Positions 1 to 64,000 of a stretch of DNA of 64,000 bases are shown piece after piece; position 1 is the first letter of the stretch, and the number at the start of each line of letters is the position of its first letter. The DNA lies in assembly GCF_026571515.1 (NCBI RefSeq), contig NW_026859247.1, positions 1-64,000 on the forward strand, written 5' to 3'. A program made the translations under genes and the position numbers. Origin of the DNA: Ruditapes philippinarum (lineage: Eukaryota). The notes beneath the pieces are model-generated. The model did no database searches and was not told where the DNA came from. It saw only the letters and a list, made by a program, of their open reading frames with translations.

Positions 1-954
1 TCAACCAATCAATCAATCAATTCAACAATTATGTTACAGTACTGGAACGACTGTTATAGAGGAACAAACCGCTCAAAAATCATCAGATGTTATTTACTAT
101 TTTTAGAATTTAACTATAGATCAATCCGAACGCGTGGAAAGTTTCTCTTAAAGTGCCATGTACTCCAATGATACAACTTTATTTTCTGTTTCAAAAATTA
201 TTTGGATTGTCGGTTTGAAATTTTTAAGAATCAGAGGGTACACCATTTTCCTGTCTATTTCATGAAATGTAAACGGTAATTTGTACTTATTAATAGAAAG
301 AAATGACACAAATAAAATGAATTAAATAAATAAATAAACAAATAAAAAATCAAACGTGATTAATTGATGTAACATTTACTGATTTATATGCTTATTTAGC
401 TATACTCTCTGCAGCAAACATCACACATACTTGTCGGTGATTGAACTAACCAATTTAAGACAATAAGTCCGTGTGAAAGGCTACCAATATATGTAAAAGT
501 TTTTTATACTTCAAAAATGGCCGTCCCTGACGCCCGGGTTTGACTTTCCTAGCTGGCTGTTTTTTATTCATTTGAAAAAATCAAAAAATTTAATAAATTC
601 AAAAAATCTGATTTTTTTTTTGGGGTCCGGCCCGGGCACGCGTCACCTAAGAAATACTTTTGCGGGGGGTTTTTTGGGGTTTTCAAATTTCGGGTATCCC
701 ACTATATATGTTTATAATTCATGTTCATGGGAAAAAAAAAACGGATCAATATTTGTACGTACTTTCAGACCTCTTACGTAACAGAAATATCGTGCGTTTT
801 ATGAAAAAAGAACCTTAATACACACTGAACAAACGATTCTGAATTTGAGACTGGAATAAGTTCTGCTTTACAAAGCAAACACTTTTTCGATAAAAAAAAA
901 CTTGACATTTTATAGATAACTTGAAAATCATTATAATTTAAGAAAGTACGAAGC

Positions 955-2097
955 ATGGCGAAGGTTTCGCTGATGGCAGTTGTCTGTATTATGACAATGG
1001 TATTGCTGGGAAAGACACTGGGTGATACAAGCGGAAATGACACGGTGACTGTTGATAGTATGTATTTTATATGCACAAAAGCTGGTTGATGTTACTAAAG
1101 GGCAACGTTGATTACCATTACTAGAAGAGAAACTTATGTTTCTGTTTAAACATATTTGTTTTTTTTTTTGTGCAAATCAGCATTTCTAAAAGTATTTATG
1201 TACCATTATCATTTTAACCAATTAGACTGATTTTATTTCTACACAGCAATGGAAGTGGTATCACAATAATTAATCTTGATCGTGATATACTATTTGTGAA
1301 CACGGGGCCTCATATTTCCACGTGCCTTCGCAGGCTACCACTTTTATCCTAGATTTTTGAAATCTTACGATTCTTTCGATTCTTTCGTAAATATTACTTT
1401 TATTGGTTAACCGCCATGCCAATTTAATCCAAACTTCACAGGAATGTTTTTCTTTGGTGGTCACCTTTACAATTTAATTCTATATAGAAATCAGTTTGTC
1501 ATGGCAACCGAAAGAAAACACTTTTCTTTAAAAAAAAAAGCAAAGAGCTAGTGTTAGATATTTGGCATGAATCATTTCTAGTGAGTGTCTACCAAGTTTG
1601 TTCAAATAAAATCTTACGTACTTTTTTGAAAAATATTTTATTATAGTCTTCTAAATAAGGCAATTGAACAACAAAGCTGAATTCAGATGTTCAGATACCT
1701 GACGTGTTTTTTTAGAATGTAGCAAATACTTTAGTAATAAAAAAAGAAAGTATAAAAACAAATAAGTGTACTGGATTATTAATAATTATTTAAGCATTTA
1801 TTTTGTGAAAAAAAATGTGTTATACGCGAGTGGAGTTTTTCGTTTAGCTTTTTTATTGTTCGCTTGTGTTTATTGTTATCTTTTTTGACATCTAAAAAAA
1901 CGACTTCCGATATTCTTTTTCTTTCAACAGCATGTAAACTACCAAAGGAAACAGGACCATGCAAAGGGTTATTCCCACGATTCTTTTACAACGCACAAAA
2001 TTCAACGTGCGAGCAGTTCGTTTATGGTGGTTGCTGGGGAAACGACAACAACTTTCAGACAGAGTCGTTATGTCAGTCAGCTTGCGTAAAATCTTAA
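955..2097 (+). CDS. Secreted single-domain Kunitz/BPTI-type serine protease inhibitor, ~89 aa; exons 955-1057 and 1931-2097
   Basis: Exon 1 encodes a signal-peptide-like MAKVSLMAVVCIMTMVLLGKTLG and ends at a phase-1 donor (a|gtatgt). Exon 2 follows ttttctttcaacag and encodes CKLPKETGPCKGLFPRFFYNAQNSTCEQFVYGGCWGNDNNFQTESLCQSAC, with six Kunitz cysteines and FxYGGCxGNxNNF. P1 is Lys. Confidence 0.9.
1405..1612 (-). mobile_element. Degenerate fragment of the satellite-bearing (HINE-like) element family, in the Kunitz intron
   Basis: gtgtctaccaagtttgttcaaataaa is the reverse complement of tttatttgaacaaacttggtagacac in the 63.3-64 kb repeat. Confidence 0.55.
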
Positions 2098-3166
2098 TAA
2101 ATGTTTTACGACTGACTTAATATTTGGTGGTTTTCTCATAAATTATGTTTGTTTCTGAAAATCTTACAGCTTGAGGCTGATATATTTATCAACATCTGAG
2201 ACAATTAAGATAAATTCTGTGATTTGACAATACAATACTTACTTCTTTTAAACTAGCGATTTTGTATATAAATGATGCACATTTTTTGCATTGCAAGACA
2301 ATGATGGCAGCACCAAAAAAGCAATTTGAAAACAAAGATCTAAAAAAGTATTTAGTATTTAAACATTATATATATATTATAAAATATATATATATATATT
2401 GATTTTAATTAAATGCTACTTGCTTACGACATCTCGCATATATATATATGACTGATTTTAATATATCCACTTTGTTTTGCATTTTTAAGTGTATTTATCT
2501 GTTTAAGAATAATCAATTATATATCCTTGATTCGCAAACATTTACTATTTTGAAAAATAATATTGCCAACGCGCATTATAATAGATATATGTCAAGTCTT
2601 TTCATGATGTTGAAAGTGCTGAAGATGTTGTGAAATAGCACTGTAGAAATTTTACTACACTGTACGAGTCAGTTTATAACCGTAACATAGTATTAATCTA
2701 TTAAAGACTAGATATAACAATGATGGGTGCATAACAGGAATTGGCGGTATCACGACCTATTAACTTCACTTATTTATTAATTTTGAATGAATTCAAATCC
2801 ACATTAAATACATGTGGTAACATTGTAGTGATCGTACATATAACATGTCTGGAATTTCCGAAGTTATTGACATAAAGGTGCTTATTTAATCCCTTTTCGA
2901 TATTCCACAGCAACGATGAACTGATTTTCAAAATATAAATAAGAAGATAAGTAACCATATCATTGACAGAATACTGTTTTACTTTAAAATATTCATAGGA
3001 AACCCTTTTTTAACAAACACATTTTGATTTCATTGGCCATTATCTACCCTTTTGAATGATATACTAATGTACGTCGTTTTTCCCAGTTAAATCTTTTATA
3101 CATGAGTTCATAATCAATTATATGACAAATAAACACAATTAACTATCAACGTTGATTTATGCTAAA

Positions 3167-5860
3167 TCAGCCAATAATACTAGGCTCGTTCAAACTGAAA
3201 GATAAACAAATGATCTCATTAAAACGCAATAACATTCTACAGATATTCAGTCATATTTTTATTTAATCTTAAGTTGATCTAAATCGGCAGAAAAAATATA
3301 ACATTAAGAGAACCATAGCCTTAACAGATTTCTTACATCGACTTACTGAGGCTCTTAAAACGGAAGGAAATGCGGATTTGTGTCATTCTTAACCCGAGTT
3401 ATTGGTCCAAGAAATATCAAACTGTATATCAATATATGAGCCGCGTCATGACAAAACCAACATAATGGGTTTGCGACCAGCATGGATCCAGACCAGCCTG
3501 CGCATCCGCGCAGTCTGATCAGGATCCATACTGTTCGCTATCAGTTTCTCTACTTGTAATAGGGTTGGTAAGCGAACAGCATGGATCCTGATCAGACTGC
3601 GCGGATGCGCAGGCTGGTCTGGATCCATGCTGGTAGCAAACCCATTATGTTGGTCTTGTCGTGACGCGGCTCATATAGAAAGTTCAGTCCCTTTATGACA
3701 AAGTCTCACAGCTAAGCCCCCAAAAGGTGACGATGAAGGTAATAGAAGTTATAACACATCCGTACCTCTGTTCACAAATGAAAAATGATTTTCGGTCACA
3801 GTGATAATCGTGCCATGTGTATGATTCATGACCCCAAAGGCATGCGCAGTCTTGGTTATTTTTATCACTCGTTTCTGGTTGCCCTGGATACCAATTGGTA
3901 TAACCATTGGAGAGGAGTGTGCGGTCAGTATACCATACCCATATTCCTTCAATCTCTCCATCTGTTGCACCCAGCCAAAACCAGTTGTCTCTTTTGGTGG
4001 CTGTTGTTATGAAAAATATTAAATTGCACTAGGATATGTTATTTTAAAGGGACAAATATATCTGATGTGTTTCATGAAACTAAATAAAACTCAAAATGAA
4101 TTTATATGCGACCATATATAGTTCCTCACACTTAATCACAGTTTCGTTATATAGTTCTGGTACTTCTGGATCATTCTCATTACTGGTTCAAATTCTAAGT
4201 GGTTAAGATTTCAAACACTGCATAAAAGACACAAAGAATGATTCACTTTACATTTCCTCACATGAACTGACTGAATCAATCGAAAATGTAAAGCTCGGGA
4301 AATTGCTTGTCTTGTCATTGGTCTCGGAGACTCTTTTCCATCCAGAATTTATAGATACTGTAATACTGTTTCACTGATTAAAGAAGGTTCCAACACTAAA
4401 TATATCCAGACAAGTGATTAAACAATGAATAAAGTCATTAACAATACAGACAAAATAAGATATTCTACTGGTAAAGAAGTAACATATGATTTGAGGCCTA
4501 CGAAATTATACACACACCACGTGTGATTTTCTAACTATCATAGAGACTGTCAAGCCATCACAAAACAATAGTCGGACGACAGTTGTCTGTCCTATCTATC
4601 ACTTTAATATAATAAGAACCTCTGCGATGTGTTCAATTCTTAATATATCTATCGTGTAAGTCATGAAAGAGTATACTTAACCGTCTTTAAACAATCGCTT
4701 GCTGTGGTTTTGAAGAAATGAAAATTCATCTGGGTTTTCAATTGTCACCACATGCGAACCACCATAAGATGCACAAGTTTGCTGAAATAGTATATGCAAA
4801 CTTGTTCCGAGTTTGTAAGGACAAGTATGATACAATACAATCTGGATTTAAAATTGACAAGATGTTTTGATCATTGACGCCATCACTATTAAGTGTTAAT
4901 AATTGAGTACCTCAAGCTGGTGCTAGAGGCGTGAGGGATGTTGCACATTATCATTATTCCTCATGTACAGACTCAATCAAACCGAGTCTGTGATTTCATG
5001 TAATTTTGTTGTGTTAAATGCTTCCGAGGGAACACACTTTATACAGATTTTTAATGTTTCTCACTAAATGACAAAATCATACATTCTAGATTCAACGTTT
5101 AACTTACAGGAATGCATGTATTCATCATTCTGTTCAAACAATTCATACGGGAATATTTCAGTACAAATATATCAAATGATGAAATACATAGAACAAAAAT
5201 GCAATAGGCGATTGTTAGACTATTAAAGGGTATATTTTTATAACTGTCAGGAACTTAACAAAACTGTTCTTTCTTCTGAAGTCATTGCATTCGTAAAATA
5301 TTATAAAGAGTTTGTTTTTCATGTTAATATGTGTATATCACTCATAAATTTGATGATTAGTTGAAAAAATCTTTAATTTCTTGATTGGTGTAACATAATG
5401 AGTATTTTTTAAAATATTGTTAGCTTTCCCAAATACAAATAACTACAAAAGCATAGATACACTGCTGAGTGTATATCTATCTTACTAATTATTTGAAACG
5501 TACCGTTGCTTCTGTCCAGTTAAGTTGATGGTCTTCGTCAAATAGATAGCAAGATTCTTCGAATGTTATCCACCCATTTTCACAACATGCACCTGTGTTT
5601 TTGATAAAACTGAGATAATGGCAAGCCTTTTTACAACTCATTGAACTTTTAATTTCTCTTTTTTAAAATAAATACACGCAATAGACGGAATTTGAAATTT
5701 TGCTATTTAGGTGCTACTGATCTAAAATTAAGTAAGTTTTTAAAACAAACAACATATTTCATTTAATAAGATAGCTTTGAAAATAATCTAATTTACCCAC
5801 GAAAATCCTACACTGTACAAGAATATATGCAATTATTGTATACAAATAAAGTACTTTCAT
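3167..5860 (-). CDS. C-type lectin (perlucin-like) paralog 1, intact; exons 5860-5797, 5592-5504, 4781-4682, 4000-3766, 3194-3167
   Basis: Spliced product: MKVLYLYTIIAYILVQCRIFVG-ACCENGWITFEESCYLF..WTEAT-QTCASYGGSHVVTIENPDEFSFL..-FWLGATDGEIEGIWVW..YTNWYPGQPE..NQDCACLW..WHDYHCDRKSFFICE-QSLNEPSIIG*. All introns are GT-AG with phases 1,0,1,2. Confidence 0.9.
3433..3677. mobile_element. ~245-bp palindromic MITE in the last intron of lectin 1
   Basis: Near-perfect ~100-bp terminal inverted repeats (tatatgagccgcgtcatgacaaaacc... / ...ggtcttgtcgtgacgcggctcatata) with TA-rich ends; non-coding. Confidence 0.9.
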
Positions 5861-7359
5861 TGTACAAACTAAATGATCATACCAAAATGCTCTAATCATT
5901 TAATAAACTTTGACATCTATCGCAAACTTGACACTAGTCGTACAAAGATAAGAAACAGTTCTAATATGTCGTTATTTAAGCCTATTTCTACGCTAGAGTG
6001 TACAATATTGGAATACATATTGACGAGGACAAAGTTATAAAATACCATATTGTAAGAGCATTCAAATAATGCTTTAAAGAGCTTAAACCATTCCGTATCC
6101 CGTTTCAATGCTGGAAAAGCAAAGTTAACCAACATAATTATTTGATTAATTATCTCATTTATTGGCCTTCTTAGAAGAGTGATCGTTCCTGAAATGAGGA
6201 CTAGAAAGGCACCGAGACCTTCATCCGTAGTCGCCATATGACATTATACAATATAAAACACGTTTGCTTAATTTTTATTAATGGGAAAAGTTAACAGGTT
6301 TTTTCAGTTACCTGCCCAATGAACATACACGTTCCTCTAATATTGTTAATGAGGGTATGAGGGTGACCCTTTCAGAAACATAAACGAAGTGACAGGAAGG
6401 CGGAAACTGTTTAAATTAATCATTTATAGCGCAAATACATGTTTATTCATAGCGCAGATATAATAGCCAATAAAATATCTTTGGAAAGTAGAATAGGAAA
6501 AAAAGAATCCCTAAGAACGTCCAAAACGACAGAATTGAGGAAAAAAATAGTGCAGACTTGGTTTTAACTGAGTCTGATCATAGAGGGTACTAAAAAATGC
6601 AAGCTACCGTCTACGCCCCCTAGGCAAAATTTTAACATTAAAGCATAAAAATGTGTTCAAACTTTAGTTAAAATGGCACCTGCAAGTAGACAAATTCGTC
6701 TTTTGCCACGAAAAGCAGCGTTTGGAAGTTTTTTGCCCTTACTGAGAACACAATGGGCGAAAATTTAAAAAAAATGAATTTTGCAAGGTCACTGTACATT
6801 CGCTATTTACAGGTAAAGGAAAACAATGAATAAACAAGTTTGAGACAGAAAATTAGTTCATAAGATTAGTACGCTAAAAGAAACAAAAAATAAGATATAA
6901 AGGGAACGTTAAAAGAAGTTTACTACACATTTCTATGTTAAAGCAACTATGTGTTGAATGATTCCGGTCACATTTAGATATTAATTGTCATATGGTATTG
7001 TAAACATAGCATTAACATGCCTAATACAGTATATTGTGATCGAAACCATTCATATAAAAATTATTTACTTATTGCAGTTCACAAACATGTTTAGCAAGTA
7101 TTACAAAAAAGGTTAATAAAATGCAACAAGGTGTTCAAAAATAAAAAAAAGATCATCAAGACTTGTAAGTAGCATTATAAAAAAAATATTTTATAAACAT
7201 GTACTATGGAATGATCATCTGCTATCTCTTTGGAAACATGTTCATTATTTAAATTATTTCTATTAAATATCATAAACAGTTTGTTAATGATACTTGTGAT
7301 TTTTTTTGCAGACAGACTACGCTCTGTTGTTATTAATTATTGGTCAGCAGCCATCAGTT

Positions 7360-9835
7360 CGCTGACACTGACTCGATGTGTGTGAGCTCAGCCCCTCTTG
7401 CCCGGAGCTCAGCATAAATAGTTTTACATCGCTGTCACTGAACAATGAGTGTGAGTGCAGCCCCTCTTGCCCGGAGCTCAGCTAAAATAGTTTTACATCG
7501 CTGTCACTGAACAATGTGTGTGAGTGCAGCCCCTCTTGCCAGGAGCTCAGCATAAATAGTTTTACATCGCTGTCACTGAACAATGTGTGTCAGTGCAGCC
7601 CCTCTTGCCCAGAGCTCAGCTTAAATGGTTTTACGTCACTGACACTGACTCGATGTGGATGAGTGCAGCCCCTCATGCCCGGAGCTCAACTAAAATGGTT
7701 TTACGTCACTGACACTGAACGGTGTGTGTGAGAGTAGCCCCTCTTGCCCGGAGCTCAGCTAAAATGGTTTTACATCACTGACACTGACTCGATGTGTGTG
7801 AGTGCAGCCCCTCTTACCCAGAGCTCAACTAAAATATTTTTACATCACTGACACTGACTCGATGTGTGTGAGTGCAGTCCCTCTTGCCCAGAGCTCAGCT
7901 AAAATAGTTTTACGTCACTGACACTGAACGATGTGTGTGAGTGCAGCCCCTCTTGCCCGGAGCTCAGCTAAAATAGTTTTACATCACTGACACTGACTCG
8001 ATGTGTGTGAGTGCAGCCCCTCTTGCCCAGAGCTCAGCTAAAATATTTTTACATCACCGACAATGACTCGATGTGAGTGAGTGCAGCCCCTCTTGCCCAG
8101 AGCTCAGCTAAAATAGTTTACATCACTGACACTGACTCGATATGTGTGAGTGCAGCCCTTCTTGCCCAGAGCTCAGCTAAAATAGTTTTACATCACTGAC
8201 ACTGAACGATGTGTGTGAGTGCAGCCCCTCTTGTCCGGAGCTCAGCTAAAATATTTTTACATCACTGACACTGACTCAATGTGTGTGAGTGCAGGCCCTC
8301 TTGCCCAGAACACAGCTAAAATAGTTTTACTTCTTTGACACTGAACAGTGTGTGTGAGTGCAGCCCCTCTTGTCCGGAGCTCAGCTAAAATGGTTTTACG
8401 TCAGAAACACTGAACGATGTGTGTGAGTGCAGCCCCTCTTGCCCGGAGCTCAGCTAAAATATTTTACATCACTGACACTAACTCGATGTGTGTGAGTGCA
8501 GCCCCTCTTGCCCAGAGCTCAGCTAAAATGGTTTTACGTCACTGACACTGACAATGTGTGTGAGTGCAGCCCCTCTTGCCCAGAGCTCAGCTTAATTATT
8601 TTTACATCATTGACACTGCACTGACTCGATGTGTTCGAGTGCAGCCCCGCTTGCCCAGAGCTCAGCTAAGATAGTTTTACATCACTGACACTGAACGATG
8701 GGTGTGAGTGCAGCCCCTCTTGCCCGGAGCTCAGCTAAAATAGTTTTACATCACTGACACTGAACGATGTGTGTGAGTGTGCAGCCCCTCTTGCCCGGAG
8801 CTCAGCTTAATTATTTTTTACATCACTGACACTGCACTGACTCGATGTGTGTGAGTGCAGCCCCTCATGCCCAGAGCTCAGCTAAAATAGTTTTACATCA
8901 CTGACACTGAACGATGTGTGTGAGTGCAGCCCCTCTTGCCCAGAGCTCAGCTTAATTATTTTTACATCACTGACACTGCACTGACTCGATGTGTGTGAGT
9001 GCAGCCCCTCTTGCCCGGAGCTCAGCTAAAATAGTTTTACATCACTGACACTGAACGATGTGTGTGTGTGCCACCCCTCTTGCCCAGAGCTCAGCTAAAA
9101 TAGTTTTACATCACTGACACTGAACGATGTGTGTGAGTGTAGCCCCTCTTGCCCAGAGCTCAGCTTAATTATTTTTACATCACTGACACTGCACTGACTC
9201 GATGTGTGTGAGTGCAGCCCCTCTTGCCCAGAGCTCAGCTTAATTATTTTTACATCACTGACACTGCACTGACTCGATGTGTGTGAGTGCAGCCCCTCTT
9301 GCCCAGAGCTCAGCTAAAATAGTTTTACATCACTGACACTGAACGATTTGTATAAAGGGTGCAGCCCCTCTTGCCCGGAGCTCAGCTAAAATAGTTTTAC
9401 ATCACTGACACTGAACGATGGGTGTGAGTGCAGCCCCTCTTGCCCAGAGCTCAGCTAAAATAGTTTTACATCACTGACACTGAACGATGTGTGTGAGTGC
9501 AGCCCCTCTTACCCGGAGCTCAGCTAAAATAGTTTTACATCACTGACACTGAACGATGGGTGTGAGTGCAGCCCCTTTGTCCGGAGCTCAGCTAAAATAG
9601 TTTTACATCACTGACACTGAACGATGGGTGTGAGTGCAGCCCCTCTTGCCCGGAGCTCAGCTAAAATAGTTTTTCATCACTGACACTGAACGATGGGTGT
9701 GAGTGAAGCCCCTCTTGCCCGGAGCTCAGCTCAAATAGTTTTACATCACTGACACTGAACACTGAACAATGGGTGTGAGTGCAGCCCCTCTTGCCCGGAG
9801 CTCAGCTAAAATATTTTTACATCACTGACACTGAA
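7360..9835. repeat. Tandem minisatellite, 69-bp unit (70- and 75-bp variants), ~35 copies
   Basis: Consensus gatgtgtgtgagtgcagcccctcttgcccggagctcagctaaaatagttttacatcactgacactgaac, repeated head-to-tail with no unique spacers. Confidence 0.95.
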
Positions 9836-10689
9836 TGGAATTAGTTTTACATCACACTTGTATAATATAACGAATTGATGGAAAATGACTAAAGTCTGGT
9901 GAGATTTGTGATTCAAAATAACTGGAGGGTTTGTATTCACTTGATAACCATTCTTACTAGTCCTGTAATTAATTTATTTCACTTTTAACCTTCATTATAT
10001 CTGAAATAAATACACATTTCTAATTTTAATTTCCATGAAAGATGTAAACCAAACACAGATAGTATATGTCGATTTAGATGTTAATGCATTTAAACGGATT
10101 AATTAGTAACAATTTGAAGGGAATTAAATATCCAATGAAATACTTATGCAAATAAAACATGCTTACAGAAACTAAAACTAAATTTGTCACATTATACTGT
10201 ATTTATGTCTTAAATGGTTTTTCCTTTCAAAAAGACGAAAAAAAAACCCACAAACATAGTTATAGTGGTGCAAAAGCATGTAAGTTATGGCGGGAAAAAT
10301 GTGTCTAACACCGATGCTTCTATTTCACTGCACCTTCATGTACAGTTACAATATGGCTACTATGGATAGGAACATTCATGCTGAAAATTTAATTCATTGT
10401 TCCTAGAAATGTACACGAATTTTTGAAACTTTTGCTTCGGTGATTGAATAATAGAATAGTTTCCTTTGCATTGCACATACATTGACCTTTAAATTCTGAT
10501 TAATACTACGCGTTTTTGATATACCGTTTATTGTTGAAAATAATTTTCATTATATAGAATGTGAAGTGTCAAAATGATAGGTGTAAACTTTCAAATAAAT
10601 TTTTTCACTTTTATTTATTTGAACTACATTGTTGTCAACTCTTCAATATGTATTCTTAAGTAAAAATATATACTTTGTTTGTGTTTTAT

Positions 10690-10771
10690 TGGTACTGGTG
10701 GTACTGCACCATGCATTATTTCGGGGGAAACGGGCAGCAGAGTACGACCACTTGCGTTCTGTAAGTTTGCT
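10690..10771 (-). mobile_element. Degenerate SINE fragment abutting the assembly gap
   Basis: Weak similarity (ggtgg...tgcattatttc...cgggca) to the SINE body at 23.2 kb. Confidence 0.35.
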
Positions 10772-10925
10772 NNNNNNNNNNNNNNNNNNNNNNNNNNNNN
10801 NNNNNNNNNNNNNNNNNNNNNNNNNNNNNNNNNNNNNNNNNNNNNNNNNNNNNNNNNNNNNNNNNNNNNNNNNNNNNNNNNNNNNNNNNNNNNNNNNNNN
10901 NNNNNNNNNNNNNNNNNNNNNNNNN
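10772..10925. other. Assembly gap (N run)
   Basis: Run of N bases. Confidence 1.
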
Positions 10926-11332
10926 AATAATAAATATAATATCTGAAATTATGTCGAATTGAGATTGTATATTATAGCCGATCATAAAATAAAGGTAACT
11001 TCATTTTTACATCTGTAATCTATTTGCTTATCCATGCTTTTTATTTACTTTATGTAATGTACATAATGTACTTACTTTTGCAAAGGATGATCCCCATTTC
11101 CTTATAAAAGTTTAATATTCTACAAAACATTGGATCGGGAAATTGGAGCAAATATGTACATAGACCGAAGGCTTTGAATGACAATAACATTAACTGTTTA
11201 CATATTATTAAAACAGAACATTCACGATAATTAATATAATTGTAAAATGTGCAACCAAATTTAAAATCAAAAGAGAAGCAGTATTGATCAACATTTTTCA
11301 TTGATGATTACATATTTAATCAGGGGAGATGT

Positions 11333-11470
11333 TTGACCAGAAATTGGATTTTACGAAGACATGTTCATGGCCAGTATGAGGCTCTCATTGACGAACTTGT
11401 TGCTGAGGATCCGGCGTCCTACAAGAACTTCACTAGAATCGGACCTGATATGTCTCAGGATTTGGGTGCG
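11333..11470 (+). mobile_element. PIF/Harbinger transposase N-terminal fragment (relic)
   Basis: TRNWILRRHVHGQYEALIDELVAEDPASYKNFTRIGPDMSQDL matches the W-x-x-RR...G-x-Y-x-x-L-x-x-EL...D...Y-x-NF-x-R pattern of Harbinger/HARBI1-like proteins. No DDE core follows. Confidence 0.7.
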
Positions 11471-11554
11471 ATGAGGCCTACTATGGTAGCAAAATCCTAC
11501 ATAGGGAGTCTCAAACGAACAAAGACAAAAGTGAATATCACAACAATGAAATGT

Positions 11555-13532
11555 TTAAACAGGATGTGTCCTTGAATTATTTTCTATAGATGTTTCTTCC
11601 ATAAGCTGACTGTAAGGAGGTGGTTCAGAAATTCCACTATAACTAAACGCTTGTACGCGAGTAGTTTCCCTGTTTTCAATTTCTCTAATCCTAGTTTCTA
11701 GTCGTTCAATCGTTTCTACCAACTCTCTAGTATTTCTTGTCCCTGCAGCACTTGCACCATTTGTATTAGCGCTTGCACTCGTCGAATTAGCACTTGTACT
11801 CGCAGCTGGAGCTGTTGTGTTGGTAGAAGGCTGTGCATTAGGTCTATTTGTGTTATTTCTGGCAGGTTTTGGATCTTCTTTTATTTGCTCTAGGACTGTG
11901 TGTACCGGACAGTTACTTAAAAGCAAGTAAATAAATGAAAATATATGCACAACAAGCAGGCCAATTGCAAGGCCTCTGTACATATCTCCCCGTTCGCCTT
12001 CGATATCATAGTAGCAAGTGTTTCTCACAACAACAGTGTTATTTTCTTTTTTATCTATTCCACAATTAACACCACCTATTGCAGTAAGAAGTATACCAGG
12101 AATACACCATAACATTCCAACTCTGCAGGTCCATGGCCAGATAATATTCTAGAAAATATCAATAAGTTGCATTACAGAAAGAATCACAATTGAACAATTT
12201 CGAAAAACTTTTTTTTTCAAAAACAAAATTAGAGTAGATTTATTGACATTTGACGTGGTATTTGAAAACAGTAAAGAACTTACACCAATTGTTGTTTTCG
12301 TCAGTATTTTTATTATGTTCTTTCTGGTCACTCCTTTCTTCTCAACAGCGTTGACAACATATATTCTTGATATTAGGTTCACGAGAAGCTGCGGAAAAAA
12401 TATTGAAATATTATTTTATTTTTAATTATATAATTCATATTTCGACAAGGTTCTATGTGATGTAATAAACTCGTATTGCAGTTATTGTACTTTTTTCTAA
12501 ATTGTTTGATCACAAATAAATTAAGGTCACATTTGTTATAAGAGTTTGTCGAGTTACTGCTGAACCATTTCCTGAGAACTAGACATTTCCTTATGTGGCA
12601 GCGGTTTTTCATACATTCTATGATATGTGTGTGTAAGACATGTTTCATAGCACCGGTGAAAACATCAAAAAATCCTTTCTGATAGGCAAGAAATTTTTAG
12701 ATAAATCGTCGGTCAAAGACTATTTATCAAAGGCACTTTACTCAAGGTATCTTGCATAATTTAAACAGAAAATAAATATGCAGGACTGCCGTATAATAAT
12801 CGTGCAAAATATGTGATGCACCAAGAGTTCTTTGTTTATTTTTTACGCCAACACTATAGGGCTATCCTAAGAATCAATCTTGTCACTACAAATTTTTGAA
12901 ACCTTTAGAAGAACTGACCAAAATTGTTCATTTAGACGACCATCAATCATGACTTTATATTATTCTTAACTTACGATAGCTCCTAAAATAAATCCAGTGA
13001 AGAAGTATTGGTAGGGAAATGTTCCCCCATCATCCATACCGGCGCTCAGACTGGACAGTGATATACTTGCTGCCATGAAACCAAATATACACACCTCACA
13101 AAAATACTGGTCACCAACAAACCTGCAACAAATATTTGATACAATATAATTGACAGCCTCCGTTACTTTGTAAATCAATGGCAGTAAAACTATAAAAAAG
13201 AACAACATTAAATGATTAAATGGTATATAAATTATAGGTTTATTTGTTTGATATATTTCTACCTAATAAACCTCTTCTACAAATCAACTTTTGAAAAAAC
13301 AGTTATTCATCTTACATTTTATGCAAAGCGAAAATATCGCGGTATTTAGTAAAGTTTACAAAACAAACATAATTATGCAAGTTTCAGAGACGGTTAATAA
13401 AGAAATCATCCCTTTTATAAAATAAGATAAAGAACTGCTTAATAGTCCGATAAACAAATCAATCGTAATTCATAAACATGCTTAAATATATTCTTACTTT
13501 CTCGGAGGGTGTTCTCCGTGTCCTTTCCCCAT
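11555..13532 (-). CDS. Four-transmembrane protein (MS4A/CD20-like), ~258 aa, with C-terminal coiled coil and PPPY motif; exons 13532-13498, 13122-12975, 12148-11555
   Basis: MGKGHGEHPPRK|FVGDQYFCEVCIFGFMAASISLSSLSAG..YQYFFTGFILGAI|NIIWPWTCRVGMLWCIPGILLTAIGG VNC..TCYY..GLAIGLLVVHIFSFIYLLL..LVETIERLETRIREIE..EPPPYSQL. Introns are GT-AG, phases 2 and 0. The family assignment is an inference from topology. Confidence 0.75.
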
Positions 13533-16500
13533 GTTTAATAGTCAAATTCTAAAAGAAAAATCAACCATTACTATACAGGGAAGTGATATATTAGAGTAGT
13601 AAGACGTCTATATGAAAATTGTTAAATTTTTGCGGATGCATTTCCATGATTTTAAACAGTACAAAAATAAAATAGTTCTTTTTTTTATATTTCAAACATG
13701 TATATTTAGATTATTTCAGAATTTTCATAATATCTATTTCTATTGTTAAATGACTACAGAATGAACAGCGTTGAAACGTTTATTTTTACTCAAATTAGGC
13801 TAAAGATCACACAAAATATTAATTTTAGATTAATTCTTTATTACAATGTATTATCTATCGAACAGTTTCCTGTTTCACCTGCCCCCATTTAATAAATTGA
13901 CTGAATGGTGTTTGTTTACATGCATAACAACATTTATACAAACAAAACAACAGTATTATGTAATTTAAAACAACGCAGCCATTTAAGTTTATCTTTCAAT
14001 TAAACCCTTAACAATTGATAATGTTAGTTTCAAAGTTAACAACTTCTATAGCTATGAGATGGTAAACCTTTACCTGACTATGGTGTATGATATCCAAACT
14101 TTAGAGAAGAACTTTACTTAACATTGGATTTTGTACAACTGCCACAACTAATTAATACTTGAACGTATTTATAAGTAAGATGTACTCTTATAACAATAAT
14201 ATAAAATTAAAGTTTTATCGATCTGGGGTATTAACGTCAACCATGCAGCAACCATATATTGTACCAATACCTATCAAAAATGATCAATACCACTTCTGTT
14301 TGTAGTACTCCTTTTTAAACTTTTTTGTATACCCGGTCTATCGTTAATCCATATATTGAACACCTTTTCAATAAACAATCAATAACAAATAGTCAACGGA
14401 TAAAATCGAAGATGGAGGACATACGAAAATAATTTCATTTCTATTGAACTGATTAATTGAAATTTGTGACAAGGAAGCGACATTTGATAAAGGAAACAAG
14501 ATGTATTAAACTCTAGTGGTATGCTAATACATGTCCTGTTCATTTTTCCTGTTACATGGACAAGAAAGAAATTTATACTGTCTAAAATCGTTACCTACAT
14601 TTTAATTTTTTTTTCAGTACTATAAAAGCAAAATGTAAAAATAAACGTTCTTTTGACCTTTTACCATTGACAATATGTTAATTTGCCCATAAGATATATT
14701 TAGTAGATTTTTACAGCATTTAGAAATATATATTCAAATGTTGATGTTATTATTTTGTACATTGTATTTCATTGTCGAAATGTTAGTTTATTTTTCGATA
14801 TATACATTTGCATGTCCTAACAAATCAAGGTTTTCCTCATGCACTATTTTGGGCATCGCGAAATGACTCTATGGCAGTTTATCAGTTTTTGTTACAATCA
14901 TCGTCAAACATAAAGACTGGCACAAGTGGGTTAATTAAATCCTTAGACTTACAGCATGGTTTTGACACGAACATAATTGAATGAGACTGGTTTGCGACAA
15001 AGCATTTTAACCTTATTATTAAAACAATATTATCATGATATTCTTTTAACTTTGTTTGGCAGACAATGAAGTAATTGATTCATTCAATATGTTAATGATT
15101 TCCGTAATTTAGATGATTGTCAGACAAATGCTGACATGACTCTCAACGAAATTTAAAGACTCATCTGAAATTTTTTGACATTATGAACTGGAAATATTTC
15201 TTCCGAGCTTTATAAACATTTGATGAAGGTTGAACAAATAATTTGCGTGCAAAATCTCAGATCATTTGGTTATTCCTTTATTCCAGAATAATCATTTTAA
15301 TTAATTAATTAATTAATTAATTAATAGTATTAAAAGTATATTTAAAAGTACGGAACACCTGTCGGGTCATGTTTTACAAATAAATGAAAATATCCGAATG
15401 TAAAGAATTAATACACCAAGTGCAAAAATGAACGTTTTTAACTTGTTTCGGGCTTAGAATAGCATCAAATGCAACTGAATCTCAATTGATCTAATTCAGG
15501 TAGACCATCAGCGAAGGAAGTGCGGACAACCACAATTTTACATGGACATAATGTTTATGTTTTGAAAGTAGAAATATACCCCTTAAGCAAAAAGATCTCC
15601 TGGAAATATTGGATGATTCACAAGTCCACTTTCAGCTTTGAACTTCCCACAAAAAATGTTCCGGATTACTGGACAAAAAATATCTGTACCGGTATTTGAC
15701 AACAGCTCAAACAATTTATCTGTCAAGTTTTTTCTTGGCCAATCAAAACTTCTATTTATAAGATTCAGGAGCCAAAACGTACCAACATTTCCAATCGCAA
15801 TGTCAAAGAAGAATAAATTTCATTTGTTATCTATATTGCGTTATAAATAAGTAGTAGGAAAATATTTGAAAGATGAAGTTATCTGATTTGTAAGAAGGAA
15901 CCTAGACTCCGTGTAATACTGTCGAGTAAGGAATGTCTGGTGTTCTTTCTTTTATATCTTATATTGTGTTATAGCCAATTTCAGTAAGAAAAGAAAGCGT
16001 GGTGCTCTTTCTTTTTATTGTGTTAAAAGCCAAGTCCGATTTTCTGTTCATTTTGAAAACATAATTTCATTTTAAAAAATGAACTTAATATTTCTAGACG
16101 AGTGTAAATTGTAGGGTAAATATTATGATGACCTTGTGAAGCACATACAAAATCAATTATAAAAGCAATAAGCAGCTAAAATATAAAGACAACATTATTT
16201 ATGTAGATGCGATATGTATTTTTCTTGCAAAACAATTACTTGATCAATTTCAATTATGATAATGATATCTGTAGTAAAGTGTGTCATTTTTTTTTAAAAG
16301 CATGTCTCAAGAATTTGTATGTATGTATAATTGAATGAACATTCTTAACGTCATTTCAGAAAAAATGATAATAATGACTTTGTTCAAAGTATAGCTTAAG
16401 TACAAAGAATGTTTGTGGGTTTTATTTTCAAACATATGGATAGTTGGTTAATTCTTGTCTTTACAATATAGGTAACATTATCACAATTATAATTCTCTTA

Positions 16501-16650
16501 AGTACTCCATTCCCGACATTCTCCAAATGATCGTTTACGACTTTAACAGTTTTTTACCCTACAACTTATGAAATTGTAGATAAAACTTACACGAAAAAAA
16601 TGAAGAGGGTTGTCAGTCTTCCTTCTACAGTGTAGCAATACCACGTGATC

Positions 16651-16836
16651 ATGACATCATTTTGGCACCATTTCCAAGACAAATGTCGTTCACTTCGAAC
16701 GGGTAAATAACCTAAAGTATTTTATTTTTGCACAAATTTCTTTGGGATATGTGCAATTCTACGGGGATATATGGCTATTTCCCCTTCAAAGTGGGCGATG
16801 TTTGTCTTGGAAATGATGCCAAAAATGACGTAACTG
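16651..16836. mobile_element. Inverted-repeat (MITE-like) remnant
   Basis: ttttggcaccatttccaagacaaa pairs with tttgtcttggaaatgatgccaaaa. Confidence 0.55.
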
Positions 16837-17459
16837 CCAAGTTGTATTGCTACATTGTTGTAGATATTTTTTAAACTTACTCTACGAATATCGGTTAAAA
16901 TCTTAATAGTGAGTGTGGACATTACATGTCCGAATTTGACCTTTAAACAAAAGTAAAAAAATGTACAAAATGTTCTCTACCTTGTGTTTATGTATGCGGG
17001 GTCACTATTATTGTTTAATCTCAAGTTATTAAATCCAATGTAAACATACAATATATTGATTGACTATTATAATGGTTGGACAAATGTCTCGCATAATTCA
17101 AAATATTTTAAACCAGAAATGGTTTATATAAGTTCTAATATAAATATATATAATATTAATGTTAATACTAATAAAAATTAAATAAAATAAATGAAACAAA
17201 AAATGAAAATAAAATAAATGAAACAAAAAATGAAAATATATTGACCTGATTGTTACTTTATTTTAAAGATAATCATCGTTTGTTGCTTATCTTAAATCAA
17301 AGGCCGACAACTCTGGTATGGTTTTTCGTACAATAATCGTGTTTATATACCTTTAATTAAAGTAGCCATATATAAGCAATATGTTTCAGAAAAGCATTTA
17401 GTCATTTATTTTATTGTGAATAATGCAAATATTTGATTTCAACGTATAGAGAGGAAATA

Positions 17460-17545
17460 ATAATAATACTAATAATAATAAAAATAATGATGATAATAAT
17501 AGTAATATAATAATAATAATAATAATAGTAAAAGTTATAATAGTA
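17460..17545. repeat. Imperfect (AAT)n microsatellite
   Basis: Run of taa/aat triplets. Confidence 0.8.
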
Positions 17546-17618
17546 AACAAAATACTACAGGATCTCATTCTAAGACTTCTATTAATGTAAGTTGAAAAAG
17601 TGAAGGAAGGGTTTTATA

Positions 17619-18108
17619 CGGTGTTCTGTTTGGACAATCGTGATTTTTATTTAGTTTGTATCCGCGATGCACGACGGTACGATGGTGAAAACACGATGGC
17701 ACGATAGTACGATGGTGAAAACGCGTTAGCACGATGATGAAAACGCTATGGTACGATGGTGAAATCGCAATGGTACGATGGTGAAAGTGCGATGGTACAA
17801 TGGTGAAAACGCGATTGCACGATGGTGAAAGCGCGATGGTACGATTGTGAAAACGCGATGGCACGATGGTATAAACGCGATGGTACGATGGTGAAAACAC
17901 GGTGGCGCGAATGTACGATGGGGAAAACGCGATGGTATGATGGTGAAAACGTGATATGACATCGCGTTTCCACCATCGCGACATCGCGATTTCACCATCG
18001 TACCATCGTGTTTTCACCATTGTTACATCGTGTTTTCACAATCATAACATCGTGCATCGCGGGTAAGGACGAAATGAAAAAAATCACGATTGACCAAACG
18101 GAACACCG
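17619..18108. mobile_element. ~490-bp non-autonomous DNA transposon/MITE with TIRs and inverted internal 22-bp tandem arrays
   Basis: TIR cggtgttctgtttggacaatcgtgattttt pairs with aaaaatcacgattgaccaaacggaacaccg. Internal repeats cgatggtgaaaacgcgatggta occur on the left and their reverse complements on the right. Confidence 0.85.
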
Positions 18109-19573
18109 AAGTTTTACGTCAGATTTTAAATTTGATTTCAAACATTGCTACAGCTCTGTTAATAAGTATATTTTTTATATAAAAACAAAAACCGGGGTTT
18201 TTTGTGTTTGTTAAATTTTTATTTTTTGTTTCCAAACCTTGAAAAACAACTATTTAAATTTTGATGGCTTCTGTAGACATTTTTGGGGGTTTCTTTTAAA
18301 AATGATGCTTTTTATTTTGGGCCCAAAAAATTTAAACATTTAAAAAGAATATTTCATGTTTAAATATTTGGTCGATGCCATTTTAACAAAAAACAGGGCC
18401 CAAAAAAAAAATTTTTTTTTTAAAAAACAAAGCACCCAACCTTTTTTTTGGCCCTGAGTTATTTTCCCTTTGGCCCAGGAGTTATGGATTTGCCCCCTAC
18501 CATATGGGCCCCCCATTGCTTGTGGGTCGGGTTTCAAACCCGGGATATTTGGATTCTTTTTTTGTTTTGGGGGCCCTCCGCCCTTAAAATATGGAATTCG
18601 GTGGTTTCTACTCATGTGCTCTTTCGTGCCCAAAATGATGCGCGGTTTTTCTACACCAGTACAGCTGAAAACTCGCCTTTTAGTAGTGATGTTGCAAAGA
18701 AATAAATTATTTGATACATAAAACAACTTCGAATGATCATTATACGCTTGTGGTCATCGTACTCACTGTGAGGGAGAGCCAGGGTGTATAATCTAGAAAA
18801 GTTTTTAGAATGACTTCTTACACATTGTCCCGGTAAAGAATTTATCAATAAATAATATTTCAAACCTCGCCTACAATTATAAGGTACTATGTATAGATGA
18901 TAAATACAAAAATATGTTGGCACTAGTGGAAGTGGATAGTGAATTGCTCGTTTCCATGTATGAAAGAAGTACCATTCATTATCAAAAGAAAAGTTTTTTC
19001 ATACCCATTAAATCGTAGGAAATTAACTTGTATTTTCCAGTTTCCTATATTCAAAGTTAAATTTTTCGAATTGTGTGCCTTATGTATTTACAATACGAGA
19101 AAGTAAGTATAATAAAACTCTTGTTAAAATACGTACTTTTCAACCTTTTGCTTTTTTAGACCATATTTCTTCAGATGAATTGTATTTTGCTTTATATCAA
19201 GCATATTTCCAGAAGCCATATTACTGAAATACTCATTTAGTTGGTTAAGTTGTATAAAAGCACTCAGTTAGTTAAACGCATGAACGTTTTCTGTAGCTGT
19301 TAGGGGAAAGACAAGGGTGAAATACTTGATAAATGACATGATAATTAAGAATTCTCAACACTCTTAGCATGTTTGTTAATATATAAGCAACACAAGTATC
19401 AGTTTTCATTTCAAAATTGATTAATTGACTTTTTCACAAATATATTTACTCATAGTTCATCGTTTGAAAAGAATAAGATAATCATAAAATTGAGTCGTAA
19501 TTAAATCATTATACATTGATTGTTTTCAGAACAAATAAATATTAACGAATTCTTCTGTGTTTCGTGTATATCA

Positions 19574-21386
19574 TCAACCAGAATCTTTTTTGCTCTTTAG
19601 CCGTGGTTGTGCTAGACAAAAACATTAATGTACTTGTAAAGTAACAATACATGTACAGTTATTGTTATTAAATATTTGGTTGAATGAATGTTAATTTGTA
19701 CTGATTTCTTTTTCAAACACAAAAATGATGTATGGTTTAATGCTTATATAAAGTTTCACTTAAATGTTTTAGTTCTTTAAAAGTAATTGTGCTTATTTAA
19801 GTCGATGTTAAACAATTATATATCTGAAACCATAATCAGATTTTTTAAGAAAAGAGTAACTATCATACAATGATTATAATATACAATGATTATAATATTT
19901 ATATTTTTATTTTATAATTTAAAAGAAATACATCGTCTTACTTGCTTTTTCTCACACATAACATGTGATTTCAGTTCACAATGGTGATCGTGCCAGGTAT
20001 AACCAGATTTTCCCCAAAGAACGGCACAATCTTGATTATTTGCATTAGTTGGTTGCCCTGGATACCAGTTGGTGTATCCATCAGTGATTGGTTTATGATT
20101 TGTGTACCAGGCCAATATTCCTTCAATTGCGACGTCTGTTGCCCCAACCCAAAACCAATTAGACCTCGAAGCTCCTGTAAAATATTTCAATGATAGTTAC
20201 GAATAAATACTAGACCTATGTGTATAAACCTCATTTCTTGTATAAAATTCATTTTTAACATGTTAATCCTAAACTCAGCGACAATCAGAAACACTGAATC
20301 CACTCATGATTACAAGTTAAACATTGGTGTTCACTGTAAATTTCTATAATAACATTTTAAATGAACTATCTGAACGACCTAATGTTCCAATATAAATCAT
20401 ACTTGGACCAACCTTATCAATTGAGCCTCGTTTTCATTACAAAAAAAAACCGTTTAAAATGACAGTTGTACTCAATGTAGCCTCACTTTCATTTTCCTAA
20501 GCCAAAACATCAATATCAAATTCATACTGTACTCTATCAAGCCTCGTTTTCATATTCCGAGTCCAAAAGTTCCTTGTCAATTTCATATTACACACGCAGT
20601 AGCAACTGTATCTTTAATATAACACATCAACAGTGTTCAATGTGCGCTTTCTTAAATATTAAATATACTTTGTCGCCATTAAAATTTGTAATTAAATTGA
20701 AATAAATAAAAGTGGAAACCTGTCTTGAATAAACGTTGGCACTGATCACGGAGAAACAATTCCTCTGAACGAGACTCTACTGTCACAATGTGAGAATGAT
20801 CGTGCGTATCGCAAAAATCCTAAAAATAACAAGTTGACGTTCATTTTTCAATCTAGAAAATCGTAATATAGTTTCAATGACTTAAAGAACTTCTTTGCAA
20901 TTTTATACATGTGCGACATATCGTCTTAAAGTTTTAAAGAAATATTTTGGCATTTTAATCATTAAAACAATAGAAGACGGAGTCTGTTTTTCACATTGCT
21001 CCTGCTCAGCCATTTGAATATATTTATATAATAGATACTATTTTATGCATATATAAATTTTGTTTCATTGTTTGAGAGGTTTTTGATTTAATATATATTT
21101 TTACAAATTTGTATTATAATCAGGACAAAAAGAGTATTCCTTTTATCAATATTTCACATAATGCATCTGCTTAACATTACTTTACTTTAACTTTACTCTA
21201 AACAACATGTTGAAAATATTGGAGTTTTTTTATAAGTTAGTAATAAACATCATTAATTCTGTACTTGAAAATTTTGAATCTTAATTAAACTAAGTTAATT
21301 CAAATGTACTTGACCATTGATTATGCCGTGATCATCTAGAATACAAGCTAACACTAGAATATCCGGATATATTGGAACTTCATCAT
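19574..21386 (-). pseudogene. C-type lectin paralog 2, probable pseudogene; exon remnants 21386-21315, 20819-20720, 20174-19946, 19611-19574
   Basis: Close homology to paralog 3 (DFCDTHDHSHIVTVESRSEELFLRDQCQRLFKT; NWFWVGATDVAIEG..WHDHHCELKSHVMCE). Exon 1 is 5 nt longer, giving an early TAG. No exon-2 equivalent (CC..GW..SCY) is present. The exon-4 donor is GC at the homologous position, and the last exon has +1 nt. Confidence 0.8.
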
Positions 21387-21729
21387 ACGTGTTGTCTCCA
21401 ATTTTTTATTCCAATCAACTTAAACAAATTCTGTATCAACTTAGACTCATGCTGTTGAAGCTTTACCTTTACTAATTGTTCTGAATTCAAATGAAGACAC
21501 GCAGGCAATACAAACATACTAACAATGGAGTTCATGAGTTTAAAAAATCTAGTACACTCGACACGCAATTCCTCTTGTCGTTGGTGATTTTTAGATAAGT
21601 AGAAACAAAAGGAGATATAAATGTATTCGGAATTTTTGTAACCACCGCATAACAGCAAAGAAAAAAACGATTTCTTATATTTCAACAAAAAGTTTGAAAA
21701 ACGATGGTGCAATGGACCATGAAGAAAAA

Positions 21730-22635
21730 GAAGATGATGATGATGGTGGTGATGGCGGTGGGGTGAGGATAATGGTGGTGGTTACGGTGATTTATAATGA
21801 TGATCGTGGTGGTGTTGATGATGCATGATGGTGATGACGATGATGATGGTGGTGATGATGGAGGTGACAATGATGGTACTGAATAGTCATGATGATGATG
21901 ATGATGAAGCTGGTAATGGTGTGATGATAATTATGTTGGTGATGGTGATGATGGTTGATGGTGGTGGATGATGATGGTGGTGATGGTGATGATGATGATA
22001 CTTATATTCATGATGATGATGATGAAGCTGATGATGATGATGATGGTGGTGTTGATGATGGTGGTGGTGGTGGTGATGATGATGATGATGGTGATGATAA
22101 TGATGGTTGTGATGATGTTGATGGTTGTGGTTATGATGGTGGTGGCTGATGTTGATGGTGGTGATGTTGGTGGTGGTGATGATGATTTATGATAGTGGTT
22201 GGTAGGGTGATGATGATGATGGTGGTGGTGGTGGTGGATGATTTGGTGGTGGTTGTTGATGATAATGATGGCGTGGTTGTGGTGGTGATGGTGGTGTTAA
22301 TGATGGAGGTGGTGACGATGATGGTTTTGTTACTCATGATGATGATTATGGTGGTGATGATGATGGTGGTGGTGGTGATGATGATGGTATTGATAGTCAT
22401 GATGATTATGATGATGATGATGATGGTGATGAAAATGTTGTGGTGTTGATAGTCGTGACGATGATGATCAATTGTTTCTTGGGAGAATGATATTTGTTTT
22501 TGTAATTATGATGTTGTTGGGGATTATTTGGTAATAATAATGATGGTGATGGTGGTAGAGGGAGTGGTGGTTACAATGATGATGATGATGGTTGCGGTGA
22601 GGATGGACAGTTGTTTTGATGATGGGTGGTGATTA
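21730..22635. repeat. Degenerate (GAT/GGT)n trinucleotide low-complexity tract
   Basis: Mixed gat/ggt triplets; the overlapping poly-M/V/D/G and poly-I/T/H ORFs are artefacts. Confidence 0.95.
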
Positions 22636-23204
22636 ATTCAGGGACGTACTTGGCTTATTTTAGTCTACGCAAAGTTGAAGCCATGGGCCAAAGGATTTCT
22701 TTTACTACGTTTTATTTGGATATAAGCAATGAAATATGTTTTAAATGTAATAATATTATGTTTGTTTATACTTATGGAAATAACATCAAGTATTGAATGT
22801 ACAAGAAAACTGCATGAAGTCGAACGCGTAGATTACATTAACTAGGTCAACAAGTTATTTACTATTGTTAAAACAAAACTTGCTACATGTCTCTATTGTA
22901 TTCAAGATGGTTTTATTTCCTTCTTTTAACAAGATGTTGACAAGGGGTTGTTTTACCATAACTTAAAACAAGATAAAATCACGGAAAATATCGTTTACAA
23001 GGGATCTTTATGTTTATAAAAAAAACAAATACAACAGCTTTTATGTTTAGTGAAATAGTAAAATTGCGACTTTATCATTTAAACCTTAAAAAATACATGT
23101 ATTCTAATTTCGGACTTAGAATAGCACAAAAAGCAACTGAATGGCATTTGCTCTAATTGATGTAGACAGTCAACAACGAAGGAAGAACGGACAGCCACAA
23201 TTGT

Positions 23205-23385
23205 GATTATAGACGCCACAGTTTTCTGGTGGTCTGGTGGAGGAAGACCTCAGCTGCCCCCCCCCCCCCTCGCTTATAAATTCATACACGAGTGGGCACC
23301 TGATTAGAACTATTAGACTTAAAGGTTCCGGACGAGATTTGAACTCACAGCGGTGAGGGATAAGTTATTTGAAGTCAACGAAATG
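23205..23385 (-). mobile_element. tRNA-derived SINE fragment (bivalve SINE-like)
   Basis: ggtggaggaagacc...acgagtgggcacctg..tagaac...tttgaactcacagcggtgaggg..aagttatttgaagtc reads as a reverse-complemented B-box-containing tRNA-like head plus body. Family recognition is from memory. Confidence 0.65.
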
Positions 23386-23892
23386 AATATTATATCTTTA
23401 ATTTCTACACATAATCTGTGAATAAAAGTTAGATATTCCTTGTAGATCTTTACAGCCAATACAATACATTAAATGGGTAACTAATCAAAGATTATATAAA
23501 AAAAAGGAACAAATAGATAAATAAAACTAGACATGATTTGATAAAGAAAAAGCAATAGTTACCCAAAAGTACTATTATACATTTATCACCACTAGTAAAT
23601 AGATAAGCAAGCAATTTCTAACATGAAGTTAAAAGTTAAATAAATAAAACATCTTTTTTTTAAAAAATGCAAACAACTTATACGGTTTAGAGCGCGCAGT
23701 TAGATAAGAGTTCAGCATAATTATATATTTTTGATTTTTCTGTCAATTGATTTCGGATTTTACGGTCAATTCACTTAATGTAATTAATATTTGACAGGTT
23801 TTCGGTAAATCCCATGAGATGTGAATTAATTTAATTTGTGATTATGAAATAATTTTACTGAGCGTATTAGCGAAATAGAATAAACTACGGGT

Positions 23893-25070
23893 TTATAATT
23901 TCTTAATGACATGCGTGTTGTTTGATCGAGACCGTTTTTGACTACATAATACCAAATGCATGTAAGCATACACAATTTTTGATATATCATATTTAAAAAC
24001 ATAGTCCGAACTAGGTACATACTTAGATCTAAAGTGAACAACATGACTTTTATTTGCATTTAAAAACACACCTTTTAAAAGGCACGGACCACTTAAGTGC
24101 TTTAACATTACCTATAAATTAGTTTTGTTTTCAGCAACTATAACAGTATCGTCTGCGTAAAATATATCACGCATGTTCTCATTGCAATTATATATACCTT
24201 TATCAATACTTTTTAAGTCCCATAGATCCCAAGAAATGCTTTTTTCTATTTCTCAAATCCTGTCTGTGTGATATGACCTAAATTGTGTTTGTGCGCTGTA
24301 AGAAAACAAAACAAAAAATCTTCCCTTTTCATTTTAGTTTTTGCTGTCCTGTAATAGTTTAAAAATATCCATTGTCAATTCATCTTTAAAAGCTCTGTTG
24401 CTGTTTTTGCTTTAAATACAGTTATAGTTATTTAGCATTTTGAAATGAAGTCAAGATACTACTTTGTTTACATCTTTTGCTTCCTTTTCGGAAAATAATT
24501 TCACCATTCTGAATCAGCGCAACTTTCTTCAGATGATAAGCATCTAACATGTTATAAAACCATTTTTTAAATGTAATATAACTAATGTTTGCCCTTTGTA
24601 AAGAAGCAAATAGTTATTCATTTTTGAGGCATAATGTGACCATAAGAGAAATTGTTAGATTATTGATGTAAATATTGAATAAACTCGTAGATAAGGAACA
24701 TCCTTGAGGTAGACCAGTGCTTGCCCTGAACCAGTCAGATAAAATTCACTATCACATAAACATCTAGAGACACTATTAGTATTACTACAGAGAAAATACC
24801 TAAAAATTTATTCAAAAGCAAACTTTTATTAATAGGGTTAAAACAAAGTCTTGCGAAATTGATGCACATAATGTCTACTTTTCATTCAATTTCATGTAAA
24901 TTATGCTTGCGATGCTTGAAAGGTGATCGATGTAACTGCGTTTTTTTTTTTTTTCGTTTTTTTTTCTGTTTTTTTTTTTTTTCGAAATCCATTTTGCTCC
25001 TCCACGACAAGACCATTGTTATCTGACTATTTTACAATACGCTCATTTAAAATACTTGGGTATAGTATGT
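23893..25070 (-). mobile_element. Degenerate non-LTR retrotransposon (LINE, CR1/L2-like) reverse transcriptase relic, interrupted by a ~0.4-kb insertion
   Basis: The minus strand encodes LVVEEQNGFR..RSYIDH (~25.0 kb), SDWFRASTGLPQGCSLSTSLFNIYINNL (~24.7 kb) and DIFYADDTVIVAENKTNL*..LNANKSHVVHF (~24.15 kb), with stops and frameshifts. The insertion includes a SINE-like 3' tail (tatgacctaaattgtgtt...aaaacaaaacaaaaaa). Confidence 0.85.
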
Positions 25071-27728
25071 TTTAAAAACAAAACTAAAACAAAACAAACA
25101 AAAACATCAACAATATCAAAAACAACAACAAAATATTTTTCATTTGCGCTTGATTACGAGTATAATCACATTGCATCAATTTTGCCTTAAATATCAAAAT
25201 AAATGCCCAAATATTTCTTGCAATTTGCAACAAAAAACTTATGATTGTTTGCTTTAAAAATAACGTGATGAAAATTATTTTATGTGTTTTATGTAACATA
25301 AATACATTGGATTTTAAAATTTTACGTGGGTTGTCCCAATATTCTCTGATAAGATTGTTTAAAAGCTAAATAAAATAGGTATGAATTTGATATTTTAATA
25401 TGTTATAAAACCATATAATTAAAACATTTACACAAATTTACATAGAAAAATATAAACAAACAACAAAAATATGCCATAAACTCCATGGCAACTAACTGAA
25501 TCGCGGTGCACGTCAAACGTCAAAGACGGCGTTAAATCTATATATAAGACGCCTTTCTCAAATATTCTCAATGACTTAAAACGCAACAATGGTACCCATA
25601 AACCATCAATTACAGACTTAAATCATGTGGTTTTTAATGTCTGTTGAATGTTTGGATGGCATACATTAATGCAATACGCGAACTTCCGGTTTCGTTGCAC
25701 CTGCATTTAGCTGTGGAAATAGGCGACAAAGATCGGTCTTCCGTGTTTGCCTTATTTTCGCTTTTTGTAGCGGAAAACGTTGATTCCGTGCATGCCTTTA
25801 GTAAACAAATGCTCATGATATGTTGCCAAACTGTTACATTTGGTATATTTGTTGAAAATCGTAACATGTGTTATCTCGAAATAGTCATGAAACTTAAGTG
25901 ACCTGTTCACTACGCCGCAAATTCTTCGAACGTCGCCATTTTAACTTTCCTATTTTATACGAGATATTTTCATTTATTCGTATCTTTTTCGTTTCTTAAG
26001 TTATTTAAATTAAATTTTCTGAGATGATTTAAACATAGCAGCAGAGAAAGTCAACGTGACATTGTGCACACACATCATCAGATATTTGAAATATACGTAA
26101 TTAATTTTAGCCTATTCATAACTAAATGCAAATTATTTGACGTGCGCCGGCAACTCAAACCAATGTCGTTAATACTGCAAATTTCTAAGTAACTAAAGTA
26201 TTCTTTTTTGTAAATGATTCGTTGTTATGTTAAATAAACGTAACGGTTATGTGTGTGAATTATTTTCTATTGACGTTAAAAATGAACCGTCTATAAAATT
26301 TTCCCAAATTAATGTCGGTCTAGACCAATAACTTGTTAGATTGTAATTTTAGATCATTGGCTCTACTCTAAATATGAACAAAATTAAAATGCGTTGCAAC
26401 TCAAACCGAGCTGAGAATTGCATAAAAAATACACTTTTCAATTAATTTCTGGGTATAATTTTTAATCATGTTTAGCATTTATTTCTGTTCAAGAGGGTCC
26501 AAGCTAATCCAAATTCAAATTTTATGTTTTAGGAGTTCGGACATCAGTGGAGTTCCTTTAAGATGCATAACTATTTTAAAGTGATTTGGTCTTTCAAGAA
26601 GTGTTTCAATTAAAATGTTGATAAGACGATAAAAATGTATCATTTGGATACATATATACAATAGTTCTTTACAACTTATAAAATCTTAGCAGGTAATATA
26701 TCCACATATATCACCCCAAAACCAAAATAATAATTTTATTACCCTTCCCCTGCCGAGTTTAGACGATTTTTTAAAAAATAATTGCTGTTTCAAATGAAAC
26801 GTCGAAATAAGATTCCCTTTAAGATACCTCTTCATCACAACATGACGTCACATAAATACATGACGTATTTTTCCAGTACCTAACGAATGTAAACAAGAGA
26901 AAAGGAGTAGTCTATTGAAAGCACTTTTTTGTAATTAATATCAAGCTTTCACAAGGTCATTTTTGTTTTCAATACTGATGGGAATTTGTATCATTACTCT
27001 ACTTTGGTAAATATTTATCATTTGACTGTTAAAAAGTGCTTGTATATCGGAATTTACACCGCGTAAAATCGAACCGTACGCGCATCACCTCAGCGCATGT
27101 CGTTTACAACGTTGGGTACCCAACGGGGAAATTTAGTGTGTATATTACCCGTCTGGCTCGGTTATATCAATTTCTTTCGGGTGATCAATATCCAATCAAA
27201 AAGGCGGAAAAAATCTGGAAGGGTAATAAAACAATTTATTATCTGCTATATATTAAATTTGTCATCTTGGATCATGTATCTTTCAATTACAGACATCACC
27301 CATGCATAGTTATTTCGAGGTTTTACGTTATGGTCGATACTTAATTCTGTCAACGTGATTCTTTATGGTAAAAGAACCTTCCATTATAGACCAATTCACT
27401 TTAAAGATCAGTTTATTTCTTTATTTAAAAAAAAAATCTGCTTAATAATAATTGCAGTTTAAATTTTAAATCAACTTCAGCATTGTCATCTTACAACATG
27501 CTTGATAGTGTCTGCATTTTACTATACATGCTTACTCATGTATACTGTATAGACACAGCATTTGTAGTGTTTGAAATGTTTTATTTCATATTACCATTTT
27601 TCACCCTAAAACGAAACTGAATGGTAAATTCAAACGTTTGAAAGAAAAGAGTATTAAAATGCATAATTGTATTTATACTTCGTCTCATTTTATTTTCAAA
27701 AAATACAGAAAAATCATTTCTTTCTGCA

Positions 27729-30700
27729 TCAACCAAATATTTCCTGCTCTCTAGAAGCTGTTATGCTAGAAAACAAGAACATTAATTTATACAATAAATA
27801 TATATATATTTAATCAAATTAGAAATTTTAGATTTTTATTCGAATATATGAACGAATACATGAACAAGAAAACAATATTTCTATTCTGCGTTGAATGTTT
27901 TTTTGACATGAAGTTCTGATGTTATCTGAGATTATTCATTATTGCACATGAAATAACAAACATTAATTTGAAAAATGAACCATAAGGAAAACACTCATTT
28001 TTGTTCTTAAAGCTAAGAGTCAAAGTTTGTTTAAAAGTTTTTATTACAACTATCATATAACGTTAACTATAATAAGATTTTTTTATATAATCAAAGAGTC
28101 ATGGTTTAACATAACGTTTGACTTACTTTCTTTCGCATATTACATGTGATTTTAGGTCACAAATATGATCTTCCCAAACGTAACCATTTGGTCCCCAAAG
28201 AACGGCACAATCTTGATTCCAGTCTGCTGGATCTGGTTGTCCTGGAGCCCAGTTGGTGTATACATCAGTGATTGGTTTATGATTCGTGTACCAAACCCAT
28301 ATGCCTTCAATTTCGTCGTCTGTTGCCCCAATCCAGAACCAATTATCCCTCGAAGCTCCTGTTGATTTTTTAATGACAGGAATTTTCATGATTTCGGATA
28401 AATACAATTTAGGCTTGTCTGTTTGTATCTCAAGTACCTCAAATATTGTACTGTACAACTGTTAGTTTGTGTAACAGCATAATTTGGGGTCATAATTCTT
28501 TATGAACGTTTAAACTTAATTGTTTGCAGTTATAACGACCGACAATATATTCATGGGAAAAATTATGTGTAATTGTTTTTCATAAAGATATAAATTAACT
28601 CAACCCTGTCGTTGTAAATACAAATACTGGTACAATCATATTTTAAATACGCATTTTGTTTCAACGTTTTTGTTGTGATTGTATAATTACACGAACTTTG
28701 TTGTTATTATTACTATTATTATTATTATAATCGCTTAGGTTTTACAATCTGTGCAAGGAATGTTATTGGCCGATAGGGAAGTGGGCCTGTATAGAACAGT
28801 AAATACATTACAAAATCCATTTGAAAAAATATTAAGTTAATTAACTTTTAAGTCTTTAACTTTGTTTGTTGTTACAATTTGTTAGAAATTCATATAAATG
28901 AAATGGAAACCTGTCTTGAATAAACGTTGGCAGTGATCACGGAGAAACAATTCCTCTGAACGAGATTCTATCGTCACAATGTGAGAATGGTCGTGTGCAT
29001 CGCAGAAATGCTTAAAATAAAAACACAGATTTTACATCTAGAAAATCTTAAAAATGGTTCATTTACTTCAAAGAACTTCTTTGCAACAATAACTGTCTGT
29101 GCAACTTAATACATGTATATTGTATTATGCAAAAAAACGTACAAAATCCTCTGTTTTGCGGAAAACTATTCTGAATATGTCAATGAAAAACAAAAAACTT
29201 CTTTTTATGTAGCAATTGAAAAAAGAAAATATGTTACCGTTGCCTCCGTCCAGTCAACGTTTGTATGATCTGCAAACAGGTAACACGAGTCCTCATAAAC
29301 AACCCATCCATTTTGACAACATTTGTATCCTTAAAACATATCAAATGAAATGATATAATTAAAGAATAAACTATACCTACCTTGAAGTTAAAGTTCAATT
29401 ATTATTATACTTCAAGTGAACCACAGGGTTTAATGAGATGAACATATGATCTTATCTGATGACCAAGCAGACTTTCAGAGCGTACATAATTATGCAAAAT
29501 GCGACAATGGATTCTTCATATTGAAGGGGTAGCCGGACGGGCTTTAAGCCATGTGGTCCAGTACAAGTAGAATAATAATTGAACTTCCAGGCAAGTCTCG
29601 TTTTATTTATTTATTGTACTGTACTGGATCACCTAGGGTTAATGAGATTTTAGAGACTTCGCTTACATTTTGATAAGCCGTTAAAACTACATAACCAAAT
29701 ACAATGATTACTCATTCAATTCAAAACTATTAACTAATCAACTGATAATATAATGTACAAAATACGATGTGCAATAGCCATTTACATAAAAATCCTGTAA
29801 AAGTAACCAGCATTATAAGAGTTTTCTACTGTACAGAACATATGAAAGGAAAAGCTCATAACACATGATTTGACCCCTGCTGCATGGGTAATCAATATTG
29901 CATACTCTTAACAAAAAATCGCCAGTAAGTTTAACACACATACATGCTGCATATTATCTGTCGTATGTATATTTCTTAAGCAATTCACTTCAGCAATTCA
30001 TCCACACCTTTTTTTCTCTTTTTTTTTAAATTTTGCATTTCAGCAATTTTGAGTTTCTAAATCAGTACAACTCAAAATACAAAAAAATGGTCACAAAACA
30101 TAGTTATATCAATAACCAAAGCTTGCCATCGATATTAAGTGATGTACACTCAAATGATATTTCTGTGTAGGTAAAGGATATTCTGTTCAAAGCTTTCTAT
30201 GGTTTTCTATGGTTTTCCAGCAATTCTTTTGTACCCCATTGATTAATTTATGTGGCTTTAAAATATTCCAAAGAATTTTGATATTTTGATATCTTGCAAA
30301 ATCAAACCTTTTCTTTGATTGTTTTGATATTACTGATTTTGCGGTTAAAGGGCCATTAAGCCTTCTTATGCACTAATTCATTTATATTGTTGTTTTTCTC
30401 TTTGTGTCGTCTAAAATATTCCAAAATGTTACTCATTATGTCAATACTTAATCGGTTTACTTTTTATAGTCAGTTGCTTTAAAAAAAACTTGAACAACAC
30501 CTTATGACCGCAGATTTAATTATATTCCCCGTCAATGAAAAGTTTAGTACCACATGCATATACATGTATAAAGATTTAATACAGCATTAATTTAATTAAC
30601 TGCCATTTCTTCCGCCACCTTTAGAACATTTCTAGTCTAAAAAATATGAATGCGCTCATCAAACGTCCATAAATAGAAATGTTTTTAGACTAAATAACAA

Positions 30701-32773
30701 ATTGCATTATCTTTTACAATTTTTTCATTTAAACCTTTTGTTTTATTCAATACTGCATCTTTCCATCAAATGTCATTTTGACAGCCTTGACAATAATTAT
30801 GGATTATGTAAGGCTTAAGTGCAAACGCCTGCTATATACTTTTGTGATAGGCCCGACACAAATCCCTCTCTATCTGAGTGATTTATAGTGCCATTATATA
30901 ACACAGTGAAGGTTAATTAGCAAACATCACTTGCAAACAAACAAATGAAATTAAGACATATGTTTGGCCTAACAACCAAGCAAGGTTATCAATACCTGCT
31001 GTTTTCCCAGGAATAAGTCTAACGATGATAAAAAAATAACAACTTCAGTGAGTCTGAGAGGGTCGAATGCGAGATTTATCTGAATAATAAATCCCAAATT
31101 ATAAGCCTTATCTTACCCATCTCAACCAATATAAAATATCATTATTGTAATGAATGGTAAAACTTTAGTATAGTAGGTTTGTAAAATATGTACATTGATG
31201 CCAATGATTACTTAAATATTTTTTATATGTTTCACTGTAGTAAGCTTTAGCATGCAAGCTACATCATATTTAATTTTGCATTTAGCATTTGTATATGTCT
31301 ATATGAACCTTCCAACTGTAGAAAATTCCAAATAGATAATATGTAAGAGAGTTTAAATGTATATTTTCTTCGCTAGAACTTTTCATTTCTGATTTTATGT
31401 TCTTCCATTTCTATTGACCGAAGCAAGAGCCAAAGGGACATGTGCAAGGCAAGAACATACAGGCAAAGTCATAAAGTGGGCACATTTCATTTTTCATAAA
31501 CAAATGAAGATGTTAAGTGAATGTTTACCGATTATATCTTCTATCACCGTATGCAGTTTAAACAAATTATCTCTAAGGGCTTTCAGGATATGCTCCGGAC
31601 AAACAACGGACAGATGGACAGACGGACAAGGTGGCAACTACATGCTCTCCCTTCGGGGAGTAAAAACGCAATTTCCTTACAATTGACATTGTCAGTGTAC
31701 TTTATTAGAGATACATAGGTTAAGAATGGAATTCAACATAGATATCATTTATAACAATAATTAAATTGAAAATTGTCATCTTACAATTTTCATGATATTT
31801 TTGAAATGTCCAAAATTGATCTATAGTATTGTACAAACAGTGTTTACTCACATTTTGTTTTCTTTCTTGTTTATATACTTCTGTTTTCATTCTTATGGTT
31901 GCCCCTGAGATTCTTACTTCTTTAGCAATAAACCAGCCGCTATTTTCATCTTATTCAACCAATAATATATAACATTTGTTTAATATCTGTTAGAAATGTA
32001 ACAATTCCTTCACAAGATCAGTTCCAAACGGTGCGTTTGTCAAGGATACATTTGGAGTACACAGTTTTTGACATTTCTATGCAAAACTTACTCCAACATA
32101 AAACCATTTTTGTGTGCAAATACAAGATAGAGATAAACGGAATCACTGAAGTCACCCAAAACGGCAAAATCGAAAATGTCGCAGGCTTGGTTTGATTGAG
32201 CCTGTTCAAGGACGATAATGCAAGTTACCGTCAACACCCCTAGCATCTGTTAAGCATTCTTACATCAAATAATAAGGGCTTAATATTTTCTTTACTTATC
32301 ACATAATAACACATAAATAAACAGAAAAAATATGCGGCACTCTGATAGGAAACTTACAGTTTGTCTGCTTAACTTCGACTTCTTTTCTTTAAATAAGAAA
32401 TCAAAATATTGGACGACGTCATTTTATCTGAATTATATTTTTAATATTTCAGCAGTTGGGTATTTATCAAATGGTCGCCGTAATATTATAAAACCGAACT
32501 AGGTCAGTCTGCTGCGTCAATCAGTATAACCATAGTTCAAAGTTATACCATTTTATATAGTTAATATATAAATTTTGAGATTTCTTTTCATAAAAGAACC
32601 CTGGCATCTGTCACAAAGGCATAATTTACTAAATTAATAAACATTAATTTTGTACCTGAAATTACTATATCATAATATATTTTAAGAAGATTCAAATGTA
32701 CTTCACCCTCGATTATTCCGTGGTCATCTAGAATACTGGCTAACACTAGAATTAAACAATGGACCTTCATCAT
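27729..32773 (-). CDS. C-type lectin (perlucin-like) paralog 3, intact; exons 32773-32707, 29329-29238, 29010-28911, 28358-28127, 27765-27729
   Basis: MMKVHCLILVLASILDDHGIIEG-YKCCQNGWVVYEDSCYLFADHTNVDWTEAT-HFCDAHDHSHIVTIESRSEELFL..-NWFWIGATDDEIEGIWVW..YTNWAPGQPD..NQDCAVLW..WEDHICDLKSHVICE-RNITASREQEIFG*. Introns are GT-AG with the same phases as paralog 1. It carries WIG and QPD motifs. Confidence 0.9.
29391..29650. mobile_element. Inverted-repeat element in lectin 3 intron 1
   Basis: aagttcaattattattatacttcaagtgaaccacagggtttaa (~29391) pairs with ttaagccatgtggtccagtacaagtagaataataattgaactt (~29544-29586); a third partial copy lies at ~29600-29648. Confidence 0.55.
31421..31665 (+). mobile_element. 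Short non-autonomous Helentron-associated (HINE/pearl-like) element
   Basis: caagag-type start, (GGAC/AGAC)n microsatellite and 3' hairpin ctcccttcggggag followed by an A-run. Confidence 0.6.
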
Positions 32774-33149
32774 ACCATGCTTACGTATTGTCTGCAAAAT
32801 ATTTTATTCCACCTTTGCTTATCACTGACAGCTCATTAATGTTAACAAAATCTGGTACACTCAAAAATCATTAATGACATTAGTGACGTATTTGCAGTAA
32901 ACTTCCCATTGTTGTCTGGTGTTAGTGGGTGGGTGGGGAGGTTCTTTTAAATAATAAGAAAACAAACGAAATATGAATGTCGCTTGGATTTTGTAATCAC
33001 CTAATTACAAAGCGATCACTTCGATGCAAAACTCAACGCATTCTAAAACTAATTAAAAAAATAGGCTTCTTATATTTCAACAAAGACGATAGAGATGTCT
33101 TTGAAGAAGATGATGATGATAGTGGCGGTGGTGAGATTGGTGTAGGTGG

Positions 33150-35990
33150 CGGTGGTGATGATGATTGTGGTATTGATAGTATTAACAGTGGTGGTGAGGA
33201 TGATACAGGTGGTTATAGAGGTGGTGATGATGATTGTGGTATTGATAGTATTAACAGTGGTGGTGATGATGATACAGGTGGTTATAGAGGTGGTGATGAT
33301 GATTGTGGTATTGATAGAATTAACAGTGGTGGTGATGATGATACAGGTGGTTATAGACGTGGTGATGATGATTGTGATATTGATAGAATTAACAGTGGTG
33401 ATGATGATACAGGTGGTTATAGAGGTGGTGATGATGATTGTGATATTGATAGAATTAACAGTGGTGGTGATGATGATACAGATGGCTATAGAGGTGGTGA
33501 TGATGATTGTGGTATTGATAGAATTAACAGTGGTGGTGATGATGATACAGGTGGTTATAGAGGTGGTGATGATGATTGTGGTATTGATAGAATTAACAGT
33601 GGTGGTGATGATGATACAGATGGCTATAGAGGTGGTGATGATGATTGTGATATTGATAGAAAATAACAGTGGTGGTGATGATGATACAGATGGCTATAGA
33701 GGTGGTGATGATGATTGTGATATTGATAGAATTAACAGTGGTGGTGATGATGATACAGGTGGTTATAGAGGTGGTGATGATGATTGTGGTATTGATAGAA
33801 TTAACAGTGGTGGTGATGATACAGGTGGTTATAGAGGTGGTGATGATGATTGTGATATTGATAGAATTAACAGTGGTGATGATGATACAGGTGGTTATAG
33901 AGGTGGTGGTGATGATTGTGGTATTGATAGAATTAACAGTGGTGATGATGATGATACAGGTGGTTATAGAGGTGGTGATGATGATTGTGGTATTGATAGA
34001 ATTAACAGTGGTGGTGATGATGATACAGATGGCTATAGAGGTGGTGATGATGATTGTGATATTGATAGAATTAACAGTGGTGGTGATGATGATACAGATG
34101 GCTATAGAGGTGGTGATGATGATTGTGATATTGATAGAATTAACAGTGGTGGTGATGATGATACAGGTGGTTATAGAGGTGGTGATGATGATTGTGGTAT
34201 TGATAGTATTAACAGTGGTGGTGATGATGATACAGGTGGTTATAGAGGTGGTGATGATGATTGTGATATTGATAGAATTAACAGTGGTGATGATGATACA
34301 GGTGGTTATAGAGGTGGTGATGATGATTGTGATATTGATAGAATTAACAGTGGTGGTGATGATACAGGTGGTTATAGAGGTGGTGATGATGATTGTGATA
34401 TTGATAGAATTAACAGTGGTGATGATGATACAGGTGGTTATAGAGGTGGTGATGATGATTGTGGTATTGATAGAATTAACAGTGGTGATGATGATGATAC
34501 AGGTGGTTATAGAGGTGGTGATGATGATTGTGGTATTGATAGAATTAACAGTGGTGGTGATGATGATACAGGTGGTTATAGAGGTGGTGATGATAATTGT
34601 GGTATTGATAGAATTAACAGTGGTGGTGATGATGATACAGGTGGTTATAGAGGTGGTGATGATGATTGTGGTATTGATAGAATTAACAGTGGTGGTGATG
34701 ATGATACAGGTGGTTATAGACGTGGTGATGATGATTGTGATATTGATAGAATGAACAGTGGTGGTGATGATGATCAGGTGGTTATAGAGGTGGTGATGAT
34801 GATTGTGATATTGATAGAATTAACAGTGGTGGTGATGATGATACAGATGGCTATTGGAGGTGGTGATGATGATTGTGGTATTGATAGAATTAACAGTGGT
34901 GGTGATGATGATACAGATGGCTATAGAGGTGGTGATGATGATTGTGATATTGATAGAATTAACAGTGGTGGTGATGATGATACAGATGGCTATAGAGGTG
35001 GTGATGATGATTGTGGTATTGATAGAATTAACAGTGGTGGTGATGATGATACAGGTGGTTATAGAGGTGGTGATGATGATTGTGATATTGATAGAATTAA
35101 CAGTGGTGGTGATGATGATACAGATGGCTATAGAGGTGGTGATGATGATTGTGATATTGATAGAATGAACAGTGGTGGTGATGATGATACAGGTGGTTAT
35201 AGAGGTGGTGATGATGATTGTGATATTGATAGAATTAACAGTGGTGGTGATGATGATACAGGTGGTTATAGAGGTGGTGATGATGATTGTGGTATTGATA
35301 GAATTAACAGTGGTGGTGATGATGATACAGGTGGTTATAGAGGTGGTGATGATGATTGTGATATTGATAGAATTAACAGTGGTGGTGATGATGATACAGA
35401 TGGCTATAGATGTGGTGATGATGATGATTGTGGTATTGATAGAATTAACAGTGGTGGTGATGATGATACAGGTGGTTATAGAGGTGGTGATGATGATTGT
35501 GGTATTGATAGAATTAACAGTGGTGGTGATGATGATACAGATGGCTATAGAGGTGGTGATGATGATTGTGGTAATGATAGAATTAACAGTGGTGGTGATG
35601 ATGATACAGATGGCTATAGAGGTGGTGATGATGATTGTGATATTGATAGAATTAACAGTGGTGGTGATGATGATACAGATGGCTATAGAGGTGGTGATGA
35701 TGATTGTGGTATTGATAGAATTAACAGTGGTGGTGATGATACAGGTGGCTATAGAGGTGGTGATGATGATTGTGATATTGATAGAATTAACAGTGGTGAT
35801 GATGATGATACAGATGGCTATAGAGGTGGTGATGATGATTGTGATATTGATAGAATTAACAGTGGTGGTGATGATGATACAGGTGGTTATAGAGGTGGTG
35901 ATGATGATTGTGGTATTGATAGAATTAACAGTGGTGATGATGATGATGATGAAACAGGTGGTTATAGAGGTGGTGATGATGATTGTGCTG
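33150..35990. repeat. Tandem minisatellite, 69-bp unit built from GGT/GAT triplets, ~41 copies
   Basis: Unit ggtggtgatgatgattgtggtattgatagaattaacagtggtggtgatgatgatacaggtggttataga; it translates as GGDDDCGIDRINSGGDDDTGGYR in one frame. Confidence 0.95.
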
Positions 35991-36372
35991 GTAATGGTGG
36001 TTGTGAAAGTAATTTGGCGGTGAAAGTGGTGATCGTAGTTCGTATTTTTACCTTTCAGCTGTTCCACTACTAAGGCGTAACTGTGGAGGCTTTGAAATAA
36101 CCGTTTTGTTCAAAAAGAAAGGTAAAGGCACAAGGTGGGGGTATTTAGCATGAATTTACCACCTTATATAAATTTACAAAGAATTTGTTTGGCTTAAAGT
36201 CAGATTCCCCGTTTTTTTGCGGGGTATGTTAATTGAGCATAAAACAAGATTAATGAAAGAAAGACGGTCATGATAACCGTATATAAGTCTTCTAAATTCT
36301 CATGTTTAAGTGTACAAATTGATGCTATGTTTAAATAGTTTGAAACATTATAAGCTTCAAAAGTTTTCATTT

Positions 36373-36457
36373 TGTTGCCCTGCTAACCAGTAAAACACGA
36401 TAATGACCTACGCATGTTGCCCTGCTAACCAGTAACACACGATAATGACCTACACAT
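36373..36457. repeat. 42-bp direct tandem duplication (2 copies)
   Basis: tgttgccctgctaaccagtaa(a/c)acacgataatgaccta x2. Confidence 0.85.
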
Positions 36458-37574
36458 GAGTACAATTCACAATCGGGCATTTGCCAGTGGTTCCTGATAA
36501 GGAGGTTTTAGCCTTATATTATATAAGCACACAACTTGTAAGGATTTTTGGTTTTCTGTTGTTTATTCGTCGTTAACAATTAACCTTTCTAGAAATGTTG
36601 CAAGTACATCGTCAAAAGAACAAGTACGTCAGTACGACATACGGCCGAAAAACTAATAAAAGAGGACAAAAAACTAGGTTGAAAATCACCGACCGCATAA
36701 ATGAAATCGACCGCGTTGACGCAGTAACGCTGTTATACGGCGTAACCATAACTTAGATTCTAATTAAAGTACATGTACATTATTAAGATGGTAAGATCCA
36801 AAGGTTTTAAACTGTTATATGATATGCGCACGCGAAACACAGTCTGTGTGTCATTGCAACGACATTAGCGTGTTGACGTCAAGCAATGTTGTTTTTCAAA
36901 CATTTGCCACCACACACAATGCAACGTACCTGGTACCCTGGTACCTGGGTAAAAATGTTCTTTTTCTTGAAGTGTCGTGTTGTTAGACGATTTAAAAGGT
37001 CGAACCCGTCAGCCGAATCGTTTTGACCCTGTGACCCTAAAACTGTTGTCTGATTGTGGCTGAAAATGTAAAATTTATCTTACAGAAAATATTCATTTAT
37101 TTGTTTAACTATCACGTTATTGGACCGTTTAACAAATATACTAGTAATGGTGTTTTGAGTCAAAACAAAAAATGGAAAAAATGCCAGAGGCAAGACAAAA
37201 TCGATTTAATATGACACTAATTTGACACGGGTTTGATTTTATATATCCAGATATGCAAAATTAACAAGTATCAAGACAAAAGTGTTATTCTTCGTAAAAA
37301 TCACAGTCGCTGACGCGAGAAGTCATTTCCGAAGTCCAAAGTTTAGTATCTTTGTACTAATTGTACAAAATTAAAAATTCTAATATGCAATTTTCACAAA
37401 ACTCTTCTTATGTACTCATATATAAAATTTTAGTGAGATAGACACACAATTGACTTCTACAGCGGCAATAAATGCACGAGACTAGTGTACAGGGTATATG
37501 AAATATGAGCTCAAACGTGTACTGTGTATAATGTGTAACTGTACTCAGTATAAATATGTGCAGTGAAAATGATT

Positions 37575-37657
37575 AAATGCCTTCACCATCTTCATTATTA
37601 GTATAATCATCATCATCATCATCATCATCATCATGAGTATCATGGTCATAGTCATCA
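37575..37657. repeat. (ATC)n microsatellite running into the gap
   Basis: atc triplet run immediately before the Ns. Confidence 0.85.
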
Positions 37658-37817
37658 NNNNNNNNNNNNNNNNNNNNNNNNNNNNNNNNNNNNNNNNNNN
37701 NNNNNNNNNNNNNNNNNNNNNNNNNNNNNNNNNNNNNNNNNNNNNNNNNNNNNNNNNNNNNNNNNNNNNNNNNNNNNNNNNNNNNNNNNNNNNNNNNNNN
37801 NNNNNNNNNNNNNNNNN
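37658..37817. other. Assembly gap (N run)
   Basis: Run of N bases. Confidence 1.
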
Positions 37818-40800
37818 GTATTTTGTTTGCTGTCAATCGTACATGTAAAAAGTTAACAAGCACATAATGTATGCAAGGATTAACTTGTCAAACAAAATAC
37901 TGCAATACTCTTAAGTTTTCTGCTATTTAAAGAAATGTAATAAAAAGCAGTGTTTAAAAAGATTGATATCATTATTAAATTGAGAATATTGAATAAACGA
38001 GTTGATTAAAGGTCTATGAGTCCGACACAAACGTTTTTAAGGAGTCACAAAAGCAGTATGGGTATCCCCTATCATTGGTATATTGGTTACACAGGGGACA
38101 TACATGTCTTTTCTCCTGTGCTGTTATAAAGGTTTTATTAAGCTGTAAAAGCAGACCGTCTCTTAACAAATAAACTTTCTGCTGATCCCCTTAGTGATCA
38201 TTAAAACTAGATGCGATTGTGCATTGTATATTTAAAAGTAGTTGTTGTTGATTTTATGGTTACGTGAAAAATAGCTGTGTCTGTAAGACAAAATGAAAAA
38301 AAAAACAAAAACATTTACATTCAAAACAGGAAATGAGTTTTGATTTCTACTTTTGTTTTGACTAATAGTATGCAAATTGTTTAATAATAATAATATATAT
38401 ATTATATTATAAACTGTGAAAATACAGAAGATATATATAAGATTGAACCCTGAACAGGCTCAATCAAACCGAGCCTGCAACCGTTGACAGCTTTTAATTG
38501 AATTATAATACTAGTATCTATATTATCAATTTAGCCACACATATCAAACGTGTTCATTTAAATCGATGCTATTTAAAGACAAACAATTTTCACATGTACT
38601 TATTCACCGGCAAGTTTCATTTATCACTAGATGCATCAAAACCTCAAGTCTGAAGGACAAACACGTCAGGCTACCAGTTATTAAGTCATTTCATGCATGC
38701 AAACATTAGGTTGCTAACTTCATCAAAGTAAAGTAATAAAACTTCAAATTCCTTGGCCATATATGAATGGCAGTCAATTGTCTTTAAAGCTCCATCTAGT
38801 GAACTGATCTTTTCCTGTAAATTCTATCCCCCGATGATAATAATAACAACAATAAAAATTAACCATACGACATAACTCGAAAGACTCAAATTACTTTTGT
38901 TGATATTGGTTTATTCTTCCAATTATGTAAGTACATGGTAAGTTATTGGTCAAAGTTCCTAAATAAAACAAAAACAAATAGCATGACAATGTATCTAACA
39001 CAATTGATCTCAAATCAATGTTCAATGATTTTAATGAAGCCCATATCACACATGAGACAGCTATATAATCATGATTGCTTTTTCCAGATACTGTCCGTTA
39101 TTTGGAAACCCTGCTTAGCTACATTTGAAAATAATGAACGTGCAACCATTTTACTATATGTCGGTATACCGGTGTATGGCTCAGATTCATCTTAAGAAAT
39201 ATTAAAAAATTACCTACACATAAAACTTGCTATGATTTACTGTTATATAGATGGGTAATAATTCTGTTTACAATAACTTCCTATATGAATGTGATCATAC
39301 AATGAAATTGAGCTACACAAAATAGACGAAGTATATTCAGTCCGCGGAAGGCGGCTCTACTGTTGATATTTTATGTTTTACATGGGACAAATATCAGAAC
39401 TGATTCTTTCATTTATGTAAGTAACAGGTTGTAAATCTTAGTTAATTAAGTGAAAGTACGATGATTGCAATCTATAACAAATGTTCAAAATTTTCTGGAT
39501 GTTGTTGTTTTTTCATTGGTAAAAAAACATTTTCGATTTTGGTGTAGTTTAAGAAGCCTCCATTATGAAGTCACGTGCCGTTTCTTATTTCTTATGGCCA
39601 CATGAAGTTTGAGAGCGAAACCAGTTCAATCAATATGAGGAGTTTTGAATGTCCACTTGTTGAATATAATTTGACATTAACAAGCGCAAGTCCATCATAA
39701 GTTTGATGCTTTATTAATTTTGGCGTTGCTTTCTTATTTGAAATGTTTCAAACCTCACATTTATATTATTTTGAATAAATTGCATAAAATCAATTGTATT
39801 CAGAGATCTTTATATTTAATTTTCTGATTAAAAAAAAATCAGTTCTAGATAAATATAACACAAACAAATTATGATGCTTTCTGATTAATATATTCTTTAT
39901 TGAAGTGAAAAGTAAACACAACGGGTCGAACATTTCAATGTTTCTCTTTCATCAGAAAACGTTTCGATTTTATATCCACTTACTATGATTAATAATAATA
40001 TGTATTGATGGGAAAAAAAGAGAGAAAAACGTTAAGATGGTCAACATAAAAATACTGATAATATATAATACTATTAGCTAAATATAAAAACGCCGTTTAC
40101 AAACTAATGAATCTAACACGAAATACAAAAGAAATATTATATAAACTTGATACATAGTTCATAAAAAGAAAAATATTCAAAAACAATTACATTTTATTTC
40201 AAATGACAGGTGACCAGAATTACCATTCATTTTACCATTTATCAAATGTGTTTGATATCATTTAAAAAAAAATATGTTTGTGAATGTTGTATAGAGCAAT
40301 TGCGTATGAAAATAAGGGAATTTATAACAGACTAACATTAATGTCCCCTTGCACAAGTTATATACCAAATTTAGTACTTTCTGAAAATGCGCCTTCTAAG
40401 ATCTATATTTCATGGTTGGCAAAACGCGTCCAAAATTAAGCAATTCAACAAACAAAACCGTGATATTTTTTTAAGAAGGACCGGGCTATTATTATCTATA
40501 ATGAATGATACAAATATATTCATGACAATTATGTTGAAAAAAATGTAAACGACAGAAATGAAAACTGTCATACAATGATATTGTTGATATAAAGATGATA
40601 GAATACGAGCTTTTTAAAATCTTTGATAATACAACTAGGAGAATACAACTAATAAAAGAAATAAACAGGGAAATTAAATAACATTTAAAGCATTCACCTG
40701 GCTAATACTGTTCCTTGATGTTTTTAAATAAAATATAATAATTTCCTGATCTAATGATTTACCTGATTTGAATCTTCTATATTTTCAATCAAGATAATAT

Positions 40801-41609
40801 CACAAGTGACCCAACTGTCATGATCAGAGTTACCTTTTTCGTTATTTTGAAAACATGCCTAACTTCATTTGATAAGATAATGTTTTAATCATTTGACTGT
40901 CTGTCGGCATCTATAATTATGATATGTCTTATAAACATTACATTGCCTACCCAATGGTTATATCTGTTATATCTGGTTTTGTGATTCAAACAATCAGGTA
41001 AATGGCTTACATTCTACTTTCATGGATATCCTATATAAATATAATCAGTAGATTAATATAAGAAATCAAAGAAAAGCAAAACGAAAGGTTATATATACAA
41101 ACATATATACATGTCCATGGAGGAAGATTCCTCGTTAATAGTTGTTTGATAAGTTATCTTGGGATATTTATATTTCCCATTCAAATGCTATTCAGTTTTC
41201 CGGAAGAAAGGACCCACAAATGACATGTAATCAACGAAAGTATTTTTAGTTCTCTGTGATTATCGTACGAAACAGGAGTGTTCTGTCAGAGCTCTACCTG
41301 AAAATACAGAAAATAAAATACAAATATGTATTTTAACAGAATAAAGGGATAAGTGTACACTTATTAATAAATCTAACAATATCTTCTTGTGCAATTCTAA
41401 AACTGATACGATATATCATATTATGGAAAACGAGACATTAATAAAAACGGTATAAATAAGATATAAAGGTGTAAATATTATTAAAGTTATCATTATTGTT
41501 CACCATAGGGATATCTACATTGGGCATTTTATCAAATGCTAGAAAGAACATAATTGTATTCAAAGCTTGACAATATATAATGATTATATTGGTCACAAAA
41601 TACCTTCAT

Positions 41610-44600
41610 TTACTTATAAATATCTTCTTTGCTCTTTTGAAAGTGTTTAAATTCATCTCCAATGGCAATTTTCTTTTTGAGATTTTCTAGATTATTGATT
41701 CTGTCTTGGAATCCCGGCTTTCTTTCCCACTTCTCGTTTTCAATGATGATATCAATATGCTCTGCAACACTAAGTGGATTAGCCCTCAGAGCTATCTGGC
41801 TTAGCTGATTGCTACAATCGGCAATCTCCTTCATCAAGTTCAGCATGTCATTTTCCGCTTCATCCAATTCTTTCTTCAACTTGTTGACGATTCCTTCGTG
41901 TGATGTCACTTCAGCTTCTGCCTTTTTATATTTATTCATCATTTCGTCATACGTGCATTCTTCTTCCACTTCTTTCCATTCAATAATGAATGGCGTATTC
42001 TTATGTTTGTCCCAATAACAATGATCATCACATACCTTGCAATACCCATTTTCATTCATAGCAGTACACATTGCCTTATCTTCATCATTTTCATATATGC
42101 AGTTATCATGACAAGTAACATTGCAGTGAAGACAATTTGTAGTATGAAGCCCTTTTCTTAACGGTATAAGGTTTTGAACATGCTTTTTCCTTTTATATCT
42201 AAAATCTTTGTTATCAGTCATTTGCGTTTTAAATTTCTCAAGAATTGCAATTTCGGATCTGCACTCTTCCATTTTATTCAACCCCTTTTCTACCTGAGAC
42301 AGGAGAATTCCTGCAGTTTCTTCTATCTGCCGCCTCTTCTCTATCACTTCGGTTGATTGACTTAAACTCTTAGTTTTCATTGTTGACAATTTAAGCATGA
42401 ATGCATCGAAACTAGAAACATTCATATCAAAGAAAACTTTTGTAAGACTTGTTTGTGATGTCTTGATATTGTCCGAGAATATTTCTGATGTATTGAAGGG
42501 AAAATAAGTTTCATACGGCAAGTTTGCCTCTTTAAGAGCTGCCAGGACAGGAGGAGCTTTACCATCCGAGAATGTGACAATAGAGCATATGTTTTCCTGA
42601 ATATCTCGATGAAATAACGATGTGATTGTAGTATATATATACTCTTGTGTTATTGTCAAGCGGGATTCAGAAGCTCTCATGAATATACAAACTGCATCAA
42701 CAAATAGTACACCCTTTTCATCAACTGCAGAGAATAATTCTTTCAACTGGTCTTTTATTTCTGCATCTTTCTCTATGCCTTTATCACCAAATCCAGGTGT
42801 ATCGATTATAGTTAGCCTGAAGTCGACTTTACTGCCTTTTACCGGGACAACATTGTAGCATGTTATCCATTCTGTTTTTGGTAACCCTCCCTGGAAATGT
42901 AAGCATCGTTTATATAAGAATGTAATATGTTTGTGTTGGTTTCGTTATTAACATTTAGTGTTTCTGATTCATATAAAACTATACCTTTATTCACCGCAAA
43001 GAAGACTAATCATTTCAAAATCAATAAACTATGCAATGTTCACTAAAATTTACTTCACTTCTTTAATTATATTCTACTTTTGATAAAAATTTCTAATTTG
43101 AAAATTAAATACCATTGAAACAGGTACTTTTCCAAATGGTTCATTATCCTCTGCTGCTACGATAGAAAATCTGAAGTCGTCAGCAAATGTCACTCCAAAT
43201 AAATAGTTGATGAGCCCATTCACAAATGTTGTTTTTCCTGTCCCTGATGCTCCCAGTAGTAACACCGTTTTCTCTTTCTGGTGATGCGCCTTTTCTTCGC
43301 CTGTAATAAAGATTTTTGTATTTATAGGAAATAAGTGTTATAATAATAATTGTTAAGAAACCATATACAGAATAACAAAAGGAAGGAATTTAAAAAAAAT
43401 CGGGCTATTTTTTATCAAGACAGAAAAAAGTGATTAACTTTAATTGAATTTTATGCAATACTTTTACTGTCCGGTACTCTTTAGTATCTCTGAGTAAGTT
43501 CTACGGTTTCTATGATTTACTTTGAATAAAATACCTAATGTAAACTTTCTTGTCTTCAGTTGATGATTTTTCGCAGCTAAATTTTCATTCAGTCTAAATT
43601 TACGTAATTTCAGCTGATCTCCAATAGCAAAAACCTCTTCTGATAAATCGAAGACTAGTTCTGCAGCGGATGGAAGGGTTTCGATCGGATCACTGACTTC
43701 ACTGTAAGGGCCTTCTTCCTCGTTGTTGACAAGTCTTACTTGGAAGACAAAGCAGGAATGTGATTTTAAATTTCTCACGGTCAATGTTGTATGTTGCGGT
43801 TTATCTTCGTCATAGTATTGCCATTTTGCATCATGCTTATTTTCTTTGTACCTTATCTGATAACAGCTAGAATCTAGTGTATCTGTTGGTGCGCTCCATG
43901 TAATCGTTACACTGTCAACATTTAGAGCCCCGACTTGTTTTGGTTTTCCAGGTTTTGTCTTGATATAAAAAGTATAAAACAATTGCCAAATAAAACAGCA
44001 AATTCAAATATGTTCTAAATATTAATGAGACAACTGCATGAAAATTAAAAGCTTTTCAATTTTTATCAAATTTGTTCACACCAATTCAAAGTGGTTCTAA
44101 TAGCAACAATGAATATTGTATGTATAATTATCAGAGCGCAAGTGGCATGGGCATGTCTTAAGTATGTCATTTTTCTGAAAACGTCATTTGCGCTTAATTC
44201 TTTAATAATAGTCATGTACTGTTTGATAAAGATCGGTTTGATTTTGTGGTTTTGATGAACTTATTGCAATGGAATTTACCGACAACATGTGAAGTTGATA
44301 TCTGTATTGTCAATTTAAACTAAAAATCCGAATATATATATTTGTCCTGCAATGTATCTTATGTTTAGATTGTTACAAAATGACATCTTACATTTGGAGT
44401 AATTTCTTCTTTGACTTCTTCTTTTATCGGCTCCTCACTTCTGTACAGGAAAGATTATTTTGCATATTATTAAAACGACACTAAATTCATTGCTACCAGA
44501 TAGTTTGGTGATTGCAAGCCTACAAAATGCACATTATCAAAATGACTCTTGTAGGCGGCTCCGGGACGATTCAATTTTTACAAAACTTAGAGGGAAAATG

Positions 44601-46450
44601 TCAAATAGCTATTTTGCAGAGTTTAAAAATAAATCTACTTTATTTTAATGATACTAATAAAACATACATATCTTTCTTCAATCAGTGGCATTTCGCATTT
44701 ACTCAAAAGAGAGATGGTAACCCCAATTTTATTTCAATCAAATTATTTCAAATTTCATTCTTTTTAATCATGAGAAGTTTTTAACTTTTTCTTTCCTGCC
44801 CTTACTGTACAAATATTGCAATAATGACAAAAACGTCACTAAGTTCATGTGGTTAGCTTTAATCATAATTAATTAACTAACTTGTTTTTGTCATTGTTTT
44901 CTTTTTCCGGAGACTGTTTGTCTTCGTTTCGGCTCATAATCTTGTGAAACTTTTGAACATCGTCTATCATATGTTGATTATGACAGCTTTCACACAACGT
45001 TTTAAGGCAATCAAAGCAAAATGCAACAACCGGACTCTGTGTACCTAAACCTTGACATAATTGGCAAATATCATTGTTGACTTGTTTAATGCCTGTTATT
45101 TCTGGTTCTGGTTCGAAGCTTCTGTAAAGCGTGAAATGAAAAAAAAAATCAACAAAATATATTTTGATATCTAGTTTAACCCAGATTCATTCTGTTTCAA
45201 CAATATTTAAATAATTTGTTTTCCATAACTTAAAACTACTCAAATACTTGAAAAATAGTGAATTCATACTTCATGTAAGTGTTGAACATTAGATTTGAAC
45301 TTTTTCTTCTCTCTTGGTACTTACATTTTGGATTCTGCTATATCATCCGTCATAGAATCATGATCTGGATTTTCATCATTAAAAATCAATCGATGTTTGT
45401 TTGTTTCGTCTAGTAACATGTGTTCATCTACGCATGTAGAACAGAGCTTTTTGTTACAGTCTAAACAAGTGCCTGTGGGAATTTCATTTTCATTTGAAAC
45501 GCAACAACCGCATAATTCGGGGGCATCTGTATTGCTTATTTCATCAGGGATGGACTCACTCGAACTGCTTTTAGGAGTTTCACTGAAATGAATGTAGTAT
45601 AAATAGGAAATTCGACAAAGAAAAAGGTGTTATAGTAAATACATCTAATTCGAAGTTTAAATGTAAGAAGTCATTATACATGTACATACACTTTATCTGC
45701 TTGTGATTCGTCACCATTTCCTGTGTCCGATGAATAGATTAAACGATGGGATTTTCCTTCGGCAGATTGTTTGTGATCGTTTGCACAGGAGTCGCATAAG
45801 GTTTGTCTGCAGCTGAAACAAAACCAAAATGACTGATCAAGAGGGGTTAGTCTGCTGTCTTCGTTGCAGCGGTCACAGTATGTCCCTCTTGCCGAGGATG
45901 TCCGACCTGTTTCTATGCGGGGAGACGCTTTGCTTGTATCTTGCTGATTTTCAATCTGGTGCGCCCTGGTAGCTTTTTGAGATCTATGAGCCTTTGTGCA
46001 GTCAAAACACAGTACTTCATCACACGTGACACACATGGCCGAGGACGGTCGATCTTCATCTCCATTATAGCTACATGCCTCGCACACACAACGCTTGTTT
46101 TCCACATCAAGCGTGGTTATTTCGTGACTCCGTGTTGCCTTTTGGGATTTATGTATTCGTGCGCAATTTTCGCAGTAAAATTCAATACATTCCTCACACC
46201 TTGCTACTGCTTCGACTGACACTCCGTTTTCCAAGCATGGTTCACAATATTTAGACAGTGACACATTGTTGTCAAGAAACTCCTCAATATCTGTCAGCTT
46301 ATGATTCCTCGTTGCCTTTTGTGCCTTGTGAGCAGCAGAACAATTCTCGCAGTATGATTCTTCACAATCAGTACAATGTTGTTTTGCATCAACTGTTACA
46401 TTTCGTCCATTAATACATGGTTCACAATATCTTGAAATATTTTCAGACAT
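41610..46450 (-). CDS. Multidomain protein, ~1,060 aa: 6x B-box-like zinc finger + FN3 + septin/AIG1-like TRAFAC GTPase + helical/coiled-coil region with Cys/His-rich insert; exons 46450-45690, 45582-45325, 45121-44882, 44440-44392, 43958-43535, 43300-43113 (or -43128), 42890-41610
   Basis: B-boxes follow C-x2-C-x(10-14)-C-x2-C-x4-C-x2-C-x3-H-x8-H. FN3: TKPGKP..SVTITWSAP..YQIRYK..LTVRNLKSHSCFVFQVR..EGPYSEVS. GTPase motifs: G1 GASGTGKT, G3 DTPG, G4-like TFSD. Insert: NCLHCNVTCHDNC..CKVCDDHCYWDKH. All introns are GT-AG, and phases 2,2,2,0,1,0 join into one open frame. Confidence 0.88.
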
Positions 46451-48799
46451 GATTGATTAATCATGAATCTTGGATTTTATTCTATTCGGAGCCGTACAAA
46501 AATCTGAAATACAACATAAGCTCTAATTTTAAATATGGACTTCACTTATATATTGTCGATATTTTATAAATACAATGGAAAATCATTTTCAACTATAAGT
46601 AACTCTGTAATACTTTATAATAACATAATTATACAGATAAGCCATAACTCAAGGTTCGTTTTTTTTGTTTAACTTAATAACTTAAGTTAATAACTTAAGG
46701 AACTAAAACATTGTACTTACTAAAGAATTCCTTTGTACCTTGCGGTCTTGTCATAACATAAAATAAGCTAGAACGCAATAAGCCATGTCCTATTAGCATT
46801 GAATGACAAAGGACTGAAATCAATATCTAGTATCTTAACATGTCAAGGTCGATCATTTCTGCAGTTAACAACTAATTTGCCTCTTCATTTGCATATATCT
46901 AAACAAGAAAATTTAAACAAACTGAAAATGATAGAGCGATTCGACGAATTTGCATTTACCCACTTGCACGATTTCCAATAATTTTTTTAGTTTTAGTTTC
47001 ATATTTCTCAAAAAACAGACAATATTCTAGTTCTAGTTTCATTATATTGCTGACTTGTTTTACTAATCTGATTTTTGACAGATGATACTCTAATTTGATA
47101 GCCTGCCTTTGTTGTGAATGCCTCTATTTAAGGTCTTCTTTATAAATGTTATTAACGCTTGTTATTGTGACCTTATTGATTCTTTATTGATTAATATGAA
47201 AGGCGCCTTGACATATTTATAGATTCAGGTCAAGGTTTTTAATTTTTTACTGCCCAAAATGCCGTCCCACTAAAAAAAAAACAATTTTAAATTTACCTAA
47301 TGAAAAAAATTATTAAATTTAAACAGAATATTGTATTTGTTTAATATGTTTCCCAGTTGTTCTGTTAAAACACTTTGAATATTGTTTTAAAAAGGGAAAA
47401 AAAACAAAAAAATTATTCCAAAACCTTTAAAAATATAGTTTTATAAATTTTTCAAGGCAATTTTATAACATATTAAGAGACGCGTTTTATACAGGGCCTT
47501 ACTGCTAATAGTCTTATTTTTTTAAAAAATGTTTAAAAAATTTCTTACAAATACAAAATTTAAAGTATTTTGTTCTTCTTCTTCAAGTTTTCTTCTCGGG
47601 TTGTCAGCATTACTACATTTTACCCCAGTTGTTGGGGATGAAATTAAATAATGTCACATATTTATTTTTTATATTTTGAATATACATTCTTATCTAGAAC
47701 AGAAAATATAGTCGTGAATAAATCTAAATTAGGCGGCGAAAAGATAAAAATATTCTGGGAATGATCAATCTAAAGTTATTTTGTAAATGTTGGTGCAAAT
47801 TATGAAAATGGCTTTGTTAAAATAGTAAAATTGTAACCCATAACACATTTCTATTATACATGTATAAACAGTTGTAAGAATACCAAATAGTCGTGTATTC
47901 TATAAAACATTGTTGAATAGAATAGCATTATAACATTTTCTTGTGTTTAATACTGAAATAGTATAATTATATCAAATTAACTTTACCCTTCATTATTTTC
48001 AATGTCAGTTCTTTTATTTTCACCAAACTTATACTTATCTTTATATCTTAAATCATTATCAAATAAGAAGAATACATTTTTTATTTATAGAAATATCTAA
48101 AATAACTTTATCGTCGAGTTCACTTGTTTTTATGTGTTTTGTGTTTTGGCAAGTATGTGTGCGCGTGCGTGTTTGATATAGGACAAAAAACGTTCTTCCA
48201 AAGACAGAAAAAGGTCATAATTGAAAATTCAATCCACTAAACTAATATAACCGAATTTTTCCGTCGCCTACTTTATCTGTGACAGCGTTAGATCTTTAGA
48301 TCTTCTCAAGGCCATTTGTAAGTAATCTAAACTTGTTTTCTTTGCACATTGACAGTTTTAGTATTGGTTATTGATATCTTTAAATCTTGCATAAATTTGA
48401 GTTTCAATTTAATTTGTTCAGATAATGTATGGTTCTTTTTTTTTTTGTTATTTTTTTTTTTTTAAGTTTTTGTCTGTTTGTTTTTATTTATTTTTTAGTT
48501 TTTTCTTTATTTATTTCATTTATTTTCTTCTTTTTTTCTTTTGCTTTCCATGTTTTTTGTTGTTGCTGTTGTTTTGTTTTGTTTCTTGTTTGGGGATCTG
48601 GTTGGGTGCGGTTGGGTGTGGGAGTGGTCTGGCAAGACACATAATAACGTTAACAAATTTGGCAGGTAAAGCACATTTAAGTTATGAAAATATATCAAAT
48701 ATTTTTGGTGATGGTTAAAAAATATTCATAAACATACTGATGATTTATCTTCATTTTTGATGATCCTGTCATATTCGGAAATAACATAGTAATGCACAT

Positions 48800-48870
48800 A
48801 GTTTGGCTCGAACCAAAGATTATTGAGATGACAGGCAGACAGATTTAACCACATGGCCACCGCTACCCGC
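48800..48870 (-). mobile_element. tRNA-like SINE head remnant
   Basis: ggctcgaacc...ttaaccacatggccaccgctaccc reads as reverse-complemented B box and A box. Confidence 0.45.
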
Positions 48871-48900
48871 ATTTATTATATACTAATTCAATCAGGTTTA

Positions 48901-49003
48901 GGTTAAAGTTTATTAGTACGTATTTACATAATGAAAAGGGTCAGGCACGGCGCAGCCGCGTGACCCATTAAGTTTTGTAAATACGTACTAATAAATTTTA
49001 ACC
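48901..49003. mobile_element. ~100-bp hairpin MITE
   Basis: ggttaaagtttattagtacgtatttaca..gggtca pairs with tgaccc..tgtaaatacgtactaataaatttttaacc around a GC-rich loop. Confidence 0.7.
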
Positions 49004-49851
49004 GGCTTTTAATTATTTTTATAAAGAGTCGACTTACTAGACTGATTAACAGTTTGCCGAATTACCAAAGTAACTTTGAAATACTGCAATCCTATTGGAC
49101 AAAAAATAATTTCAAAAACTAATGTGTGCTTTTGTAATTAGCCTTTTTCAAGCACTGACATGTTGGATTGTATGTACTAAAAATAAATGCATACCCGTTA
49201 TTTTCAAGGTTATATTGATTTTGAACGAATAAAACGCCATCTAAGTCTGAAACGCCTTGACCTACTAGTTTCAATATTTGAGCTAACAATGGATAACCTT
49301 CAATTGTAGTTAAAGTGCATGTAGTTTCAATATTATTTCTTCTAATGTTCATTCCTGGAAAAACGAACGACATTTGGGCCTTTATATTTAGTATTTAAAG
49401 TACTTTCAATATCAATTTGTTAAAAGATATGTGAGCAAATATTCTGTTTTCAAAAGAAATTGAAATTTAAGAGTTTAAAGATATATTTAGTATTTTACAT
49501 GAAGCAAAATAAAAAATTATCAAAAGATACCTGTATGCATACAATTTAAGCCAGTGAAAAAGTATTTCAAGTTTGCATTAAAGCGGTTTTGAATAACAAA
49601 TGGCAACGTTATTATTATTTTCTAACAATAAGAAATTTTAAAATCCAACATTCTAGTAAAACTGATATAATTGTTATACAGACGATAATTTTCAGATCTA
49701 TTACCAACTTGGATGAACGATATAATTATATGGAATTCTGACACATTTTATGAACCTACCATTCAACCACTGTTAATAACTGGCATGAAAGAATAAACCC
49801 AAATAATACAAAAAAAGGAAATTACGAAAGTAAACAAAACACGCACACATT

Positions 49852-52328
49852 CACGGGGGAGGAAGTGTTACACGAAGGATGGAGTTCTTATGATAACTTG
49901 TTCAGGAGTTCTTGTGATAACTGTCACGAAGTTCGTCGGAAAACATCTGTATATACTACAAAAACACTCGTTAAAAATGGTTATTTTCATCGTTCAAAAA
50001 TGAGTTTTAGATGCTAAATTAAACTTTAATGATTAAGCTTGTCTTACATCTTGTATTATGTGTCAAAGCCTAATTCACATGCCATTTTTAATCGCCTCTT
50101 GCTTCAAATCTGGTAGTTTTCAGTAAAATTTCCAAATTATTTGCCAGTTCACAAGTTTTGACCTGTTTATTTCTGGTCTTCATCCTTGCCATAATAATTA
50201 TCTAATTATAATGCAAAATTGCAAACATAAAGCACCGACTAACAAATATATACCCGATTTTTCAAATGTTCCGGAGTTCTTGTGATAACTCTGAAGATGT
50301 CACAGAGTTCTTATGATAACTTTTGTTATTCACATTGTGTTTCTTGCGCTAAATCACGGCACGTTTTAGCGTTTTTTATTATTCAATAAGATTGTAAATC
50401 ATTATGAAATGTAGTACGCTTCATCCTTTGCGCAAAAAATAGGATATATAATGTTGGTCTTTTGAGTGAATTTTTAGTTCAAGAGATATTATTCTTACCC
50501 CCGTTTCTTTTTCATTAGTATTTTTGTTTGACGCAGTTTTTTGTAGACTGGAAAAAGGATTTATATACTGGTTTCCTAGCAGTTTCCGGCTCCTAGCAGT
50601 ATTCTGGCCCTTTATCATTTTCATCCAGGCATACAGACTATTTTTTCTCAGTTAAGCATCTATGTTACTGCATCAGTCAGAGAAACAATTGTTTTCTATG
50701 TAACGCAGCAGTTATAATAGCGATTAATATGTTTCAAAGTTTTGTCCCTTGTTTTAAGTTACATTAGAGAACATGCGACACTTACAAGCAACACCTGGGG
50801 AATTCTAGTGAATGCCCATGCACAATAACTGAAATCCCATTATAGGTAAATCACTACTATATTTGCAGACGACACGGAAAAGTTTTGGAAGTTATCTACA
50901 TGTGTATTTGAAAACCCAGCTTAACATTGCTTATTGGTACTGAATTATATTCAAAATATAAAAGGTTCCAAATACTGCTATGAAATTTTGAATAAATGTG
51001 AGCAAAGTTGTTACATCTCAGGCCTTTATTCCATCAAAATGTAAAACAAAAAAAAACATTACAATATGATAATGCTGGACAGGTACCTAACTTTGTTCTG
51101 TCAAAGTTTGCACTCTTTGGTAGACAGATTTTTACTTTATTTGTTAAAAAGTGCGATTTGGTGCCGGGAACTGCTATGAAACCAGTAGGGCATTTATGTA
51201 CGTGATAAAATGCGCTTTGAAATACTCAAATATGGTATTTTCATGTATATTTTTCTGTCGATGTTTGATGAGTATTTCACCTATGTAATCTTAGTGGAGG
51301 AAACTCTGCTACTTTTGCTGTAATTGATAACAAAAATATATAGTCAAACTTAGTTCGCTTGAACCTGGAGGGACAGTTCAAATTTGTTCGAGAGACCAGT
51401 AGTTTATCATGTATCGTACTTTTTTAAGACATAGGTGTGGAAATTATCCTGGTTATATACTTATTTATTATGGTATAAAATGATACAAATTACTTAGCCC
51501 TTAGGTAAGGGAAGCATGCCTATATATTGTCTGCTTAAGAAAGGTGGTTGCTTAAAACATGTGAAACTGAGAACAACGTGTACGTTTTGAGACATTCTTG
51601 TTTTGTGGTTTAAGCCATTATAGTGCTGAATACTAGTATCAGTGACCACTAGTTCAATTTTTACTGTAGATGATAGCCATTCAGCTATTTATCCTTTGCA
51701 GACACTTAAGACCAACTTTTTATCCACATTTTTGTGCAAAGGATGATAGTGCTGCATTTCATAATGATTTACAATCTTATTAAATAATAATAAACGCCAA
51801 AACGTGCTGTGATATAGCGCAAGAAACACATTGACAATAACAAAATTTATCAAGCATAAGAACTCTGTGACATCTTCAGAGTTATCACAAGAACTTCTGG
51901 ACATTTGAAAAATCGGCTATAAATCTTTTAGCCGGTGCTTTATGATTGCAATTTTGCATTATAAATTAGATAATTATTATGGCAAGGATGAAGACCAGAA
52001 ATAAAACAGGTCAAAACTTGTGAAATTGCAAGTTATTTCGAAATTTTACTGAAAAACTACCAGATTTGAAGCAAGAGGCGATAAAAAATAGGCATGTGAA
52101 TTAGGCTTTGACACAATAATACAAGATGTAAGACAAGCTCTAATCATTAAAAGTTTAATTTAGCACCTAAAAACTCATTTTTTGAACGACTGAAAATATA
52201 CCATTTTAACGAGTGTTTTTGTAGTATATACAGATGTTTTCCGACGAACTTCGTGAACAGTTATCACAAGAACTCCTGAACAAGTTATCATAAGAACTCC
52301 ATCCTTCGTGTAACACTTCCTCCCCCTG
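49852..52328. mobile_element. 2.48-kb non-autonomous foldback DNA transposon with ~610-bp TIRs and 5-bp TSD (ACATT)
   Basis: 49852-~50460 is the reverse complement of ~51708-52328. ACATT lies at 49847-49851 and 52329-52333. Termini are CACGGGGGAGG and CAGGGGGAGG. No transposase ORF inside. Confidence 0.9.
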
Positions 52329-54834
52329 ACATTTATTATAGAAATTTATTAGTTATGAAATCTTGTCGTGAGAACTTACTTAATTGGTTTGGCAAAGTAA
52401 GAATTACCCGTCAGGTGTCAAAGACATAACAATGTAGTTTTAATGATAATATATGAGATGCCGATAAAATAAAAATTCACCGATTATAGTCATCAATGAT
52501 TTGAGAAAATCTAAAAATCATGATGTGCTAGCATTCTAAGAAATTGACCCTATCAACGAGTTCTGAATTTACAATATCATTTTATGAAAAGAAACATGTG
52601 TTTATAAGATATTGTGCTCTTTGGTAAAATCCATAAATGTGTGTTATTTGTTAAATAACACGCACTTTGCTATAAACAGGTGTTGTTCAAGCGCATTTTG
52701 TTGCAAACTTGTACTTCAAGCATATTTTGGTTGCATTTATGCACCGATAGAAATGTTGCACTTTTTCATTATCCCTCATGTACAGACTAAATTAAGCCGA
52801 GTCTGCAATGTTCATGTTATTCTGTTGTTATTAATGCTCCCTTATTCTGTTCTTATTAATTAATGCTCCCATTGGATCACCCTTTTCCAGATTTTGATAC
52901 ATATGACTGTTTTCACGAGTAGCATCAGAACGCGTAACGCGAAAACGTCCTCGCATTGCAATGTTCATTTTTAAAGTTTTATTTATGATGGCGCCTTTTT
53001 CAAATGGAGTTTCCTTTCATTTCGTCTCTAATTTAATGCTATTCCTCTTGCAACTTCAGTTAATCTATTTTGATAACTTCCCATTATATTCCATAACGCT
53101 TTCTCATTAATGAACTGAGAAACGTGCAATTAAAAAAATACGCACATGTGTTGTGGTTGTGAAACAAGACAAATATAACAACAAAAAATCAACAATGCAA
53201 AGCGACAGTTAGAGAATGCAGCCCCCGACAAAATCCAGTCACACTGGACTACCGCAAAGGCACTCAGTAAAGGGCCCCGAACAAAAAAATGGACAGGGCA
53301 TAAAAGCTGTGACATGGAGTGGTCGCACCAATAAATGATAACAATTGACAACCATATAAATATCAAAGCTATAAAAAAGTAAAATAATACAATTCATTGT
53401 ACGAAGTTGTCAAGGTAATATATGTGACTAATACAGAGATTGAGCTTCTTTGGATCCTTTTGCAGTTTTATATTTGACTAAAAAAATATAAGAATACATT
53501 TTCAACCAGAATGCTTAAGTAAACGTTTGCAACTACCTTGCGCTTGAGCAAGATATTTTTGTGTATTAAACTTCATTTTTTTGAAACATGGAAATTAAAC
53601 ATTTACCAGTATAGGTAGAAACATATTTTGCCTTGTTTGGAGGATTTCAAAACCTAAAGATATAAATAAATTAGTAGAAATATCGACCAAATTGTTACCT
53701 GTAAAATCGCAAAATATGTACATGGTGAGTTTATATCTTCAATAACTTCGTCAAATCAGAATAGGTAGCTGAAACCTAAAACACAGTGTGTCATAAACAT
53801 TGCCTTAAGTAATGGTCATGCTAAAATGTTTCTAAATAACTAACAAACCCACTTACTTGAAGAAAAAACGTGCGAGTGTTGTAAATATTCATGATTCGGT
53901 GGCCATTTTGTCAAGTTTGCAACCAATTTCAATTTCATTGATGCATCATTCCTCAAACTTATTAGGGTTTGATTGGCCATATTATTTAGAGAAGGTTTAA
54001 AAGTACAGTTTACCTCAAAATTAAATCGTTCGGCTTTTTCTTTATTCAAATGATAAACGAAAGATTTGCTTTTGACAATACATTGTATCTTCAAAAGGGA
54101 GACAACTATTATCATTTTATACATTTATTTAATTGTAATTTATTTCCCCTATTATGCGAATTTGTTAGATAAAAGACAGAATTGCATATGCATAGTAGCT
54201 ATTGACAGAGTGTCAGATAAATGTCAGTCATTGGTAGAAAGATATTACAGATACAAGTTCCCTTTCCATAATCAAATATATTCAATGGAAAAATGTAATA
54301 ACATTTTGTGTATGCACTCGTGTTTGCAAATTTGCACTTAAACATAATCTGTATTGATATTTATTGTTGCAGATAAATTGAGATGTCATTGAATAATTTT
54401 CGGAAGTGTTGGCGGACAAGAGGGACCTACTATCTGATTTGTACAAATGGTGAAGACAGGTAATAAATTCGAAAAAAATAAAGCTTGTTGAGAAAAAATG
54501 GACAAAGAGTCGAAATATTTCATATGCACAATTTTTTCCTTTCTTAATTTATCTGACTTCATTGAAACATACTGTATATTCACCAAGACTTGAATTTTGT
54601 TTGTGCAGTCAAATAGTTTCATTTCAAATCAGCTACATATTTTACATAAATTTAAAATATATTAAAATCAACTGAAAGTTGAAACTTTAACAAGGGCCGA
54701 TTAAGAAAAATTTAAAATTATTTGCAAATTTTTATTAAAGTATAATTTCTATTTGATATTTAGCACTCTGTGGTTTTGTGACTTTTTTTTCTAATTGCTC
54801 AAAATTAAAGTTCTTAAAAACATACATAAGTTCA

Positions 54835-55030
54835 TTCACGCACCATGTTCTACCGTGTACTTATTTGGTTATGCATCATGTACAATCTTGTACTTATTGG
54901 GACACATACCATGTTCAATCATGTACTTATTGCCACATCATGCTCAATTTTGTACCTTGGGTCACACACCATGTTTAATCATGTACTTATTGGATTACAC
55001 ATTTAGCATAATCATGTACTTATTCAAATA
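54835..55030. repeat. Degenerate ~33-bp tandem repeat, ~6 copies
   Basis: Recurrent cacaccatgttcaatcatgtacttattgg. Confidence 0.75.
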
Positions 55031-56783
55031 TTTTAGGTCACACACCTTTCACAGTCAAGTGTTTTTTTGGGTTACAACCTTATACTCCATGATATATGCA
55101 TTCATTTGGAACATTATTACTCTTTTACTGAATAATGAGAATTATACAGCAATGCTGGGTACATGTATGCTGCACTAAACTTACACTTTTGTATGAACAT
55201 ATTGGCCTCACTCACATAACAAGTAAATTGCAGTAGTATTGTCACAAATGTTCTGGGCATTATTTCTTGAAGTATATTGTTTTTTCATGAAGGAATAAAC
55301 AAAAATGTCTGTTATATATACATGTAACCTGGTTATAAAGTAAATTGGTTTTTAGCTATAGAATATATTTTACCAGTATCATCATGTTTTTAAATGTCTC
55401 TTATAAATCTATCGAGATTGGTCCAACATGTTTTTTTAATATGATTGAACATTGTGATGTATTGTATATATGACATGCTTGGAATGAGACAATAAACTAT
55501 TAAACTAAGTTAAAAAGAAGTAAAATTGACAAATCATGGATAACAGCACTTAAAACAGGAACATGTGTACGTCCAGTTGCTACAGGTCATGATCATCACC
55601 GAAAAAAGAGGAAATTTATTTATAAGAATTCTAATAGAAAAGTAAACACGACTATGTCATATAGTACTTAAGTGATGTTTAAGACTTCAAAGCTTTCAAT
55701 CTCATTAGCATGTATAAAAGTACTTCACAATCTAAATAAATGAGTGTTTGGCGTTCACAGCAAACAAATAAATGTGCGGAATGAACATTGTCATGGATGT
55801 ATTCCTTTACACCTGTTTTGGAAAAGAGAAACGATTATCTTGAATATATTTTTCTAAAGAAACTGTCCACTCTTTTTATCCATTGAACATTAACAATACA
55901 TCCGCGGAGGATATCAATTAACTTTGCTGTGAGTCACGTTGTTTATTGATTAATGATTATAGACAATAACTAGACAATAAAAATAAAAACCTAAAGTTAT
56001 TTTGACTTTGACCTGTAAACATACCATTTACACTTGACTGGGCGTATTGTCACTATAAGAGTCTGAAGTAACCTCTTCCAGAATTGCGACAACCAGGCCT
56101 TTGCTCCTATCAATGATGATTTCTCCTTCGCTAACGGTAACTTGATCCCATTCAGTGGTCAGGGCCATATACATGTATTTTATTTATAGATACCGCATGA
56201 AATTTCAAATGTTCATATTCAACGTTATTCACCTTGTTCTAAAGCGTGTCAATTTTTTTAATCAAAATTAAGGAACGTTATTACGGTGGTTTGAGGGAAA
56301 AATAGAAAAAAATGAAGTCCATTTTGTTTTTGAAATAGCTTGTTTACACAGATATGTTTTATAGAGAAAGTTAATTTGAAAATCGTTTCATTTATTGACT
56401 GGTAGAATATTGACATGTATATGAAATTAATATGTTGTAAGATAGTGCACATTTTTTGCATTCATTGATGAATCAACAGCCACGTAAGTGTTAATCTGAA
56501 ATTAACCTGTTATTGGATGTTACACTTTATTTCATAAGACAGAGTACATTTATAATATGGAAACAGTTTGTTGAAACTTTTGATATGAAATTGCCGAGTT
56601 TTGAAAAAGAAAAGGTTCTGGAATAATGACTTCATAATGAAACTGTCATTTTATATAATATGTAAGACTTTTACAAAATGCCTTTTTGTATATAAATATG
56701 GTAATGCTAAAAAGAAAACATTTGTAACATATATGTTTATTGCTGTAGAATCAATACATATATGTTAATGTTAAATATACATT

Positions 56784-57222
56784 TTAACCAATGATATCGA
56801 TTTCAGGGAAGGTTTGTCTCAATAAGAACCCAGAAAAAAATACTGAGTCCATGGCCCCAGAGGCTTTCAGCCTTTGCTTCTCTACCAACAACCGACACAT
56901 CATCACCTTTATGTAATTCGTAAATGACAGTAAGAGATCTCGTTTCACCTCGAAGATACTAGAATTGGATATAGTCCCTATCTTCTTAAAGAATAGTCTC
57001 CGGTACTTGAATCATAGTATGTCATCAAAGATATTGAAAATATGTAAATGCCACGCACAGGTGCTCTTAAGTGTGGGTTGTAGCCATTTCCGACGTTTGT
57101 GACGACGTGTTCAAACACAATGAATTGATTGACTCCAGTATTGACGTAATGATTTTGAATTGTGAAAAAGACTGCAACTACTGCATCGATCTCATGTTGA
57201 AGCATTCTATCATTTCTTCCAC
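56784..57222 (-). pseudogene. C1q-domain pseudogene (duplicated globular-domain exon only)
   Basis: Homologous to 61064-61512, including the 3' flank. It has a 9-nt deletion (AGDF>L), two 1-nt deletions producing TAG after SLRR, and +1 T downstream. It ends ..EIDIIG* in the ancestral frame. No signal/coiled-coil exon is seen upstream. Confidence 0.85.
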
Positions 57223-58228
57223 CTGAAAATCATGGCGAACAAAAAAACATAGATAGATAATTAAAATAAAAGATAAGGATCAAATCTTGTGATAAAGTTT
57301 GCTCTCTTGAAATGTTTAAAATGTACATTCTCAAAAATATTGAAGTTTAATACTTTTCATCAAATTTTTGTACTCATTCATGTAACACTTTATAATTCTG
57401 ATAAATTATTTTGAACATCGCATTTTTAATTCAATTTATATCTCATTTAAGGATATAAATGAATGTCGATTATGTCGCGAATTCGTCTCTATACTACATG
57501 AATGACGATCGACATCGGCAAGATTGTCCTTAAAAAATGATTTTTGTATAGGCGTGTGTTTTTTTTCTTCTAAATATTATTACTTGACATTTACTTAGCG
57601 TCATACATGTGAACGCAAGTTTGAATGTTATTTTGGAGAATGAGAATAGAACCATAAATTTTGTATTCACGACCTCTTATTAAGGAGTTCAGTGCTTTAA
57701 TATACACTAGGAAACCTTCGTACCCCTATAACAATTATTAATCAAAATAAACTATTCTAAACTAATGGTTAATCTTTCACATTACATCAAGTTGTTTATG
57801 AAGTTGTTAAATATCGATATAATATACTCTTTCTTTATTGATTTTGCCCTACGTAGAATGCGCATGAACGAAATGCAACATCCGTTTCTATGGAAAATTT
57901 GTATCGTATAAAGGCATTTATGCTCATAGGCAAACAATTTGTTGAACTCTTATGTTTAGAATCTTTTGTAAAGTAAGGTGAGAAAATAAATTTCAGGGGG
58001 GGGGGGGGGGCAGGGGCGGGGGTTGTGCTAAAATATAGCCCTGTATGGTGTTTAGATGTGCAGTTATATAATCACGGATGCCGTAGGCCTACAAACATCT
58101 GAACAACAAATTGTGCTTTATGTATAACACAGAGCAAACCAAACCAAGATGTTTTCCATTCTTACACGTCAAGAAAACTATAGTTAGATTGTTGGTGTTA
58201 AATTTGTTCTCGCTTCAGTGTTATTAAT

Positions 58229-58617
58229 ATTAACGTTGTTGAAAGGCTTTTTTATTGTGGCTGATTTGGAACGATTTTGTGCGTCGTGTTGGCGCTAGCG
58301 ACAACAGGACAAAGCGCCAAACGGGGCGAGTTGCCGGACTTTCATCTTGTTGTCCTGTCGCAAACAATGTAAGCCAAACGGCGCGTTGCCGTGCGGCGTG
58401 TTGTTGCGATGTCACATTGTCGAAGAATTGGCTTATAAGCCAAGCGACAGGGTGAGATCGCAACAACGTGCTGCACGACAACGCGCCGTTTGGCGTGCTT
58501 TGCTAGATACAGGACGACAGCGCGACAACGCGCCGTTTAGCGGTTTTTGCACGCGCTGTTCGGCGCTGCATTATGACGTCACGTCAACAACACTTCATAC
58601 GTCTGTACAGCGTTAAT
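58229..58617. mobile_element. CpG-rich MITE nested in the foldback element
   Basis: Termini attaacgttgt / acagcgttaat. Internal inverted pair gccaaacggcgcgttgccgtgcggcgtgttgttgcgat / atcgcaacaacgtgctgcacgacaacgcgccgtttggc. Confidence 0.7.
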
Positions 58618-58666
58618 GAATGAAGGTGTTTGTGTTTAAGTTTGTAAACTTTCTATCATTCCAGAT

Positions 58667-59017
58667 ATAGAGGATATTGAATGAGTGTAAGTTCAATACT
58701 GAATTTTTTGCACGAGTTGAACAAAATTATATTATGCGAGCCTCTGGCGAGCATAATATTATTTTATTCAACGAGTGCAATAAATTCAGTAATGAAGTTA
58801 CACGAATTTAATATTCTATTTATCACATACCCAAACTAAAGATCGTTTAAGGTAAAATAAGAGTCATCTTTCATTGACTCTTCTATAGTATAACGCTAAC
58901 ATTTAGCGCGTCTTTACACTATGTTTGAATAACGCTAATGACGTCACGTCAAAATATATGCACGGCCGTGCAATACCATATTTACGGAGTCGCAAAATCG
59001 GCACGGGTGTGTGATAA
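58667..59017. mobile_element. AT-rich hairpin MITE (58667-58819) plus adjacent ttatcacat...gtgtgataa-bounded segment
   Basis: ~70-bp arms around gcgagcctctggcgagc; short inverted ends ttatcacataccc / gggtgtgtgataa. Confidence 0.7.
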
Positions 59018-61063
59018 AGTTTTATTTTATACATAGGTCACATGCCGATGTCGTCCTTCATGTTATCTTGAGAAGAATACGCGACATAATCGGCATACTT
59101 TTATTTTCATAAATGATATATAAATTTGACTTTAAACAGTTAGTTATTTTATTTATTTTAGTGTACGAAAATATTTGTCAGTATAGAGTTAGTATAGAGT
59201 GTTACATAAATGAGTAAACAAATTTAATGAAAAATATATAAACTTAAACCTTCATGAGGATGTACATTTTAAACATTTTAACGAAGCAAAATTCATCACA
59301 GGATTTGAACATTATATATATATTTGTTTTTATTTTAATTGTCTATTTTTTTTGTTCGCCAATGTTATCCATTAATGTGTCTTAAACTTTCAGTTTGATT
59401 GACAATTTCTCAATTTCTGTAACATTTCAACGCCGGGTGTTCGCAGTATTCAGAATCAAAATCGCATTCAACGCGAAATACTGACGAGAAAGGGAAGAAT
59501 TGTGTCAAGGCATTTGGAATACTAAAACTAGAAGTAAGGACATATTCTTTGCAAAAGAAATTGAATTCAAATCGATTCAGATTATTCATAAGACTCGTTT
59601 TTATTCAAAATACCGGTTGAAAAAGTGTTCGCGGTATCAAACTTTTGAGGATGCGCGCGCATGGTATGACACCCTTGAAATTCCTAGTCGCTTCCTGAAT
59701 GTATACGCATAAATCAACAATTAATAATTGTCTGTAAAAATCCACGAGTAAGTATTTTTTCTAACGATAACTGTAAAATTATCGAATCAAAATTAACAAT
59801 CGCTTAGTTCAGGAAGTTCGTATTATTTCATTGATACACCATACCTCTTACTTATAAGGGATTAATTGGCAACAATATTAAGAGAAAATTTAATTTAAAA
59901 GTGTGATCGAAAGTTCATTTTACCTCGAATGAAATCGTTTAGTCAATTTTTTATTAAAACGATAAACTCTGTGTCCAGTATTAAAGATTGGAAAGATTCG
60001 CCTACAAATAACACGTTTATTTGTCATAGTTACCTATTTAGTAAATGATATTATATTTTAAACGATTTCTTTAAAAACGGGAGGCTAAAGTTATAATTTA
60101 TATGTCTACTTTTCTCCGATTTATTCCCCTTTATATATAATATGTTAGATGTACGACAATACAAGTTCGATGGGGTAAGGATAAGTATCATGTTCTCTAC
60201 CATGAGCTTTTCCTCTTATTGGAAAATGCCGTGTATCGGCTAGCAACTTAAACTTATTGCTCTTGAACAGAAATCGAAAAAGAAATCACACGCATCTTAA
60301 AGTGAAAGAAACATTTTATTTGTTTTTGCCGTGGCTTACAAATGTTAAATTTTTTAAAGTAAAAGTTTCTTTTGACTTAGATTCTCCTAAATTTTATGTA
60401 TTGTAAGAATAAATTCCTGATTAATAAAATAACCTTAGATATATTCCTTTTTCAGTTGAAAATTGTAAAAAGCTAATAAAAATTCAATCTGGTCGCAAAT
60501 GGAAGCACAATTGTCTTTTTTCAAACCCCGCAACGACAGACAACGTTAACGTCATGCGTATTCTTTTATTCCGTCAACGAGCTGTATAACCGACAAGATT
60601 TGTTTAACTGTCTGAAATAACGTATGTCACTTGAATAATTTGATTGACTAACTAGTTTCATGTGTGAAGAGTATTTCATATAAAAATGGTTCTGCAGGTT
60701 ACGTTCCGAACAATTGTCAAAAATGTAAATGGGCATGCATATAAAAATTTTAAAAATGTCATTAAAATCCTAAAATCATCTGTTATTGGAAATTCGGTTG
60801 TTACAATTTATATCATACATGTAATACAAAGTACATTTATAAAATGTGAACAGTTTGAAATTGTTGACGTTTTTCATATCTTATTGCCAAGACTCGAACA
60901 AAGGCTCTGATCTACATAATGTAACTGTCATTTTATGTAATATGTAAGATTTTCACTAACTTCCTGCTGCATGAATATCGCTAAAAGGAAAACATTGACA
61001 ACATACATGTTTATTTTTTGTAGAAGCAATACATAGATGTCAATGTTTTAATAAATGTACATT

Positions 61064-62697
61064 TCAACCGATAATTTCAGTTTCAGGGTGGATTTGTCTT
61101 AATAAGAACCCAGAAAAAATACTGTATCCATTACCCCAGAGGCTTTCAGCCTTTGCTTCTCTACCAACAACCGACACATCGTCCCCTTTATTTAGTTCGT
61201 AAATGACAGTAAGAGATCCAGTGACACCGCGAAGATACATAGAATTGGATATGGTCCCATTTCTTCTTATAGAATAGTCTCCGGTAGTTGTATCATGGTA
61301 TGTCATCAAAGATACTGAAAATACGTAAATGCCGCGCACAGGTGCTCTAAAGTCTCCCGCGTGTGGGTTGTAGCTATTTCCTACGTTTGTGACGACGTTT
61401 TCAAAAATAATGACTTGATTGACTCCAGTATTGACGTAATGATTTTTAAGAGAGGCGGAGAATGCAACTACTGCCTCGATCTGATTTTGAAGCATTCTAT
61501 AACTTCTTCCATGTAGAATATATAGTACTTATCATAACAACTAAAAAAGATAATAAAAATCTTATTAACAGATTATAATAAAAGCAAAATCTAGTAAAAA
61601 AAATAATTTCCTTGTTTTATTAAACGAACTATATGTAGTAGATTTAAAATGGCATAGATTTATTTTACAATTAAATTTTGATCGTTTTTTTATGTTTTAT
61701 CCGAATCAAGTACAATAAATCAATCACGAGCACCTCAATTCCAGAGTATTTATTTGGATAAATATTAAAAACGTTATATTTAAATGACTATTGAATATCA
61801 AAACAAAATGGTGGACGTTTTATTTTGTTTGTTTGTATTATTAAACGTAAAGAGTTTATACTGTATTGTATTAATATTTGTTTACACTTTAAAAATAATA
61901 AAGGTCGGTTTTAGCACTTTGCAATGTTTAGAGTTATACTTTGAGGTTGAGCTGTCTGATATATCAGAACATAATCATTGCCTATCGCATTGGCCAACAA
62001 ATCTTATCTCAGTTTATCAACCAACACCAGGTATATACATGAATGTTTTGACTTTTCAAGACTCTATATGATTTAATGTCATTTTTCCAAATGTATTCGA
62101 TCTAAAAAGTAATATAAACTAATTCAATTGAATAACATGCCCACCTTATATTTATGGTAATTATTGTCTATCTCTAAATTTTTGTCATTTGTACTTATCG
62201 AAAATAAATAATGATTTACCGAATGTGCGTTTTCGTCCTTTTCCCATCAAATGAGCTTGCGAATTCATTTCATTTGGTTTACTGATTATTTCTGTGACCA
62301 AGTCCAAATCATCATGACCAGGTCTCACCACATTTCGCTTAGTCACTGCATCATCTGAATTCACGTCTGTCGAATTCTTCTTTTGTTTCAAATTTGACTG
62401 TGGAATTGTGCATCGCTTTTCAAGTTCAGATAGCCTTTCCTCGCGTTGTTTGTCCCTTTTTTCAAGTTCAATTATGCGCTCCTTCAACAGCTGATTACGT
62501 TCATGCTCCTGTTTTGTTAGACTTTCTACAGCTTCCAACCGATCAACAAGTGTTCTGATCAAAGCATTTTCTTTCGAACTAGATCCTAAAAGTTCATTCT
62601 GCTTAGGTTCAAGCTTGTTTTGACGTGATGAGTGTTCAAAGCCGTTTGCATTGATCTGTTCTAAGCATGCACAGACTAGTACGAACAGGATAACCAT
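61064..62697 (-). CDS. Secreted C1q domain-containing protein (signal peptide + coiled coil + gC1q); exons 62697-62220 and ~61512-61064
   Basis: Exon 1 has the signal MVILFVLVCACLEQINA and a coiled coil (LVDRLEAVESLTKQEHERNQLLKERIIELEKR). Exon 2 is gC1q: VAFSASL..IIFENVVTNVGNSYNPHAGDFRAPVRGIYVF..YELNKGDDVSV..YSIFSGFLL. The canonical exon-2 AG acceptor is missing in this assembly, so functionality is uncertain. Confidence 0.8.
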
Positions 62698-63257
62698 TTT
62701 TACTGCGTCAAAGTAGACACTGAATGTATAGTCCACGAGTTTTATCTAATCTTTCTCTAACCTAACGGACTCTTATCATAACAACCTGTAGCTGTTCCAC
62801 ATTTGCTACACTTGATAAAAACTTTGATAAATTTCATGTCGTGTTATAGGTTAGAAGAATAATGAATTTTAAAAGCAATATTATTATGAATTGAACACAG
62901 TTATAGCATCAGCCATCAATTCATGGCCATTAACTTAAGATTTTCAATTTCTGTGATTTAGGCCTTTTTTTTTACTCGTGCCTTTTTTCTTCTCCTTCTG
63001 AAAGGTTCGTTATTTTCCAATATGGCTTTTAAGACTTATTATTTACTACCTAGAAGACTGTAGCATTCCGAATACGAAGAAGCGCTCTTTTTAAAGAGTT
63101 GGGCTATTTTCGGAGGTTGGACAATTTTGTACATGTCCATGCATGCGCTTGTAGCTGTTAAATTCTTAACAGTATTTCTTTGAAGAATTCATTATTATAA
63201 AGTGACCATTAGTCCATTTGCTTGATGATCCAAGTTTGGAAGTCTATTGTTTGAATA

Positions 63258-64000
63258 AACAAGAGGGCCATGATGGCCCTGAGGTCGCTCACCTGTATAT
63301 AGGCACCCCCCCCCCGACCCCCAGGCCAATTTTTACCCAAGGGCTTTTATTTGTTTATTTGAACAGACTTGGTAGACACCCATAAGACGAAGTTTCATGC
63401 TAAACATCTAAGTTCTAGCTCATTGGGATTTTTAAAAGAAGATTTTTAAAGTTTTTACTATACACATATAGTTAAAAACAATGAAACCCCTGGGGCAGGG
63501 CCAGTTTTGACCCTCGGGCTTTTATTTGAACAAACTTTGTAGATATTTACTTAAAGATGTTTCATGCTTAATATCTAAACTCTAGCTATTTGGGTTTTTT
63601 CAAAGAAGTTTTTTAAGTTTTTGCTATACACATATAAGGAAAATCAATGACCCCCCGGGCGGGGCCAGTTTTGCCCCAGGGCTTTTATTTGAACATACTT
63701 GGTAGACACCCATTAGAACATGTTTCATGCTAAATATCTTAGCTCTAGCTCTTTGAGTTCTTTAAAAGAAGATTTTTTAAGTTTTTGGGGCGGGCCAATT
63801 TTGACCCCAGGGCTTTTATTTGAACAAACTTGGTAGACACTCATTAGAAGATGTTTCATGCTAAATATCTTAGCTCTAGCTCTTTGGGTTCTTTAAAAGA
63901 AGAATTTTTAAGTTTTTACTATATGCATATAGGGAAAATCTATGACCCCCTGGGGCGTGGTCAATTTTGACCCCAGGGCTTTTATTTGAACAAACTTGGT
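63258..64000 (+). mobile_element. Helentron-associated (HINE/pearl-like) element with an internal ~165-bp tandem satellite array, running off the window end
   Basis: Starts aacaagagggccatgatggccct (palindrome) and cgctcacctg. At least 4 tandem units contain ggggcggggccaattttgaccccagggcttttatttgaacaaacttggtagac. Confidence 0.8.

What the first reader, a model, noticed from the sequence alone, without database searches (positions are those of the whole stretch)
3167..61075. Shared C-terminal I-[I/F]-G-stop tag on unrelated secreted lectin families
Seen: lectin 1 ends EPSIIG*, lectin 3 EQEIFG*, the C1q protein ETEIIG*, and the C1q pseudogene EIDIIG*. That is E-x-x-I-[I/F]-G-COOH on two non-homologous folds. 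In the C-type lectins a dedicated tiny last exon (28-37 coding nt) supplies it. The neighbouring Kunitz, 4-TM and GTPase proteins lack it. Known: a C-terminal Gly is the substrate of peptidylglycine alpha-amidating monooxygenase, and C-terminal tags can act as sorting signals. Inference: this is a shared trafficking, amidation or docking signal for a class of secreted recognition proteins, possibly an undescribed system. Only two independent families are represented here.
Basis: partly seen in the sequence, partly recalled or inferred. Interest (0 to 1): 0.8.

Follow-up and report, generated by a model that had tools for sequence, protein, structure and literature searches.

The report
Shared hydrophobic-Gly end on clam lectins
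Two unrelated families of secreted clam immune lectins carry the same short C-terminal ending (two hydrophobic residues, then glycine, sometimes followed by Lys or Arg-Lys), which looks like a signal for C-terminal amidation and which I did not find described in print.

Summary
All four ends are in the window on the minus strand. Lectin 1's 28-nt last exon matches a public Ruditapes philippinarum protein model. Lectin 3's 37-nt last exon is joined exactly as predicted in spliced contigs of two public runs. Lectin 2 has lost the ending through a 1-nt insertion.

In this genome, 33 of the 150 scored C1q domains end Φ-Φ-Gly, followed by nothing (12), Lys (17) or Arg-Lys (4). Of the 39 tails of 9 or more residues, 33 carry this ending; of the 111 shorter tails, none does. 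In public proteins, 85 of the 120 best-listed C1q relatives carry it. So do C-type lectins of Mercenaria, Dreissena, Mya, Mactra and Mytilus. Fibrinogen-type (0 of 20) and TNF-type (0 of 19) genes lack it.

Both tails are modelled as flexible, outside the folded domain. The best reading (confidence about 0.45) is a secretory processing signal: basic residues are trimmed and the Gly is converted to an amide. Nothing here shows the chemistry.

My paper searches found no description of this ending. First readers of this scan noted similar endings elsewhere in this genome, on another lectin cluster and on esterases. My limited esterase check gave no support.

The parts
3167..3194 (-). Lectin 1 terminal microexon: 28 nt including the TGA stop at 3167-3169. 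It supplies the third base of the Ser codon, then LNEPSIIG-stop.
   Evidence: Acceptor AG at 3196-3195 and the reading are seen. It is identical to the end of public protein P0007.
3766..5899 (-). Lectin 1 upstream exons, approximately 5795-5899, 5504-5596, 4680-4781 and 3766-4001. They encode the hydrophobic N-terminus and the C-type lectin domain. The donor AG|GT lies at 3766/3765.
   Evidence: tblastn of P0007 on the window gives 97-100% identity per exon. Pfam Lectin_C matches at E 5.4e-12. Sequence.
19597..19611 (-). Lectin 2 terminal microexon as used by the public model: HNHG-stop. It is homologous to the microexons of lectins 1 and 3, but a 1-nt insertion and a phase-0 donor (CAA|GT at 19942/19941) have removed the Φ-Φ-Gly reading.
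   Evidence: Sequence, alignment. P0090 ends ...MCEKKQHNHG.
19942..20813 (-). Lectin 2 C-type lectin domain exons, about 20724-20813 and 19942-20193. No match to the first lectin-domain exon was found upstream, and the public model starts inside the domain. This is probably a truncated copy.
27673..27765 (-). Lectin 3 terminal exon. The coding part is 27729-27765 (37 nt including the TGA stop): the third base of the Asn codon, then ITASREQEIFG-stop. The rest is 3' untranslated sequence, covered by a spliced contig as far as 27673.
   Evidence: Joint 27765|28127 (skips 361, CT..AC on the plus strand, which is GT..AG on the minus strand) in X1 (93 letters on the shorter side) and X2 (22 letters). 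Sequence.
28127..29329 (-). Lectin 3 C-type lectin domain exons 29238-29329, 28910-29010 and 28127-28357. The first exon, further upstream, was not resolved.
   Evidence: Joints 28357|28910 and 29010|29238 in X1, X2 and X4. Pfam Lectin_C matches at E 1.2e-10. tblastn.
56784..57229 (-). C1q pseudogene. The domain is broken by an in-frame stop, a 3-residue deletion and at least two frame changes. The relic tail reads ...RQTFPEIDIIG-stop in its own frame.
   Evidence: (partial C1q, profile positions 5-59; three separate alignment pieces in different frames, one containing a stop).
61064..61527 (-). C1q gene, exon 2. The C1q domain lies at 61100-61465. The 11-residue tail RQIHPETEIIG lies at 61067-61099. 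The TGA stop lies at 61064-61066. The acceptor AG at 61529-61528 is inferred from the reading phase only.
   Evidence: Pfam C1q at E 6.3e-20, profile 1-127 on residues 22-143. Sequence. 62% identical to Mercenaria protein P0001, which ends ...NLVGRK.
62220..62697 (-). C1q gene, exon 1 (inferred). ATG at 62697-62695, hydrophobic N-terminus MVILFVLVCACLEQINA, a charged helical-looking stalk, and donor G|GTAAAT at 62220/62219 (phase 1).
   Evidence: Open frame, sequence. No transcript evidence was gathered. The two exons were never joined for any tool.

Best explanation
The ending is a short linear signal added behind the folded domain. It consists of a polar or acidic spacer of about 6-10 residues, then two hydrophobic residues (mostly Ile, Val or Leu), then Gly, then nothing, Lys, Arg or Arg-Lys.

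It sits on a large subfamily of secreted bivalve C1q-domain proteins, where it is encoded in the same exon as the domain. It also sits on perlucin-like and other C-type lectins, where in this window a dedicated microexon encodes it.

The most likely mechanism is the classical secretory-pathway route known for neuropeptides and antimicrobial peptides. A carboxypeptidase removes the trailing basic residues. Peptidylglycine alpha-amidating monooxygenase then converts the exposed Gly into an amide. The mature lectins would end in Ile-, Val-, Leu- or Phe-amide.

Shown here: the motif, its conservation in two families and several genera, its use in transcripts, and its position outside the fold.
Inferred: the processing itself.
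Unknown: what the amidated end is for. Candidates are protection from exopeptidases, or a docking or sorting epitope.
For: 1. C1q in this genome. The search gave 1233 candidate C1q matches, of which 150 were scored. I read each of the 150 through to its stop.
- 33 end [IVLFM][IVLFM]G[KR]{0,2}.
- Tails are bimodal. 111 have 8 residues or fewer, and none of these is tagged. 39 have 9 or more residues, and 33 of these are tagged. Two more end EP[FV]G and one ends VVVGRI. Fisher p = 2e-27, treating paralogs as independent.
- After the Gly come nothing (12), K (17) or RK (4).

2. Codons (on the 33 tagged tails). The Gly uses all four codons (GGA 19, GGT 6, GGG 5, GGC 3). Positions -4 to -6 carry 7-11 different residues. 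The end is therefore held at protein level, not by recent copying.

3. C1q in public proteins. A profile of 27 domains with the tails cut off found 268 proteins at E <= 1e-10 among 846 candidates. Of the 120 listed, 85 are tagged: nothing 47, K 34, R 2, RK 2. Of the 96 with tails of 9 or more residues, 83 are tagged. Named species are Mercenaria, Ruditapes and Mactra.

4. C-type lectins. Of the 150 best representatives found with P0007, 37 end within 25 residues of a lectin-domain Cys motif, and 9 of these are tagged. Of the other 113, 1 is tagged. Fisher p = 1.2e-5. The tagged ones come from Mercenaria, Dreissena, Mactra, Mya and Mytilus. The terminal Gly is invariant in the 16-sequence alignment.

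5. Transcripts and public models use the microexons.

6. AlphaFold models place the tails outside the fold. For C1q the mean pLDDT is 92, the last three residues score 62, and the tail is coil. For the lectin, residues 180-184 score under 50. Solved vertebrate relatives align only as far as FSGFLL or the last Cys-Glu.

7. The genome holds copper-monooxygenase (PF01082) exons, 34 matches. In mussels, a Gly before basic residues is already read as a signal for carboxypeptidase plus the amidating enzyme in myticalin peptides (PMC12294457, passages read).
Against: - No mass-spectrometric or biochemical evidence was available. Amidation of whole folded lectins is, to my recollection, unusual, since the enzyme's known substrates are mostly peptides.
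- PF01082 also matches dopamine-beta-hydroxylase-type genes, so the presence of the amidating enzyme itself was not shown.
- The C-type lectin tags seen here never carry trailing basic residues. The K/RK argument therefore rests on C1q alone, plus one untested first-reader note (s1-793176).
- Trimming of K/RK would also yield a plain Gly-COOH end, so the variants do not separate amidation from a free-carboxyl docking motif.
- The counts treat paralogs as independent, and the public-protein count describes the tagged subfamily (the profile was built from it), not all C1q proteins.
- The lectin model rests on a shallow alignment (16 sequences, mean pLDDT 71). Both models are monomers, so a role of the tail inside a trimer is not excluded.
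Confidence: 0.45

Rival explanations
1. The ending is a docking or sorting motif that works with a free carboxyl end (Φ-Φ-Gly-COOH, after optional trimming of basic residues). A receptor, a granule-sorting factor or a partner protein would recognise it. It could, for example, direct the lectins to storage granules of hemocytes or digestive cells, or let C1q proteins and C-type lectins bind a common adaptor. No amidation would be involved.
For: The conservation, the flexibility of the tail and its position outside the fold fit a short linear motif read by another protein as well as they fit amidation. Sharing between two unrelated folds suggests a common reader. Absence from the fibrinogen-type and TNF-type families suggests a selective route rather than general secretion.
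Against: No candidate reader is known. C-terminal peptide-binding domains that I recall prefer a hydrophobic last residue, not Gly. Tolerance of K, R or RK behind the Gly needs an extra trimming step anyway. After trimming, the amidating enzyme, if present in the same compartment, would be expected to act on a Φ-Gly end.
Confidence: 0.25
2. Two separate family-specific tails resemble each other by chance. Each would be conserved for its own reason, for example packing in the C1q trimer base or at the lectin dimer interface. There would be no shared system.
For: The shared part is only three residues. The spacers differ: C1q often reads [QYF][EQ][DN][FY]S..., while the lectins read S-x-x-E-x-x or similar. 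The gene structure differs: same exon in C1q, microexon in the lectins. Only two families are shown. My esterase check found no third family. The resemblance was noticed after the fact.
Against: In both families the tails fall into two groups. One group is short and untagged. In the other, of 9 or more residues, the Φ-Φ-Gly ending is common: 33 of 39 and 83 of 96 for C1q, 9 of 19 for the lectin representatives. In both families the last residue is Gly, with all four codons in use for C1q. Both tails are modelled as unstructured rather than packed. The background rate of the ending is low: 1 of 113 unrelated C-termini, 0 of 39 in two control families.
Confidence: 0.2
3. The lectin endings are artefacts of choosing a convenient downstream microexon. 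The real proteins would stop at or near the end of the lectin-domain exon.
For: I[IF]G-stop alone occurs about as often as chance gives in the window (6 seen against 3.66 expected). In lectin 3 a stop codon directly follows the domain exon if it is read through.
Against: Spliced contigs join 28127 to 27765 at GT..AG in two runs from different studies. The public model of lectin 1 uses the predicted microexon. The microexons of the three paralogs align. Orthologs and relatives in five genera end the same way.
Confidence: 0.02

Closest known systems
C-terminal amidation signals of neuropeptide and antimicrobial-peptide precursors (Gly, Gly-Lys, Gly-Arg, Gly-Arg-Lys and the like), including mussel myticalins
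   Same: A Gly at the very end or followed only by basic residues, on products that enter the secretory pathway. In mussels a conserved Gly before basic residues is read as a site for carboxypeptidase followed by the amidating monooxygenase (PMC12294457, passages read). A hydrophobic residue before the Gly suits the enzyme, from my recollection.
   Different: Here the carriers are whole folded lectins of about 150-310 residues, in hundreds of genes, not short peptides cut from a precursor. The two residues before Gly are themselves conserved as hydrophobic, which a bare amidation site does not need. No chemistry is shown.
Vertebrate and other C1q/cerebellin/C1q-like proteins and C-type lectin domains with solved structures
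   Same: The same domains. The window's C1q matches PF00386 over the full profile, and the lectins match PF00059. Solved relatives score E 1e-24 to 1e-7.
   Different: The solved relatives align only to the last strand (FSGFLL) or the last Cys-Glu and carry no such tail. Most C1q genes of this clam also end within 8 residues of the domain (111 of 150).
Short C-terminal sorting tags of eukaryotes (KDEL-type ER retrieval, SKL-type peroxisomal signal, GPI-anchor signal)
   Same: A few residues at the extreme C-terminus, shared by unrelated proteins and read by a common machinery. This is what the rival 'docking or sorting' reading proposes.
   Different: The sequence is unlike any of them. There is no long hydrophobic stretch as in a GPI signal, because the tails have 9-14 mostly polar residues. 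The carriers are secreted, not ER-resident or peroxisomal.

Membership tests
C1q domain proteins (PF00386) | Full-length match to the C1q domain profile above the curated cut-off | tested here: met
   window:61067-61528(-) scores 72.1 bits against a cut-off of 23.7, covering profile 1-127. The pseudogene piece scores 26.4 bits over profile 5-59.
C-type lectin domain proteins (PF00059) | Match to the Lectin_C profile above the cut-off, reaching the profile's end | tested here: met
   three last-domain exons score 46.8, 39.1 and 42.5 bits against a cut-off of 22.6, and each reaches profile position 107 of 107.
Substrates of the amidation route (carboxypeptidase, then peptidylglycine alpha-amidating monooxygenase) | Gly at the C-terminus, or Gly followed only by basic residues | tested here: met
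   among 33 tagged C1q tails, the Gly is followed by nothing (12), K (17) or RK (4); among 85 tagged public C1q proteins, by nothing (47), K (34), R (2) or RK (2). The tagged lectins end in Gly.
Substrates of the amidation route (carboxypeptidase, then peptidylglycine alpha-amidating monooxygenase) | The protein enters the secretory pathway (signal peptide) | tested here: inconclusive
   Hydrophobic N-termini were seen by eye only: P0007 ...MKVLYLYTIIAYILVQCRIFVGA and C1q exon 1 MVILFVLVCACLEQINA. No signal-peptide predictor was available.
Substrates of the amidation route (carboxypeptidase, then peptidylglycine alpha-amidating monooxygenase) | The enzyme is encoded in the genome and expressed where the substrates are made | tested here: inconclusive
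   34 exon matches to PF01082 in the genome, but this family also covers dopamine-beta-hydroxylase-like genes. A PAM-like transcript is listed beside C-type lectin and perlucin-like transcripts in a table of a mussel digestive-gland study (PMC4203926, passages). This is a co-listing, not a test.
Substrates of the amidation route (carboxypeptidase, then peptidylglycine alpha-amidating monooxygenase) | The mature product lacks the Gly and carries a C-terminal amide | not testable with these tools
   This needs mass spectrometry of the native proteins.
GPI-anchored proteins | A C-terminal signal with a hydrophobic stretch of roughly 15-20 residues behind a small-residue attachment site (recalled definition) | tested here: not met
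   The tails have 9-14 residues, mostly polar or acidic, with only two hydrophobic residues.

The most novel reading that the evidence does not exclude
Bivalves have an undescribed C-terminal processing system for folded immune lectins. Hundreds of C1q-domain and C-type lectin genes, and perhaps further families such as the esterases flagged elsewhere in this scan, would carry a conserved spacer-Φ-Φ-Gly(-Lys / -Arg-Lys) tag. The tag would be trimmed and amidated. The resulting hydrophobic amide end would serve as a common handle for storage-granule sorting, for protection in protease-rich fluids, or for docking to a shared partner.
Probability: 0.3. Interest if true: 0.8.

Novelty: new variant of a known kind. 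Interest (0 to 1): 0.66.

Why it matters
C1q-domain proteins and C-type lectins are the two largest expanded families of bivalve innate immunity, with hundreds of genes per genome. They are usually described as a signal peptide plus stalk plus head.

A conserved ending shared by large parts of both families, and kept across five bivalve genera (from venerid clams to Mytilus) in the lectins, points to a common maturation or sorting step. The genomic surveys and reviews I searched do not mention it.

If the ends are amidated, this would extend a neuropeptide-type modification to whole recognition proteins. It would also give a simple sequence rule for predicting which lectins share a route.

The question is directly testable by re-searching existing bivalve proteomics data. 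There is also a practical point. In the lectins of this window the tag sits in a 28-37-nt last exon, and lectin 3's domain exon runs straight into a stop codon if read through. A gene caller could therefore miss such an exon.

Tried and rejected
Third family (esterases). I followed first-reader note s1-804451 and searched PF00135 in the genome (87 matches). The large exon of 20 sampled genes ends ...NFAK[TS]G at a splice donor, so the C-terminus lies further downstream. I fetched 3 kb downstream of three genes and found the next exon. I found only one sense-strand Φ-Φ-Gly-Arg-Lys-stop candidate, in L178. The paralog does not conserve it. The result is no support from my sample. The esterases of that note may be other genes.

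C-type lectin tails inside this genome. No in-genome count of lectin microexons was made. The lectin count rests on public proteins.

For C1q, the named species with the tag are therefore only Mercenaria, Ruditapes and Mactra. The two named Dreissena hits have short tails.

Literature. Searches were. Passage look-ups found no mention of a C-terminal tail, extension or amidation in these papers:
- PMC10140915, a bivalve C-type lectin genomics paper;
- PMC12842671, a C-type lectin review;
- PMC10672478, a C1q-domain protein review;
- PMC8905726, the Mercenaria genome paper.
PMC5854119 mentions only deamidation as a search setting. PMC4043741 lists only pattern-predicted sites. The motif word search matched the place name Niigata and was useless. 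Supplements were closed and not asked for. Sequence tables there could show such ends without comment. Subscription-journal papers on mussel C1q proteins are outside the library.

Rejected readings. GPI signal: the tails are too short and too polar. ER retrieval or peroxisomal tags: the sequence is wrong. Glycine-end degrons of the cytosol: recalled from mammals, they prefer other residues before Gly and act in the wrong compartment.

The PDB sequence searches only showed that solved relatives lack the tail.

Full report
WHAT IS IN THE WINDOW. The window has 32.5% G+C and two N runs, at 10772-10925 and 37658-37817. A six-frame scan finds six I[IF]G-stop strings. Pfam confirms three C-type lectin last-domain exons (3696-4028, 19915-20196, 28126-28461). 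It confirms a complete C1q domain in 61067-61528, where the domain ends at residue 143 of 154 and leaves the tail RQIHPETEIIG. It also gives a partial C1q at 56981-57229 and a Kunitz domain at 1786-2094. The second C1q copy carries a stop, a deletion and frame changes, so it is a pseudogene. None of these genes touches an N gap, so continuity across the gaps is irrelevant here.

ARE THE TINY LAST EXONS REAL? Lectin 1's domain exon ends ...TGT GAA CAG AG|GTACGG at 3766/3765. An acceptor at 3196-3195 opens a 28-nt exon that reads (AG)T TTG AAC GAG CCT AGT ATT ATT GGC TGA. A search with the exon translation returned P0007, a public 'perlucin-like protein [Ruditapes philippinarum]' that is 100% identical over the aligned part and ends ...FICEQSLNEPSIIG. 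Its Mercenaria relative P0008 ends ...FICEQSTSEQEIIG. P0007 maps back on five exons of the window. The window is therefore Manila clam or something indistinguishable from it.

Lectin 3's domain exon ends ...GAA AGA AA|GTAAGT at 28127/28126. Read through, it would stop at once. The acceptor at 27767-27766 opens a 37-nt exon giving N-ITASREQEIFG-stop. I laid four public runs on 27600-30600. A 377-nt contig of X1 covers 27673-27765, 28127-28357 and 28910-28963. The joint 27765|28127 skips 361 bases with CT..AC ends, which is GT..AG on the minus strand. X1 shows it with 93 letters on the shorter side, and X2 with 22. The other introns (28357|28910, 29010|29238) are seen in X1, X2 and X4. X1 and X2 are labelled RNA only by guess, but contigs that skip three introns at canonical sites come from spliced RNA. 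Raw-read run X21 gave almost no depth on the gene and adds nothing.

Its public model P0090 ends ...MCEKKQHNHG and starts inside the domain. It looks like a decaying copy.

IS IT MORE THAN CHANCE IN THE WINDOW? I[IF]G-stop alone is not enriched: 6 seen, 3.66 expected, and 52 of 300 block shuffles reach 6. E-x-x-I-[IF]-G-stop is enriched: 4 seen, 0.13 expected, 0 of 300. The two C1q copies are paralogs, and the lectin microexons are homologous. The real test lies outside the window.

C1q FAMILY IN THE WHOLE GENOME. PF00386 gave 1233 candidates in the 1.41-Gb assembly, and the 150 best were scored. I fetched all 150 and read each from the end of the Pfam match to the stop. The tails fall into two groups.
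- 111 have 8 residues or fewer (Y, WET, FETE, NN and the like). None of these ends Φ-Φ-Gly.
- 39 have 9 or more residues. 33 of these end [IVLFM][IVLFM]G followed by nothing (12), K (17) or RK (4). Examples are ARDEWSENIIG, YEDFSSPAVVGK and QQNFSDQAVIGRK.
- The six exceptions are two EP[FV]G, one VVVGRI, one VITV, and two that look frame-shifted.
Fisher's test for long against short tails gives p = 2e-27, counting paralogs as independent, which overstates it. Among the 33 tagged tails the Gly uses all four codons (GGA 19, GGT 6, GGG 5, GGC 3). Positions -2 and -3 each use eight codons, and positions -4 to -6 hold 7-11 different residues. Conservation of the last three positions is partly built into that sample, because it was chosen by the pattern. 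The non-circular figure is 33 of 39 long tails.

C1q FAMILY IN PUBLIC PROTEINS. The first single-sequence search already showed Mercenaria P0001 ending ...NLVGRK, and unnamed P0003 and P0004 ending ...VVGK. To avoid selecting by the tail, I built a profile of 27 domains with the tails cut off and searched with it. It found 268 proteins at E <= 1e-10 among 846 candidates, of which 120 were listed. 85 of the 120 are tagged, with nothing (47), K (34), R (2) or RK (2) after the Gly. Of the 96 with tails of 9 or more residues, 83 are tagged. Several of the 13 exceptions are near-variants (IAVGK twice, IAVG, FPIG) or read-through models. Named sources are Mercenaria, Ruditapes and Mactra. The two named Dreissena hits have short tails. 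Because the profile came from the tagged subfamily, this count describes that subfamily.

C-TYPE LECTINS IN PUBLIC PROTEINS. P0007 against 1.84 billion representatives gave 11952 hits at E <= 0.001. The best 150 are mostly giant multi-domain receptors. By a fixed rule (a Φ-Cys-[EQKRDNH] motif in the last 25 residues), 37 of the 150 end with a lectin domain. Nine of these 37 are tagged, and all nine are among the 19 with 9 or more residues after the Cys. None of the 18 shorter ones is tagged. Of the other 113 proteins, one is tagged. Fisher p = 1.2e-5. The nine come from Mercenaria, Dreissena, Mactra, Mya and Mytilus, plus two clusters (P0093, P0135) from unnamed assemblies. Their ends include ...RPEVVG...DIEVIG...GPDLIG...GGNIIG and ...AAPLVG. 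In a 16-sequence alignment from venerid clams to Mytilus, the final Gly is invariant and the consensus ends IIG. The lectin tag is therefore shared from heterodont clams to Mytilus. None of these lectins has trailing basic residues.

CONTROLS. For fibrinogen-type genes (PF00147: 746 candidates, 150 scored), I sampled 20 from 20 different contigs. None is tagged. 12 stop directly after ...EMK[FLI]R(PK), and the other 8 run on for only 1-7 residues. For TNF-type genes (PF00229: 91 matches), which share the fold of C1q, I sampled 19 from different contigs. None is tagged, and all end within 4 residues of the domain. C1q at 33 of 150 against the controls at 0 of 39 gives Fisher p = 2.7e-4. The ending is therefore not a general feature of secreted recognition proteins or of this genome's stop-codon context.

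WHERE THE TAIL SITS. An AlphaFold model of the window's C1q domain plus tail (81-row alignment) has mean pLDDT 92. The tail is coil, with 85 for residues 121-130 and 62 for the last three. The model of P0007 is weaker (16 rows, mean 71), and residues 180-184 fall under 50. Solved vertebrate C1q-family and C-type lectin chains align only as far as FSGFLL or the last Cys-Glu. Both tails thus look like flexible appendages behind the fold, which is what a short linear signal is. The models are monomers, so they cannot exclude packing inside an oligomer.

WHAT IT MOST LIKELY IS. The common core is Φ-Φ-Gly at the end, optionally followed by K, R or RK and by nothing else. It sits on proteins with hydrophobic N-termini. 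That is the shape of a classical amidation signal: carboxypeptidase trimming of basic residues, then conversion of the exposed Gly by peptidylglycine alpha-amidating monooxygenase. In mussels the same logic is already applied to myticalin peptides (PMC12294457, passages read). The genome has 34 exon matches to the copper-monooxygenase family, but that family is not specific to the amidating enzyme. A mussel digestive-gland study lists a PAM-like transcript beside C-type lectin and perlucin-like transcripts among responsive genes (PMC4203926, passages). That is a co-listing only. I put amidation at about 0.45, a free-carboxyl docking or sorting motif at about 0.25, and coincidence of two family-specific tails at about 0.2. 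Artefact is excluded for lectins 1 and 3. The trailing K/RK does not separate the first two readings, because trimming alone restores a Gly end.

IS IT KNOWN? Seven searches of the paper library and passage look-ups found no mention of this tail. The look-ups covered a bivalve C-type lectin genomics paper, a C-type lectin review, a C1q-domain protein review and the Mercenaria genome paper. Supplements were closed, and subscription journals are not covered, so a passing remark elsewhere cannot be excluded. Inside this scan, first readers noted similar endings on other DNA of the same genome: three tandem lectins with a mini-exon giving -IVG or -IVGRK (s1-793176), esterases ending -[LF]VG (s1-804451), and an -SG/-SGK hidden exon (s1-804702). 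These are untested notes. My own esterase sample gave no support.

VERDICT. I rate it a new variant of a known kind, that is, an amidation-type C-terminal signal on whole lectin families.

Exons were searched apart. Only the public protein P0007 stood for a full lectin.

Noticed in passing
window 3358-3695: The last intron of lectin 1 holds a foldback-like insert. Open frames on both strands give mirror-image translations (…DPDQPAHPRSLIRIHA… and the like), which suggests a small inverted-repeat mobile element.
   Followed up: no
window 32977-36109: About 3 kb of tandem repeat with extreme G-over-C skew (GC skew 0.6 in the 32-36 kb bin). It translates to long GGDDD.../TTIIITT... frames and is almost certainly satellite-like, not coding.
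   Followed up: no
window 21386-22630: A low-complexity stretch that translates to His/Thr/Ile-rich frames lies just upstream of lectin 2, where its first exons would be expected. It may be what truncated that gene.
   Followed up: partly
window 19597-20813: Lectin 2 looks like a decaying copy. No match to the first lectin-domain exon was found. The public model P0090 starts inside the domain. The microexon is shifted by a 1-nt insertion, so the protein ends HNHG instead of Φ-Φ-Gly.
   Followed up: partly
window 28127-29332 (run X4): One X4 contig joins 29332 back to 28127 ('goes back 1206'). X4 contigs also carry many differences from the window. This is probably a chimeric assembly or a paralog or allele from another clam sample.
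   Followed up: no
G000 loci L158-L177: The carboxylesterase-type genes of this genome have one very large exon (Pfam positions about 2-473) that ends ...NFAK[TS]G. In most of the 20 sampled genes a stop from the GTAA-type splice donor follows directly. The rest of the protein lies in at least one further exon a few hundred bases downstream.
   Followed up: partly
G000 loci L010, L015, L017, L018, L036: Some C1q genes with short tails also end in Gly (HSTYSG, QITG) without the two hydrophobic residues. Whether they are related to the tag is unclear.
   Followed up: no

Follow-up and report, generated by a model that had tools for sequence, protein, structure and literature searches.

On the minus strand of the 64,000-nucleotide stretch of Ruditapes philippinarum DNA that was analyzed (the window), positions 46450 to 41610 read as a single, intact protein-coding gene from the Manila clam, with predicted exon joins. 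The encoded protein is modular, comprising a B-box array, an FN3 domain, a GTPase domain, and a C-terminal stalk. We lean toward the explanation that this protein is a nucleotide-coupled scaffold, likely one that functions in cell-autonomous defense or conflict.

Gene model and the B-box/FN3 region

The gene, reconstructed from sequence and checked by script, comprises seven coding exons, and its coding sequence of 3,186 nucleotides specifies 1,061 amino acids and a stop codon. All six introns (107–441 nucleotides) run from GT to AG, their phases are compatible, and the exons contain no stop codons. The original prediction had assembled eight pieces; seven exons are found, and the anticipated length of about 1,060 residues and the order of the domains agree with the model. 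Exons were searched singly, with full-length natural homologs (P0004, P0044, and others) serving as proxies for the whole protein.

Exon 1 (45690–46450) starts with the ATG at 46450, encodes B-boxes 1–4, and terminates in phase 2, with GTATGT as its donor. An in-frame TAA is located 9 nucleotides upstream of this ATG, and therefore a RING cannot be read into exon 1. Exon 2 (45325–45582) contributes B-box 5, with the full eight-ligand pattern, and exon 3 (44882–45121) contributes B-box 6 and the first part of a charged linker, giving six complete C-x2-C...C-x2-C...C-x2-C...H...H units. In Pfam, exon 1 matches ANCHR-like_BBOX in four stretches (2.7e-24) and zf-B_box (3.3e-8), exon 2 matches ANCHR-like_BBOX (6.9e-4) and the Trim66 B-box (2.5e-3), both under the cut-off, and exon 3 matches zf-B_box (5.7e-5). 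The 49-nucleotide micro-exon 4 (44392–44440) encodes an acidic, lysine-rich linker of 16 codons, without which exon 5 would not be in frame with exon 3; it has no homology support of its own, making it the least secure exon in the model. Exon 5 (43535–43958) carries the FN3 domain (about 43692–43928; Pfam fn3, 1.9e-9), which aligns with the FN3 domains of bivalve homologs, and a conserved linker ending in KTRKFTL. Exon 6 (43128–43300) encodes strand β1 and the P-loop, or G1 motif, GASGTGKT (43230–43253). This exon aligns with the P-loop exon of homologs, and its boundary is the same in paralog L002 and in RefSeq model P0313. Its donor is ambiguous, with 43128, 43122, and 43113 all in phase; the choice among these, like the inclusion of micro-exon 4, is a prediction from sequence logic. 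Exon 7 (41610–42890; 426 codons and the stop) encodes the remainder of the GTPase domain, the coiled-coil stalk, a Cys/His apex, and C-terminal helices.

Could exons 1–4 and exons 5–7 instead be two adjoining genes, one of B-boxes only and one for an FN3-GTPase protein, that by chance read as a single frame? The unsupported exon 4 lies at the proposed junction, and FN3-GTPase proteins without B-boxes do occur in the same genome, such as P0313 on contig C6127. Against this, the FN3 exon lacks its own start codon at its conserved boundary, all phases match, and B-box, FN3, and GTPase exons are collinear on one strand at no fewer than 11 other loci. Moreover, the whole architecture is present in single-protein models and in intron-free, transcript-like contigs with whole open reading frames of 947–1,150 residues, from other bivalves and from the clam. 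We find the two-gene arrangement barely credible. The exon model and the domain searches together bear out the originally predicted fusion: a RING-less gene with six B-boxes, an FN3 domain, a septin/AIG1-class GTPase, and a helical tail with a Cys/His cluster.

The description of the protein as TRIM-like fares less well, as two of the three features that define TRIM proteins are absent and only the B-boxes are present. Pfam finds no RING in the clam protein, in which eight residues precede B-box 1, and the homologs likewise begin with B-boxes. No coiled coil was found straight after the B-boxes; B-box 6 is separated from the FN3 domain by about 40 charged, low-complexity residues (the end of exon 3 and exon 4), and the sole long coiled coil follows the GTPase domain. 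Without a RING and a coiled coil in this position, a true TRIM protein is ruled out. Similar to TRIM class C-I (MID1 and TRIM9/67, with the order RING-B-box-coiled coil-COS-FN3-SPRY), the clam protein has B-boxes and an FN3 domain downstream of them, but it lacks the RING, the TRIM coiled coil, and the COS box and has six B-boxes rather than one or two. A B-box protein that ends in a GTPase has a precedent in TRIM23, in which an RBCC unit is followed by an ARF GTPase domain, although the clam GTPase is of the GIMAP/septin class and not an ARF. Given these domains, E3 ligase activity would not be expected. RNF112/ZNF179 (RING and GBP/atlastin-like GTPase) resembles the clam protein in that its zinc-finger N terminus is fused to a large GTPase that has a helical extension, and it is among the Foldseek matches of the P0044 model described below (9jjx, 3.4e-5); it differs in having a RING in place of B-boxes, another class of GTPase, no FN3 domain, and no metal-binding apex. 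A scan of the clam sequence found neither a signal peptide nor a hydrophobic segment. The protein is thus predicted to be soluble, with no membrane segment, and a secreted or membrane FN3 protein is excluded.

The GTPase domain and the C-terminal stalk

Exons 6 and 7 each encode part of the G domain. A motif scan finds G1 in exon 6 and, in exon 7, the switch I Thr, G3 (DTPG, 42792–42803), and G4 (TFSD, 42564–42575). Between G3 and G4 lies the segment AVC..(x)..SRLT..Q.YI, which is conserved family-wide and may be read as the equivalent of the GIMAP conserved box. Neither exon 6 nor exon 7 alone matches Pfam AIG1, and exon 7 alone matches no Pfam family. Among homologs, those with B-boxes score 21–31 bits for AIG1 against a cut-off of 27, P0044 scores 42, and 40 of 64 family members match at 1e-5 or better. 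Septin is the commonest Pfam match in the family (62 of 64 members); the matches shown for relatives end at about position 75–93 of 280 and do not cover the septin-unique element, which rules out a true septin. A family profile searched against PDB sequences likewise finds septin-7, -2, and -3 (about 3e-7), with matches that span only G1–G3, and Toc34 (8e-5).

P0044, a family member that is about 35% identical to the clam protein, gives an AF2 model with pLDDT 88.6 and pTM 0.86. The best Foldseek match of this model is GIMAP7 (3zjc, 1e-8), followed by Toc34 (3e-7) and GIMAP2/5/1; the matches include 2xtp, 6z3e, and 3v70. VIA-align places Toc33 first (Z 14.1; 2j3e, rmsd 3.8 over 197 residues), then GIMAP7 (13.4), GIMAP4 (12.3), and a septin (11.7). 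As modeled on this relative, the fold of the G domain would be nearest to those of GIMAP7, GIMAP2, and Toc33/34, and then to septins.

The family shares with GIMAP/AIG1 proteins (PF04548) the G1–G4 motifs, a conserved-box-like xRLT, helices that follow the G domain, a dimer predicted to form across the nucleotide site, and a history of lineage-specific expansion. GIMAPs differ in that they have no B-boxes or FN3 domain, and their C terminus is made up of either a handful of short helices or a membrane anchor rather than a 50-residue hairpin with a Cys/His knob. Septins (PF00735) share the G3 sequence DTPGFGD and also use a G-interface, but their G4 is AKAD where the clam family has TFSD or TFAD. 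Toc33 and Toc34 are close in fold scores and form GTP-dependent homodimers; they differ as membrane-anchored plant receptors that have no accessory domains in common with the family, and the similarity in sequence is marginal.

When the G domain of P0044 is modeled together with GTP and Mg, the result is a symmetric homodimer with an ipSAE of 0.36, compared with 0.03 for the best of three controls. At least 89% of contacts are common between runs, and the pLDDT of the partner is at least 75. In the microbial calibration, 21 of the 30 solved homodimers reached this mark and none of the 23 monomers did; in animals, 7 of 16 reached it. The interface is formed by the P-loop (residues 71–73), residues 180–184, G4 (residues 214–219), and residues 241–257. 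Where the original reading proposed a polymerizing GTPase, the model of this relative suggests a G-interface homodimer, and the model may reflect the predictor's memory of GIMAP, septin, and Toc dimers.

Switch II of the clam copy is unusual. The near-invariant Thr that follows DTPGFGD, shared by GIMAPs and the rest of the clam family, is removed by a one-residue deletion in the clam protein and in its relative P0166 (89% identical, with no gaps and conservative changes only), such that DTPGFGD-K-G replaces the DTPGFGD-T-x-G seen in about 320 family occurrences. Two Arg residues in this switch II are also changed to Lys, including the Arg of the following GIxRD, and this change is kept in P0166. 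These changes could alter or weaken hydrolysis, as judged from sequence, and they raise the idea that the G domain is a pseudo-GTPase-like lock that binds nucleotide and hydrolyzes it poorly, with the protein acting as a static B-box scaffold and not as a cycling switch. However, G1, the switch I Thr, the Asp and Gly of G3, the Asp of G4, and the Arg of the putative conserved box (SRLT) are all intact, and we consider such a lock improbable.

The tail contains the motif C-x2-C-x3-C-H-x2-C...C...C-x2-C-x3-C-x-W-x2-H (42003–42134), which consists of two C-x2-C-x3-C-(x3-4)-C/H half-sites and one further Cys. Cys114, Cys117, Cys121, Cys145, Cys148, Cys152, and His157 are invariant in 78 aligned relatives, and His122, Cys125, Cys136, and Trp154 are nearly so; the clam copy keeps every invariant residue. 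In the model of the clam tail (pLDDT 87), an antiparallel coiled-coil hairpin with about 50 residues per strand ends in a β-rich Cys/His apex (pLDDT 97–98) and is followed by three C-terminal helices. The cluster at the hairpin tip is thus a predicted metal-binding knob with about ten conserved ligands. AlphaFold and Foldseek, proposed as a check of the original prediction, return a GIMAP-like fold for the G domain of P0044, and for the model of the clam tail Foldseek finds no solved structure at E ≤ 0.001. Nor did phmmer searches of exon 7 and of the 88-residue apex against the PDB find anything meaningful. VIA-align retrieves only generic antiparallel coiled coils with Z of at most 12.1, a range that is uninformative for helical models. 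These include the arms of Rad50 and SMC as well as HP0958 and msmeg_4306, both of which we take to be coiled-coil and zinc-ribbon proteins, and the resemblances would be analogies of shape only. A protein language model finds look-alikes of the tail (score 0.97, with 225 of 256 features in common) in clusters with 24–58% DUF8206-labeled members. On these precomputed cluster labels, the tail is probably Pfam DUF8206 (PF26633, Pfam 38.1), a domain of unknown function.

An expanded family with interchangeable N termini

An HMMER search with exon 7 finds 2,699 related clusters (counted at 50% identity), of which 905 match over the whole length below 1e-30. The FN3-GTPase-tail core is found in bivalves, teleost fish, an amphibian (a toad), a coral, and other animals. 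In 185,579 prokaryotic genomes, the family alignment gives only three weak matches, all to the N-terminal part, and this limited scan thus revealed no counterpart of the module in bacteria. A search of mollusc proteomes for the architecture with B-boxes, FN3, and GTPase had been proposed; automatic annotation already joins these domains in one protein in at least seven bivalve species, among them R. philippinarum. Full-length homologs with the same order are present in Mercenaria, Dreissena, Mya, Saccostrea, Crassostrea virginica, and Ruditapes, and these align in order with all exons of the window except linker exon 4. Alternative N termini on the same GTPase, also anticipated, are of several kinds: PARP12-type CCCH fingers, a stonustoxin helical domain paired with a thioredoxin domain, a kinase, SAM, and FN3 arrays, in addition to B-box arrays. 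By sequence comparison, then, the FN3-GTPase-tail appears as the constant unit and the B-box array as one of several interchangeable N termini.

The original reading recognized no named family, and this stands: the database homologs are all labeled uncharacterized, and no paper was found on the architecture or on the listed homologs. A survey of AIG proteins in Biomphalaria describes 19 architectures, none with a B-box or fibronectin domain, and a paper from the Aravind laboratory treats AIG GTPases and B-boxes as separate items in oyster expansions. The family is, as judged from these sequences, large, lineage-expanded, and metazoan, with no named characterized equivalent.

The R. philippinarum genome contains 34 family matches, and some copies have stop codons. 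At least 30 paralogous loci are present, at least 12 of which, including this one, carry B-box arrays; 30 paralogous exons match exon 5 end to end, and tandem clusters are observed on contigs C4460, C1074, and C187. The nearest paralogs are only 49% identical, and the copy is therefore old and not the product of a recent burst.

In a birth-and-death family with decayed members, an intact-looking gene may itself be silent or decaying. No identical public protein model was found for the clam copy, though the length and word limits of the searches could have missed one. Seven open exons with canonical splice sites over 3.2 kb, the retention of all invariant tail residues, and the conservative divergence from P0166 argue otherwise, and a silent gene is highly improbable.

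The more serious alternative keeps the same molecule and assigns it a housekeeping role, as a nucleotide-regulated cytoskeletal, membrane-trafficking, or organelle scaffold with no part in defense. Such scaffolds are exemplified by septins, Toc GTPases, MID1, and TRIM9, the last two being B-box/FN3 proteins. The nearest folds include septins and Toc33/34, the PDB sequence matches of the B-boxes are MID1 and TIF1-beta, and the age of the copy and its good conservation in P0166 fit as well. Yet scaffolds of this kind rarely have 30 or more divergent paralogs with pseudogenes, tandem clusters, and swapped N termini, and the swapped-in PARP12-type CCCH and stonustoxin-type domains are typical of defense proteins. 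A housekeeping role is, on balance, rather unlikely.

Proposed mechanism and significance

In the favored explanation of a nucleotide-coupled scaffold, the G domain would bind GTP and dimerize with another copy of itself through the G interface, which spans the nucleotide pocket, as GIMAP2/7, Toc34, and septins do. The stalk and its metal-binding tip would point away from this dimer, and the B-box array would provide partner binding or higher-order clustering; the nucleotide state would therefore be coupled to scaffold assembly. We infer the assembly through B-boxes, and it is the evolution of the family, with its expansion, clustering, and domain shuffling, that suggests a defense setting.

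A broader reading, possible if doubtful, is that the FN3-GTPase-stalk with its metal tip is the common engine of an unrecognized class of animal defense GTPases with lineage-specific heads. Bivalves would use B-box arrays as the head, oysters PARP12-type RNA-binding fingers, and fish and amphibians stonustoxin/perforin-associated domains. The tip, a new fold, would bind zinc or an iron-sulfur cluster and make contact with a target or a membrane. If true, this would be a modular system with a logic comparable to that of TRIMs or NLRs.

Work in vertebrates, plants, snails, and corals has repeatedly linked GIMAP/AIG1-type GTPases to immunity. The present family displays a modular logic of one constant GTPase-stalk engine and many exchangeable heads, and the tip of the modeled stalk appears structurally new, with its ten or so predicted metal ligands conserved. 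Should the role prove to be housekeeping, the interest would be confined to the new fold and architecture. The vertebrate members, in teleosts and a toad, make a function in clam or oyster testable in zebrafish, and for R. philippinarum itself, a farmed bivalve hit by Vibrio and Perkinsus disease, the family brings 30 or more additional loci to a probable defense repertoire.

Gene model and domain composition

The window is AT-rich eukaryotic DNA (~31% GC), in which long minus-strand open reading frames (46450–41610) join through six GT..AG introns of 107–441 nt with fitting phases, as verified by a script check. The resulting coding sequence of 3,186 nt encodes 1,061 residues followed by a stop codon, matching the single spliced frame of ~1,060 residues in the original prediction, of which only the piece count changes, from eight pieces to seven exons. 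Exon 1 (46450–45690), with the ATG end, encodes four B-boxes, and exons 2 (45582–45325) and 3 (45121–44882) encode one B-box each. These are followed by the 49-nt exon 4 (44440–44392), a linker of 16 codons, exon 5 (43958–43535), which encodes an FN3 domain, exon 6 (43300–43128), which contains the P-loop GASGTGKT, and exon 7 (42890–41610), which contains the switch I Thr, the DTPG and TFSD motifs, and the helical tail. Exon 4, for which no homology support was found, and the exon 6 donor, with three in-phase candidates (43128, 43122, and 43113), are predicted from the logic of the sequence. Extension of exon 1 to an N-terminal RING is precluded by an in-frame TAA, 9 nt upstream of the ATG.

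Each of the six B-boxes carries the full C2-C2-C2-H-H ligand set (script check). Pfam assigns ANCHR-like_BBOX to exon 1 (2.7e-24), gives weaker B-box matches in exons 2 and 3, and assigns FN3 to exon 5 (1.9e-9). The helical region of exon 7 is interrupted at 42003–42134 (minus strand) by a Cys/His cluster, C-x2-C-x3-C-H-x2-C...C...C-x2-C-x3-C-x-W-x2-H, and none of the protein's segments reaches the hydrophobicity of a signal peptide or a membrane span. Because the B-boxes, FN3, GTPase motifs, and Cys/His cluster are all identified in exons 1–7, the predicted order of six B-boxes, FN3, P-loop GTPase, and helical region with a Cys/His cluster is confirmed. Judged from sequence, this is a real, intact gene, and the original prediction read its architecture correctly.

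Elsewhere in the window, 41 copies of a 69-bp minisatellite unit (94% matches) occupy 33151–35987 and are strongly G-rich on the plus strand, with GC skew up to 0.81. The repeat period equals 23 codons, so several long open reading frames remain open across it, including a putative frame of 975 residues at 33146–36073 (plus strand). A GC island (0.465, compared with ~0.31 around it) is observed at 8001–10000, within which no open reading frame of at least 70 residues was found. A 143-residue open reading frame at 61064–61495 (minus strand) contains a complete C1q domain (Pfam 4.9e-20); C1q-domain genes are numerous in bivalves, and this frame probably represents an exon of such a gene.

Linkage of the B-box, FN3, and GTPase exons

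Exons were searched one by one, with naturally occurring full-length homologues standing in for the whole protein. When exons 7, 1, and 5 were used as queries against the clam genome, they placed a B-box array, an FN3 exon, and a GTPase exon in the same order, on one strand and within a few kb, at at least 11 further loci, on contigs C4460 (two loci), C44, C5197, C187, C7969, C1162, C1074 (two loci), C10762, C6896, and C3810; the locus on contig C7502 has just one B-box exon. The FN3 exons and last exons of the paralogues match end to end, and the boundary between the P-loop exon and the last exon falls at the identical place in one paralogue and one RefSeq model.

Public protein models of 950–1,300 residues that combine B-boxes and FN3 with a G domain of the Septin/AIG1 type come from Mercenaria mercenaria, Dreissena polymorpha, Mya arenaria, Saccostrea cucullata, Crassostrea virginica, and Ruditapes philippinarum, and these align with the window exons in order, with the exception of linker exon 4, which has no counterpart. 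In addition, several complete open reading frames of this architecture are found on contigs with no room for introns (947 residues in 3,158 nt, 1,001 in 3,882 nt, and 966 in 3,308 nt); the simplest interpretation of these contigs is that they are assembled transcripts. This evidence is indirect and argues strongly that exons 1–7 form a single gene.

GTPase class, predicted dimerization, and the tail

Searched against a library of 1.84 billion proteins, exon 7 alone matches 2,699 protein clusters (50% identity), with values below 1e-30 for 905. The listed matches comprise 150 proteins of 250 to 3,261 residues, nearly all of which have the matched module at the C-terminus; the few exceptions have tandem GTPase modules. 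The named members are from bivalves, teleosts (for example, the loach gene si:ch73-170d6.2), the toad Bombina, and the coral Porites, and all are "uncharacterized" or auto-labelled, for example as "Septin-type" or "AIG1-type G domain-containing".

The description of the GTPase as septin/AIG1-like holds across Pfam, profile, and structural comparisons of relatives. Pfam Septin and AIG1 matches lie near the cut-offs, the former covering the first third of the model only, and the family profile matches PDB sequences of septins (~3e-7) and Toc34 (8e-5), as well as titin FN3. The AlphaFold model of P0044, a family member with ~35% identity, has a pLDDT of 88.6 and a pTM of 0.86. Foldseek places GIMAP7, Toc34, and GIMAP2/5/1 nearest to its G domain, with RNF112 also among the fold matches; the nearest structures in VIA-align are Toc33 (Z 14.1), GIMAP7 (13.4), GIMAP4 (12.3), and septins (11.7). 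The family falls within the GIMAP/Toc/septin class and is a clean member of none of the three.

The window protein retains all nucleotide-binding motifs, and the G-domain fold is that of GTPases that pair across the nucleotide pocket. Dimer modelling was carried out on P0044 rather than on the window protein: a pair of its G domains with GTP and Mg gave an ipSAE of 0.36, compared with 0.03 for the best of three controls, with at least 89% of contacts common between runs and a partner pLDDT of at least 75. In the microbial calibration, 21 of 30 solved homodimers and none of 23 monomers attained this mark; the corresponding figure for animals was 7 of 16. The modelled interface is symmetric and comprises the P-loop, the conserved-box region, G4, and the G5 region, although this result may stem from model memory of GIMAP, septin, and Toc dimers. 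For the "polymerising" GTPase originally proposed, support extends no further than this modelled dimer of the relative.

The last 287 residues of the window protein, modelled with 78 relatives (pLDDT 87), form an antiparallel hairpin of two ~50-residue helices followed by three C-terminal helices, with a β-rich Cys/His domain at the hairpin tip (pLDDT 97–98). The cluster has seven invariant Cys/His positions and four further residues that are almost invariant, and the motif consists of two similar C-x2-C-x3-C-(x3-4)-C/H half-sites, which fits two putative metal sites. No solved relative of the tail model was found with Foldseek, VIA-align returned generic coiled-coil hairpins only, and no PDB sequence matched the Cys/His apex. 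Language-model look-alikes of the tail carry Pfam DUF8206.

The protein, which bears TRIM-type B-boxes, probably acts like a GIMAP/septin-class dimerizing GTPase. GTP-dependent dimerization would position a pair of stalks with their putative metal-binding tips, partner binding or clustering would fall to the six B-boxes, and the nucleotide state would gate the build-up of a larger scaffold. In switch II (42780–42803, minus strand), the window copy and P0166, a relative with 89% identity, read DTPGFGD-K-G as opposed to DTPGFGD-T-x-G in ~320 family occurrences, a one-residue deletion in which the near-invariant Thr after DTPGFGD is gone; two nearby Arg residues are replaced by Lys in the same two proteins. 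Because of these changes, the catalytic behaviour of the window copy may differ from the family norm.

Exchangeable N-termini and relationship to known families

An FN3 domain precedes the G domain in many family members, and several kinds of N-terminus are found ahead of the same GTPase. Arrays of four to eight B-boxes occur in bivalves, and CCCH fingers of the PARP12 type in an oyster. Stonustoxin helical and thioredoxin domains are present in metagenomic or assembly proteins and also, according to precomputed Pfam labels, in the toad Bombina. The N-termini of other members contain a kinase or SAM domain, 26 consecutive FN3 domains, or additional copies of the GTPase. The stonustoxin-type domains precede the FN3-GTPase module in P0050, P0113, and P0338 (Bombina bombina); in stonustoxin itself, a PRY/SPRY domain follows the helical and thioredoxin domains. 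The B-box form is present in clams and oysters alike.

An FN3-GTPase paralogue on clam contig C6127 is without B-boxes; over 417 residues it shows 100% identity to the R. philippinarum protein given by RefSeq for LOC132750457. A long TGTATG-type microsatellite, which translates as repeated CMYV, lies upstream of it (L016 5470–6174; ~32.8–33.5 kb of C6127 in G000, the genome of the window).

The clam genome contains at least 34 matches to the last exon, some with stop codons. Tandem clusters of three to five members in both orientations occur on C4460 (~144–233 kb), C1074 (~6–73 kb), and C187 (~121–235 kb), in which some copies are interrupted by stop codons or have a split last exon, in keeping with birth-and-death evolution. 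Circumstantially, the pattern is that of a birth-and-death, domain-shuffling family, usual for defence genes.

The window protein shares B-boxes with TRIM proteins but lacks both a RING and a coiled coil following the B-boxes, and TRIM membership is ruled out for this reason. Septin membership is likewise ruled out, since the protein lacks the septin-unique element, and AIG1 membership is borderline. Precedents for fusion of a zinc finger to a GTPase are TRIM23 (RBCC and ARF) and RNF112. Literature searches yielded no description of the B-box-FN3-GTPase architecture or of any listed homologue. The architecture is neither unique nor uncatalogued; the large family to which the gene belongs is uncharacterized. 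What makes the gene of interest is this modular family with its new stalk tip, more than the single locus.
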